Source: Isurus oxyrinchus (lineage: Eukaryota). From it: 64,000 nucleotides of DNA. The stretch is taken from the NCBI GenBank assembly GCA_026770705.1, contig JANJGN010000052.1, positions 124,001-188,000 on the forward strand, in the 5' to 3' direction. Both the position numbers and the translations under genes were made by a program. This document shows positions 1 through 64,000 of the stretch, in pieces (within the stretch, counting starts at the first letter, position 1; the number at the start of each line of letters is the position of its first letter). A model generated the notes under the pieces. That model made no database searches. It was not told the origin of the DNA and saw only the letters and a list, made by a program, of their open reading frames with translations.

Positions 1-135
1 CCTCTTCCTGTGCTGCTGCCTCTGTGTATTTAATGAGAAAGGGTTGATGTGTCACTGTGAGACAAAATGAGGAAGTTGGATCAAAGTGACAGAACAGCTC
101 GTGTTTTGAGTTTTTTGAAGCTGTTAACCCTTTGC
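1..135 (-). promoter_or_regulatory. Promoter/5' part of non-coding exon 1 of a divergently oriented Siglec-like paralogue that runs off the left edge
   Basis: Reverse complement of 1-79 (ccaacttcctcattttgtctcacagtgacacatcaaccctttctcattaaatacacagaggcagcagcacaggaagagg) is near-identical to the block at 25381-25460 and 48336-48415. The AAGGGTTAACAG motif seen upstream of other copies is also present (rc, ~121-132). Confidence 0.75.
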
Positions 136-239
136 GTTCTGGACTTGTGATGATATTTCTGCTCAAAAGTGGAAAGTCATTGACCAGGAATTTCTCCTGT
201 GTGTCACTGGATTTCGAACCCTCTCTCTCTCTCTGAGTG

Positions 240-610
240 AGAAGGTCATCAGTTCGAAATTCATTTGGCAAAATTCAGGCTGGCAAACCAGACCGGCACT
301 CGGTGTCAGGACTGAGAGTCCTGCACAGTCGGAGAGTCAGTACTGAGGGAGTGTTGCAGTGTTGGACGGTCAGCACTGACTTAGTGCTGCACTGTCGGAG
401 GGTCTGTACTGCGAGTGTTGCACTCTGGGTGTGCCAGTACTGAAGGAGTGCTGCACTGTCAGATGGTCAATGCTGAGGGAGCGCTACACTTTTCAAGCAT
501 CAGTACTTAGGGGCTGCTGCACTATCAGGGGGTCATGACTAAGGGACCACTGCACAGTCGGAGGGTCCGTACCCAGGGAATGCTGCACTGTCGCAGGCTC
601 AGTACAGAGG
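240..610 (+). repeat. tRNA-derived SINE remnant with internal 33-bp tandem expansion
   Basis: B-box-like gttcgaa at ~252, followed by degenerate gtactgagggagtgctgcactgtc units. Confidence 0.55.
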
Positions 611-639
611 GAGAGCAAACTAAAGTAGTGACAAGGGTT

Positions 640-2430
640 GAATAAACTGGCGATGAGGTGAAAAACAAGGAAGAAAAAGCAAGGAATGAGAGCAAGGGAA
701 CTGAAATCGGGCTGTGCCTCATGCAGTGATTATAAATATAATTTCCATCCTAATAACCGAAGCAGTCCCCTCGAAGAATGCTGCAGTTTGGAAGAGTTGA
801 TCCTTTCGACCTAACGGTGTGCGATTGGTCTCATTATGGTGAACCTCTCGCGTTCTTTTTCCAAGTGAATGACATTGATGGGGAGGAGAAGAGGCGAGCG
901 ACCCTCTTATCCACGTGTGGGAGTAAGACTTAAGGATTGATGCGAACTTTAATGTCACCCGGTGCCATGGATTCAAAAAGTTTAGATGATATAGTGAACC
1001 TTGTGAAGATTCCTTCCCAGCCCCAGCCCTCGGTAACGATGCAACGGTCCAAATTTAACTCAAGAAATAGAGTCCCAGGGGAGGCAGCTGCATGTTATGT
1101 GGAAATTCTGAAACAGTTCACAGGACATTGTGAGTTTGGTAAATCTATAAATGATATGCTGAGAGATCGACTGGTGTGCAGTATAAATGAAGATTCGATT
1201 CAGAAGAGATTACTGTCTGAAACAGATTTGGATATTCAGAAAGCTCTGGGAATAGTGCTGGCTATGGAAAGAGCAGTGAGGGACTCGAAAAACATATGGA
1301 GAGTGCAAAATGTCACCGTCCTCATGTTGGGTGAGGAGCCTCAGCCAAGAAGTGCGGGAAAATGTACAGCTCTGATGAGAAGCGGGAAACCTCCACCACT
1401 AGCAGCAAATAAAAAGGAATGACTTTGCAGAGAAAACATGGAATAATGGGAACAGAGGTAAAGCAGACAACCTCGTAGTGAATGGAACTTTAAAAAAACA
1501 ATTGTTTTTACTGTCAACGAAACAGAGAGCCCATGAGAGATTGCAAGGATAGAATCAGGCAGAGTTTCAATCAAGAGAGAAAACCCTGTGAGATCCATAA
1601 CATAGAAGAGCCTGAAGTAACAGATTCAGATAGTTATTCATTGTATAATTTAAAGGTAGGAAGAACAGAGCCAATCTATGTAACAGTGAGGGTGAATGAT
1701 AGAGCTCTCAGAATGGGGGTGGACACAGGAGCTAACACTACGCTAATTGGTGAGCATACTTTCAAATACTGGTATCATGGGGAAAGTCAATTAAATTTGG
1801 AAGAAACAGATGACTAATTGAAAAGTTACACGGGAGAAGACATTCAAGCCAAAGACATAAGCAGGGTTATTTTACAGTATGGAAGTCAATCAGTAAAATG
1901 ACCCTTGATGATGGGAGCTGGTGAGGGACCAAGCCTCCTTGGACGAAACTGGTTGAAAGATATTAAACTGGATTGGTCTGAGATCTTCCAACTGAGAGCC
2001 AGTGGGCTACCTGAGCTACTACAAAAATACATCTCAGTTTTCCAAGATGAACTCGGGGAGATCCAGGGGCTGCAAGCAAAAATTCATGTGGATCCAGACT
2101 CTACCCCTCTGATTTATGAAGGCACGGCCAGTACCTTATGCAATGTGGGAAAAGGCAGATGCTGAATTGGGCAGGTTCTAGAAACTGGGAGGGATACAAT
2201 CTGTGCTGTCCTCAGAATGGGCAGCACCAATAGTCCCTGGACCTGAGCCTGGCCAAAGTGTTTGTGGAGATGACAAGAATTGACTGGAACGGCCTACACG
2301 GAGCTGATATGAGCCATGCTTATCAACAATTGGAGTTCGAGAAGGCCTCCCAGAAGTTTGTCACAATTAATACACACAAAGGGTTGTATCAATAAACCGG
2401 TTTGCCTTTCAGAGTCTCCTCTGCAGGATC
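640..2430 (+). mobile_element. Decayed Ty3/Gypsy LTR retrotransposon internal region (gag-protease-RT start)
   Basis: PBS-like tggcgatgagg at ~648; gag-like DMLRDRLVCSINEDSIQKRLL; aspartic protease MGVDTGA; GPSLLGRNWL. Broken by many stops and frameshifts. Confidence 0.85.
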
Positions 2431-2579
2431 ACAGTGTCTTAATGGCACAGCAGGAGGCCATTCAGCCCATCGTGTCTATCCCAGCTCTCCAAATGAGCAT
2501 CATGACCTAGTGTCATTGCCCTGCCTCTCCAAAACAAGCCTGGATCCATAAGTCCCAACAAACTCGTGACCAGCATCCA

Positions 2580-3830
2580 ACAGTATCAATAATTAATGTA
2601 TGTATTGTGGGTGGAATTTTCGATTTGGATCAATAATACTAAACACTGATCACTCTGATTGTCACTCTGATCATTTCTGTTTCTATTACAGAAGAAAGAT
2701 GAGAAGGTTCTGGAAATGAAATCTCACCGCGGAGTCAATCCTGATACAGATGATGATCTTTACGCAAACTGTGAATTTGCTGAGGATTCTGTTTATGGGA
2801 ATTTATAAACTGAGCAAGAATGAGACACACACAGTGTGGGGAGAATACAGAACGGGAGAATCATTCAAAACTCCAATTTACCTTCCTAATATCCACAGGA
2901 ACTCACTCCCAGGAAATAGATTTAAACCTCTTGTTACAATCTGATGGAATTTCTTCGGAATGATCTGTCCAGGATGATTGTCTGTGGGTTTCAATTCGAA
3001 CATCCTCCTTCAGAATTGTCCCTCCCTGTTGGAAACATCCTTCTCTCCATTCTGATTGTAAATGTCTTTAGATATCGTTCGATGATGTACCAGGACAGAA
3101 CGGACAAATTCAATCCCGTGCCCGTGATTATGAGTTAATTTTCATTCTGTTATTCATCTTCCTGTCTGTCAGTGTTTACAGAATATTCACCAGCCAGTGT
3201 GGACTTCAGGAAATGCAGCATCGGTGGATAATTGGACCAGAGCAAATCCCTATAATTTATTCACCATTTTGCAGTCAAACATATGTTCAGAGAACATGTG
3301 TATTTTATGAGTTATTGTTTAATATTAGACTAATCGCAGCCTGGGAAAGGGAAACAATTTGATTGGAGAATTGGTAGACTTCCGACAACACAGAGGAAAA
3401 CAGGTGTGCTACAGTGCCAGCACTGGTGGGAGGATGTCATTACAGCGTGACATGTTTACATTGATGTTGCCAATGTCATTGTGAACAGAGGGAGCTATGA
3501 TGTGAAAAGTTGCTTGCAAATGTACGTTTTTCACTGTATCCTGGATGGCTGAAACAGCTTGGACAACAGAATGAGCTAAAGCTACAACTTACAACCATTT
3601 CAGTCTTTCAGTTTTTGAAAGAACAATTAGCCTCCATCCTGAAGGCTGAGTGAATGGGCGGACTGTGCGATGTGTTACAGATTTCAGACACCAACATCCT
3701 CGATCCTGGTTCTGCTCTGTGTTTGATGAAAAGATCCTAACCAGACACATGGATAGAAGATTGGGAAAATAAATAATCCTCCTGCATTAACCAGTAACCA
3801 GTCACTAACTAAGTTAATCATGTGAGGACA
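2580..3830. repeat. Segmental duplication, paralogous to ~14180-15400
   Basis: Long near-identical sequence. ORF-track peptides 2750/14346 and 2944/14540 are nearly identical. Confidence 0.9.
2692..2808 (+). other. Orphan terminal cytoplasmic-tail exon KKDEKVLEMKSHRGVNPDTDDDLYANCEFAEDSVYGNL*
   Basis: Pyrimidine tract plus ttacag acceptor (AG 2690-2691), phase 0, open to TAA at 2806-2808. Two Tyr motifs. Paralogue at 14288. Confidence 0.65.
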
Positions 3831-3884
3831 GGATTGTGTTGGAGGCCATTAACCCCAGCATCAAACACATCCTTTGGACTGGCC

Positions 3885-4628
3885 ATTTACACAGAAGAAA
3901 GGAGGAGGCCCATTCAGCCCCTCGAGCCTGTTACACAGGAACAGGAGGAGGCCCATTCAGCCCCCTCGAGCCTGTTATACAGGAACAGGAGGAGGCCCAT
4001 TCAGCTCCTCGAGCCTGTTACACAGGAACAGGAGGAGGCCCATTCAGCCCCTCGGGCCTGTTACACATGAACAGGAGGAGGCCCATTCAGCTCCTCAAGC
4101 CTGTGACACAGGAACAGGAGGAGGCCCATTCAGCCCCCTCGAGCCTGTTACACAGGAACAGGAGGAGGCCCATTCAGCCCCCTGAAGCCTGTTACACAGG
4201 AACAGGAGGAGGCCCATTCAGCCCCCTCGAGCCTGTTACACAGGAACAGGAGGAGGCCATTCAGCCCCCTCGAGCCTGTTACACAGGAACAGGAGGAGGC
4301 TCATTCAGCCCCTCGAGCCTGTTACACATGAACAGGAGGAGGCCCATTCAGCTCCTCGAGCCTGTTACACAGGAACATGAGGAGGCCCATTCAGCCCCCT
4401 CAAGCCTGTGACACAGGAACAGGAGGAGGCCCATTCAGCCCATCGAGCCTATGACACAGGAACAGGAGGAGGCCCATTCAGCCCCTCGAGCTTGTAACAA
4501 AAGAAAAGGAGGAGGCCGTTCAACCCCTTGAGCCTGTTACACATGAACATGAGGGGCCCATTCAGCCCCCTCAATCCCATTACACAGGAACAGGAGCAGG
4601 CCATTCAGCCCCTCGAGCCTGTTACATG
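3885..4628. repeat. 43-44-bp minisatellite (GAGCCTGTTACACAGGAACAGGAGGAGGCCCATTCAGCCCCCTC)
   Basis: About 17 tandem units. The unit resembles the CR1 3'-end motif aggaggccattcagcccctcgagcctg. Confidence 0.9.
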
Positions 4629-4669
4629 AGAAAATGTTTAATCACATTCGGACAAAGCCTTGGCACTCC

Positions 4670-4846
4670 AAGGGTTAACAGTTTGCTTTCATACTTTGAC
4701 AGCAACCAACTCCCACTTTGTCTCACAGTGACACATCCACCCTTTCTCATTAAATACACAGAGGGAGCAGCACAGGAAGAGGTCATTCAGCCCAAGCAGA
4801 GCGTGTGGGCAGTTCCTCCCCAGGCGAGCAGTTGGACAGGTCCTGG
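4670..4846 (+). pseudogene. Degenerate promoter/exon 1 copy (remnant gene 0)
   Basis: Same block as 25381-25522, but the donor gg|gtaagt is mutated to gg|ttaagt and the PU-box is degraded. Confidence 0.65.
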
Positions 4847-4936
4847 TTAAGTAACGGAACGACTGGAATTCACTTCCACCACCAACACCGTCCTTTGTTG
4901 ATGTTGTGACTTTATAAAGAGAGATTCCAATGATTC

Positions 4937-7900
4937 ACAGTTCAGCACTCCCTCAGTACTGACCCTCTGACAGTGTAGCACTCCCTCAGTACTGAACTTC
5001 TGGCAGTGCAGCACTCCCTCAGTACTGACCCTCTGACAGTGCAGCACTTCCTCAGTTCTCACCCTCTGACAGTGCAGCACTCCCTCAGTACTGAACTTCT
5101 GGCAGTGCAGCACTCCCTCAGTACTGACCCTCTGACAGTGCAGCACTCCATCAATACTGACTCTCTGACAGTGCAGCACTCCCTCAGTACTGAACTTCTG
5201 GCAGTGCAGCACTCCCTCAGTACTGACCCTCTGACAGTGCAGCACTCCCTCAATACTGACTCACTGACAGTGCAGCACTCCTTCAGTTCTGACCCACCGA
5301 TAGTGAAGCAATCCCTCAGTACTGACTCTCTGACAGTGCAGCACTGCCTCAATACTGACTCACTGACAGTGCAGCACTCCCTCAGTACTGAACATCTGGC
5401 AGTGCAGCACTCCCTCAATACTGACCCTATGACAGTGCAGCACTCCCTCAATACTGACTCACTGACAGTGCAGCACTCCCTCAGTACTGACCCTCTGACA
5501 GTGCAGCACTCACTCAGTACTGACCCAATGACAGTGCAGCACTCCCTCACTTCTGACCCTCTGACAGTGCAGCACTCCCTCAATTCTGACCCTCTTACTG
5601 TGCAGCACTCCCTCAGTACTGACCCTCTTACAGTGCAGCACTCCCTCAATACTGACCCTCTGACAGTGCAGCATTGCTTCAGTACTGACCCTCTGACAGT
5701 GCAGCACCTCTTCAGTACTGACCCTCTTACTGTGCAGCACTCCCTCAGTACTGACCCTCTTACTGTGCAGCACTCCCTCAGTACTGACCCTCTGACAGTG
5801 CAGCACTCCCTCAGTACTGACCCACCGATAGTGCAACACTCCCTCAGTACTGAACTTCTGGCAGTGCAGCACTCCCTCAGTACTGACCCACCGATAGTAC
5901 AGCACTCCCTCAGTACTGACCCTCTGACAGTGCAGCACTCCCTCAGTACTGACCCTCTGACAGTGCAGCATTGCTTCAGTACTGACCCTCTGACAGTGCA
6001 GCACTCCCTCAGTACTGACCTTCTGACAGTGCAGCACTCCCTCAGTACTGACCCTCTGACAGTGCAGCACTCCCTCAGTACTGACCCTCTGACAGTGCAG
6101 CATTCCCTCAGTACTGACCCTCTGACAGTGCAGCACTCCCTCAGTAATGACCCTCTGACAGTGCAGCACTCCCTCAGTACTGACCCTCTGACAGTGCAGC
6201 ACTCCCTCAGTACTGACCCTCTGACAGTGCAGCACTCCCTCAGTACTGACCCTCTGACAGTGCAGCACTCCCTCAGTACTGACCCTCTGACAGTGCAGCA
6301 CCTCTTCAGTACTGACCCTCTTACTGTGCAGCACTCCCTCAATACTGACCCTCTGACAGTGCAGCACTCCTTCAGTTCTGACCCACCGATAGTGAAGCAA
6401 TCCCTCAGTACTGACTCTCTGACAGTGCAGCACTGCCTCAATACTGACTCACTGACAGTGCAGCACTCCCTCAGTACTGAACATCTGGCAGTGCAGCACT
6501 CCCTCAATACTGACCCTCTGACAGTGCAGCACTCCCTCAATACTGACTCACTGACAGTGCAGCACTCCCTCAGTACTGACCCTCTGACAGTGCAGCACTC
6601 ACTCAGTACTGACCCTATGACAGTGCAGCACTCCCTCACTTCTGACCCTCTGACAGTGCAGCACTCCCTCAATTCTGACCCTCTTACTGTGCAGCACTCC
6701 CTCAGTACTGACCCTCTTACAGTGCAGCACTCCCTCAATACTGACCCTCTGACAGTGCAGCATTGCTTCAGTACTGACCCTCTGACAGTGCAGCACCTCT
6801 TCAGTACTGACCCTCTTACTGTGCAGCACTCCCTCAGTACTGACCCTCTGACAGTGCAGCACTCCCTCAGTACTGACCCACCGATAGTGCAACACTCCCT
6901 CAGTACTGAACTTCTGGCAGTGCAGCACTCCCTCAGTACTGACCCACCGATAGTACAGCACTCCCTCAGTACTGACCCTCTGACAGTGCAGCAATCCCTC
7001 AGTACTGACCCTCTGACAGTGCAGCATTGCTTCAGTACTGACCCTCTGACAGTGCAGCACTCCCTCAGTACTGACCCTCTGACAGTGCAGCACTCCCTCA
7101 GTACTGACCCTCTGACAGTGCAGCACTCCCTCAGTACTGACCCTCTGACAGTGCAGCATTCCCTCAGTACTGACCCTCTGACAGTGCAGCACTCCCTCAG
7201 TAATGACCCTCTGACAGTGCAGCACTCCCTCAGTACTGACCCTCTGACAGTGCAGCACTCCCTCAGTACTGACCCTCTGACAGTGCAGCACTCCCTCAGT
7301 ACTGACCCTCTGACAGTGCAGCACTCCCTCAGTACTGACCCTCTGACAGTGCAGCACTCCCTCAGTACTGACCCTCTGACAGTGCAGCACTCCCTCAGTA
7401 CTGACCCTCTGACAGTGCAGCACACCCTCAGTACTGACCCTCTGACAGTGCAGCACTCCCTCATTACTGACCCTCTGACAGTGCAGCACCTCCTCAGTAC
7501 TGACCCTCTGACAGTGCAGCACTCCCTCAGTACTGACCCTCTGACAGTGCAGCACCTCTTCAGTACTGACCCTCTGACAGTGCAGCACTCCCTCAGTACT
7601 GACCCTCTTACAGTGCAGCACTCCCTCAGTACTGACCCTCTGACAGTGCAGCACTCCCTCAGTACTGACCCTCTGACAGTGCAGCACTCCCTCAGTACTG
7701 ACCCTCTGACAGTGCAGCACTCCCTCAGTACTGACCCTCTGACAGTACAGCACTCCCTCAGTACTGACCCTCTGACAGTGCAGCACTCCCTCAGTACTGA
7801 CCCTCTGACAGTGCAGCACTCCCTCAGTACTGACCCTCTGACAGTGCAGCACTCCCTCAGTACTGACCCTCTGACAGTGCAGCACTCCCTCAGTACTGAC

Positions 7901-8589
7901 CCTCTGACAGTGCAGCACTCCCTCAGTACTGACCCTCTGACAGTCCAGCACTCCCTCAGTACTGACCCTCTGACAGTGCAGCACCTCTTCAGTACTGACC
8001 CTCTGACAGTGCAGCACTCCCTCAGTACTGACCCTCTTACAGTGCAGCACTCCCTCAATACTGACCCTCTGACAGTGCAGCACTCCCTCAGTACTGACCC
8101 TCTGACAGTGCAGCACTCCCTCAGTACTGACCCTCTGACAGTGCAGCACTCCCTCAGTACTGACCCTCTGACAGTGCAGCACTCCCTCAGTACTGACCCT
8201 CTGACAGTGCAGCACTCCCTCAGTACTGACCCTCTGACAGTGCAGCACTCCCTCAGTACTGACCCTCTGACAGTGCAGCACTCCCTCAGTACTGACCCTC
8301 CGACAGTGCAGCACTCCCTCAATACTGACCCTCTGACAGTGCAGCATTGCTTCAGTACTGACCCTCTGACAGTGCAGCACTCCCTCAGTACTGACCCTCT
8401 GACAGTGCAGCACTCCCTCAGTACTGACACTCTGACAGTGCAGCACTCCCTCAGTACTGACCCTCTGACAGTGCAGCACTCCCTCAGTACTGAGCCTCTG
8501 ACAGTGCAGCACTCCCTCAGTACTGACCCTCTGACAGTGCAGCACTCCCTCAGTACTGACCCTCTGACAGTGCAGAACCTCTTCAGTAC
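4937..8589. repeat. 33-bp satellite array (CACTCCCTCAGTACTGACCCTCTGACAGTGCAG), ~110 units
   Basis: Direct tandem repetition. It explains the 1197-aa and 1123-aa ORFs. Smaller arrays lie at ~9590-9980, 17476-17692, 24140-24575, 24790-25158, 42360-42612 (reverse) and 55655-56180. Confidence 0.97.
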
Positions 8590-10098
8590 CGGGTCCTGAA
8601 TCGTTGGAAGTCTCTCCTTAATCCTTGGGTGTGGAGGATCTCAGAGACTCTCATGTAATTGAGAAGTCACCATGAGCACAGCAGCAGTCAGAATAGACAG
8701 ATCTACAACCCAACACTCACACTTGCTGCACAGTTTCACCACCAAACCACAAGAATTAAGCAAACTGGCTGAAAATAAAGAGATGACAATTCAGCCTGTG
8801 TGGAAAGGTCAGAAGTTTATTGTTTCCTGTTTGTCTCTGATCTGCAGCGCAGATAAATATTAGAAAACCACAGAATCAAACAGCACAGAAAGAGGCCACT
8901 CAGCCCATTGTCCCTGTCCTGGTCTCCTGGGACAGATATCCAATTGGTCCCAATCTCCCATTCTCTCACACTCTGCAAGTATTTTGAAAGATCCTATTGA
9001 ATCTGCTTCCACCGCCCTTTCAGGCAGCATCTTCCAGATCACAGCAACTCGCTGTGTACAATAAAACCTAACCTGCCTGCTCAGTGATGGTTACTCCCAT
9101 CTGAGGGGATTTATATTCATGAATTTGGATTCAATCTGGAACAGGAAGAATTTGAAGGACGATGGGGGAAGAGAGGTGGATTGAAACCAATTGTGTGCTT
9201 CTTTTAAAGAGCTAGCACAGCCAAGATGGCATGAATGGCCTCCTGCTATTCTGTGTGATTCTGTGATATGATGAAGAAAGTTCCTTTTCACCAACAGTTT
9301 ACCTCTTCTGCTGAAACTCTTCATGTTGGAGAAGAGGAAGTGATGGTTTCCATCAGCGTTTGTGTTCCATGTCAGTTTTAACCGAAACTCAGTTAAGCGG
9401 ATGGTGAAGGTCATGAACCCACCACAGCGGCACCTCCAACACATGCAGAGCTCAGGCGAGAGGCGCTTTGTTAGCCTATTTCACAGGGTCTGCTGGAGTA
9501 GGGTCAGTGCTGAGCTTGGGGACAAGTCAGTCTACAATGCTGCATTGGAATCAACAATACAACAATATGGGGTTTGGATCAGAAATAATTTGATCCTCTG
9601 ACAGTGCAGCACTCCCTCAGTACTGACCCTCTGACAGTGTGTGTTCCAGTTCAGTTTTAACCGAAACTCAGTGAAGCGGTCCTGATCCTCCAACAGTGCA
9701 GCACTCCCTCAGTACTGATCCTCCAACAGTTCAGCACTCCCTCAGTACTGATTCTCTGACAGTGAAGTACTTGCTCAGTACTGACTATGCGGCAGTGCAG
9801 CTTTCACAGTACCTGCCCTCCAACAGTGCAGCAGGTCATCAGTACTCACGCGCCAAGAGGGCAGCTCTCCCTCAGTACTGACCCTCCCACAGTGCAGCAC
9901 TACCTCAGTACTGACCCTCCAACAGTGCAGCACTCCATCAGTACTGACCCTCCAACAATACAGCACTCTCTCAGTACTGAACTGAAATGTCTGCCTGAAT
10001 TAAGTGCTTTGTGGTGAAGGAACCGACATTGATATCACACCTTTCACATTCTCAGGGTGTCTCAAAGCGTTTCACAGTCAATGTAAGGAACTGATCAG

Positions 10099-10380
10099 AC
10101 ACACCACAGAATCTCTCAATTAATTCTCTTGATATGATTAACGCTTCATCGATCAATATAATTGAGTGGAATTCTGCAGTGATAATCTGCTCTGTCGAGA
10201 GCTTCCCAGCTTCTAACCTGACGTGGCGACATCTTAATGTCCCAATGAACAGAACAAGTTCCAACAATGAGCTGTGGTTGGTGATTCCTCACGTTACATC
10301 CAGGGACACTGGAGACTATCAGTGTGTGGCAGAGAATGAACATGGAGCAGTGGAGGGGTTCATAACCATCACTGTGGAAC
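10099..10380 (+). pseudogene. Orphan Ig (C2/I-set) exon of remnant gene 0
   Basis: 282 nt, nearly identical to the exons at 56312-59697 (CSVESFPASNLTW...DTGDYQCVAENEHG). The GT donor is intact but the acceptor has lost its pyrimidine tract. Confidence 0.8.
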
Positions 10381-10409
10381 GTGAGTTACACAGAATTGAA
10401 CGTTCTCTT

Positions 10410-11455
10410 GTTGTTAGCTCATGGGATGTGGGCATTGTTGACAAGACCAGAAATTATTGCCCATCTGTAACTGCCCCTTGAGAAGGTGGTGGTGAGCTGC
10501 CTTCTTTAACCACTACATTCCCTGTGGTGTAGGTACACCCACAGTTCTGTTAGGGTGGGAGTTCCAGGATTTTGTCCCAGTGATGGTGAAAGAACGGCCA
10601 ATATATTTCCAAGTCCCAGGGCAGACCACCACCTCAAGTTCGCTTCCAAATCACACACCTCACTGACTTGGAACTGTCTTGGTGGAAGAGGTTAAGAGTT
10701 TGGAAGGTGCTGTCGAAGGAGCCTTGGTGAGTTGCTGCAGTGCATCTTGTAGATGGTTCACACACTGCTGCCATTGTGTGCCAGTGGTGGAGGGTATGAA
10801 TGTTTATGCTGGTGGATGGGCTGTCGATCAAACAAGCTGCTCCTGGATGGTGTCGAGCTTCTTGAGTGTTGTTGGAGCTGCACTTATTCAGGCAATTGGA
10901 GATTATTCCATCACACTCCTGACTTGTGCCTTGTCGATGGTGGACAGGCTTTGGGGGGTCAGGAGGTGAGTTACTCACCGCAGAGTTCCCAGCCTCTGAC
11001 CCGCACTTGTAGCCACATTATTTCCTGTTGCTGGGTTGTTGCCAGGGCCAATAGCCTTTGCTGTATCCAGTATCATCAGCTGATTGCTGATGTCACGTGG
11101 AGTCAATCGAATTGTCTGAAAGCTGACATCTGTGATGCTGGGACCCTCTGGAGGAGGCCGAGATGGAGCATCCACTCAGCACTTCTGGCTGAACATGGTT
11201 GCCAATGCTTCAGCCTTGTCGTTTGCACTGATGTGCTGAGCTCCCCCATCATTAAGGATGGGGATATTTGTGGAACATCCTCCTCCTGTTAGATCTTTAA
11301 TTGTCCATCACCATTCATGACTGGATGTGGCAGGACTGCAGAGCTTAGATCTGACCCGTTGGTTGTGGGATCGCTTTGCTCTGTCTATAGCATGTTGTTT
11401 CCGCTGTTTGGCGTGTATGTAGTCCTGTGTGTCACCTCAGCAGCTTGGCACCTCT
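10410..11455 (-). mobile_element. CR1-clade LINE 3' fragments
   Basis: Minus-strand peptides such as LDTAKAIGPGNNPA. Shares its 3' end with the copies at 40680-41120 and 44560-45320. Confidence 0.7.
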
Positions 11456-11646
11456 GTTATATGTGAATCCTCCTTATAGAAACCTGCATGTACATGGATA
11501 TTATCAATAAATATTACATAGATAAATGTTATTTGTATAGACCTTTCATGCATAGACAATATCACTTCACAAGTTCAGAATTACTACATGTACGTAGGGA
11601 ACCATTCTCAAACTGTACCGGAGTCATTCATTGGCTGATTTTACAG

Positions 11647-11743
11647 GGCGAGATTCCAATGAATGGAAAGCAGGATTGCTTGGAGCTGGAATCTGTTTGA
11701 GTGTTGGACTGAGTGGATTCTTCATTTTCAAGTGTGTGAGAAA
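11647..11743 (+). pseudogene. Orphan transmembrane exon GRDSNEWKAGLLGAGICLSVGLSGFFIFKCVRK
   Basis: ttacag acceptor and gtaagt donor, 97 nt, phase 1 to phase 2. Same length and phase as, and homologous to, the gene B TM exon 40437-40533. Confidence 0.75.
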
Positions 11744-12369
11744 GTAAGTGTGAAGGTTTAATTGGTTGTTTTTGAAAATGTTTTCTTCAAACTTCTCTCC
11801 TTATAGAAAGAACTTGCATTTCTATAGCACCTTTCACAACCCAGAACCCTTCACAGCCCCTGAAGAGTTTTGATTTTCACCTACTGTTTAACATCTCATC
11901 CAACATTCACTGTTTCACAACTCAGTCCTGCAACTGGCAGTGTTGACCCGGACCATAAGATACCTTGTGACCTACTGAGGATGTGAAAGGAGCTATATAA
12001 ATGAAAACCTTTCTTTTGTTAGTGAATGCAATCTCTTTCCTTTTTCCATGTTTCATTCACTCTCTCTTATCTCCACTAATGCTCTCTTCTCATACACTCT
12101 CTCATTCACTCTCTCTCCAATCTCCACTAATGCTCTCCCTCTCATTCTCTCTCTCATTCTCTCTCTCTCTTATCTCCACTAATGCTCTCCTTCTCATTCT
12201 CTCGCTCATCCTCCTACACGTTGTTCAGTCTCTCACATTTTTAAGGAGCGCTGAGCAACATCTGCTCCTTCAGAAGATCCGCCTCAACAGCTGGATTGAG
12301 CAGTGAATTGAAACGCGCTCAACGACTGCTCAGCTTTACACAGGAATCACGTCACAGAGTCAGGACACA

Positions 12370-12583
12370 AAGGGTTAACAGTTTGTTTACAACACAACAC
12401 TAAGGCCCTACGTTTCAGTGAAAGGGTTTTCACAATTGTTCCCCAATTCCTGATTTGATTCACAGAGACACATCAACCCTTTCTCATTAAACATACAGAG
12501 GGAGCAGCACAGGAAGAGGTCATTCAGCCCAAGCAGAGCGTGTGGGCAGTTCCTCCCCAGGCGAGCAGTCGGACAGGTACTGG
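12370..12583 (+). pseudogene. Orphan promoter/exon 1 copy
   Basis: Same conserved block with an intact gtaagt donor at 12584. PU-box degraded, and no leader exon follows. Confidence 0.65.
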
Positions 12584-13093
12584 GTAAGTAACGGAACGAT
12601 TGGAATTCACTTCCACCACCAACACCATCCTTTGTTGATGTTGTGACTTTATAAAGACAGATTCCAATGATTGATGCCTTTGGAAGATTTCTACTGATTA
12701 TTGAGATCTGGGTGTGAGGCTCAAGTCTGTTGTACAGAACATCTTTCTGGTTAAATTATGCAGACAGGTTACACACAGTCTACGATTATATTCACTCGGG
12801 TCTAGAAGATTAAGGAGGGATCTAATTGAGGGGTTCAAAATGATTAAACACTCGATAGGGTCGATAGAGAGAAGCTATTCCCTCGGGTGGGGGTGAGGGT
12901 GGGGGTCGGGTGGAGTCCAGAACAAGGGGGCTGGAACTTCAGATTGGAGCCAGGCCGTTCAGGGGTGATGTCAGGAAGCACTTCTTCACACAAATGGGAG
13001 TGGAAATCTGGAACTCTCTCCTCAATAATCAAACCCAACACCGAATACACATCATGTTGATAGTCACTCTCTCCATTTCCATCTCTATTACAG

Positions 13094-13198
13094 AAGAGAG
13101 GCGAGGGGAAAGCAGGAATCAAATCGAACCATCGTGTTGATGAATATCGAGGTCCTGTTTATGAAAACTGTGAGCGTGGTTGGGCTTTGAGGCATCAG
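13094..13198 (+). other. Divergent paralogue of the Tyr-motif tail exon (KRGEGKAGIKSNHRVDEYRGPVYENCE...), 3' end replaced by LINE sequence
   Basis: tctattacag acceptor homologous to those at 2691/14287. YENC aligns with YANC. LINE-derived cag|gtgagt at 13198/13199. Confidence 0.5.
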
Positions 13199-13324
13199 GT
13201 GAGTCACACACCACAGGATCCCCAGCCTCTCAGCTGCTCCAGTAGCCTGGTTATTGATATGGCTGCTCCAGTCCTGTATCTGCAATGTTTTATACAGTCA
13301 CTCCCAAACCCAACCAAACTCACA

Positions 13325-14190
13325 CCCAACACCGTTCAGAATCAATAATCAAACCCCGTTCAGAATCAATAATCAAACACCGTTTAGAATCAATAATCAA
13401 ACCCCGTTCAATGTCAATAATCAAACCCCATTCAGTATCAATAATCAAACTCCTTTCAGAATCAATAATCAAACCCAGTTCAGTATCAATATTCAAACTC
13501 AGTTCAGTATCAATAATCAAACCCCTTTCAGGATCAATAATCAAACTCCGTTCAGGATCAATAATCAAACACCGTTCAGTATAAATAATCAAACCCTGTT
13601 CAGTGTCAATAATCAAAACCCGTTCATAATCAATAATCAAACCCCGTACAGTATCAATAATCAAACCCCGTTCAGAATCAATAATCAAACCCCGTTCAGT
13701 GTCAATAATCAAACCCCGTTCAGTAACAATAATCAAACCCCGTTCAGTATCAATAATCAAACACCATTCAGAATCAATAATCAACCTCCATTCAGTATCA
13801 ATAATCAACCCCCGATCAGTATCAATAATCAACCCCCGTTCAGTATCAATAATCAAACCCCATTCAGTATCAATAATCAACCCCCGTTCAGTGTCAATAA
13901 TCAAACCCCGTTCAGTAACAATAATCAAACCCCGTTCAGTATCAATAATCAAACACCATTCAGAATCAATAATCAAACCCCATTCAGTATCAATAATCAA
14001 ACCCCGTTCAGTATCAATAATCAAACCCCGTTCAGTATCAATAATCAACCCCCGTTCAGTATCAATAATCAAACCCCGTTCAGAATCAATAATCAAACCT
14101 CATTCAGAATCAATAATCAAACCCCGTTCAGAATCAATTATCAAACCCCGTTCAGAATCAATAATCAAACCCTGTTCAGTATCAATAATT
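13325..14190. repeat. 24-bp minisatellite (ACCCCGTTCAGTATCAATAATCAA), ~36 units
   Basis: Direct tandem repetition. It explains the TPFRINNQ-repeat ORFs. Confidence 0.95.
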
Positions 14191-14287
14191 AATGTATCTA
14201 TTGTGGGTGGAATTTTCGATTTGGATCAATAATACTAAACACTGATCACTCTGATTGTCACTCTGATCATTTCTGTTTCTATTACAG

Positions 14288-14404
14288 AAGAAAGATGAGA
14301 AGGATCTGGAAATGAAATCTAACCGCGGAGTCAATCCTGATACAGATGATGATCTTTACGCAAACTGTGATTTTGCCAAGGATTCTGTTTATGGGAATTT
14401 ATAA
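14288..14404 (+). other. Terminal cytoplasmic-tail exon KKDEKDLEMKSNRGVNPDTDDDLYANCDFAKDSVYGNL*
   Basis: Acceptor AG at 14286-14287, phase 0, open to TAA at 14402-14404. Paralogue of 2692-2808. Confidence 0.65.
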
Positions 14405-15439
14405 ACTGAGCAAGAATGAGACACACACAGTGTGGGGAGAATACAGAACGGGAGAATCATTCAAAACTCCAATTTACCTTCCTAATATCCACAGGAACTC
14501 ACTCCCAGGAAATAGATTTAAACCTCTTGTTACAATCTGATGGAATTTCTTCGGAATGATCTATCCAGGATGATTGTCTGTGGGTTTCAATTCGAACATC
14601 CTCCTTCAGAATTGTCCCTCACTGTTGGAAACATCATTCTCTCCATTCTGATTGTAAATGTCTTTAGATATCGTTCGATGATGTACCAGGACAGAACGGA
14701 CAAATTCAATACCGTGTCCGTGATTATGAGTTAATTTTCATTCTGTTATTCACCTTCCTGTCTGTCAGTGTTTAGAATATTCATCAGCCAGTGTAGACTT
14801 CAGGAAATGCAGTATCGGTGGATAATTGGAACAGAGGAGATTGGTAAAATTTACACCATTTTGTAGTCAAATGTATTTTCAGAAATATATTTGGATTTTA
14901 CACTTCATTGTTAAACAGCGAAACGAACAACAATCTGGGATACAATTTGATTGGAGATTTGAGAAATTCTCTGCAGCTTAGAGGATAACATGTGCTACAG
15001 TGCCACCAATGATGGGAGTTCATCAGTACAACGTGACATGTTTACATTGATATAGCCAATGAACATTGGAAATTATGATGTGAAAAATTGGTTGCAGGTT
15101 TATCTTCTTCAATATGTCATGGATGGATGAGACAGCTTTGATAACAGAATGAGATATAGCTGCAATAAACCACAATTTTAGTCCTTCACACTTGGAGAGT
15201 ACAATTAGCATCCATTCTGAAGGCTGAGTGGATGGGTGGACTGTGTGATGTGTTACAGATCACAGAGACCAACATCCTTGATCCTGGTTCCGCTCTGTGT
15301 TTGATGAGATGCTTGGATCAAAGATTGGGAAAATAAATAATCCTCCTGCATTGATCTATAACTGGTCTCTCCCTCTGTCAATGTCCTGAGGACAGAATTG
15401 GGTTCGATGTCCAAAATCAGACACATGCTTTGACTGCCC

Positions 15440-17345
15440 ATTGAATAGGAACAGGAGGAGGTCATTCAGCCCCCTCGAGCCTGCTACACAGGAACAAGAG
15501 AGCACCTGAAATAAAAACAGAAAATGCTGGAGAAACTGAGTAGGTCTGGCAGCATCTGTGCAGAATTAAAAAGAATAATCATTTCGAGTCCCTATGACCC
15601 TTTTTCAGAGTCTCAAAGCAAAAACTCTGTTTCTCTCTCCACAGCTGCTGCCAGACCTGCTGAGTTAATGCAGCATTTTCTGTTTTTATTTCAGATTTAC
15701 AGCATCTGCAGTATTTATTTTTAATGAGAGGAGGACATTCAGCACCTGAGCCTGTTACACAGGAACAGGAGAAGGCCCATCAGCCTCATGAGCCTATTAC
15801 ACAGGAACAGGAAGAGGCCATTCAGTCTCTCAACACCCTTCAACAGGAACAGGAGAGACTCTCAGCCCCTCGAGCCTGTTACACAGGAAAAGGAGGAGTC
15901 CTATTCAGCCCCATAGAGCCTGTAACACAGGAACAAGAGGAGGCCATTCAGTCACATTAGCCTGTTATCCAGGAACAGGAAGAGCACATTCATTCTCTCA
16001 ACCCTCTTACACAGGAATAGGAAACCCATTCAGCCCCTTGAGCCTGTTACACAGGAAAAGGAGGAGGCCCATTCAGCCCCCTTGAGCCTGTTTCACAGGA
16101 AGAGGAGGAGGCCCATTCTGTCCTCTTGAGCCTGTTACACAGGAACAGGAGACCCATTCAGCCTCCACAAACTTGTTACACAGGAACTTTAGGGGCTCCA
16201 TTCAGCCACTCAAGCCTGTTCCACATGAACGGGAACAAAAACAAAAATAGCTGGAAAAACTCAGCAGGTCTGACAGGATCTGCGGAGAGGAACACACTTG
16301 ACGTTTTGGGTCTGTATGACTCTTCATCAGAACTAAGGAAATCGAGAAATGAGGTGACGTTTTAGCTGGTAGAGGGGGTGGGACAGGTAGAGCTGGATTG
16401 TGGGCCAGTGATAGGTGGAGGTAAAGAAGAGGTTGCCAAAGATGTGATAGACAAAAGGACAAAGGGGTGTTGACGGTGGTGATATTATCTGAGGAATGTG
16501 CTAATGGGGACATTAAGGGTAGAAAGCAGGACGAGCAAGAGACAGATAGTCCTAGTGGGGGTGGGGTGGGGGAAAAGGATTGAAATAGGCTAAAAGGTAG
16601 AGATGCAACAACAGATGTAAAACATTTAAAAATAATGGAAATAGGTGGGAAAAGAAAAATATATAAATAAAAAAAAATATTAAAAATGATAAATTATTGG
16701 AAAAAGGGAGATTGGAAAGAGGGTGGGATGGAGGAGAGAGTTCATGATCTGAAATTGTTGAACTCAATATTCAGTCGGGAAGGCTGTAAAGTGCCTGGTC
16801 GGAAGATGAGGTGCTGTTCCTCCAGTTTGTGTTGGGCTTCACTGGAACAATGCAGCAGGCCAAGGACGGACATGTGGGCATGAGAGCAGGGTGGGGTGTT
16901 AAAATGGCAAGCGACAGGGAGGTCTGGGTCATGCTTGTGGACAGACCGAAGGTGTTCATCAGAGCGATCACCCAGTCTGTGTTTGGTCTGTCCCATGTAG
17001 AGGAGACCACATTGGGAGCAGTGAAGGCAGTAGATTAAATTGAGGAAAGTGCAAGTGAAATGCTGCTCCCAATGATGCTCCTAATGTTCTCGAGCCTGTT
17101 ACACAGGAACTGGGGAAGGCCAATTCAGCCCCTTTAGCCTTTTACACAGGAACAGGAGGAGGCCCACTCAGCCCCCTCAAGCCTGTTACACAGGAACAGG
17201 AGGAGGCCCACTCAGCCCCTCGAGCCTAGAACACAGGAACAGGAGGAGGCCCATTCAGCCCCCTCAAGCCTGTTACACAGGAACAGGAGGAGGCCCATTC
17301 AGCCCCATCAAGCCTGTTACACAGGAACAGGAGGAGGCCCATTCA
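15440..17345. repeat. 43-44-bp minisatellite interrupted by Penelope fragments
   Basis: Units at ~15440-15500, 15725-16230 and 17090-17345. Confidence 0.85.
16233..17068 (-). mobile_element. Penelope-like element 3' end (GIY-YIG endonuclease plus pseudo-LTR)
   Basis: Peptide MGQTKHRLGDRSDEHLRSV...LPVACHFN...EEQHLIFRPGTLQP. Confidence 0.85.
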
Positions 17346-17402
17346 GCCCAAGCAGAGCGTGTGGGCAGTTCCTCCCCAGGTGAGCAGTCAGACAGGTCCT
17401 GG
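17341..17402 (+). pseudogene. Gene A: 5'-truncated exon 1
   Basis: Only the 3' half of the conserved block is present, fused directly to minisatellite. Donor gtaagt at 17403. Confidence 0.7.
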
Positions 17403-18103
17403 GTAAGTAACGGATCGATTGGAAATCACGGGGGAAGTTCTGAGGGCTCCTAATACATTGTCCTGTCTTCTAAATCAGCACCTTAATACTGACCCTTCAA
17501 CAGTGCAGTACTCCCTCAGTACTGACCTTCCAACAGTGCAGCACTCCCTGATAAATGTCCCTCTGACAGTGCAGCACTCCCTCAGTACTGACCCTCCAAC
17601 AGTGGAGATCCCCCTCAGTACTGACCTTACAATAGTGCAACACTTGCTCAGTAATGACCATCCGACAGTGCAGCACTTGCTCAGTACTGACACTGGGGAG
17701 TTTCAGTCTACTCTGTGGGGCAGACGTCCCCTGAATGGGGTCTTGAATCCCACAATGTTCTGAGCCCCTGAATTTGGCTGTGAAACCCACTGACCCACAG
17801 GAGAAACTCCTGGTCAATGACTGTCCACCTCTGAGCAGAAATATCACCACAGGGTCAGGACACAAACGGTTAACAGTTCACCAAGATCTCAAAACATGAG
17901 CGTCTTGAGGTGGTGAAAGGTGCTATAGAAATGCAAATCCTTCAATGTTCTTCTTTCTTAAAGCCTTGTCACTCTCTGCAGAGCACCTATCATCCTACAG
18001 AGAATCAAATTAGTCTGTGAAGACATTGTCTAAAAGCAGTTCTGATCTCTCGAGAGCATTCGGACAAGAGGTGACGTCTCATTAACTCCTTTCTCTTTCA
18101 CAG

Positions 18104-18182
18104 CTTGAGAGTGAGAAGTGGATGGAATATCTGGGAGTGGACGATGATCGGGAAATCTACTTCCTCTTGTCACTTTCCCAAG
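18104..18182 (+). pseudogene. Gene A leader exon with 1-nt deletion
   Basis: From ATG 18144 to the donor at 18183 is 39 nt, versus 40 nt in genes B and C. Confidence 0.8.
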
Positions 18183-18884
18183 GTAATATCATCATCAGCT
18201 CAGACAGATTTATGTTTAACAGTCTTTGTAAAAGATCATTCTTATCTCTTAATCTCTGAAACCTCCTGCAACTCAACCAAACAACTTCCCAGATCTCTGT
18301 GTTACTGCAATTCTGGCCTCTTGACCATCCCCCGATTCCCATCACTCCAATACTGGCGGCCGGGCCTTCAGCTGCCTGGGGCCTGAGCTCTGGAATTCAC
18401 TCCCTAAACCTCGGGGATGGAGGAGATCAGAGGGTTTCATTTTACTGAGAATCACCACGACCACATCACAGCTGCAGTGAGAATAGACAGAGAGTCCAGC
18501 CCTCACTCTTCCTGCACAGTTTCACCTTAGCAACCACAATATGGAAATTTAAAAATACTGAAAGTTAAACCGAAGCCAAGCCAGTCAGTTTAGAGAGATG
18601 AGATGTTTACACAGTTTCTCTGTGTATCTTGTAGACACTGTGTTGGGTGGAAGACTGGCTTCACTAAACAGGGTCCTGAGGACCATGAGCCAATGTAGAA
18701 TGAACTTGTCCACTCCTGTGTCCAGGATTCTCTTCCATCCATTGTGAAACCTTGGGGAATTCCATGTGTGTCCTATAGATGGTCCACACTGCAGCCACTG
18801 TGCCCCAGTGATGGAGGGGGTGGATATCGAGTCTAGTGGATCTACAAACCTTCCAGAGTTAAATATTGACATTTCTCTCTCCAG

Positions 18885-19261
18885 TTGGACTGTCACAAGA
18901 GTGGAAAGGCGACACTCCACGAGAGGTGGCAGCGCAGGAAGGTTCCTGTGTACAGATTCCATGTCATTACAGTTAATCATCACATTTCGTAGGGAGATCA
19001 CGTGTCGGAATCTGGTTGAAAGGAATAGATGGGAACCCTACAGCCTAAATGGTCTATAGCCTTTCAGTCCGAGGGTCACAGTCACAGGGATCAAAGATTC
19101 CGCCATCGTACCCGGCTGTCTGGAGACCTGAAAGATGGCGACTGTTCCCTGATTATAAACAACATCAGACGGAAAGATGCAGGACCTTATTTTTTTCAGA
19201 ATAGAATTTGACAGCAGGAATAGGTAAAGCTACTATCCTGTAACCCGGCTTCACGTTTCTG
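18885..19261 (+). pseudogene. Gene A V-set Siglec exon V1 (inactivated)
   Basis: 377 nt. TAA at 18974-18976 and 19225-19227, plus frameshifts. Otherwise homologous to V2. Confidence 0.9.
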
Positions 19262-19732
19262 GTAAGTGCTGTGTTATAATTACTCAACAATTCACATTCA
19301 ACACTCAATGGGAGATAACACAAACTGTGACATTTACATATTAACACAAAACACAGCTTATTATAACACACTGTCTGATTCTCAATAACCTGGTGATAGC
19401 TTCCAGTTCAGTCCAAAAGCAACCTCCAATACTCACTTTAATATCAATGATTAAAAGCATTAACTGTATTATCAGGTTATCCACACCCATCAATCTCTCC
19501 TGTCCTGTTTAAAAGTCTGACGTATCGATAAAAGAAAGATGTGCATTTCTGCAGCGCAATTTACCACCTCAGGAGGATCCAAATCCATTCACAGCCAATG
19601 ACATTATTCCTGAATTGTAGTCACAGATGTAAAACACAGCAGGCAGTTTGTGCACAGCAAGATCCAACAAACCACAATGTAATAAATCACCCAGATCACT
19701 GAGGAAATGAGAAGCCAGTGAACTCAAACCTC

Positions 19733-19773
19733 TGGTCTGATGAAGAGTCATACGGACTCGAAACGTTAACCCT
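19733..19773 (+). ncRNA. Minimal type I hammerhead ribozyme motif in a Penelope pseudo-LTR fragment
   Basis: CTGATGA-A-GAGTC-atacg-GACTC-GAAAC-GTTA: catalytic boxes, a 5-bp helix II and palindromic AACGTT, followed by pLTR sequence. Confidence 0.6.
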
Positions 19774-20120
19774 GTCTTCCTCTCCACTGATACTGTCAGA
19801 CCTGCTGAGTCTTTCCAGCAATTTTTGTTTTGGTTTCAGATTTCCAGCATCCACAGTATTCTGCTTTTAACTCCAATCTCTGGTCTGAGCCTCTTCTCTC
19901 ATCCAGTGTTCTCAATTCACATGTCTCGGAGTGAACGTGTATTAAGCTGAGAGACAGAAACACTACTGCCAAAGAGCAAGAAAATCTTTCCTGATCATTG
20001 TAACCTCTCAGTTCTGATATCATCCTTGTAAAAGTGCTTTCTCTTGTGGGACTGTGGTTTCTATTTGAACTGATGCTTCACGTTATATTTCTCTAAAAGG
20101 ATCCATTCTCTGTCTGTTAG

Positions 20121-20417
20121 ATTTCACAGATAAACCCACGATATTCCCTGCTGAAATTATTGCAGGAAAGCGTGTGGATGTAAGCTGCACCTTCAACACA
20201 ACGTGCAATGGAACAGCAGCGCCTGTCTTAACCTGGGAAACTCCCACTGACGTACCTGGATCAGTCTCAAACACTGTAACTCAGCATGGTGTCACTCTGA
20301 CCTATACTTCTGTTCTGACCCTGATCCCATCACTCAAACACCACGGACACACTCTCAGCTGCAGAGTGAGATATCCATCTGTTTCATCGGAGCGGACCCT
20401 CGTACTAACTGTGCAAG
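20121..20417 (+). pseudogene. Gene A C2-set Ig exon (domain-2 type, open frame)
   Basis: 297 nt, AG/GT, phase 1-1. DFTDKPTIFPAEIIAGKRVDVSCTFNTTCNG...LSCRVRYP...LTVQ. Confidence 0.9.
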
Positions 20418-20740
20418 GTAAGTACATACACCTTTCATTCTACATCAGCACTCCCTCAGCGCTGACCCTCTGACAGTGCAGCCCGTTCTCAGTGTCCACA
20501 TTCTCAGACCTCTCTAAGTGCTTCACAGTCGATTGAAGTTAATTGATCTTTATTTGATTATTGCTGAATAAAGAGACAAGCTGTCTAAACTTTACATCTC
20601 GCACACACCATTCTCCATGGCAACACCTCCACCTATCAGAGACCACTTGCCAACCAATCAGCACTCTCTTCCCATTAAGTATAAATTGTGGTTCACTTTC
20701 TGTTGGTAATCCTGCGAACGGGCTTCTTGATTCCTGCCCT

Positions 20741-20893
20741 GACATCTTAATGTCCAAATGAACAGAACAAGTTCCAACAATGAGCTGTGGTTGGTGATTC
20801 CTCACGTTACATCCAGGGACACTGGAGACTATCAGTGTGTGGCAGAGAATGAACATGGAGCAGTGGAGGGGTTCATAACCATCACTGTGGAAC
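20741..20893 (+). pseudogene. Gene A: 3' half of the 282-nt Ig exon
   Basis: The 5' half and acceptor are replaced by an unrelated insert (~20570-20740). Donor intact. Confidence 0.85.
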
Positions 20894-22564
20894 GTGAGTG
20901 CACACAGACATCAACATCTCTCTCAGATTCAAACATTGCACAAACACACACAAATATACAGAACTAAATAGACACGTGCAGACACACATGTATGAGCAAT
21001 TACAAAGACACACTCACGAACAAACACACTAGCACACACTCCCCTGTGGCTTACCTGAGTACTGCACTGGAGAGTTGGCCTGGATTCTGGGATTTGTGTT
21101 CCCAATCATGTTTATGGAAGAATATGGAAATTACAAAGTCTATTACAGACACTCAGATGCATAGAGACACTCACAGATACTCTCTGCCTCTCCAACTCTC
21201 TCTCTCCCTTTAAGAAGCTTCCTGAAAGCTAACCCTTCGAACAATCACCGGCCCCAACTCCTCCTTATCTGATTCTGTGTGATTTTGTTTGTATATCTGA
21301 GAGTAAGAGAGAGGTGGAGAGGTTTAGTTAGAGAATTCCTGCTGGTGAAAATCTTACATCATTTACTCACCTTTCCAGTGCACATATTTCCCAGTATGTC
21401 CAATGCCCCTGTTTATAATGATGACTGCCTATGTAAACGTCACGCTGTAGTTACAGTCTCCCACCAGTGGTGGCATTGTAGCACTTAATCCTTGTGTTTC
21501 CCAGCTTTTCAAGCAACTCCACTTCCCAGTTTGCTACATAAGCTGTGAGTTCATCAGAATTAAATTATTACTCAAATGATAGATTTGATAATTCATTTTA
21601 TTGAAAACTTCCTCAGTGCCTCCCTGAAGGGTTTACACTCTCTGGGAAGCAGGAATAGGCTGGATGTTGGGGAGTTCATCTTTTCCCAGAGAGTAGGGAT
21701 CCTTGAGAATGTGCTGTCAGTGGGTGTGGTAGTTCCTGTTTCTCTGTCGCCTTCAAGAGGGATCTGGAGTGGTTATTGACTGGGGGAGAGATCATGGAAG
21801 CAGAGAATGATACAGCACAGGAGGAGGCCATTCAGCCCATTGAGGCTGTGCCAGGTCTTTCAATGTTCTATCCAATCAGATCCACTAACCACCACTCCAC
21901 TTTACCCCATCTTCCTCCTTCAAGTGTTTATCCAATTTCCCTTTTGAAAGTTCCTATTGAATCTGCTTCCACCGCCCTTTCAGGCAGCACCTTCCAGATC
22001 ACAACAACTCGCTCTGTCAAAACAAATTCTCCTCATCTCCCCCTCCAGTTGGTCAATCTGTGTCCCTCTGGTTACCGACCCTCCTGCCCCTTAAATACAT
22101 CGATACTGTTCACCTCAACCACTCCCTGTGGGAGTGAGTTCCACATTCTCCCCTCTCTCTGGGTAAAGATTGGAACTGTCTATTAAGCGGGGGGTGTAAG
22201 TCCGTGGGGGAGTCCATCTCGATTCTGCCCGATTTGCACACGCGTCCGAGATGGATTTCCACCCTGCACTAAACGTTTCCAGAATTTTCTACAGCACAAT
22301 CCTGTACACAGCGACGGAGAGAAACATTGGACAGAGAGTCCAACAGCACAATGATCCATTCTCACCAATGTTCCACGCTAAGGGGAAAGTTCCGATTGTC
22401 CACTCTTAGAGTGTTTACAATGAAAACATTCATTCCACATTGAATCCCAGTGGATGGGTCAATATTACAGCAAATGTTGCAGTGATATGAAGCTTGATTG
22501 TTCAGCCAGAGTGAGAGATTGAAAGCGGAGAGTCAGTGATGATTTCTTTCTGTGTGTTCTCTAG

Positions 22565-22704
22565 ACAGTGGAGGAGAGATTCTGCATGTGATCCTGATCC
22601 TGGGAATACGAGCTGTGATATTCCTTGTGGCTGTGGTTATCACTATCACTGGAGTCTGTGTCTGGGAGAGACAAACAGTGAAAGGAAGTCGACAGACTGT
22701 TTGA
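22565..22704 (+). pseudogene. Gene A terminal TM/short-tail exon SGGEILHVILILGIRAVIFLVAVVITITGVCVWERQTVKGSRQTV*
   Basis: Strong acceptor (tttctttctgtgtgttctctag), phase 1. Hydrophobic span with an internal Arg (CGA 22609-22611), TGA at 22702-22704, no Tyr. Confidence 0.75.
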
Positions 22705-22829
22705 AGCTTTGTAAAGCAACAATCTGGTCAGTCAGTGCGGACAAATAACGTGTGATGTTGTGTTAAGTTGTAATGAAACTGGTCAGTGTCCTGGTTAGAA
22801 TCACCTTCGTATCAGAGAGGCATTCCAGC

Positions 22830-23420
22830 ACAGTAGGAGACCATTCAGCCCATTAAGTCTATGCTGTCTCTGTGTAGAGCAATCCACTCAGTCCCATTCC
22901 CCCGCTCTATCCCCGTATCCCTGCAAGTTTATTTCCAAGTGTCCATCCAATTTCCTTTTGAAATCGTTCATCGTCTCCACTTCCACCATCCTCGTAGGCA
23001 GCGAGTTCCAGCTCATTACCACTCGCTGTGTAAAAAAGTTCCTCCTCACATCCCCCCACTGCCCACAACCTTCAATGTGTGTCCCCCAGTCCTTGTCCCA
23101 TCAGCTAATGGCAACAGCTTCTCTTTGTCTACCGTATCTAAACCCATCATCATCTTGTACACCTCGATCAGATCCCCCCTCAATCTCCTTTGCTCCAAGG
23201 AGAACAACCCCAGCTTCTCCAACCCAACCTTGTAGCTAAAATCCCTCATCCCTGGACCCATTCTGCTCAATCTCCTCCCCACCCTCTCAAGGACCCTCAC
23301 TTCCTTCCCAAAGTGAGGAGACCAGAACTGGACACAATACTCTAGCTGTGACCTAAACAGAGCTTTATAAATGTTCAGCATAACCTCCCTGTGTTTGTAC
23401 TCAATCCCTCCATTTATGAA
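22830..23420 (-). mobile_element. CR1 LINE 3' fragment
   Basis: Peptide YKALFRSQLEYCVQFWSP...LFSLEQRRLRGDLIEVYK. Confidence 0.9.
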
Positions 23421-25380
23421 AAGCTTATTCTTTCCATCAGCACAAACAGCAATTTCCAAGCGGACTCCCATCAGCAGACAGAGTGCAATGAAACATCGGC
23501 ATGCCTGCTTCTTAATGTACGGAGAGAAACCTGGAATGAGAGATTCTCCTTCTTCTCCTCAGCAAGCTGAAACTTTTCCTTATACCTGGTGCTCCCCAGT
23601 CCTGCTGTGTGGACACATCATAACCACGGCATTGTCTGGCTGTGTGCAGCCAACATGGTCGAATAGGAATGAACAGAAATGTGACATTGCTAAACTCTGT
23701 TCTCTGATTGGAATGAGCTTTCTGAATGCTGCACCTTTTTCATGCTTCGATAGATTGTAAGAAGCATTTGGGTTATGAATAAAATTACATTGATTAACAC
23801 AAGTGATTAAAATGTTCAGCCTTTTCTGTAGATACTTATGGATTAAAATTCTTATTTTGCTGCCAGATTCTTGGCTCAAAGACATTATTTCATGTTGTCA
23901 CTTTTTCCAGTCAGATGAATTCCTGTGGCCATCTTTATAATGGAAATTTTCAATGTAAACACGTCACATTGCAGCTGCACACTCCTGCCAGTGGTGGTGC
24001 CATTCCAAAACTGTCTTGCTGCACCAACACAGTGAGAATTATTCTCGACATGTACATGATGTTGTTGTTACACAGACATCAGGCGGAATCTTGGGCTGTG
24101 CCTAGAATGCACTTAGGACATTGCAGACCACGCACAGAACTGACAGTGCAGCGTTTCCTCAATCCTGACCCTCGGTCAGTGCAGCGCTCCCTCATTACTG
24201 TCCCTCTGACAGTGCTGCACTACCTCATTATTGACCCTTTTCAAGTGCAGCACCCTGTCAGCACTGACCTTCTGACAGTGCAGCACACCCTCATGGCTGA
24301 CAATCTGACAGTGCAGCAATCCCTCAGTACTCATCCAACCACAGTGCAGCACTCCCTCAGTACTGATCCTCTGACACTGTATCCCTCCCTCACTACTGAC
24401 CTTCCGACAGTTCAGCACTCCCACGGTACACACCTTCTGACAGTGCAGCACTCCCTCAGTACAGACTCTCTGACAGTGCAGCACTCCCTCAGTACTCACC
24501 CTCCCACAGCGCAGCCCTCTCTCAGTACTCACCCTCCCACAGTGCAGCACTCCCTCAGTACTCACCCTCCCACGGTGCTGTTCGAGTTGATTCAATCAAG
24601 ACTGGTGCCCAAAGAGGGAGGTTTCAATGCTAAATCATTGAATCGGTGAAAATTATTTTTAGGCTTACGGGAACAAGACTTAGTTCCTCAAATCCTTTCT
24701 TTTGCAATAACACACAGTACAAGAATTCTGTTTAAATAAATTCCAGTTAAACTTTGCCATGAAAGGATATCTTCTCACACTCGGCTCTACCTCAGTACTA
24801 ACCCTCCCACAGTCCGGCACCCCCTCAATACTGACCCTCTGACTGTGCGGAACTCACTCAATACAGACCCGCCGACAGTTCAGCACTCCCACATTACTGA
24901 CCCTCTGACAGTGCAGCACTCCCTCAGTACTGAACCTCTGACCGTGCAGCACTCCCTCATTACTGACCCTCTGACAGTGCAGCACTCCCACATTACTGAC
25001 CCTCTGACAGTACAGCACTCCCTCATTACTGACCCTCTGACAGTGCAGCACTCTCCCATTACTGACCCTCTGATAGTGCAGCACTCCCACATTACTGACC
25101 CTCCCACAGTGCAGCACTCCCACAGTAGAGTCCCGCTGACAGTGCAGCACTCCCTCCGTAATGATAACAGGGGTCGTTGAAATGTATCATACGGCCCGAG
25201 ACCTGTATTGGGGACTCTATCGCCTGAGTTTCAGCCTCTGTGGTGAGGGGGAGGAGTCTAATCCCACGGAGCCAATGGAGAAGCTTCATGACTACAGCTG
25301 CCCAAATATGAGCTGACAGATCACACATGGTAAACGTTTTGCTGAGAGCACAAAACATCCTCGATCTTCTCACTGATTAC

Positions 25381-25522
25381 CCACTTCCTCATTTTGTCTC
25401 ACAGTGACACATCCACCCTTTCTAATTAAACACACAGAGGGAGCAGCACAGGAAGAGGTCATTCAGCCCAAGCAGAGCGTGTGGGCAGTTCCTCCCCAGG
25501 CGAGCAGTCGGACAGGTCCTGG
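25381..25522 (+). promoter_or_regulatory. Gene B promoter/non-coding exon 1
   Basis: Conserved block with a PU-box (rc AAAATGAGGAAGTG, 25382-25395), ATTAAA, and donor gtaagt at 25523. TSS unknown; ctcacag at 25404 could alternatively be an acceptor. Confidence 0.65.
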
Positions 25523-25971
25523 GTAAGTAACGGAACGATTGGAATTCACTTCCACGACCAACACCGTCCTTTGTTGATGTTGTGACTTTATAAAGACAGA
25601 TTCCAATGATTGATGCCTTTGAAAGATTTCTACTGGTTATTGAGATCTGGGTGTGAGACTCAAGTCTGTTGTACAGAACATCTTTCTAGCTCAAGGGATG
25701 AGGGAAGTGCAGAGACATGAGCTTTGGGACGTCTTGAGGTGGTGAAAGGTGCTATAGAAATGCAAATCCTTTAATGTTTTTCTTTCTTAAAGCCTTGTAA
25801 CTCTCTGCAGAGCACCTATCATCCCACAGAGAATCAATTAGTCTGTAAAGACATTGTCCAAAAACAGTTCTGATCTCTTGAGAGCTGTCGGACAAGAGGT
25901 GAGGTCTCACTAACTCCTTTCTCTTTCAGAGTTTGAGAGTCAGAAGCTTATGAAATATTTGGGAGTGGACA

Positions 25972-26011
25972 ATGATCGGGAAATCCTACTTCCTCCTGTC
26001 ACTTCTCGAAG
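25972..26011 (+). CDS. Gene B leader exon MIGKSYFLLSLLE(V)
   Basis: 40 nt, phase-1 donor gtaata. Completed by VGLSQ in the V exon. Confidence 0.8.
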
Positions 26012-27009
26012 GTAATAACGTCGTCAGCTCGGACAGTTTTATGGCTAATAGTCTTTGTAAAAGATCATTCTTATTGAGTGTGATAGGGAACTGATTCAGC
26101 AGTGAGCCAGTGTACAATCTCACACCAAGTCCCATTCACCCATCACCCCTGTGCTCACTGATATACACTGACTCCCTGTCTGACAGTAGAATTGGAGGAG
26201 AGCAGAGATCTCAGAGGGTTTTAGTGTTGGAGGTGGTTACACAGATAGAGAGTGTAGAGGGGGGATGGTGGGGTAAGAACTCGATGATGAGAATTTGAAA
26301 TTTGAGTCATTGCTGGACTGGGAGTCAGTGTAGTTCAGCCAGTGACAGGGGAGCGATCAGCTGAATAGAGAATCAGGAATACCAACTGGGGGATGAGGTC
26401 TATCCTGATGCTGGGACTCGGATAACAATGCCCTGAAATTTTGTGTCTTTTGCTGATTTTGTCAGAATTTCCCATGAAGACAACACAGCAGCTCCTAGAA
26501 TAGACAGGCTGTTCAGTGTCACACTTCCTGTCCATTCTCACCTTGCTAGATACTTCAATAAGGGAGCAAGATAACTGACAGAGAGAAGGAAGGTAAAGCT
26601 GTCTGTGTGTAAAACTGTCAAATATTCTGAGTTATCATGATTGTTTCTGATCTGCTGCAGAGTTTAAATTTCACAGAATCTGAGCACTTTGCAGCTCAGA
26701 GAGAGACCATTGACTCACTGCCTGAAAGGGCGGTGGAAGCAGATTCAACAGGAACTTTCAGAAGGGGAACTGGATAAATACTTGAAGGGGACATTTTGCA
26801 GGGCTTTGGGGGAGAGAGCAGAGGTTAGAGTGGGACTAATTGGACAGATCTTTCAAAGGCCCAGCACAGGCTCGATGGGCCAAATGGCATCCTTCATTTC
26901 CGGATCATTCTACAATCTGATAAATTAAGCCCCACATCAGTAACTCTTCAGGCTCCTGCTGCAGGGATGGATCTTTGAGAAGGACAGGGAACAAGAGGTT
27001 CCTGGTATC

Positions 27010-29400
27010 GTTTTCATATTTCTTGACAATTATATAAGTGTATAGATCTGTTGAATATTTGAGTCTCTAAAGCGTAGAGGTAATCTGCTGTTATATCGAG
27101 ATCTTGTGGTGGCAAAATTGTCTGGAGGTTTCTTTAATTGCTCACATTGATCTGTGGGATTGTCATTCTTCGATGTTGTCCCTGGTTTCAATTGACATTA
27201 CACCCTTGATGCAACTGAGGAGGCTTTAAACTAATATGGCAGGGGATCGGATCCCGAGAGGAGGTTCAACAGAGAGAGATGCACGGCCAAAATTAGAAGA
27301 GAGAGCAAATGAAACTGGAAGGCATAGAAATTATTGACCATTTAAGGCTCAAGATAGTGTGGCAAAGTTGGATTGTATTAATTTTAATGCAAGGAGTCTG
27401 ACAGACTTGCAATCTCCTGCAGGTGTAATGTTGCAGCTCCCTTGAACCTGCCAATATTGTTGAAACTTTCTGCATATTTCAATGTTATGTCATGAACTGA
27501 GCTGATGGGATAGTTTCTGAGACTGGGACAGACATAAATCCATTGGCTTTCGGCCGGACCGGACAATCATGGAAGTGGGTGGGGCCAGAAAATCCCACCC
27601 CTATGGAAACATTTTCAGTTAATTTGATGTGCCCAGAGAGATCAATAAAGACCACAATCCACAATTTATTGGCAAGCCACGTCAGGATATGTGTGAGAGG
27701 TGGAATATCGATCACCGCTCCTAGTCTCGTCGTGTACATCATCGCCATTTCCTGGTTTGTCAGTCACCACATGTATATGTTCCTGATGGGATAGCGGATG
27801 GTCATTCTTATTGCTTGAAGGTTCCCTGTTGTGCAGGGTTTGATTGGATCAGCGCACGGCTCTTTGTAGCTGCATCAGCCTTTGCTCTCGTGCCCTGCCG
27901 CTGTCAATGGCCCTTTCTGCCACAAGCCTTGCAGGATTGGTGGAAAGCTGGGCATTTCCTTGGTGCCTGCAGAAGGCCACACCTTCCACACGTCTCACTA
28001 GGTTTGGATGTTCTAGTGAGTGTGTCAACAATTGATGTTGTACTGAGGACCTGTAAGCTTCGTTGACCTGCGAGGATCACTTCGTATTTATGTCCATCCT
28101 TGAGTAGCTCTTCAATGCTATAGGTTTTGGTCTTATCTAGCAGATCTTTCTGGAAGGCTTCCATGGGAGTGGATGTAATCACCAACTCAACAACTCTGTC
28201 TGCAGGCTCTGTATTTGAAATCACAGTGCGTACCCTTTTCTCTACATCGGCTGATGAAGTGGTCTATGGATTGTGTAGGCTGATGAAATGACATAAACTC
28301 TAGTTGATGAATGTGGAGTTTCACCTGATTCTGAACCTGTCTTCCAATATCGTCCGTATCTATTGGGGATCTTTTCGCTCTTCTGCTGTTAATCCTGATG
28401 TGCTCAGCCTGTGTAGACCTTCATTCCCAATCGCGAGGTGAATTTTTATGGCTTGTTCGTCTGGTTCAGTCACACCTGAATCAGGAAACCAGAGCTCTGT
28501 ACACTGTTTAAACATTCTGAATTCAGATAGTCGGTCAGCTACATCCCAGTTCAAACTGGGGAATTTCGTGGACATTCTGACAATATTCCTTTGACCTTCC
28601 TTCTCCTACAGTATCTGGGATGAGTATCGCTTTAGCCCCTTTCACGTGCTTTTCCGAAGCTCCGCCCACGGAGACGGGTTGTGGCAGGAACACACCACGG
28701 AGTAATGGAGTCTTTGTTTTTTATTCAATTTGCTGTTCAGCAATCTCGAAGCCGCCCGTTATAATCACTAACTTCTCTGGCCTGATTTTTATAATGGTTT
28801 TTGTGTGTTTGACTCTCCCTCGCTCACTATCGATCCAGCCCACACCCTGGTCACTCGCCTTCCCTGACTGAGCTAACCCGCTGCTGGTCCTGGCGATACA
28901 CACTGTCCCACTCACTGACCTACAGGCCGTGTGCTGTAATCTCACCACGAGGGATCCGTCTGCTCCCCAGCTCTTTACTTGAGCTCTTTCCCGTCACTGT
29001 GTCTTCAAAGGTTTCCTGAGCAGTCAGTACACTGCGATTTCAACCCTCTCTGATGCTGTGTCTCTGTTGTGGTCTGACCAAAGCGTCGAGGGTCATCTCA
29101 TGTCATGTAGCTCGATCTCAGGCTGTTCACCACGTCATACCTGTACTGAATCTTGCTGCCAGAATGTTTTGCCACCACTGATCACCATGTTGTGTTTTTA
29201 TGATGATATAAAGGCACCAGCCACTGATACAGAATTGGGTAAATACATTGTGGGTTCAGTTATTTAGAACAGGGACATGAGAACAGATATACAAGGATAG
29301 AAAGCTGGGAGACACCTGCAGCCAAACTGTGTGAGCTGTGTTCTGCTCACAGGCCAAAGTGAAACTTGGACTGGATGGTGTTACCATCCCAGCTGATGTT
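27010..29400 (-). mobile_element. Internally deleted Ty3/Gypsy element in gene B intron 2
   Basis: Gag-like MSTKFPSLNWD...FRMFKQ and knuckle CGRCG..CPAFHQSCKACGRKGH. LTR-end CA plus PBS tggtg (rc) at ~29181-29190. Confidence 0.75.
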
Positions 29401-31090
29401 ACTACTGGGCAAGTCAGATCCCAGGGTGGAGCTCAGCTTGATAGGTCCTAACTTTTATTTTTTATTTAGGAATGTGGAGTGCGGCTACTGAACAGAGTCA
29501 CAGGAGTCATCTGATGAACGTCTAACAAAAGAATAAAACATTTATTAAACTAGGAAAGACAAACTATATGAAATTACTCCTTCACCCAGACCTATATCTT
29601 TGCAGATATATACAGATTCACAAAGATAACACAAGTTACAATAACTATCTTATACTATCATGTTCACACTAAGTACACAGTCCATGTAAACCAATAGACG
29701 ACCTGTGGTCAGGGACACCACACTCTTCAACCAAGTGACAGAGCCCACTTGAAACAAATGCTATGGTTCTCTCCTCATCTGTCCCCAGACGCTTGTTACA
29801 CTGTGAGCCAACCAGTCTCACTGAACTGAGATATCCATTTGAGGGTTTCCAATCTCCACTCTCCAAGAACACACTTTGGAATCTTCTCCAACATGACACT
29901 TTCACTCAGACACCTTCCACAAGGGACCACTTTCACTATTTCAAACTCTCCTTCCCATGTTCCTGTCCCCTGGATCGCCACGTGCATTCAGCCTTCCTTC
30001 CGCGCCCTGTCTCTCCAATGCTCAGCCGTGTCAATGGAACACCATGGCTTCACATGGCCGTAGTAATGAGTCACCAACCTGTGGTGTCTCCTAGGATCTT
30101 CTGGCTTCTCGCAAGCCTATTTTGCTTTAGGTCTGTGTCCTGCTGCTTCTTCCTTTATGCTTGAAGCCTTTGTCCGCTCCTCACTCTTAACTTCACTTAA
30201 CAGGGCCTTTTCCAGATTTGACTAGAAGGTTTTCTTGGGCCCTTTCTCCTGTTCCACTCGATGGTTTTGGCTTCATCTTTACTTTGGGACTGACTATCTG
30301 TCCCGCTCCTTTGCTGCTTCTCCTGGTAACTCCTTTCAACAGAACTGAAAGTACTTTTCTGTTTTTCTCTGTCTCTGTGGGTCTTTCCCTCTGGATCATT
30401 GTTGCTAGGCAACAGCACAGTTTCTTACACCTTGTATTTGTTTTGACTTCCCTTCAACAGACATAAAACCTCAATGGAATGCTGGCTTCTTCTTACGTCA
30501 AGTTCCCCCTTTTCTAAACACCCAAATACAGAAATACAAACTAAACTTGAACTTAAAGATAGACCTTATGCCTAACACACACAAATATGCATCGAACTTA
30601 CTTAAGCGAACTCCAGTTCCTAAAAATCACATGACACACTTCCCCTCGAGTGATGTCATGCTGCTGTCCCTGAAAGGCATATTACAACAGTGTTATCACT
30701 TGGCAGGTGATGTGTGCCAGGCAGACCAAGTCCATGAGAGGAACTTGGTCTCACTATCATAATGATTTTGCAATTGGTATTTGTTATGATTGTGCACTGA
30801 ATTCAGAAGCAATAACTCCATCAAGACATTTAGAGATTTAAAACAATAAATTAAAATATTTGTCATCAAAATAAAAGATTTCAAGCACATACATAAGACT
30901 ACAATGACTGCTATAATAACTCCTAAAATTCCTAATTAACCTGACTCCCAGTTACACTTCCTTTAAGGCAACAGACCAAAAATAAATGTTAGATTTAAAA
31001 CAAACTCAGCAAGTTAACACAATGCCCTGGACAGTGGAATTCCAAATGGATTTTCCCCAACTTCAGTTCTGTTGCAGAGCAGGTTTGTAC
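29398..31090. mobile_element. Nested LTR-like insertions (TG...CA bounded)
   Basis: tgttac...atgaca boundaries and similarity to the solo-LTR-like elements at 41.5 and 47.0 kb. Family not determined. Confidence 0.4.
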
Positions 31091-31311
31091 ACAAACAGGG
31101 TCCTGAGGACCATGAGCCAATGTAGCATGAATATTTCCGCTTTTGTGTCCAGGATTCTCTTCTATCCATTGTGAAACACTGGGGAGATCCCTGTGTGTCC
31201 TGTAGATGGTCCACACTGCAGCCACTCTGACCCCGTGAAGGAGGGGGTGGATATCGAGTCTAGTAGATCTACAAACCATCCAGAGTTAAATATTGATATT
31301 TCTCTCCCCAG

Positions 31312-31689
31312 TTGGACTGTCACAAGAGTGGAAAGGTGAAACTCCACGACAGGTGATAGCGCAGGAAGGTTCGTGTGTCCAGATTCCATGTAACTACAGT
31401 TATCCAGCACGTGTAGTAGGGAGAGCACGTGTCGGAATCTGGTACGTGAAATGGTACACATGGAATACAAGGTCTAGAGGGACTATAGCTTTTCACTCCA
31501 AGGATCACAATCGCGAGTTAACACGGTTCCGCAATAGGACACGGCTGTCTGGAGACCTGAAAGATGGCGACTGTTCCCTGATTATAAACAACATCAGACG
31601 GGAAGATGCACATTATTATTATTTCAGAATAGAATTTGACAGCAGCAATAGTTACAGCTACTATCCTGCAACCCAGCTTCACGTTTCTG
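31312..31689 (+). CDS. Gene B first V-set sialic-acid-binding-type domain (V2)
   Basis: 378 nt, phase 1-1. Siglec hallmarks: N-terminal Trp (EWKG), GSCVQIPC, DCSL, no F-strand Cys, essential Arg in YYFRIE, G-strand YSY. Confidence 0.92.
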
Positions 31690-31899
31690 GTAAGTGCTGT
31701 GTTATAATTACTCAACAATTCACATCCAACACTCAATGGGAAATAATAGTGTTTGATTTGCTTGTTTTTTGGCCGTGTTAACCAGCTTCACTATTTTTAA
31801 TGATTTGTCTATTTCTGCTCCCAGATCCATGAGCTTATTGTGTGTGATTGAATCCACATCATAGCTGTAACGTAAACCGAGCTGAGGGATGATGACACT

Positions 31900-33590
31900 T
31901 CCCCCCTGAGTGAAGTGTCTCCTCCCCACTACACCTTCCACCCCTCACACTGTCCGTGCAAACCCCCGTCCCATCTCCAGCCTCTCGTTCCCCTCCAAAG
32001 TCCTTGAACGTGTTTCCATTTCCCGAATCCATTCCCATCTTTCCCGGAACTCCATGTTTGAATCCCTCCAATCAGGTTCCCACCCCAGCCACTGTGCTGA
32101 AACAGCTCTTATCAAGGTCACAAATGGCATCCTGTGTGACTGTGACAAAGGTCAACTTTCCCTCCTCGTCCTTCTCGATCTGTCTGCAGCCTTTGACACG
32201 CTCGACCACACCATCCTCCTCCAACCCCTCTCCACTGTGGTCCAGCTGGGTGGGACTGCTCTCCCCTGGCTCCATTCTTATCCATCTCATCGTAGCCAGA
32301 GAATCACTTGCAATGGCTTTGCAGCATCATCTGAACAGTGTTACTTTTCACCTGTCCACTGAGGATCCCCAGCTCTACCTCACCACCACCTCTCTCGACT
32401 CCTCCACTGCTGCTAAATTATCAAGCTGCTTATCCGACATCCAGTACTGGATGGGCAGAAATTCCCTCCAATTAAATATTGGAAAGACTGAGGCCATTGT
32501 CTTCATTCCCCGCTCCAAACTCTGTTCCCTCGCTACCAACTCCATTCCACTCCCTGGCAGCTCTCTGAGATTGAAGCCAATCTGTTCACAGCTTTGTTGT
32601 CCCATTTGATCCTGAGATGAGCTTCCGGCCTCATATCTGCACCCTCACTAACACCGTCTATTTCCACCTGCGTAACATCGCACGACGTCACCCTGTCTCA
32701 GCTCATCTGCTGCTGAAACCCTCATCCACACCTTCATTACCTCCAGACTCGACTGTTCCAACACACGCTCTACACTCCATAAACTTGAGGCCATCCAAAA
32801 CTGCTGACCACATCCTTACTCACACCAAGTCCCGTTCCCTTATCACCCACTCTGCTCGATGACCGAGACTGGCTCCTGGTCAAGCAAAGTCTCAATGTCC
32901 AAATTTACATCTTTGTTTCCGCACTATCCCTGTAATCTCCTCATCCTCCTACAGTACCTACAACACTCCCTATCTCTGTAACCTCTTCAATTGTCTACAA
33001 CCATCCCTATCTCTGTAACCTCTTCAAGCTCCTATCACTTCCCTATAGCTGTAAATTCATCCTGCCCAACAAACCTACCAATCTCTGCAACCTCCTCCAG
33101 CCACTACAACTCTCCCTATTTCTGTAACTTCCTCCTGCCCCTAAAAGCTTCCCTATCTCTGTAGCCTGCTCCAGTCACTACAACCTTCCTTCTCTCTGTA
33201 ACCTCCTCCAGCCCCTACATCCCTCACAATCTCTGTAACCTCCACCAGCCCCTCCAACCCTCTGATGTCTCTGCACTCCTCCAATTCCAGCCTCTTGACC
33301 ATCCCCCGGTCCCATCACTCCAACATCAGCGTCCATGCCTTCAGCTGCCTGGGGCCCGAGCTCTGTAATACCCTCCCTCAACCCCTCTCCATCCCTCTCT
33401 CTCACTCTCTCTATCTCTCTCTCTCTCTCTCTTTGTCTCTTTCTCTCTGTCTCTCCATAACACCGAACTCTTCTGGTCAGCTGTTCCTAATATCTCCACA
33501 TGTGTCTGGGTGACATACTTTGTTTTATGACGCTCCTGTGTAGCACCTTGGGGTGATTTGTCATGTTCAAGTTGTTGTGTAAATATAAGT
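31900..33590 (+). mobile_element. L2-clade LINE RT/3' fragment with internal ~37-bp tandem repeats
   Basis: Peptides RPISSLSFPSKVLER, ETALIKVTN, SLLVLLDLSAAFDTLDH and LQLNIGKTE. Confidence 0.9.
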
Positions 33591-34139
33591 TGTTGCCCTT
33601 TGACCCTTGACCCCAGCTTGAGTCTTATTTTTGACGGAATGTACAACCTCCTTAGATTTCTGACCAAAATGTCATTTGATTATTTTTATTGAGCGAATGC
33701 CAAGACCCGATACCGAGCGAGAGCCTCCTCATTTGCTGAGTTTAAGGTGATGAGTCAGCCCCTTAGTCCGTAGAGGGGATTCTCCTCGGTAATGTGCAGC
33801 CTTGTTTGTGTCTCTCCACAAGCGCATGAGGGGTTTGTACAGAGGCTGCAGCGCTGGAGGGCGTCTGCACAGGGGTCCTGGCCTGTCCTGAGCCGGTTTT
33901 AGCAAGGACAACTCTGGCCTTGGCAGCTGAAAGCCAGCCATTGGACAGACGGGGCCTGTCACAAGGAGCCTGCTAGTCACTCCCCCCAGTGTCTCCTGTG
34001 CTCAGATCCAGACCATGTTGGCTGGTGGATCTGGCTCAGGAAGGGTCCTCCCCATGGGACCCCCAGATGGAAGGTGGGTCGAGCGGGTCAGTCACTTGCA
34101 TGTTTATTCTGCAGCTTTAATATTTTAAGAAGGTAAGAA

Positions 34140-34965
34140 TGTAGGAACATAAGAAATAGGGACAGGAGCAGGCCATTCGGCCCCTTGAGCCTGCTCTCAC
34201 TGATCTGGTGGTGGCCTTAACTCCATTTTCCTGCCTGACACAAACCCTTGACTCCCTTGTCGATCAAAAACCTGCCTCACTCAGCCTTGAGTCTATTCAA
34301 TGGCCCAGCCTCCACTGCTCTCTGGGGAAGAGAATTCCACAGGCTAGCGCCCCTCTGAGAGAGGAAATTCCTCCTCATCTCAGTCTTAAATGGGAGAGCC
34401 CTCATTCCGAAACTGTGCTCCCTGGTTCTAGATTCCCCCACGAGGGGGAAACATCCTCCCAGCATCCACCCTGTCAAGCCCCCTCGGAATCGGATATGTT
34501 TCAATAAGGTCACCACTCATTCTTCTAAACTCCAATGGATACAGGCCCAACCTGCTCAACATTTCCTCACAGGACAAACCCCTTAATCCCAGGAATCAGC
34601 CCAGTGAACCTCCTCTGGACTGCGTTCAATGCAGAGTCTATCCCTCCCTAAGTAAGGAGACCAGAACTGTACACACTGCTCCTGATACAATCTCACCCTG
34701 TGCAGCTGTTGCAAGTCTTCCCTCCTTTTATACTCCATCCCTTTGCAATAAAGGCCAACATTCCACTTGCCTTCCTCATTCCGTGGTGTTCCTGAATGCT
34801 GACTTTCTGTGATTCATGTACAAGGACACCCAGATCCCTCTGTACTGCATTCTGCAGCCTGTCTCCATTTAAATAATATCCTGTTTTTCTATTCTTCCTG
34901 CCAAAATAATTTGTTGCCATTCTCCTCAGTATTGACCATCCCCCCAATTCAGCCTCATCTGTAAA
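34140..34965 (-). mobile_element. CR1 LINE 3' fragment abutting the V3 acceptor region
   Basis: Peptides QRDLGVLVHESQKV and FLSQRGASLWNSLP. Confidence 0.85.
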
Positions 34966-35025
34966 TATCGGTTTCAGTGGATCCACAAACCATCCAGAGT
35001 TAAATATTGAGATTTCTCTCCCCAG

Positions 35026-35394
35026 ATGAACCCTCACAAGAGTGGAAAGGTGACATTCCACGAGAGGTGACAGCGCAGGAAGGTTCGTGTGTACAGATTC
35101 CATGTCATTACAGTTATCCATCGTGTCTGGAAAACCAACCGCGAGGTGGAGTCTGGTTTAATAATGAGAAACAGATTCCCTGGGCTCCCATTGCCTTTCA
35201 CTCCAAGGATCACAGTCACGAGTTACCACGGTTCCGCCATCGGACTCGGCTGTCTGGAGACCTGAAAGATGGCGACTGTTCCCTGATTATAAACAACATC
35301 AGATGGGAAGATGCAGGACCTTATTTTTTCAAGATAGAATTTGACAATGGTCCGAGCCATAACTATTACCCTGTAACCCAGCTTTACGTTTCTG
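35026..35394 (+). CDS. Gene B second V-set domain (V3), essential Arg replaced by Lys
   Basis: 369 nt, phase 1-1, open. Begins DEPSQEWKG. YFFKIE (AAG 35331-35333) and an extra Cys (TGT 35124-35126). Confidence 0.88.
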
Positions 35395-36207
35395 GTAAGT
35401 GCTGTGTTATAATTACTCAACAATTCACATTCAACACTCAATGGGAAATAACACAAACTGTGACGTTTACATATTAACACAAAACACAGCTTATTATAAC
35501 ACACTGTCTGATTCTCAATAACCTGGTGATAGCTTCCAGTTCAGTCCTAAAGCAACCTCTAATACTCACTTTAATATCAATGATTAAATGTATTGACTGT
35601 GTCCATCAATGTTATCAGGATATCCACTCCCATCGATCTCCGTAACCCTGTTTGACAGTCTTACATATCGACAAAAGAAAGATTCGCATTTCTATAGCAC
35701 CTTTCAACATCTCTGTACGTCACAAATGGATTCACAACCAATGAAATAATTCTTGAAATGTAGCCCTTGTTGTAATATGGGAAACACAGCAGCCAATTTA
35801 TTCACAGCAAGCTCCCAGAAACAGCTATGTGATCAATAACCTGATCATCTGCTTTTGATGCCGGTTCAGTGATTGGTTCAAATGGATTCTCTCCTGCTGG
35901 GGACAGGATAGAATTTAAATCTGGCAGATTTCGGAGAAAGTAACAAGCCAGTGTGCCAGGAACTGTGAGCTGCTCCCCCACCCTCACCTGGGATTGTCAA
36001 TTCAATTGTCTCAAAGTGGAAATGAATTCATCTGAGTGACAGAAACTCCACTAAGTCTGAAAATAGGAAATTCTCTCCTGATCGTTGTAACCTCTCAGTT
36101 CTGATATCATCCTTGTAAAAGTGCTTTCTCTTGTGGGACTGTGATTTCTATTTGAACTGATGCTTCACATTATATTTCTCTAAAAGGATCCATTCTCTGT
36201 CTGTTAG

Positions 36208-36504
36208 ATTTCACAGATAAACCCACGATATTCCCTGCTGAAATTATTGCAGGAAAGCGTGTGGATGTAAGCTGCACCTTCAACACAACGTGCAATGGAA
36301 CAGCAGCACCTGTCTTAACCTGGGACACTCCCACTGACGTGCCTGGATCAGTCTCAAACACTGTAACTCAGCATGGTGTCACTCTGACCTATACTTCTGT
36401 TCTGACCCTGATCCCATCACTCAAACACCACGGACACACTCTCAGCTGCAGAGTGAGATATCCATCTGTTTCATCGGAGCGGACCCTCGTACTAACTGTA
36501 CAAT
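36208..36504 (+). CDS. Gene B C2-set Ig domain
   Basis: 297 nt, AG/GT, phase 1-1, open. CTFNTTC carries the Siglec inter-domain Cys. Confidence 0.9.
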
Positions 36505-36701
36505 GTAAGTATGGACACCCTTCATTCTATATTAGCGGTATTAGGATATAATGTGCTGGGCAAGATCCCACAAACTTCACTGGGTTGAAGACAAAACTGG
36601 TCCTTTTTTAATGAGTGATATTGAGCAGGGAGAGCTCTTCCTTGTATTGACCCTTGGGATTGTTTATCCCAACCTGATAGGGCAGAGGGGGCCCAGGTTG
36701 T

Positions 36702-36768
36702 GACTATCAGTGTGTGGCAGAGAATGAACATGGAGCAGTGGAGGGGTTCATAACCATCACTGTGGAAT
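36702..36768 (+). pseudogene. Gene B: 3' remnant of the 282-nt Ig exon (probably skipped)
   Basis: Only [22 protein letters not shown] and the donor remain. No pyrimidine tract. Confidence 0.8.
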
Positions 36769-36809
36769 GTGAGTGTGGAGATACATTTGTTTGTTTGTTG
36801 TCTCCGTGG

Positions 36810-37098
36810 TCTCCGTGGAGCCGTTGGGATCGTGTTGTTTTTAATCCAGTTTTCTTCAATCCTCGCTCAGTCCACGTTATCCACACATCCAATTTTTCCT
36901 CTCCCTTTCTGTTTTTGCTCTCAGTTTCTCCTTCAATGGTTGTGAGGACAAGGCTGTCAGGTCTTCGTTTCCAATCTCCGTACTTGACGACCTTTCTCTC
37001 TCTAACTGTCCTGAACAACCCTTTTAATTGCTGAACATCTCCTCTTGATCTAAGCCACTCATTGGTCTTTCTGTCCATCCAGCTGATTCTGAGCATCT
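36810..37098 (-). mobile_element. RTE-clade LINE 3' fragment
   Basis: Peptide MLRISWMDRKTNEW...IEG..KNRKG. Confidence 0.6.
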
Positions 37099-38150
37099 GG
37101 CAGCATCTGTGGAGAGAAAGACAGGGTTAGTGTTTGGAGTCTGTATGACTCCTCTTCAGAGCTAAAGGGAAGTAGACATGTGGTGAAATATATCCTGTCT
37201 AAGGGGGGGCGATGGGACAGGTGGAGCTGGATAGAAAACCAGCGATAGGTGGAGGCAATGGAGAGATTGTGGAAGATGTCATAAACAAAAGGTCAAAGGG
37301 TTGTTAACAGTGGTGGTATTGGATAAAGGAGGTGCTAATGGTGACATTAAGCAGAGTGTGATAATGGGCGGACCAGGGTAAGCACTCTGGAAAGAGACAG
37401 ATGGCCCTCGTTGGGGTGTGGCAGGGGGAGGGGACGGTGGAGGGAATAAAGATTGAAAATAGACTAAAATCTGTGGATAAAACAATCAATAAAAATGGAA
37501 ATGAATTTCAAATAATAATAATAAAAATAAGGGGAAAACAGTTAACAAAAAATACAATTAAAATGAATACATAAAAAAGGGTTCAAAAAGCAGTGAAGAT
37601 CGAGGAGAGAGTTCATGATCTGAAATTGTTGAACTCAATATTCAGTCGGGAAGGCTGTAAAGTGCCAGGTCGGAAGATGAGGTGTTGTTCCTCCAGTTTG
37701 TGTTGGGCTTCACTGGAACAATGCAGCAGGCCAAGGACGGACATGTGGGCATGAGAGCAGGGTGGGGTGTTAAAATGGCAAGCGACAGGGAGGTCTGGGT
37801 CATGCTTGTGGACAGACCGAAGGTGTTCATCAGAGCGAACACCCAGTCTGCGTTTGGTCTGTCCCATGTAGAGGAGACCACATTGGGAGCAGTGAATGCA
37901 GTAGATTAAATTGAAGGAAGTGTACATGAAGCGCTGCTTCACCTGGAAGGAGTGTTTGGGTCATTGGACAGTGAGGGGGGAGGAAGTAAAGGGGCAGGTG
38001 TTGCACCTTCTGTAAATGCATGGGAAGATGTCATCGGAGAGGGTTGAGGTGCTAGGGGTGATGGAGGAGTGGACCAGGGTGTCCTGGAGGGAATGATCCC
38101 TGTGGAATGCCAACGGGGTGGGAGTGAAGGAAAGATGCTTTTGATGGTGG
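37095..38150 (-). mobile_element. Penelope-like element 3' end
   Basis: GIY-YIG-type peptide NLIYCIHCSQCGLLYMGQTKRRL. Confidence 0.85.
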
Positions 38151-38154
38151 TCAC

Positions 38155-39045
38155 ATTTTGTCCGAAGGAGGTGAGAAATGAGGGAGGGAATTCCAGAGGT
38201 TAGGATCCAGGCAGCTGAAGGCACGGCTGCCAATGGTGGAGCGATAGGAATCGGGGGAAGGTCAAGAGGCTGGAATTGGAGGTGCACAGAGATCTCAGAG
38301 GGTTGTAGAGGCTGGAGGAGTTTACAGAGATAAGGAAGGTTGTAGGGGCTGGAGGAGGTTACAGAGATAGGGAGGGGTGTAGGGGCTGGAGGAGGTTACA
38401 GAGATAGGGAGTGTTGTAGGGGCTGGATGAGGTTACAGAGATAGTGAGGGTTGAAGGGTCTGGAGGAGGTTACAGAGATAGGGAGGGTTGTAGAGGCTGG
38501 AGGAGTTTACAGAGATAGGGAGGGTTGTGGGGGCTGGAGGAGGTTACAGAGTTAGGGAGGGTTGTGGGGGCTGGAGGAGGTTACAGAGGTAGAGAGGGTT
38601 GTGGGGGCTGGAGGAGGTTACATAGATAGGGAGGGGTGTAGGGATGGAAGGTGGTTGCGGAGTTAGCGAGTTTTATATGGGCTGTAGGAGGTTACAGGGA
38701 TAGGGACGGTTGTGGGGGTTGGAGGAGGTTACAGAGATAGGGAGGGTTATAGGTGCTGAAGGAGGTAACAGAGATAGGGAGGGTTATAGGGGCTGGAGGA
38801 GGTAACAGAGATAGGGAGGGGGTAAGGAGGGATTTGAAACGATGTGAATTTTAAAATTGTGGCATTGTCGGACCGGGAGCCAGTGTAGCTCAGTGACCAA
38901 CAGGGAGTGATGTGTGAGTTAGGACATGGGGACAGCAGAGTTTAGGATGAGCTGATGTTTATGGAGAGTGAAAGATGGGAGGTCGGGCAGGAGAGTGTTG
39001 GGATAGTTGAGTGCAGAGGTAACAAAGGCAGGAATGAGTGTTTCA
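38155..39045 (-). mobile_element. L2 3' fragment with 37-bp minisatellite (38300-38820)
   Basis: GGGAGGGTTGTAGGGGCTGGAGGAGGTTACAGAGATA repeated ~14 times. Reverse of the repeat at ~32925-33260. Confidence 0.75.
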
Positions 39046-39114
39046 GTGTGAAGATTCTATCTTACGCTCTAACTTTGCTATGACGTTGTCTCATTGTTGT
39101 CCTTCCCTCCTCAG

Positions 39115-39408
39115 ATAAGCCGGAGATTTCCCAGCAGTCGGAGTGCACTCGGAGATCAGAGGGGGTCACCTGCGTCTGTGTGGCCACCTCCAACCCACCG
39201 GGAGACCTCACCTGGCACCTGCCCAGTGCCAACATCAGTGGTAACCAAACACACGGAGATTTTGTGTCGTGGCAGGTCAGAGATGGGCATCTGGTGACTG
39301 GTTCCCTCACTCTGATGAGACCCCAGGATGAGGGGGGAGTGATTGCATCCTGCTCGGTTCAAAACCCACACGGGGAAGCCATGTTCAAGGTGTATCTGTG
39401 GGTCAAAG
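39115..39408 (+). CDS. Gene B membrane-proximal Ig domain (MAG domain-5-like)
   Basis: 294 nt, phase 1-1. YKPEISQQSECTRRSEGVTCVCVATSNPPGDLTW...SLTL...CSVQNPHG. The S-x-C...CxC..SNP pattern is typical of the last Ig domain of MAG/Siglecs. Confidence 0.88.
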
Positions 39409-40436
39409 GTGAGAGACTCGCTCAGGTTCGATCTCCACTCAGCTGGATTGATCCCTAAACTCGAGAATTCCCTCCCTCAACCTCTCCACCTCTCTCTCTA
39501 CCTCCTCTAAGATGCTGTGTACAACTTACCCCTTTGACCAAGCTTTGAATCACCTGACCTCATGTGACAATGGCAACACTTGGTCAAATTGGAGCCAGGC
39601 CGTTCAGGGGGTGATGTCAGGAAGCACTTCTTCACACAAAGGGGAGTGGAAGTCTGGAACCCTCTCCCCCAGATAAGCTGCTTCATTGGGTGCAAGACAG
39701 AAAGCTTTGACAAAATGTCCTTTCTCAGCAATACTCAGGTTCTCCTCCCAAACGACTAAATATTATATATAAACATTACATAGATTACATCGAGAAACAT
39801 TATATATAAATATTACATAGATTACATCGAGAAAAATTATATATAAATGTTACATATATTACATTGCTAAATATTATACATTAATGTTATAGGGATCACA
39901 TTGATAAATATAAATAAATGTTAAATTGATTACATCGAAATGCAAGACTCGATAACCAATGAAGCAGTTTCGAAGTGAGCTCACTGTTGTCATGTAGGAA
40001 ACGCAACAGTTGATTTGTACACAGCAAGATCCCACAAACAACAGCGTGCAATTGAGGTGATAATTGATTATTTTAGTGAGGTTATTTGATACATATATAT
40101 ATAGAAATTACATATATAATGTGGGTCACTAATGACCCTTAAGGGAGGGAAACCTGTCCATTTTAACAGGTCTGGGTGTATAAGTGACTCCAGTCTCAGA
40201 CACCAGCATGGTTAACTCTTACCTGCCCTCTGAACTGGTCTCCCAGTTTGGGACAAACCAGTGGTTCAGGAGGAAGACCCCCCACCACCATCTCAAGGGG
40301 AAACTAGGGATGGACAATAAATGTCAGCATTGCCCGAGAATGAGTATTTAAACACTGAGTGAGTGTATCGCTTCTCGAGATACATCGGAGCATCATTGTA
40401 AACCTGTAGTGCAGTAATTAATGACTGTTTTTACAG

Positions 40437-40533
40437 GTAGAGACTCCAGTAAATGGACAGTAGGATTGTTCACGGCTGGGATCATGTTGAGTGTTTTCCT
40501 GGCTGGAATCTTCATCTTCATCTGTGTGAGAAA
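40437..40533 (+). CDS. Gene B transmembrane exon GRDSSKWTVGLFTAGIMLSVFLAGIFIFICVRK
   Basis: ttttacag acceptor and gtaagt donor, 97 nt, phase 1 to phase 2. Uncharged hydrophobic span. Confidence 0.88.
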
Positions 40534-40679
40534 GTAAGTCTGAAGATTTAACTTGATTTTAATATAAACATTTGTTGAGGACTAATTGGACAGTTTTTAC
40601 AAAGGGCCAGCACAGGCACGATGGGCTGAGTGGCTTCCTCCTGAGCTGTGAGATTTTAAATTCTTTAATCAAATGTGAC

Positions 40680-41120
40680 TGTCACTGGTGAGGCCGTTAT
40701 TAAATTGCCCATCCCTAATTGCCCCTTGAGAAGGTGGTGGTGAGCTGCCTTCTTGACCCGCTGCAGTCCATGTGGTGTAGGTACACCCACAGTGCTGTTA
40801 GAGAGGGAGTTCCAGGATTTTGACCCAGCGACAGTGAAGGAACGGTGATATATTTCCAAGTCAGGATGGTGAGTGACTTGGAGGGGAACTTCCAGGTGGT
40901 GGTGTTCCCATGTGTCTGCTGCCCTTGTCCTTCTAGATGGTAGAGGTCGTGGGTTTGGAAGGTGCTGTTGAAGGAGCCTTGCTGAGTTGCTGCAGTGCAT
41001 CTTGTAGATGTTACACACACTGCTGCCACTGTGTGTTCATGGTGGAGGGAGTGAATGTTTAATGTGGTGGATGGGGTGTAGATCAATCGGGCTGCTTTGT
41101 CCTGGATGGTGTCAAGCTTC
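40680..41120 (-). mobile_element. CR1-clade LINE 3' fragment
   Basis: Peptide KKLDTIQDKAARLI...HSLHH. Same family as the copies at 10410 and 44560. Confidence 0.75.
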
Positions 41121-41256
41121 TTGATTCTGTGCTTTGTGCAGATGTGATTTAAAGAGACAGTCCCAGTCATTGGTGTAAGTTACAGTGGGCTCTGTGTCTG
41201 TGCTGCACTGACTCTCTGCTATATGATAACCACAGTGTGATATTGTGTTATTGCAG

Positions 41257-41338
41257 GAGAAAGACAGCGATGGAGGAGAGAGTTTCAGGGACCAGTGACA
41301 TTGTATTGACTCCCAGTCCACTCTCTGTGAAGCACCAG
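41257..41338 (+). CDS. Gene B cytoplasmic exon 1 (RKTAMEERVSGTSDIVLTPSPLSVKHQ)
   Basis: ttgcag acceptor and cag|gtacag donor, 82 nt, phase 2 to phase 0. Bridges the TM and terminal exons in frame. Confidence 0.72.
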
Positions 41339-41473
41339 GTACAGGAGCTGTTTACACTCACTCCAAAGCTTCAATCTCAGTGTGTAGACAACACATGTCC
41401 CAGATTCCCAGCCCAGTTACCCACTGATTTGTACCTGTGGAGTCAGCAATGGTTCAGTATCATGCTGTCTCTC

Positions 41474-42225
41474 TGTTATGACACAGCAACTGGTAAAGGC
41501 TGTTGTTTAAAATCCGAGAGGAAACTTTAAACAACTGTCATAACCTATATTTCCCAGTGGAATGTTTGAGATGCAGCTCTAAATTCAGGAATAAGAGCAC
41601 CAGTTCTCGACATCGGTGTTATATCAAACTACATGAGACATTTATTAATTTACACAAGTTAAACATATGCACATGGCTACAAGCGAGTATTATCATAACT
41701 TTTTAACAAATTCCCAAACTAACCTCCTCTAAGACAACCCATAGACTTTAAGCAGACACCAGGCAAAGCATTTTCACCTCACAAATTCCAAATGAGGTTC
41801 CTTTCACTTTGGTTCCTTTGCAGACAGGTGAAGGCTTACAGCTGCTTTGATGTTACAAGCCTCTGCTCTGCACACACAAAACTGCTCAAGTTATACCCAG
41901 TGCTTCTCTTTGAATGTAAATTCTCATTGTATCATCAGGACCTTTGAACTCCATCTCTTCTAACAATAAATCCTCTGTCATAGTATCAATTTTATCAACA
42001 AAATAAATGTTGATTGGTTTAAGATTTCACTCTCAGGCTTTGAATACTCTGTTTAAAAATACAAATTTTTATCTCTCAGTTTACATCTCAACACTACTAT
42101 ACATCAAATACCCAGACTGGCTGGCTTTAATCCAATTAAAACACACACAGACACACCCACAGACTAAACCTCTTCTTAAATAGACAATTTCCAATTACAA
42201 TACATACATTAAAAGATTCATAACA
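41474..42225. mobile_element. Solo-LTR-like element
   Basis: Termini TGTTATGA...TCATAACA (8-bp inverted). A related copy at ~47004-47820 is inserted within a CR1. Confidence 0.65.
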
Positions 42226-42242
42226 CTCTGTCTCTGTCCCTT

Positions 42243-42274
<32 letters not shown>

Positions 42275-42755
42275 ATCCTCTCTGATTACAAGATTCATGT
42301 TATTGAGCCTCAGACCAGGCACCTGAGTGCAGAAACCAAGCCGTCACTCACCAGAGCCATTACCGAGGGAGTGCGGGACTGACAGTGGGTCAGCACTGAG
42401 GGAGTGCCGCACTGTCGGAGGGTCAGTACTGAGGGAGTGCTGCATTGTCGGAGGGTCAGTACTGAGGGAGTGCTGCACTGACAGAGGGTCAGTACTGAGG
42501 GAGTGCCGCACTGTCGGAGGGTCAGTACTGAGGGAGTGCTGCACTGTCGGAGGGTCAGTACTGAGGAAGTACTGCACTATCAGAGGGTCAGTACTGAGGG
42601 AGCACTGCACTGCCATAGGTGGTTTCTTTCAGATGACATGAGGGAGGATTAAACCCACTGAGCCACGACTGACACTAACGACGCTGCACAATAATTTAAC
42701 CCTATCAGTGCCAGTAAATGATGTGAGGATGTCTTCTGTTTCCATTTCTCTGTAG

Positions 42756-43004
42756 GGTAAACAGAACGTGCTGATTACTGAGCCCCGGAACACAACCAGA
42801 GATACAACTAGCGAGGGGGAGACCCCAGCTCCCCGGGGACTTTCTGAATGTGCAGTGGGAGGTGATGCTGGACATGGGAACCCTGACAATCCCGCGGACT
42901 TTCTCTACGCCAATCCCCAAGTCTTCAGGGTGCCCAGTGGTGATGGGTCTGTCCACAGGGAAGAGGAGACGGAATACGCACAGATCAGATTCAAGCGAAA
43001 CTGA
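42756..43004 (+). CDS. Gene B terminal cytoplasmic exon with FLYANP and TEYAQI motifs
   Basis: tttctctgtag acceptor, phase 0, TGA ending at 43004. The distal TEYAQI resembles the TEYSEI/AEYAEI motifs of CD33-related Siglecs and MAG. Confidence 0.88.
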   Translation, partial: GKQNVLITEPRNTTRDTTSEGETPAPRGLSECAVGGDAGHGNPDNPADFLYANPQVFRVPSGDGSVHREEETEYAQIRFKRN

Positions 43005-44559
43005 GTGTGAAACGGGGACTGGGGGTGAGGAGGTTTGTGGGTGGGGGCAGAGATTAAGTTTCCTGGGAACACGAGACAACCCACTGGGGGAGAGGGGGAC
43101 AGAGGGAGGAAGGGACTGAATGGGTCTGTGGTTGGTGTGGTTTGGAATGAAATGTTTCCCCAGTGACGACTTGATGCTAAGTCANNNNNNNNNNNNNNNN
43201 NNNNNNNNNNNNNNNNNNNNNNNNNNNNNNNNNNNNNNNNNNNNNNNNNNNNNNNNNNNNNNNNNNNNNNNNNNNNNNNNNNNNNNNNNNNNNNNNNNNN
43301 NNNNNNNNNNNNNNNNNNNNNNNNNNNNNNNNNNNNNNTTAACTGGCTTTGTTAACTCAGCTTTTTGTCACCTGTCCCTAATATCTCATTATGTGTCTCA
43401 GAGATGGATTTATATGTGGTTGACAATCCCCTGAAGAGCTTTGGGATAGTTTGCTACATTATGTGTGCTATATAAATGCAAGTTGTTGTAGTAAATTTGA
43501 TCTGCCTCGATTCAGAATGGAACCATGGATACTCCTTCGACAGGGCGTGTGTGCAACAGGCTCGCAATAAATGCATTGCAGAGCAACAACTAAGCATGTC
43601 CTTTGATGCTGATGCATCCCAGTCCAGCTGTGTGGACACATCACAACCGAGGGACTGCCTGACTGCGTGCAGCCAACATGGCCGAATAGTAATTAGCAGA
43701 AATGTGACATCACTCAACCTTGTTAACATTTCAGAATGTGCTTTCTGAATTCTGCAACTTATTTATTCTGTGATAGATTACAAGAAGCTTTTGCATTTTC
43801 TATAATATTACATTTATTGTCACAAGGGATTGAAATGCCCAGACAACTCTGTACAGATATATTTTTATTAAATATCCTACTCTGGGACAACCTCCCTGCT
43901 CCAATCTGTTAATTCATGTCATTGCATTTCCCCACCAAATTATGTAAATTCCTGTGTCCACATTTATCATGAAAATTTCCCATGTAAACATCTCACACTG
44001 TACTTACACTCTCTTGCCAGTGGTGGTGCTGTAGGTGCACCAAATTCTTTTTCAGAGACTGCAGGCTATCTCCCAGTTGTCTTTACAATATTAAGATACA
44101 GGGAATGGGGACAATCTTCACACTGCGGTTATGATGTTGCAAAGACAGAGAGCTGGTGAAACCTACCCCCCTCCACAGAGTTGTGGGCAGGGTCAGTTCT
44201 GGCTGTGAGACCCCCACACTCATCCCACGCCCCCTGTTCATTTCTCCATCCCTGCTCTAACTTAGCGCTTTTACACATGAAGTGCGGGGCCCACAGGAAA
44301 GTGTGGAAGGGCTGCCCATCACAGCTGGAACAAGGTTCCTGGCGGGTCTCCCAGGAAAGAATGGCGGAGCGGGGGAAGGGGAGCAGTGGGGTCAATATCC
44401 ACACCCTCCCCAACACCCCCATCACTGTCAATACCAAGAGGGAACATCAGTCTCGAGACAGAGGCCAGAGTGTGACCAACTGAGACAAACTGAGACTGAA
44501 ACCAGCATCAACCAGTGTCCCAGCAAATAAGGTCAGAGTAGGGGAAATGGGGAAAAGAC

Positions 44560-47500
44560 AGAAAGGTTCTTAATCTGAATGCACGCAAGAGAGAATCTAA
44601 CCATCTCCCCTTGACATTCAATGGCAGTACCATCACTGAATCCATGAATATCAACAGCCTGGGGGTTACCATAGGCCAGAGAATGAACTGGACCAGCCAC
44701 ATAAATGCTATGACTGTTAGAGCAGCTCAGAGGCTGGGAATCCTGCGGTGAGTAACTCACCTCCTGACTCCTCAAATCCTGTCCATCATCGACACAGCAC
44801 AAGGCAGGAGTGTGAATGGAATACTCTCCACTTGCCTGGATGAGTGCAGCTCCAACAACACTCAAAAGCTTGACACCACCCTGGACAAAGCAGCCCCGCT
44901 TGATTGTCTCCCCCTCAACCACAGCAACACTCACTCCCTCCATCGTCAATGCACAGTGGCAGCAGTGTGTCCCATCTACAACATGAACTTCAGCAACTCA
45001 GCAAGGTTCCTTCAACAGCACCTTCCAAACCCACGACCTCTACCATTGAGAAGGACAAGGGCAGCAGGCATAGGGGAACACCACCACCTGGAAGTTCCCC
45101 TCCAAGCCACACATCATCCTGATTTTGAAATATATCGCCGTCCCTTCACTGCCACTTGTTCAAAATCTTGGACTTCCTTCTCTAACAGCATTGTGGGTGT
45201 ACCTACACCACATGGACTGCAGAGGTTCAGGAAGGCAGCTCACCACCACCTTCTCAAGGTAATTAGGGATGGGCCATAAATGCTGGCCTAGCCAGTGATG
45301 CCCACTTCCCATGGAAGAATGAATATATAAAACATAAACTTGGAACAAAATGAATGAAGTCATAGCACAAATAGAGATTAATGGGTACGATAAGATGGAC
45401 ACTGCAGAGAGTTGGTTGCAAGGTGACCAAGGATGGAAATTGAAAATTGAAGGATATTTGGACTTTTTGAAAGGATAGGAAAAATGAAAAGGAGGTGGGG
45501 TAGCTCTCTTAATAAAAGATGAGACCTCTGAAGTAGTGAGAAATGATCTTGGCTCAGATGTCAAGATGCACAGTCAGTTTGGGTGAATATAAGGAATTGC
45601 AAGGGAAAGAAATCTCTGATGGGTTGGTTTATACTCCCCCCTGACAGTGGTTACACTGCAGGGATAGATTATAAATCAATACATGAGGAGGTCTGTGAGA
45701 AAGGCACCACATTAATCATGGGAGTTTTCAATCGTCGTATAGATTAGACAAATCAGATTAGCAAATGTAGCTTTCAGCGAGATTATACAGATTGTATTCA
45801 GGACAGTATTTGAGAACAATCCAACATGGAACAAACCAGCGAAGAGGCTGTTTTAGACCAGGCAATGTTTAATGAGACAAGACTAATTAACATCTCATTG
45901 TAAAGGATCCTCAAGGGAAGAGTAATCATACGGTGTGGAAATTTAATATTCAAATTAGAAACTTGGGTCTGAAACTAGTGTCATAAACTTATCTAAAGAC
46001 AATTAAAAGGGTTAAAAGCAGAGTCGGCCCAAGTAGGGTGGGACAGCAGGTTAAAGGGGGGATGGAGGTAGATGAACAGTAACAGGTGTCTAAAGAGATG
46101 TTTCATAAATTCCAATGAAGATATTTTCCAGTAAGAAAGAAAGAATCTATAAAAAGGATGGAGCATCGGCGGCTAACTCAGGAAGCTAAGGACGGTATCC
46201 AATTGTGAGATAAAGCCGGCAATGTTGGGATGCTTAGTGATAGGCTGGAGATTGGGAATATTTGAGAAACCAGAAAAGTGAGGGCAGAAATATAAGGAGG
46301 CAGAAATGATGATATGAGAGTAAACTAGCAAGAACCATAAACAATGACAGTGAGATGTTGTACATTAAAATAAGAGAGAAGCTACAGTAATAATGGGACA
46401 CATAGAAAATCAGACTGGGGAATTAATAATGGGAAACAAGGAAATGACAGAGACTTTCAACAAGAATTTTGTGTCTGTCTTCACAGTAAAAATCTCTAAA
46501 ACCATCCCAATAGCAGGAGAAAGTCACGGTGCAACAAGGAGGGAGGAACATAAAACAATCACTATCACCAGAGAAAAAGTATTAAGAAAACTAATGAGAC
46601 AAATGCTGACAAGTCCCATGGAGCAGACGGCCTGAATGTGAGGGTCTGAAAGGAAATGGCTGCAGAGACGGTGGATGCATTGGTTGTAATCTTCCAGAAT
46701 TCCTTAGATTATGGGAAGGTCCCAGCGGATTGGAAAAACATAAATGAAACATTTCTGTTCAATAAAGGGGGGAGGCAGAAAGCAAGAAACTACAGGTCAG
46801 TTAGTCTAATATCTGTCATTGGGAAAATACCAGAATTCATTATGAAGGAGGGAGCAGCAGGACATTTAGAAATCCATAATTCAATCAGACAGAGTCAACA
46901 TGAGCTTGTGAAAGGGATATCATGTTTGAAAAAATAATTAGATTTCCTCGAGGATGTAACAAGTGGATTGGATAAAGTGGAACCTGTAGACGTGGTGTAT
47001 TAGGGACTATGACACAGACAAGGGTAAAGGCTGAGTTGTTCAAATCCCAGAGGGAAAATTGAAACAACTGTCGTAACCCAATTTTGCTGTTTGTAATTTC
47101 GAGATGAAGACTTTGAATTCAGTAGGAATAAGACGACCGAGGATTGAGGGTTTTTTATATAAAATTAAATAAACCATTTATTAATTTAACACATACACAT
47201 TGGCTACAAATAACTACTATAATAACTTTTTAACAAATCCCCCAATTAATCACCCCTACGTAAATCTCTACTAAGGCAACAATGAACCATTGACATAACA
47301 TAGACACCAGGCAAAGCACATTTGACATTACGAATTCCGAATGAGGTTCCTTTGCAAGTTGGTTGGAGGCTACAGGCTGGATAGGTCTGAAATGCTCCTG
47401 CTCACACACACAAACTCCTTCCTTTTTATAGCTAGCTTTCCCTTTGAATGTAAATTTTCCATTGTATCACTCGGTCTTCTGAACTCCACCTCTTCGAACA

Positions 47501-48240
47501 ATAAAACCCCCTTTCATAGCACCAATTTCATTAGTAAGTTCAAGAAAAAACACATCTTTTGGCTCCTTCTAACTAGGTGCAAGATTTTACCCCCAGTCTT
47601 GAATGGTTTATTCAACAATTGCAAATGAACACTTTACTGTTCTCCTCACAATTCACCTAATTAACATCTCAAAACTATTAAACATCAAAGCACACAGACC
47701 AGCTGGCTTTAATCCAATTAAGACACACCCAGACACACACCTATACATGGACCACCACTAGAATTCTATTTTATTAATAATTTCCAAGCACATTTTACAC
47801 ACAAATATCTCTTCATGACATTGGATTTCCAAAAGGCTTTCGATAAGTTGCCACATCAAAGGATACAGCACAAGGTGAAATTGGATGGTGTTGGGGGTGA
47901 TATATTAATATGGATAGAGGACTGGCTAACTGACAGGAAACAGAGAGCCAGGATAAATGGGTGATTTTCAGCTTGGTAAACTGTAACTAGTGGAGAGCCA
48001 CAGGGATCAGTGCTGAGGCCTCAACTATTCACAATCTACATTAGTGACTTGGATGAAGGGACTGACTGTACTGTAGGCAGATTTTCTGACTGTATGGCGA
48101 AGATAGGTAGGAAATATATAAGCTGTGCAGGAAAGCAAGTTGAGAGGAGGACATAAAGAGGCTGCAGAGGGAGATTAATAGTTTCAGCGAGTGGATAAAA
48201 AAATGAGTGGATGGAATATAAGGAGGGAAAATGTCAGGGT
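44560..48240 (+). mobile_element. Decayed CR1-clade LINEs (3' fragment, then endonuclease/RT remnant) with nested solo LTR
   Basis: Peptide IFQNSLDYGKVPADWK...NYRSVSLISVIGK, DFQKAFDK-like sequence at ~47824, and PQGSVL at ~48000. Confidence 0.85.
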
Positions 48241-48335
48241 GTCCAGCTGATCCTACTTGTTCTGTTCTTATATTCTTATACAGACACAGGGTTTACTGAC
48301 AGTGCACAGCAAAGTGCTGTTCTCTCACTTTGTTC

Positions 48336-48477
48336 CAACTTCCTCATTTTGTCTCACAGTGACACATCAACCCTTTCTAATTAAATACACAGAGGGAGCA
48401 GCACAGGAAGAGGTCATTCAGCCCAAGCAGAGCGTGTGGGCAGTTCCTCCCCAGGCAAGCAGTCGGACAGGTCCTGG
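48336..48477 (+). promoter_or_regulatory. Gene C promoter/non-coding exon 1
   Basis: Conserved block with PU-box (acttcctcatttt, 48338-48350) and donor gtaagt at 48478. Confidence 0.65.
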
Positions 48478-48910
48478 GTAAGTAACAGAACGATTGGAAT
48501 TCACTTCCACCACCAACACCGTCCTTTGTTGATGTTGTGACTTTATAAAGACAGATTCCAATGATTGATGCCTTTGAAAGATTTCTACTGATTATTGAGA
48601 TCTGGGTGTGAGGCTCAAGTCTGTTGTACAGAACATCTTTCTAGCTCAAGGGACATGAGCTTGGGGACATCCTGAGGTGGTGAAAGGTGCTATAGAAATG
48701 CAAGTCCTTCATTGTTTTTCTTTCTTAAAGCCTTGTAACTCTCTGCAGAGCACCTATCATCCCACAGAGAATCAAATTTGTCTGTGAAGACATTGTCTAA
48801 AAGCAGTTCTGATCTCTCGAGAGCATTCGGACAAGAGGTGAGGTCTCATTAACTCCTTTCTCTTTCAGAACTTCAGAGTTAGAAGCTGAGGAAATATCTG
48901 GGAGTGGACA

Positions 48911-48950
48911 ATGATCGGGAAATCTTACTTCCTACTGTCACTTCTCCAAG
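48911..48950 (+). CDS. Gene C leader exon MIGKSYFLLSLLQ(V)
   Basis: 40 nt, phase-1 donor gtaata. Confidence 0.82.
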
Positions 48951-50139
48951 GTAATACCATTGTCAGCTCGGACAGATTTATGGTTAATAGTCTTTGTTAA
49001 AGATCATTCTTATTGAGCTCTGATAGGGAACTGATTCAGCAGTGAGCCAGTGTACAAACTCACACCAAGTCCCATTCACCCATCACCCCTGCGCTCACTG
49101 ATGTACACTGACTCACTGTCTGACAGAAGAATTGGAGGAGACCAGAGGTCTTGGAGAGTTGTAGGGGCTGGAGGAGTTTACAGGGATAGGCAGGGTTGTA
49201 GCAGCAAGAGCAGAATATTAAAATCCAGGTGCTGTCAGACGTTGGTCAGTGAGCGATGGGGAGTGATGGGTTGAGTAGAGAAGCAGGGATAAAAACTGGG
49301 GGATGAAGTCTATCCTAATGTTAGGTCTCTGATAGCAATGGCCTGAAATTTGTATCCTTTGCTGCCTTTATTCAAAATTGCCCATGAAGACAACACAACA
49401 GCTCCTAGAATAGACAGGCTGTTCAGTGTCACACTTCCTGTCCATTCTCACCTTGCTAGATACTTCAATAAGAGAGCAAGATAACTGATAGAGACAAGGG
49501 AGGCAAAGCTGTCTGTGTGTAAAGGTGACAAATATTCTTAGTTATCATGAGTGTCTCTGATCTGCTGCATAGTTTAAATTTCACGGAATCTGGGCACTTT
49601 GCAGCTCAGAGAGAGACCATTGCCTCACTGCCTGAAAGAGCGGTGGAAGCAGATTCAACAGGAACTTTCAGAAGGGGAACTGGATAAATACTTGAAGGGA
49701 AATTTGCAGGAATGTGCGAAAGGTGTTGGAGAGGAATTGGGAAAGAATCAGCACATGCACGATGGGTCACATGAGCTCCTCCTGTGTTGTATCAATCAAC
49801 AATCAGACAATTTAAGACCCTTATCAGCAAATCTTCAGAATCCTGCTGAATCACAGATGTTTCAGAAGGACAGGGAACACAAGGTTTTTGGTATCAACAC
49901 TTCATGTGGGGCCCAGTTCAGTTGGAACAAAAAAAATGACAACACCATCTTTGAAAGTCATGAACCCACCACAGCGGCACCTCCGACACATGCAGAGCTC
50001 AGGCTAGAGGCACTTTGTTAGTGTGTTTCACAGTGTCTGCTGGAGTAGGGTCAGTGCTGAGCTTGGGGACAAGTCAGTCTACAATGCTGCATCGGAATCA
50101 ACAATACAACAATATGGGGTTTGGATCAGAAATAATCCC

Positions 50140-50282
50140 TTTGCCAATGAGGATCCAAAGAGATTCCTTAGACAATGAGGATCTAAAGAGATTCCTTAGA
50201 CAATGAGGATCCAAAGAGATTCCTTAGACAATGAGAATGCATAGAGATTCCTCAGACAATGAGGATCCAACGAGATTCCTTA
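50140..50282. repeat. 28-bp tandem repeat (ACAATGAGGATCCAAAGAGATTCCTTAG), ~5 units
   Basis: Direct repetition. Confidence 0.85.
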
Positions 50283-52463
50283 TTCCATCGGTTGTCTAAC
50301 TGGTGTCCATGATTTTCCAAGGGGTCCTTGGCAGAATCAAATTATCGAGCAATAGTGTGTAAAACACCGGAGAGAACGGGAAAGGTGGGATCAATGGAAA
50401 ACTGTTCACTCTGTTTACACTAATGGGAGTTAGTCTCAGTAATGGAGACCATGAAACTATCATCGATTGTCATACACACCCATCTGGTTCACTAATGGCC
50501 TTTAGGGAAGGAAATCTGCCGTCTATATCTGGTCTGGCCTACATGTGACTCCAGACTCATAGCAACGTGGTTCCTCTGAAATGTCCGAGCAAACCATCCA
50601 GTTCTCACCATGCTAGAAACTTCAATAAGGGAGTAAGATAACTGAAAGAGAGAAGGAAGCCTAAGCTGCTCATGTGGATAGATGTCAAATATCCTGAGTG
50701 ATCATGATTGTCTCTACTCTGCTACAGAGATTATGTCACGGGACATTAGAGATGGGAGCAAATGCTGGCCTTGGCAGCGACGCCCACATCCCATGAATGA
50801 ATACATTTACAAAATCTTATTACTTGGAAGGTGCAAGTGCAGGTTGTTATGATCCTTGAGCAGACCCTCTCAGCACTGACCCTACTCCAGCAGACCCTGT
50901 GAAACACACTAACAAAGTGCCTCTCGCCTGAGCTCTGCATGTGTCGGAGGTGCCGCTGTGGTGGGTTCATGACTTTCAAAGATGGTGTTGTTTATTTGTT
51001 CAAACTGAACTGGGCCCCACACAAAACGCTGATACCAGAAACCTCTTGTTCCCTGTCCTTCTGAAATATCCGTGACTTCAGCAGGATTCTGATGATTTGC
51101 TGATGGAGGAACAGGCACCCAATTTTTTTTGATAATTTACAGTTAGGAACCAATAATATTTTGTTTCAAGTAGACGAGGTTTGAGATTTAAGATGCTTGC
51201 AAAGAGAATAAAGCTACAAGATTCCATGGCTTTTAAACAAACAAAAATAAACTTTACTGCACCAGCTCAGAAAGATAAAATAATTCACAATATCCACCTT
51301 ATACCCTAACATTCTGGATTAATATGAGCTCATGTGAATTAACAGGCAAACTGTGGTCTCACAGCCACATTATTCATTAAATTGTAAACGCGACCAAGAT
51401 AGAGCCCATGGATTTCACAACAACCCACCCGGACATCAGTGAACACTGTCAGTCAACCAATCTCACTGAAACTCTGTTTCTCTCATGAGGGATTCCAGTC
51501 TTCAACTTCGAAGATCTTGCCTTGGAATTCTCTCCAAAAGTTGCTTCAACTCGGATGGCCTCAGTGACGTTCCACCTCACAGGGTTTCCATCTCTTCTCC
51601 TGAGGCTCCATTGCCCTGGATTCCCGACTATATACTCAAGCACCACTAGGTTTAGATGAAAGGTTTTGATTGACTGGGTAGACAAAGAATTTTCACTCTT
51701 GCGGGCAGGAGAATAACTAGAGGCCGAGTGATTGGTGATTCCTTAAACATTGAAGAGGGAATGAACACCAATCAGCTTGAATCAGATTAGCCAATCAGCT
51801 GTGTTGAAGAGCAGACAGGAATGTTTGGCTAATTAGTGATTCATGACGGTGATAATGGGGGGAGTTCTGAGGGCTCCTAATCCATTGTCCTGTCTTGTAA
51901 ATCAGCACTGAATGGATCTCAATTGGTGGGTCTTGTTGACACTGTGTTGGGTGGAAGACTGGCTTCACTAAGGGGAAGCGGTAGCAGAGAGGTATTGTCA
52001 CTGGGCTAGTATTCCAGAGACCAAGGGTGATGCTCTGGGGCCCTGGATGTGAATCCCATCACGGCAGATGAATGGGATTAAAAAGCCTGGTTCACTGATC
52101 ACCTATAGGGAAGGAAATCTGCCACCCTTACCCAGTCTGGCCGACATGTCACTCCAAACCCACAGCAATGTGGTTGAATCTTAAATACCTCTGATAGACA
52201 TGGGATGGGTAATAAATGATATGAATGAGTAATTTGAAAAAACTAAACAGGGTCCTGAGGACCATGAGCCAATGTAGAATCAACTAGTCCACTCCTGTGT
52301 CCAGGATTCTCTTCCATCCATTGTGAAACCTTGGGGATTTCCTTGTGTGTCCTGTAGATGGTCCACACTGCAGCCACTGTGCCCTAGTGATGGAGGGAGT
52401 AGATATCAAGTCTAGTGGATCGAAAAAACATCCAGAGTTAAATATTGATATTTCTCTCCCCAG

Positions 52464-52832
52464 TTGGACTGTCACAAGAATGGAAAGGTGACACTCCACG
52501 AGAGGTGACAGCTCATGAAAGTTCGTGTGTACAGATTCCATGTCATTACAGTTATCCATCACATTTGGAAAACCAACCGCGAGGTGGAGTCTGGTTTAAT
52601 AATGAGAAACAGATTCCCTGGGCTCCCATTGCCTTTCACTCCAAGGATCACAGTCACGAGTTACCACGGTTCCGCCATCGGACCCGGCTGTCTGGAGACC
52701 TGAAAGATGGCGACTGTTCCCTGATTATAAACAACATCAGACGGGAAGATGCAGGACCTTATTTTTTCAGAATAGAATTTGACAATGGTCCGAGCCATAA
52801 CTATTACCCTGTAACCCAGCTTCAAGTTTCTG
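52464..52832 (+). CDS. Gene C first V-set domain (V4)
   Basis: 369 nt, phase 1-1, open. Essential Arg in YFFRIE. Confidence 0.9.
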
Positions 52833-53569
52833 GTAAGTGCTGTGTTATAATTACTCAACAATTCACATCCAACACTCAATGGGAAATAACACAAACTGTG
52901 ACGTTTACATATTAACACAAAACACAGCTTATTTTTACACACTGTCTGATTCTCAATAACCTGGTGATTGCTTCCAGTTCAGTCTTAAAGCAATCTCTAA
53001 TAATCACTTTAATATCAATGATTAAATGTATTGACTGTGTCCATCAATGCTATCAGGCTATCCACTCCCATCAGTCTCTCTAATCCTGTTTAAAAGTCTG
53101 ACAAATCGACAAAGTAAAGACTTGCATTCCTATAGCGTCTTTCATCACCTCAGCACGTACCAAATCATTTCACAGACAATGAAGAAATTCTTGAAGTATA
53201 GTCACTGTCTAACGTGGCAGTGAGTTTGTTCACAGGAAGCTCCCACAGAGAGCAATGGGATCAGTGACCCAGATCTCTGAGAGAATGATGAGCCAGGGTT
53301 CCATGAGCTGTGGACTGCTCCATCACCCACACCCCAGTGTTGGCAATTCAAGGGTCTGGGAGTGAAAGTGTATTGAGCTCAGTGACACATTCCCCACCAA
53401 GTTTGAAAATAGGAAAGTTGCTGCTGATTGTTGTTACCTCTCAGTTCCCATCTCATCCTTGAAAACCTGCTTTCAAAATACAAAAGTAAGTCTCACATTT
53501 CCATAGCGCCTTTCACCACCTCAGGACGATCCTAAATCAATTCACAACCAATGAAGTGATTCTTGAAGT

Positions 53570-54445
53570 ACACATTCTCCCCACTCTCTGGGTAAAGAAG
53601 TTTCTCCTGAATTCCCCATTGGATTTATTAGTGAGGATCTTATATTGTCAGCTTCTAATTTTGTTCATTGTGAGGAGTGGAAACACTCTCTCCATGTCTA
53701 CTCGATCAAAACCTTTCATTACTTCAAAGATCAAATGAGGTCACTCTTCAACCTTCTCTGTTCAAGAGAACAGAGTCCCAGCCTGTTCAGCCTCTCCTGA
53801 TAGGTAAAGCCTCACATTGCTGAGATCATCCTTGTGAAGCTTTTTACCACCCTCTCCAGTGTCTCCATATCCTTTTTACAATATGGGGACCGGAACTGCA
53901 CACGTGACTCCAGGTGCAGTCAGACCAAGGTTCAGGACAAGTTTCACATCTCTTCTCTACTTTTCAATTCAATCCCTGGAGAAATAATCTCGAGTGTTTA
54001 GTTTGTATGTTTAATTCCCTTGTTAACCTGTGTCCCCACGTTTACTGATTCCTGTATTTCTGCCCCAGATCACGTTGTTCCTCTTTCCCAATTAGATTCT
54101 TATTTTCGAGGTAAGATTCAAGCTCCTCATTTTCCTGAACAAAATGTAATGCCTCAAATTTATTAACGTAGAAACTCATTTGTCAATGACCTGCCCATTC
54201 TGCAAGTTTATTAATATCTTCCTGTAATGTAAAAGCAAAATTCTCCAGATGCTGGAAATCTGTAACTAAAACAAAAATTGCAGGAAAAACTCAGCAGGTC
54301 TGACAGTATCTGTGGAGAGGAAGACAGAGTTAATGTTTCGAGTCCGTATGATTCTTCATCAGAATGTATATCATCCTGCAATTTGTTGCAGTCCTCCTCA
54401 GTATTGACCATCCCCCCAATTCAGCAACATCTGTAAATATCGGGT
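53570..54445 (-). mobile_element. CR1 fragment with inserted Penelope pLTR piece (54230-54365)
   Basis: Same 3' junction into V-exon flank as at 34905-34985. Confidence 0.7.
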
Positions 54446-54497
54446 TCAGTGGATCCAAAAACCATCCAGAGATAAATATTGAGATTTCTCTCCCCAG

Positions 54498-54866
54498 TTG
54501 GACTGTCACAAGAGTGGAAAGGTGACACTCCACGAGAGGTGACAGCGCAGGAAGGTTCGTGTGTACAGATTCCATGTCATTACAGTTATCCATCGTGTCT
54601 GGAAAACCAACCGCGAGGTGGAGTCTGGTTTAATAATGAGAAACAGATTCCCTGGGCTCCCATTGCCTTTCACTCCAAGGATCACAGTCACGAATTACCA
54701 CGGTTCCACCATCGGACCCGGCTGTCTGGAGACCTGAAAGATGGCGACTGTTCCCTGATTATAAACAACATCAGACGGGAAGATGAAGGACCTTATTTTT
54801 TCAGGATAGAATTTGACAATGGTCCGAGCCATAACTATTACCCTGTAACCCAGCTTCACGTTTCTG
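54498..54866 (+). CDS. Gene C second V-set domain (V5)
   Basis: 369 nt, phase 1-1, open. YFFRIE retained, extra Cys (TGT 54596-54598). Confidence 0.9.
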
Positions 54867-55237
54867 GTAAGTGCTGTGTTATAATTACTCAACAATTCAC
54901 ATCCAACACTCAATGGGAAATAACACAAACTGTGACGTTTACATATTAACACAAAACTCAGCTTATTATAACACACTGTCTGATTCTCAATAACCTGGTG
55001 ATAGCTTCCAGTTCAGTCCTAAAGCAACTTCTAATACTCACTTTAATATCAATGATTAAATGTATTCCACTCCCATCGATCTTTCTAATCGTGTCTAACA
55101 GTCTATCAGGATCGTTAAAAAATCTCAGTTCTGATATCATCCTCGTAAAAGTGCTTTCTCTTGTGGGACTGTGATTTCTATTTGAACTGATGCTTCACGT
55201 TATATTTCTCTAAAAGGATCCATTCTCTGTCTGTTAG

Positions 55238-55534
55238 ATTTCACAGATAAACCCACGATATTCCCTGCTGAAATTATTGCAGGAAAGCGTGTGGATGTAA
55301 GCTGCACCTTCAACACAACGTGCAATGGAACAGCAGCACCTGTCTTAACCTGGGACACTCCCATTGACGTACCTGGATCAGTCTCAAACACTGTAACTCA
55401 GCATGGTGTCACTCTGACCTATACTTCTGTTCTGACCCTGATCCCATCACTCAAACACCACGGACACACTCTCAGCTGCAGAGTGAGATATCCATCTGTT
55501 TCATCGGAGCGGACCCTCGTACTAACTGTGCAAG
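55238..55534 (+). CDS. Gene C C2-set Ig domain
   Basis: 297 nt, phase 1-1, open. Nearly identical to the gene A and B copies. Confidence 0.9.
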
Positions 55535-56311
55535 GTAAGTACATACACCTTTCATTCTATATTAGCTAGAGAGCTCCACATAGTACACTGCAAGATCCCA
55601 CAAATTCATTGTGTTTAGCTACAAATCAATCGTCTTTAACTGATACAAATTCACCTCTGACACGGCAGCAGTCTCTCAGTACTGAACCTCTGACAGTGCA
55701 ACACTCCCTCAGTACTGATCCTCTGACAGTGCAACACTCCCTCAGTACTGACCCTCTGACAGTGCAACACTCCCTCAGTACTGATCCACTGACAGTGCAG
55801 CACTCCCTCAGTACTGACCCTTCGACAGTGCGGCACTCCCTCAGTACTGACCCTTCGACAGTGCAGCACTCCCTCAGTACTGACCCTCTGACAGTGCAGC
55901 ACTACTCAGTACTGACCCTCTGACAGTGCAGCACTCCCTCAGTACTGAACCTCTGACAGTGCAACATTCCCTCAGTACTGATCCACTGACAGTGCAGCAC
56001 GACCTCAGTACTGACCCTTCGACAGTGCAGCACTCCCTCAGTACTAACCCTCCGACAATGCAGCTCTCCCTCAGTACTAACCCTCCGACAATGCAGCACT
56101 CCCTCAGTACTGATCCACTGACAGTGCAGCACTACCTCAGTACTGACCCTCCGACAATGCAGCACTCCCTCAGTACTGAACTGAGGTGTCTGCCTGGATT
56201 ATGGGCTTTGTGGTGATGGAACCACCATTGATATCACACCTTTCACATTCTCAGTGTCTCTCAAAGTGCTTCACAGTCAGTGTAAGTTAATTGATGTTTA
56301 TTTGTTTTTAG

Positions 56312-56593
56312 ATGCACCACAGAATCTCTCATTTACTTCTCTTGATATGATTAACGCTTCATCGATCAATATAATTGAGGGGAATTCTGCAGTGATAATC
56401 TGCTCTGTCGAGAGCTTCCCAGCTTCTAACCTGACGTGGCGACATCTTAATGTCCCAATGAACAGAACAAGTTCCAACAATGAGCTGTGGTTGGTGATTC
56501 CTCACGTTACATCCAGGGACACTGGAGACTATCAGTGTGTGGCAGAGAATGAACATGGAGCAGTGGAGGGGTTCATAACCATCACTGTGGAAT
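56312..56593 (+). CDS. Gene C repeated Ig (C2/I-set) exon, copy 1
   Basis: 282 nt, AG/GT, phase 1-1. CSVESFPASNLTW...DTGDYQC. Confidence 0.88.
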
Positions 56594-57338
56594 GTGAGTT
56601 ACACAGNNNNNNNNNNNNNNNNNNNNNNNNNNNNNNNNNNNNNNNNNNNNNNNNNNNNNNNNNNNNNNNNNNNNNNNNNNNNNNNNNNNNNNNNNNNNNN
56701 NNNNNNNNNNNNNNNNNNNNNNNNNNNNNNNNNNNNNNNNNNNNNNNNNNNNNNNNNNNNNNNNNNNNNNNCTCACACACACACGCATAGACAGACACAC
56801 GTGCGCACACACACAAACACACATGCGTGTGTGCACACACACAGATCCTTATTGTGCAGAAACATACACACACACAAGCCAACACACACATTCACACACA
56901 AAAACGTGTGGGTACCCTCTCCTCTCTCAGTGCTGCACTGGAGCCTCAGTATCAGCTCCTATTCTTTGTTGATGAAAGGTAAACTCCAGATCATCAAGAC
57001 CCTGAACTGGATGGAGCAACCTCCTGAACAGTGAATTGTAGATTTACCCCTCAGTGCTCCATTGATCAAATACAATTCATTGCCTTTGAAGCCCTTGGGG
57101 ACATCCTGAGGAACTGAAAGGGAGTTTCCTGCATTCTAGATGGACACCTCCACTGGTGGGAGAATGTAACTGCAGTGTGACAGTTTACATAGGCAGTGCC
57201 CATTGTAAATGTTAAATAAGTTCTTATCCTGAGGGAAAGTACCTGGAAATGCATTCCAACATCAGATACAGAGACATGATGCATGGAGTCTTGCTGTGCA
57301 CTCTGCTTGCTCACATTAAAATCTTTATTTGTTTTTAG

Positions 57339-57620
57339 ATGGACCACAGAATGTCTCATTTACTTCTCTTGATATGATTAATGCTTCATCGATCAATATA
57401 ATTGAGGGGAATTCTGCAGTGATAATCTGCTCTGTCGAGAGCTTCCCAGCTTCTAACCTGACGTGGCGACATCTTAATGTCCCAATGAACAGAACAAGTT
57501 CCAGCAATGAGCTGTGGTTGGTGATTCCTCACGTTACATCCAGGGACACTGGAGACTATCAGTGTGTGGCAGAGAATGAACATGGAGCAGTGGAGGGGTT
57601 CATAACCATCACCGTGGAAC
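57339..57620 (+). CDS. Gene C repeated Ig exon, copy 2
   Basis: 282 nt, AG/GT, open. Confidence 0.82.
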
Positions 57621-58423
57621 GTGAGTTACTNNNNNNNNNNNNNNNNNNNNNNNNNNNNNNNNNNNNNNNNNNNNNNNNNNNNNNNNNNNNNNNNNNNNNN
57701 NNNNNNNNNNNNNNNNNNNNNNNNNNNNNNNNNNNNNNNNNNNNNNNNNNNNNNNNNNNNCATGCAGAAATACANNNNNNNNNNNNNNNNNNNNNNNNNN
57801 NNNNNNNNNNNNNNNNNNNNNNNNNNNNNNNNNNNNNNNNNNNNNNNNNNNNNNNNNNNNNNNNNNNNNNNNNNNNNNNNNNNNNNNNNNNNNNNNNNNN
57901 NNNNNNNNNNNNNNNNNNNNNNNCACACTGATCCTTATTTTACAGAAACATACACACACACAAGCCAACACACACATACACACACAAAAACGTGTGGGTA
58001 CCCTCTCCTCTCTCAGTGCTGCACTGGAGTCTCAGTATCAGCTCCGAATCTGTGTTGAAGGAAGGTAAACTCCAGATTATCAAGACCCTGAACTGGATGA
58101 GCAACCTCCTGAACAGAGAATTGTAGATTTACCTCTCAGTGCTCCATTGGTCAAATAGAATTCATTGCCTTTGACGCCCTTGGGGACATCCTGAGGATCT
58201 GAAAGGGAGTTTCCTGCATTCTAGATGGACACCTCCACTGGTGGGAGAATGTAACTGCAGTGTGACAGTTTACATAGGCAGTGCCCATTGTAAATGTGAA
58301 ATAAGTTCTTATCCTGAGGGAAGGTACCTGGAAATGCATTCAGACATCAGATACAGAGACATGATGCATGGAGTCTTGCTGTGCACTGTGCTTGCTCACA
58401 TTAAAATCTTTATATGTTTTTAG

Positions 58424-58705
58424 ATGCACCACAGAATCTCTCAATTACTTCTCTTGATATGATTAATGCTTCATCGATCAATATAATTGATGGGAATTCT
58501 GCAGTGATAATCTGCTCTGCCGAGAGCTTCCCACCTTCTAACCTGACGTGGCGACATCTTAATGTCCCAATGAACAGAACCAGTTCCAACAATGAGCTGT
58601 GGTTGGTGATTCCTCATGTTACATCCAGGGACACTGGAGACTATCAGTGTGTGGCAGAGAATGAACATGGAGCAGTGGAGGGGTTCATAACCATCACTGT
58701 GGAAC
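58424..58705 (+). CDS. Gene C repeated Ig exon, copy 3
   Basis: 282 nt, AG/GT, open. Confidence 0.82.
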
Positions 58706-59415
58706 GTGAGTNNNNNNNNNNNNNNNNNNNNNNNNNNNNNNNNNNNNNNNNNNNNNNNNNNNNNNNNNNNNNNNNNNNNNNNNNNNNNNNNNNNNNNNNN
58801 NNNNNNNNNNNNNNNNNNNNNNNNNNNNNNNNNNNNNNNNNNNNNNNNNNNNNNNNNNNNNNNNNNNNNNNNNNNNNNNNNNNNNNNNNNNNNNNNNNNN
58901 NNNNNNNNNNNNNNNNNNNNNNNNNNNNNNNNNNNNNNNNNNNNNNNNNNNNNNNNNNNNNNNNNNNNNNNNNNNNNNNNNNNNNNNNNNNNNNNCTCCT
59001 CTCTCAGTGCTGCACTGGAGCCTCGGTATCAGCTCCTATTCTTTGTTGATGAAAGGTAAACTCCAGATCAACAAGACACTGAACTGCATGGAGCAACCTC
59101 CTGAACAAAGAATTGTAGATTTACCCCTCAGTGCTCCATTGGTCAAATACAATTCATTGCCTTTGAAGCCCTTGCGGACATCCTGAGGATCTGAAAGGGA
59201 GTTTCCTGCATTCTAGATAGACACCTCCACTGGTGGGAGAATGTAACTGCAGTGTGACAGTTTACATAGGCAGTGCCCATTGTAAATGTGAAATCAGTTC
59301 TTATCCTGAGGGAATGTACCTGGAAATGCATTCAGACATCAGATACAGAGACATGATGCATGGAGTCTTGCTGTGCACTGTGCTTGCTCACTTTAAAATC
59401 TTTATTTGTTTTTGG

Positions 59416-59697
59416 ATGGACCACAGAATCTCTCAATTACTTCTCTTGATATGATTAACGCTTCATCGATCAATATAATTGAGGGGAATTCTGCAGTGAT
59501 AATCTGCTCTGTCGAGAGCTTCCCAGCTTCTAACCTGACGTGGCGACATCTTAATGTCCCAATGAACAGAACAAGTTCCAACAATGAGCTGTGGTTGGTG
59601 ATTCCTCACCTTACATCCAGGGACATTGGAGACTATCAGTGTGTGGCAGAGAATGAACATGGAGCAGTGGAGGGGTTCATAACCATCACTGTGGAAC
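59416..59697 (+). pseudogene. Gene C repeated Ig exon, copy 4, acceptor mutated (TAG to TGG)
   Basis: Open frame, but tttttgg at 59409-59415 replaces ttttag. Confidence 0.75.
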
Positions 59698-59720
59698 GTG
59701 AGTTACTGCAAACTTCAACA

Positions 59721-59756
<36 letters not shown>

Positions 59757-60189
59757 ACACAGACACACACACAGACACATACACACACACACAGACACGT
59801 GCACACAAACAAGCATTCATGTGCAATCCCACATGTGCACAGGTGTGCACGCCTGCATGCTCACACACACAGAAGCATACATACAGAATCACACGTGTGC
59901 TTGCTCACACACACACAGACATGTGTGAGTTGGCTGTTCTCCCTGTGCTGCACTGGAGTGTTGCTCCAGATTCTGCTCTGAAACACTGACGACATCAGCT
60001 GAACAAGACCCTGTATTGGACGAGCAGCCCCCTGCACAGAGAATTGTAGATTTATCACTCAATACCCCATTATTCTAAAGCAATTCCTCCACTGTCAAAT
60101 CCCTGTGAACATCCTGATGATGTGAAAGACATTTTCTTTTCTTCTAGCACAACAGTGTCTCCTCTGGTGGAAGGCAGTAATTACAGCGT

Positions 60190-63100
60190 AAAACAAAAAC
60201 AGAATTACCTGGAAAAACTCAGCAGGTCTGGCAGCATCGGCGGAGAAGAAAAGAGTTGACGTTTCGAGTCCTCATGACCCTTCGACAGAACTTGAGTTCG
60301 AGTCCAAGAAAGAGTTGAAATATAAGCTGGTTTAAGGTGTGGGTGGTGGGGGGGTGATGGAGAGAGAGAGAGAGAGAGAAGTGGAGGGGGTTGGTGTGGT
60401 TGTCGGGACAAATAAGCAGTGATAGAAGCAGATCATCAAAAGATGTCAACAACAGTAGAACAAAAGAACACATATAGAACAAAAATAGAACAAAAGAACA
60501 CAGAGGTGTTGAAGTTGGTGATATTATCTAAACGAATGTTCTAATTAAGAATGGATGTTAGGGCACTCAAGGTATAGCTCTAGTGGGGGTGGGGAGAGCA
60601 TAAAAGATTTTAAGATATTTAAAGAAAATGGAAACAGGTGGGAAAAGAAAAATCTATATAATTTATTGGAAAAAAAAGGAGGTGGGTAACAGAAAGGGGG
60701 TGGGGATGGGGGAGGGAGCTCACGACCTAAAGTTATTGAATTCAATATTCAGACCGGAAGGCTGTAAAGTGCCTAGTCGGAAGATGAGGTGCTGTTCCTC
60801 CAGTTTGCGTTGGGCTTCACTGGAACAATGCAGCAAGCCAAGGATGGACATGTGGGCATGAGAGCAGGGTGGAGTGTTAAAATGGCAAGCGACAGGGAGG
60901 TTTGGGTCATTCTTGCGGACAGACCACAGGTGTTCTGCAAAGCGGTCGCCCAGTTTACGTTTGGTCTCTCCAATGTAGAGGAGACCACATTGGGAGCAAC
61001 GAATACAGTAGACTAAGTTGGGGGAAATGCAAGTGAAATGCTGCTTCACTTGAAAGGTGTGTTTGGGCCCTTGGACGGTGAGGAGAGATGAAGTGAAGGG
61101 GCAGGTGTTACCTCTTTTGCATGGGCATGGGGTGGTGCCATAGGAGGGGGTTGAGGAGATGAGGGTTCCTTCGCCTCTGTTGCATCTGTTCTGATGATGC
61201 CACCTTCAAAAACAGTTCCTCTGACATGTCCTCCTTCTTCCTTAACCGAGGTTTTCCACCCACGGTCGTTGACAGGGCCCTCAACCATGTCCGGCCCATC
61301 TCCCACGCATAACACCTCATCTTCCGACTAGGCACCTTACAGCCTTCCGGTCTGAATATTGAGTTCAACAACTTTAGGTCGTGATCTCCCTCCCCCATCC
61401 CCACCCCCTTTCTGTTTCCCCCTTCCTTTTTTTTCCAATAAATTATATAGATTTTTCTTTTCCCACCTATTTCCATTATCTTTAAATATCTTAAAATCTT
61501 TTATGCTCTCCCCACCCCCACTAGAGCTATACCTTGAGTGTTCCTCTGTTCCTCTGACATGTCCTCCTTCTTCCTTAACCGAGGTTTTCCACCCACGGTC
61601 GTTGACAGGGCCCTCAACCGTGTCCGGCCCATCTCCCGCGCATCCGCCCTCACGCCTTCTCCTCCCTCCCAGAAACATGATAGGGTCCCCCTTGTCCTCA
61701 CTTATCACCCCACCAGCCTCCGCATTCAAAGGATCATCCTCCGCCATTTCCGCCAACTCCAGCATGATGCCACCACCAAACACATCTTCCCTTCACACCC
61801 CTTATCGGCATTCCGTAGGGATCGCTCCCTCCGGGACACCCTGGTCCACTCCTCTATCACCCCCTACTCCTCAACCCCCTCCTATGGCACCACCCCATGC
61901 CCACGCAAAAGATGTAACACCTGCCCCTTCACTTCCTCTCTCCTCACCGTCCAAGGGCCCAAACATTCCTTTCAAGTGAAGCAGCATTTCACTTGCATTT
62001 CCCCCAACTTAGTCTACTGCATTCGTTGCTCCCAATGTGGTCTCCTCTACATTGGAGAGACCAAACGTAAACTGGGCGACCGCTTTGCAGAACACCTGCG
62101 GTCTGTCCGCAAGAATGACCCAGACCTCCCTGTCGCTTGCCATTTTAACACTCCACCCTGCTCTCTTGCCCACATGTCTGTCCTTGGCTTGCTGCATTGT
62201 TCCAGTGAAGCCCAACGCAAACTGGAGGAACAACACCTCATCTTCCGACTAGGCACCTTACAGCCTTCCGGTCTGAATATTGAATTCAACAACTTTAGGT
62301 CGTGAGCTCCCTCCCCCATCCCCACCCCCTTTCTGTTTCCCCCTTTTTTCCCCCTTTTTTTTTCCCTATAAATTTTATAGATTTTTCTTTTCCCACCTAT
62401 TTCCATTATTTTTAAATATTTTAAAATCTTTTATGCTCCCCCCACCCCCACTAGAGCTGTACCTTGAGTGCCCTACCATCCATTCTTAATTAGCACATTC
62501 GTTTAGATAATATCACCAACTTTAACTTTAACACCTATGTGTTCTTTTGCACCATTGTCACTGACATCTTTTGATGATCTGCTTCTATCACTGCTTGTTT
62601 GTCTACACAAGCACCTCTGTCTCTCTCTCTCTCTCCTTCCCCCCCCCACACACACACCTTAAACCAGCTTATATTTCAACTCCTTCCTGGACTCGAAATC
62701 AAGTTCTGTCGAAGGGTCATGAGGACTCGAAACGTCAACTCTTTTCTTCTCCGCCGATGCTGCCAGACCTGCTGAGTTTTTCCAGGTAATTCTGTTTTTG
62801 TTTTGGATTTCCAGCATCCGCAGTTTTCTTTGTTTTCAACTCTGTGTTTAATTGACTGCCACTGCTCTTCAAGAAATGCCTATCTCCTTGAAGAAGTTCT
62901 GTTCCTCTCTGCGACAAGATTTCCGTATCTCTCTGTTGCCTTGTTCACCTTCTTTGCTTTCCATTTCCCTCCTAGTGTTTGACAAGGTGTTTACTAAAAC
63001 CCGCTTTCACAGCCATATCTCCTTTCTCAGTGACTGCCTCCGTCTCCGACTTACCCCACGTGGATTTCAACTGAAATTCCACCCCTCATCTTTCGAACCC

Positions 63101-64000
63101 ACCCAGGATTACCGGTATCTCCGGGACATAAAACGTTTCTCAGACTGCTGTTCCCGTCACATTCTGAAATCCACACTCAGTGCCATGCGCCGCCATATGA
63201 ACACACTCGACCTTTCCCTCCAGCAGCACCGCCGTACCCTTTTTCAAAGCTGCGCGTGCCCCCAGTTTCATTTTATCCTTCGGCTCATCCGACGCCTCAA
63301 CAAGAAACTTTTTCTCTTTCTCTCAACTGCTAAGGAACGCAAGCTCCAACAACTCATCAACACCAACACCCATCTAGGACCCTCCACCCCAGCCTGTCCC
63401 TCCGTCCCCACCCCATCTTCCAATCCCAGCCCCAGCCGTGTATTCACTATACCCCCTGACCTTCCCCTCTCCGATGCTGAACGTTCAGTGCTCAGCAAAG
63501 GACTTAGTTTCATACCCTTACGCCCTCACCTCAATGAATTTCGGGCTCGGCATGATGCTGAACTCTTCTTTCGCCGTCTTCGTCTCCGGGCTCACTTCTT
63601 TGGGCAGGAGTCCTCTCCCAGTTCAACAGATCCTTTTACCCATCTCCAATATTCTCCCTCCACCTGGACCCCTCCCTCTGGATTCTTACCTTCTCTTGAT
63701 CTTTTCATTGAGAACTGTCGGCGCGACATTAGTCGTCTCAATTTCTCTGCTCCTCTCACCCATTCTAACCTGTCTCTCTCTGAACTTACTGCACTCCATT
63801 CTCTCAGGTCCAACCCTGACATTGTCATCAAACCCGCTGACAAGGGTGGTGCTGTTGTTGTCTGGCGCACTGACCTCTACCTCGCGGAGGCTGAGCGTCA
63901 ACTCGCAGACACTTCCTCCTACCTCTCCCTGGACCATGACCCCACCACTGAACATCAAGCCATTGTTTCCAGGACTGTCACTGACCTCATCTCCTCTGGG
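60190..64000 (+). mobile_element. Composite young Penelope-like element: inverted 3' end, partial tandem pLTRs and a new ORF from ATG 62876
   Basis: GIY-YIG peptide NLVYCIRCSQCGLLYIGETKR (61538-62305 on +, 60720-61049 on -). The ORF from 62876 reads open to the window end with LSKGLSF and VIKPADKGGAVVV. Confidence 0.92.

Follow-up and report, generated by a model that had tools for sequence, protein, structure and literature searches.

A probably decayed activating-type Siglec-like gene beside an intact two-V relative in a shark gene family

The stretch of Isurus oxyrinchus DNA analysed here (64,000 nucleotides, hereafter the window) contains only members of one gene family and repeats, and two of its genes, A and B, are best explained, with a probability of roughly 0.7, as two members of a large elasmobranch Siglec-type family, of which gene A is a decayed activating-type copy, possibly still transcribed, and gene B an intact gene (Table 1). 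The neighbours carry opposite signalling modules, namely a short-tailed, arginine-containing transmembrane (TM) segment in gene A (22565-22704) and an uncharged TM segment followed by a TEYAQI-bearing tail in gene B (40437-43004), and the initial annotation had accordingly proposed paired activating and inhibitory Siglec receptors. The design holds at the level of the family and the Arg cassette is conserved, but the ligand-binding exon of gene A is broken and gene B has lost its consensus ITIM. Because the activating gene has lost its ligand-binding exon, we regard the A/B locus as a member, now decayed, of a large shark family rather than as a working pair, in a family that would be built from exchangeable exon cassettes.

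Table 1. Features of genes A and B in the window.
Feature	Position	Strand	Details
Gene A	18144-22704	+	activating-type design
Gene A leader exon	18144..18183	+	aligned with leaders at 25972 and 48911
Gene A V-set exon	18885..19261	+	pseudoexon, sole V exon of the gene; splice borders agree with contig joint 19260 to 20120
Gene A C2-set exon (domain 2)	20121..20417	+	intact, 297 nt; 292/297 bases identical to gene B copy
Gene A second C2/I-set exon	20741..20907	+	remnant, 3' half only; skipped by the observed C2-to-TM joint
Gene A terminal exon	22565..22704	+	...tctag acceptor; TM with buried Arg (ILILGIRAVIFLV), 13-residue Tyr-free tail, TGA stop
Gene B	25972-43004	+	8 exons, all open, phases fit
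Gene B leader exon	25972..26011	+	MIGKSYFLLSLLE, phase 1; aligned with other leaders
Gene B V1 exon	31312..31689	+	intact, canonical Arg kept (YYYFRIEFD); closest relative from V domain tree
Gene B V2 exon	35026..35394	+	intact, Lys replaces Arg (YFFKIEFD)
Gene B C2-set exon (domain 2)	36208..36504	+	297 nt
Gene B intronic C2/I-set exon remnant	36702..36774	+	73 nt
Gene B membrane-proximal Ig exon	39115..39408	+	KPEISQQSECTRR...YLWVK; domain also in P0001, P0009, P0016
Gene B transmembrane exon	40437..40533	+	reads RDSSKWTVGLFTAGIMLSVFLAGIFIFICVR; span WTVGLFTAGIMLSVFLAGIFIFICV without internal charge
Gene B cytoplasmic exon	41257..41338	+	RKTAMEERVSGTSDIVLTPSPLSVKHQ
Gene B terminal exon	42756..43004	+	ends ...DFLYANPQVFRVPSGDGSVHREEETEYAQIRFKRN, then stop (...TEYAQIRFKRN); tails of P0151, P0003, P0016 compared

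The assignment of A and B as Siglec-type genes of a shark is supported by the predicted features of their domains. The V-set domain matches the Pfam V-set (E 1e-11) and Ig_CD22 models and structures of Siglec-5, -7, MAG, -8 and CD33 (E 1e-14 to 1e-12); with the chains of Siglec-10 and sialoadhesin included, the E values span 4.5e-14 to 1.4e-11, the similarity to MAG being as strong as that to CD33-related Siglecs. The cysteine pattern is that of Siglecs (EGSCVQIPC...DGDCSL aligns with Siglec-5 EGLCVLVPC...KKNCSL, domain 2 carries SCTFNTTCNG, and the corresponding bonds are predicted), and the YFFR.E motif aligns with known Siglec structures. This motif holds the essential strand F arginine that binds the sialic-acid carboxylate; gene B V1 and the two V domains of gene C retain the residue, lysine replaces it in gene B V2, and it gives way to serine or lysine in some relatives (HFSIEF in P0080, YYFKVEF in P0020). 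These replacements, together with the predicted nature of sialic-acid binding by the proteins, would fit a different family of adhesion molecules or receptors within the Ig superfamily, one that merely resembles Siglecs and whose tails would say nothing about sialic-acid sensing. We consider this highly improbable, as Siglecs account for all of the best structural-sequence matches and the diagnostic cysteine pattern and arginine are found in gene B V1 and both gene C V domains. The automated NCBI names agree as well: the genes, whose nearest proteins are those of the great white shark, are already called Siglec/CD33-like and several shark relatives 'Siglec 12'.

In a FastTree phylogeny of the V domains (126 columns), the elasmobranch sequences form a clade of their own (support 96) apart from the amniote CD33-related Siglecs, with all three tail types mixed within it and support of 21-75 for its sister relations. 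Strict CD33-related orthology, considered as a candidate reading, gains no support from the tree. The resemblance to CD33-related Siglecs such as CD33 and Siglec-7 nevertheless extends over the V-set plus C2 layout, the cysteine pattern, the YFFR.E arginine and the two-motif tail (LLYASINF...TEYAQIRF in shark relatives, LHYASLSF...TEYSEIRTQ in Tupaia CD33), whereas the V domains form no clade with the amniote CD33-related ones and gene B has lost the proximal motif. By setting the shark genes apart as a clade, the tree favours a lineage-specific system whose origin would be independent of the primate pairs. The earlier suggestion of an independently evolved or very ancient paired system gains from this clade and from the age of the membrane cassette discussed below, but not from the A/B locus itself.

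The exons of gene B were searched one by one and their frames checked from exon lengths and phases, yielding a complete gene that starts at 25972 and has two tandem V domains, a start and a domain count that the initial annotation does not give. In the V tree, the closest relative of its V1 is the V1 of Cetorhinus P0003, while its V2 matches the V domains of great-white TM(Arg) proteins at 91-93% identity, as opposed to 87% for the best TEYAQI-type protein. The arrangement recalls human Siglec-XII (SIGLEC12), likewise with two tandem V-set domains and a changed essential arginine in one of them; the shark relatives differ in having up to four V domains (P0002), and their V duplication is common to shark orders and, by the V tree, unrelated to the primate one. 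At the C-terminal end, the uncharged TM segment (40437-40533) and the long tail with TEYAQI near its end (42756-43004) proved to be as first described. The TEYAQI motif (42969-42986) is ITSM/ITIM-like and fits a distal ITIM-like motif; the upstream FLYANP is a degenerate ITIM that fails at positions -2 and +3 and now reads YxN. Relatives P0003, P0016 and P0017 carry both tail motifs, a proximal ITIM and one of TEYAQI type. As the consensus membrane-proximal ITIM is lost in gene B and only TEYAQI is left, its inhibitory character is one that we infer: by analogy with the distal TEYSEI/V of CD33-related Siglecs, TEYAQI would be a recruitment site for SH2 phosphatases, with a dampening effect on signalling.

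The activating-type design of gene A lies in its last exon, which was correctly recognised at the outset as a single TM/short-tail exon with an intramembrane arginine and no tyrosine. It reads (D)SGGEILHVILILGIRAVIFLVAVVITITGVCVWERQTVKGSRQTV up to the stop, with a basic residue inside the membrane span (ILHVILILGIRAVIFLVAVVITITGVCVW) and a short tail (ERQTVKGSRQTV) devoid of signalling tyrosines, and its buried arginine would pair with the membrane aspartate of a DAP12- or FcR-gamma-type ITAM adaptor. Further copies of the exon were absent from the 64-kb window by blastn and relaxed tblastn; a protein of Scyliorhinus torazame matches it at the C-terminal end (E 1.4e-14), so it is not a chance open reading frame. 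The Arg cassette ILGIRA is the same in every one of 11 annotated proteins, drawn from six shark species of three orders, and annotated proteins of six species have it attached to their Ig exons, with intact leader-V-C2-TM(Arg) proteins in S. canicula as well as P0155 and P0156. The cassette is shark-specific, occurs also on CD22-like and sialoadhesin-like shark proteins and, judged from these sequences, dates back at least to the time when the three orders split.

Evidence for the use of these exons comes from assembled contigs of four sequencing runs and two organisms, in which the C2-to-TM(Arg) joint (20415 to 22563) has GT..AG borders. A V-to-C2 joint (19260 to 20120) with exact GT..AG borders is also seen among the contigs. 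The contigs, which we presume to be RNA, were accepted at 92% likeness or more, so they may derive from paralogues or orthologues rather than from the gene A locus. The initial annotation had staked its proposal on a transcript joining the Ig exons to the TM exon, on conservation of the arginine among paralogues and on an adaptor association, which here is a prediction; the first two were found, one in these presumed transcripts and the other in the invariant ILGIRA.

The remainder of gene A bears the marks of decay. When its leader is aligned with those at 25972 and 48911, the usual MIGKS start codon proves to be frameshifted by a 1-bp deletion, and an upstream ATG (MEYLGVDDDREIYFLLSLSQ) restores phase 1 at the price of an acidic N-region. 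In the V exon, codon 30 (18974-18976) is an in-frame TAA and a second TAA lies at 19225-19227; the exon's length of 377 nt is not a multiple of three, as opposed to 378, 369, 297 and 294 nt for the in-frame Ig exons here. A poly-T run at 19190-19196 counts seven T against six in the paralogues, and the extra T breaks the exon right at the sialic-acid arginine site (YFFR.E). Alignment artefacts are ruled out as the source of these defects, because the codon-30 TAA falls in frame when counted from the acceptor, and the exon length by itself breaks the frame. Positions 1-18800 contain no replacement V exon. With its only V exon a pseudoexon and its usual start codon frameshifted in this assembly, the locus cannot make a V-bearing activating receptor.

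It is quite unlikely, in our estimation, that A and B nonetheless form a working pair and that the lesions are assembly errors or confined to one haplotype. The exact GT..AG borders of both joints and the intact proteins of the same design in S. canicula speak for it, as does the part of the contig depth that is without the extra T at 19190, which could reflect an intact allele, an orthologue or mere mapping of paralogues. Yet the V exon carries at least four independent lesions, two of which are base substitutions to TAA and lie beyond homopolymer error, and the other Ig exons in the window are all clean. Likeness between the V domains of the two genes, moreover, reaches only 79-83%, which sets them apart from known pairs (PMC4042635). 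The C2 and TM exons of gene A are free of lesions and, via the upstream ATG, phase-1 compatible with the leader, so that the gene might be made as a V-less leader-C2-TM(Arg) chain that skips the dead V exon and could occupy an ITAM adaptor, or regulate it, while not binding sialic acid; NCBI models such a V-less leader-to-C2 isoform in great white P0230. We hold this to be slightly less likely still, given that the joints listed include none from leader to C2, that the N-region of the signal peptide would be acidic, and that gene conversion and recent decay also explain the 437 lesion-free nucleotides.

The near-identity first noticed between the C2 exons at 20121 and 36208 was confirmed: 292 of 297 bases agree (98.3%), with a single residue different (E/D), and a third copy at 55238-55534 differs by 3-4 bases. 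The exon is an island of 98-99% identity whose flanks drop to about 60-89%, it is common to all cluster members, and gene conversion is most likely what has kept the gene A copy like those of its neighbours. A and B share the C2 exon only and not the ligand-binding V domain. The description of their V exons as one subtype is true in a loose sense, as the interior of the gene A exon is of V1 type, with 83% nucleotide identity to V1 of gene B (31312-31689) and about 79-81% to V2 (35026-35394), but the exon is a pseudoexon and the likeness stays within 79-83%. True pairing in these sharks would instead run through the V2-type domain, present elsewhere on both Arg-type and TEYAQI-type genes: V domains of TEYAQI-type or unknown-tail genes here are 91-98% identical to those of Arg-type great-white proteins.

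The locus resembles human SIGLEC5/14 and SIGLEC11/16 in the adjacency of the genes, in the combination of an ITIM-type tail in one with a short tail and basic TM residue (DAP12-coupling in human) in the other, and in the homogenisation of part of the ectodomain between neighbours. The V and first C2 domains of SIGLEC5/14 are homogenised, and loss of the activating partner is frequent in the human pairs, SIGLEC14-null being an example (PMC4042635). The shark genes differ in that homogenisation at A/B is limited to the C2 exon, that the V exon of the activating copy is dead, that their membrane cassette is specific to sharks and that their V domains form a separate clade. A second parallel is provided by NITR, LITR and DICP, Ig-type multigene families of bony fish with activating and inhibitory forms in tandem birth-and-death clusters. 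Charged-TM, short-tail forms likewise stand beside ITIM forms there and pseudogenes are common; those families are not of Siglec type and were described in bony fish, whereas the ectodomain described here is Siglec-like and from a shark.

Beyond the locus, we put forward with somewhat less than even confidence that elasmobranchs have a fast-evolving Siglec system in which near-identical V2-C2 ectodomains are combined, by shuffling, with a conserved TM-Arg cassette, an ITIM/TEYAQI tail or a YxN-x7-YxN tail, and in which activating copies decay time and again, like human SIGLEC14 and SIGLEC16. This would be a convergent paired system common to three long-diverged shark orders, against the teleost-based view that fish lack CD33-type Siglecs. 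The survey behind that view reports fish genomes without the CD33-related subgroup and does not mention sharks (PMC7226832). Searches of the literature, with subscription journals outside their coverage, on shark or cartilaginous-fish Siglecs, paired Siglecs and shark DAP12 turned up no paper on this family.

What the A/B locus contributes is an intact inhibitory-type gene with two V domains and a decayed gene of activating type; as an illustration of a working pair it is not the best. Exploitation by pathogens of inhibitory receptors that bind sialic acid is believed to give rise to paired Siglecs, which, to our knowledge, are proven only in primates. In the shark family the logic is the same: the ectodomain is shared, the signalling ends are opposed and activating copies are frequently lost. 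If this reading is true, the arms race between pathogens and Siglecs would recur deep in vertebrate history, and the sharks would offer glycobiologists a non-mammalian test system.

Every gene of the tandem Siglec-type Ig cluster in the 64-kb window lies on the forward strand, with 33-bp satellite arrays and debris of retroelements between the genes. Pfam assigns V-set and Ig_CD22 to the V exons and C2-set_2 to the C2 exons. Against solved structures the V domain matches Siglec-5, Siglec-7, MAG, Siglec-8, CD33, Siglec-10 and sialoadhesin (E 4.5e-14 to 1.4e-11), with far weaker scores for CD22 and Siglec-15, and both the Siglec cysteine pattern and the YFFR.E arginine line up with the Siglec structures. 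The satellite arrays, which occur between and inside genes, generate spurious long ORFs (LSTDPPTVQHS...), and reverse-transcriptase-like C-terminal pieces lie in intergenic or intronic DNA. Gene C (48911-59696) has a leader, two V exons (Arg in both), a C2 exon and four tandem C2/I-set exons 97-98% identical to one another, with an N gap after each but the last (59421); the gene ends past the window or within the N gaps.

Features of the Siglec-type cluster (window coordinates)
Feature	Position	Strand
V exons (n = 5)	18885, 31312, 35026, ~52464, ~54498	+
Near-identical C2 exons (n = 3)	20121, 36208, 55238	+
Second-type C2/I-set exons	10104, 56317, 57344, 58429, 59421	+
Second-type remnants	20741, 36702	
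Gene B leader	25972-26011	+
Gene B V1	31312-31689	+
Gene B V2	35026-35394	+
Gene B C2	36208-36504	+
Gene B membrane-proximal Ig	39115-39408	+
Gene B TM	40437-40533	+
Gene B cytoplasmic	41257-41338	+
Gene B terminal	42756-43004	+
Upstream fragment C2/I-set	10104	
Upstream fragment TM	11655-11744	
Upstream fragment cytoplasmic	12503-12583	
Upstream fragment tail	14288-14401	
Satellite arrays	~4900-8600, 17476-17901, 24140-25165, 42346-42620 (inverted), 55650-56190	
Retroelement ORF fragment	23046-23471	-
Retroelement ORF fragment	31910-32609	+

The initial annotation had described genes A and B as sharing a near-identical C2 exon and differing in their ends, and this holds: the two C2 exons, of 297 nt each, are five bases and one residue apart, and the tyrosine-free Arg transmembrane exon of gene A, the sole copy in the window, reads (D)SGGEILHVILILGIRAVIFLVAVVITITGVCVWERQTVKGSRQTV and a stop at 22565-22704. 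The Asp at the C2/TM junction combines the last base of the gene A C2 exon with the first two of 22565-22704, yielding the same junction as in annotated catshark proteins (...LVLTVQ-D-SGGEILHV...). What that description overlooked is that the gene A V exon (V_A, 18885-19261) is, as read from its sequence, evidently dead. Translation from the acceptor in the normal phase halts at TAA 18974-18976 (...IPCHYS-stop), and the exon contains a second TAA at 19225-19227, where great-white P0223 has Tyr (FDSRNRYSYYP); within the YFFR motif it has seven T against six in all paralogues, and it measures 377 nt where all intact Ig exons here are multiples of three. Furthermore, a 1-bp deletion breaks the MIGKSYFLLSLLQ frame of the leader, an upstream ATG regains phase 1 by chance but with an acidic N-region, and only the 3' half of the second C2-type exon is left.

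Beyond the C2 exon, genes A and B drop to some 60-89% identity over the first 200 nt on either side, and V_A is 83% identical in nucleotides to the first V exon of gene B versus 79-81% to the second; the near-identity of the two genes is therefore restricted to the C2 exon, which is also common to gene C. V_A itself looks mosaic (18863-19718 compared with 54437-55066 and 31093-31746), with flanks collinear with the C2-adjacent V exon of gene C (V2 position) and a C-C' loop and G strand of V1 type, a pattern that would fit an unequal crossover or conversion fusing two V exons.

Gene B, whose exons were used singly as search queries, has eight exons, all open, with compatible phases and GT/AG borders. 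Its reported uncharged TM and TEYAQI-type tail are both present: the span lacks charge and the last exon ends in ...EEETEYAQIRFKRN and a stop. V1 retains the Arg (YYYFRIEFD) and V2 has Lys (YFFKIEFD), encoded by AAG where paralogues use AGA or AGG; V2 also begins DEPSQEWKG, against VGLSQEWKG in others and MEAEPSQEWKG in great-white TM(Arg) protein P0166. Relatives carry a consensus ITIM, LLYASINF, which in gene B has become FLYANP, mismatched at -2 and +3 and now YxN-like. Since TEYAQI is thus the sole ITIM-like motif remaining in the tail, 'inhibitory' is a reasonable, if putative, designation for gene B.

A third tail class of the family, YxN-x7-YxN, has representatives within the window (2692-2805 and 14288-14401); it terminates in ...DDLYANC(D/E)FA(K/E)DSVYGNL, with two YxN sites at ITAM-like spacing, and also ends P0007, P0025, P0027, P0040, P0168 and other relatives. 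The upstream gene fragment with this tail has no leader and no V exon in the window. Copies of about 100 nt of the YxN-type cytoplasmic exon (RGSSTGRGHSAQAERVGSSSPGEQSDR) lie at 17327-17429, 25448-25549, 48403-48504 and from 4772 onward, 91-93% identical to the working copy (12509-12610); each leader exon has one some 0.5-0.8 kb in front of it, so that the duplication unit appears to begin inside the tail of the preceding gene. Position 17341, where the initial annotation had started the pair, falls within one such copy.

Searching the whole library with V2 (HMMER) retrieved 237 proteins below E 1e-10, the best being shark and ray NCBI models named Siglec-8, -10, -12, -13, -14, CD33-like or MAG-like. 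Across 11 proteins of six species the ILGIRA of the Arg cassette does not vary; cassette proteins come from Carcharodon carcharias (P0164, P0165, P0166), Scyliorhinus canicula (P0155, P0156), S. torazame (P0006, P0080), Chiloscyllium punctatum (P0020, P0157, P0158, P0160) and Hemiscyllium ocellatum (P0159), and the window cassette matches P0164 at 42/45 residues. The intact L-V-C2-TM(Arg) form that the initial annotation proposed to look for exists among annotated proteins, P0155 and P0156 being complete at 272-273 residues. Because CD22-like P0159 and sialoadhesin-like P0160 end in the same cassette, it is a mobile module. Among great-white models, P0164 and P0165 start at a Met within a partial V1 and P0166, which shares a 1.8-Mb contig with P0151 and P0014, at the start of a V2-type domain, all without a signal peptide, and P0230 is a V-less leader-to-C2 model; these 5' ends hint at frequent decay of activating genes in lamniform sharks, or at incomplete annotation.

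To look at splicing, we aligned contigs of four runs (three from one sample of one organism, one from a second organism) to 17300-23000 at a likeness threshold of 92%; their RNA nature is presumed, and the exact splice borders argue for it. A GT..AG joint from the gene A C2 exon to the Arg exon, 20415->22563 (equally 20417->22565), occurs in 4/4 runs and bypasses the half exon, and a V-to-C2 joint, 19260->20120, occurs in three. Both 6-T and 7-T forms are found among the contigs at position 19190. Given that V and C2 3' ends are almost alike in all paralogues and that likeness was set at 92%, the joints, taken as RNA, prove expression of the V-C2-TM(Arg) design in these sharks but not of this locus.

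The V domains of the three great-white Arg-type proteins share 91-93% identity with gene B V2, and that of the best TEYAQI-type protein 87%; between gene C V2 and the P0164 V domain the figure is 98.4%. This value and the cassette match to P0164 place the window in a lamniform shark that is the great white or near to it. In a FastTree phylogeny of 224 V domains, with few columns and weak deep nodes, the window V domains fall within a 30-row shark clade (support 99) nested in a 47-row elasmobranch clade (support 96). The latter mixes Arg-type, ITIM-type and YxN-type proteins, and amniote CD33-related V domains stand apart, at weak deep nodes. The family genes already bear names from NCBI automatic annotation, a teleost study describes fish genomes as lacking CD33-related Siglecs (PMC7226832), and we found nothing on shark Siglec clusters in the searchable literature; the receptor family behind the locus is apparently unpublished. 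Whereas conversion in primate Siglec pairs spans the first two domains (PMC4042635), near-identity of genes A and B lies in the C2 exon alone. Gene birth and death in the family has produced an ordinary locus here, with an intact TEYAQI-type gene beside a decayed Arg-type one, and the proposed paired activating/inhibitory system is not supported at this site, where V_A is dead, but is at family level, where V2-C2 is shared and tails are mixed. The V2 identities and mixed tail types thus suggest that pairing exists in the family through the V2-C2 unit, and that it probably arose within elasmobranchs, independently of the primate pairs.
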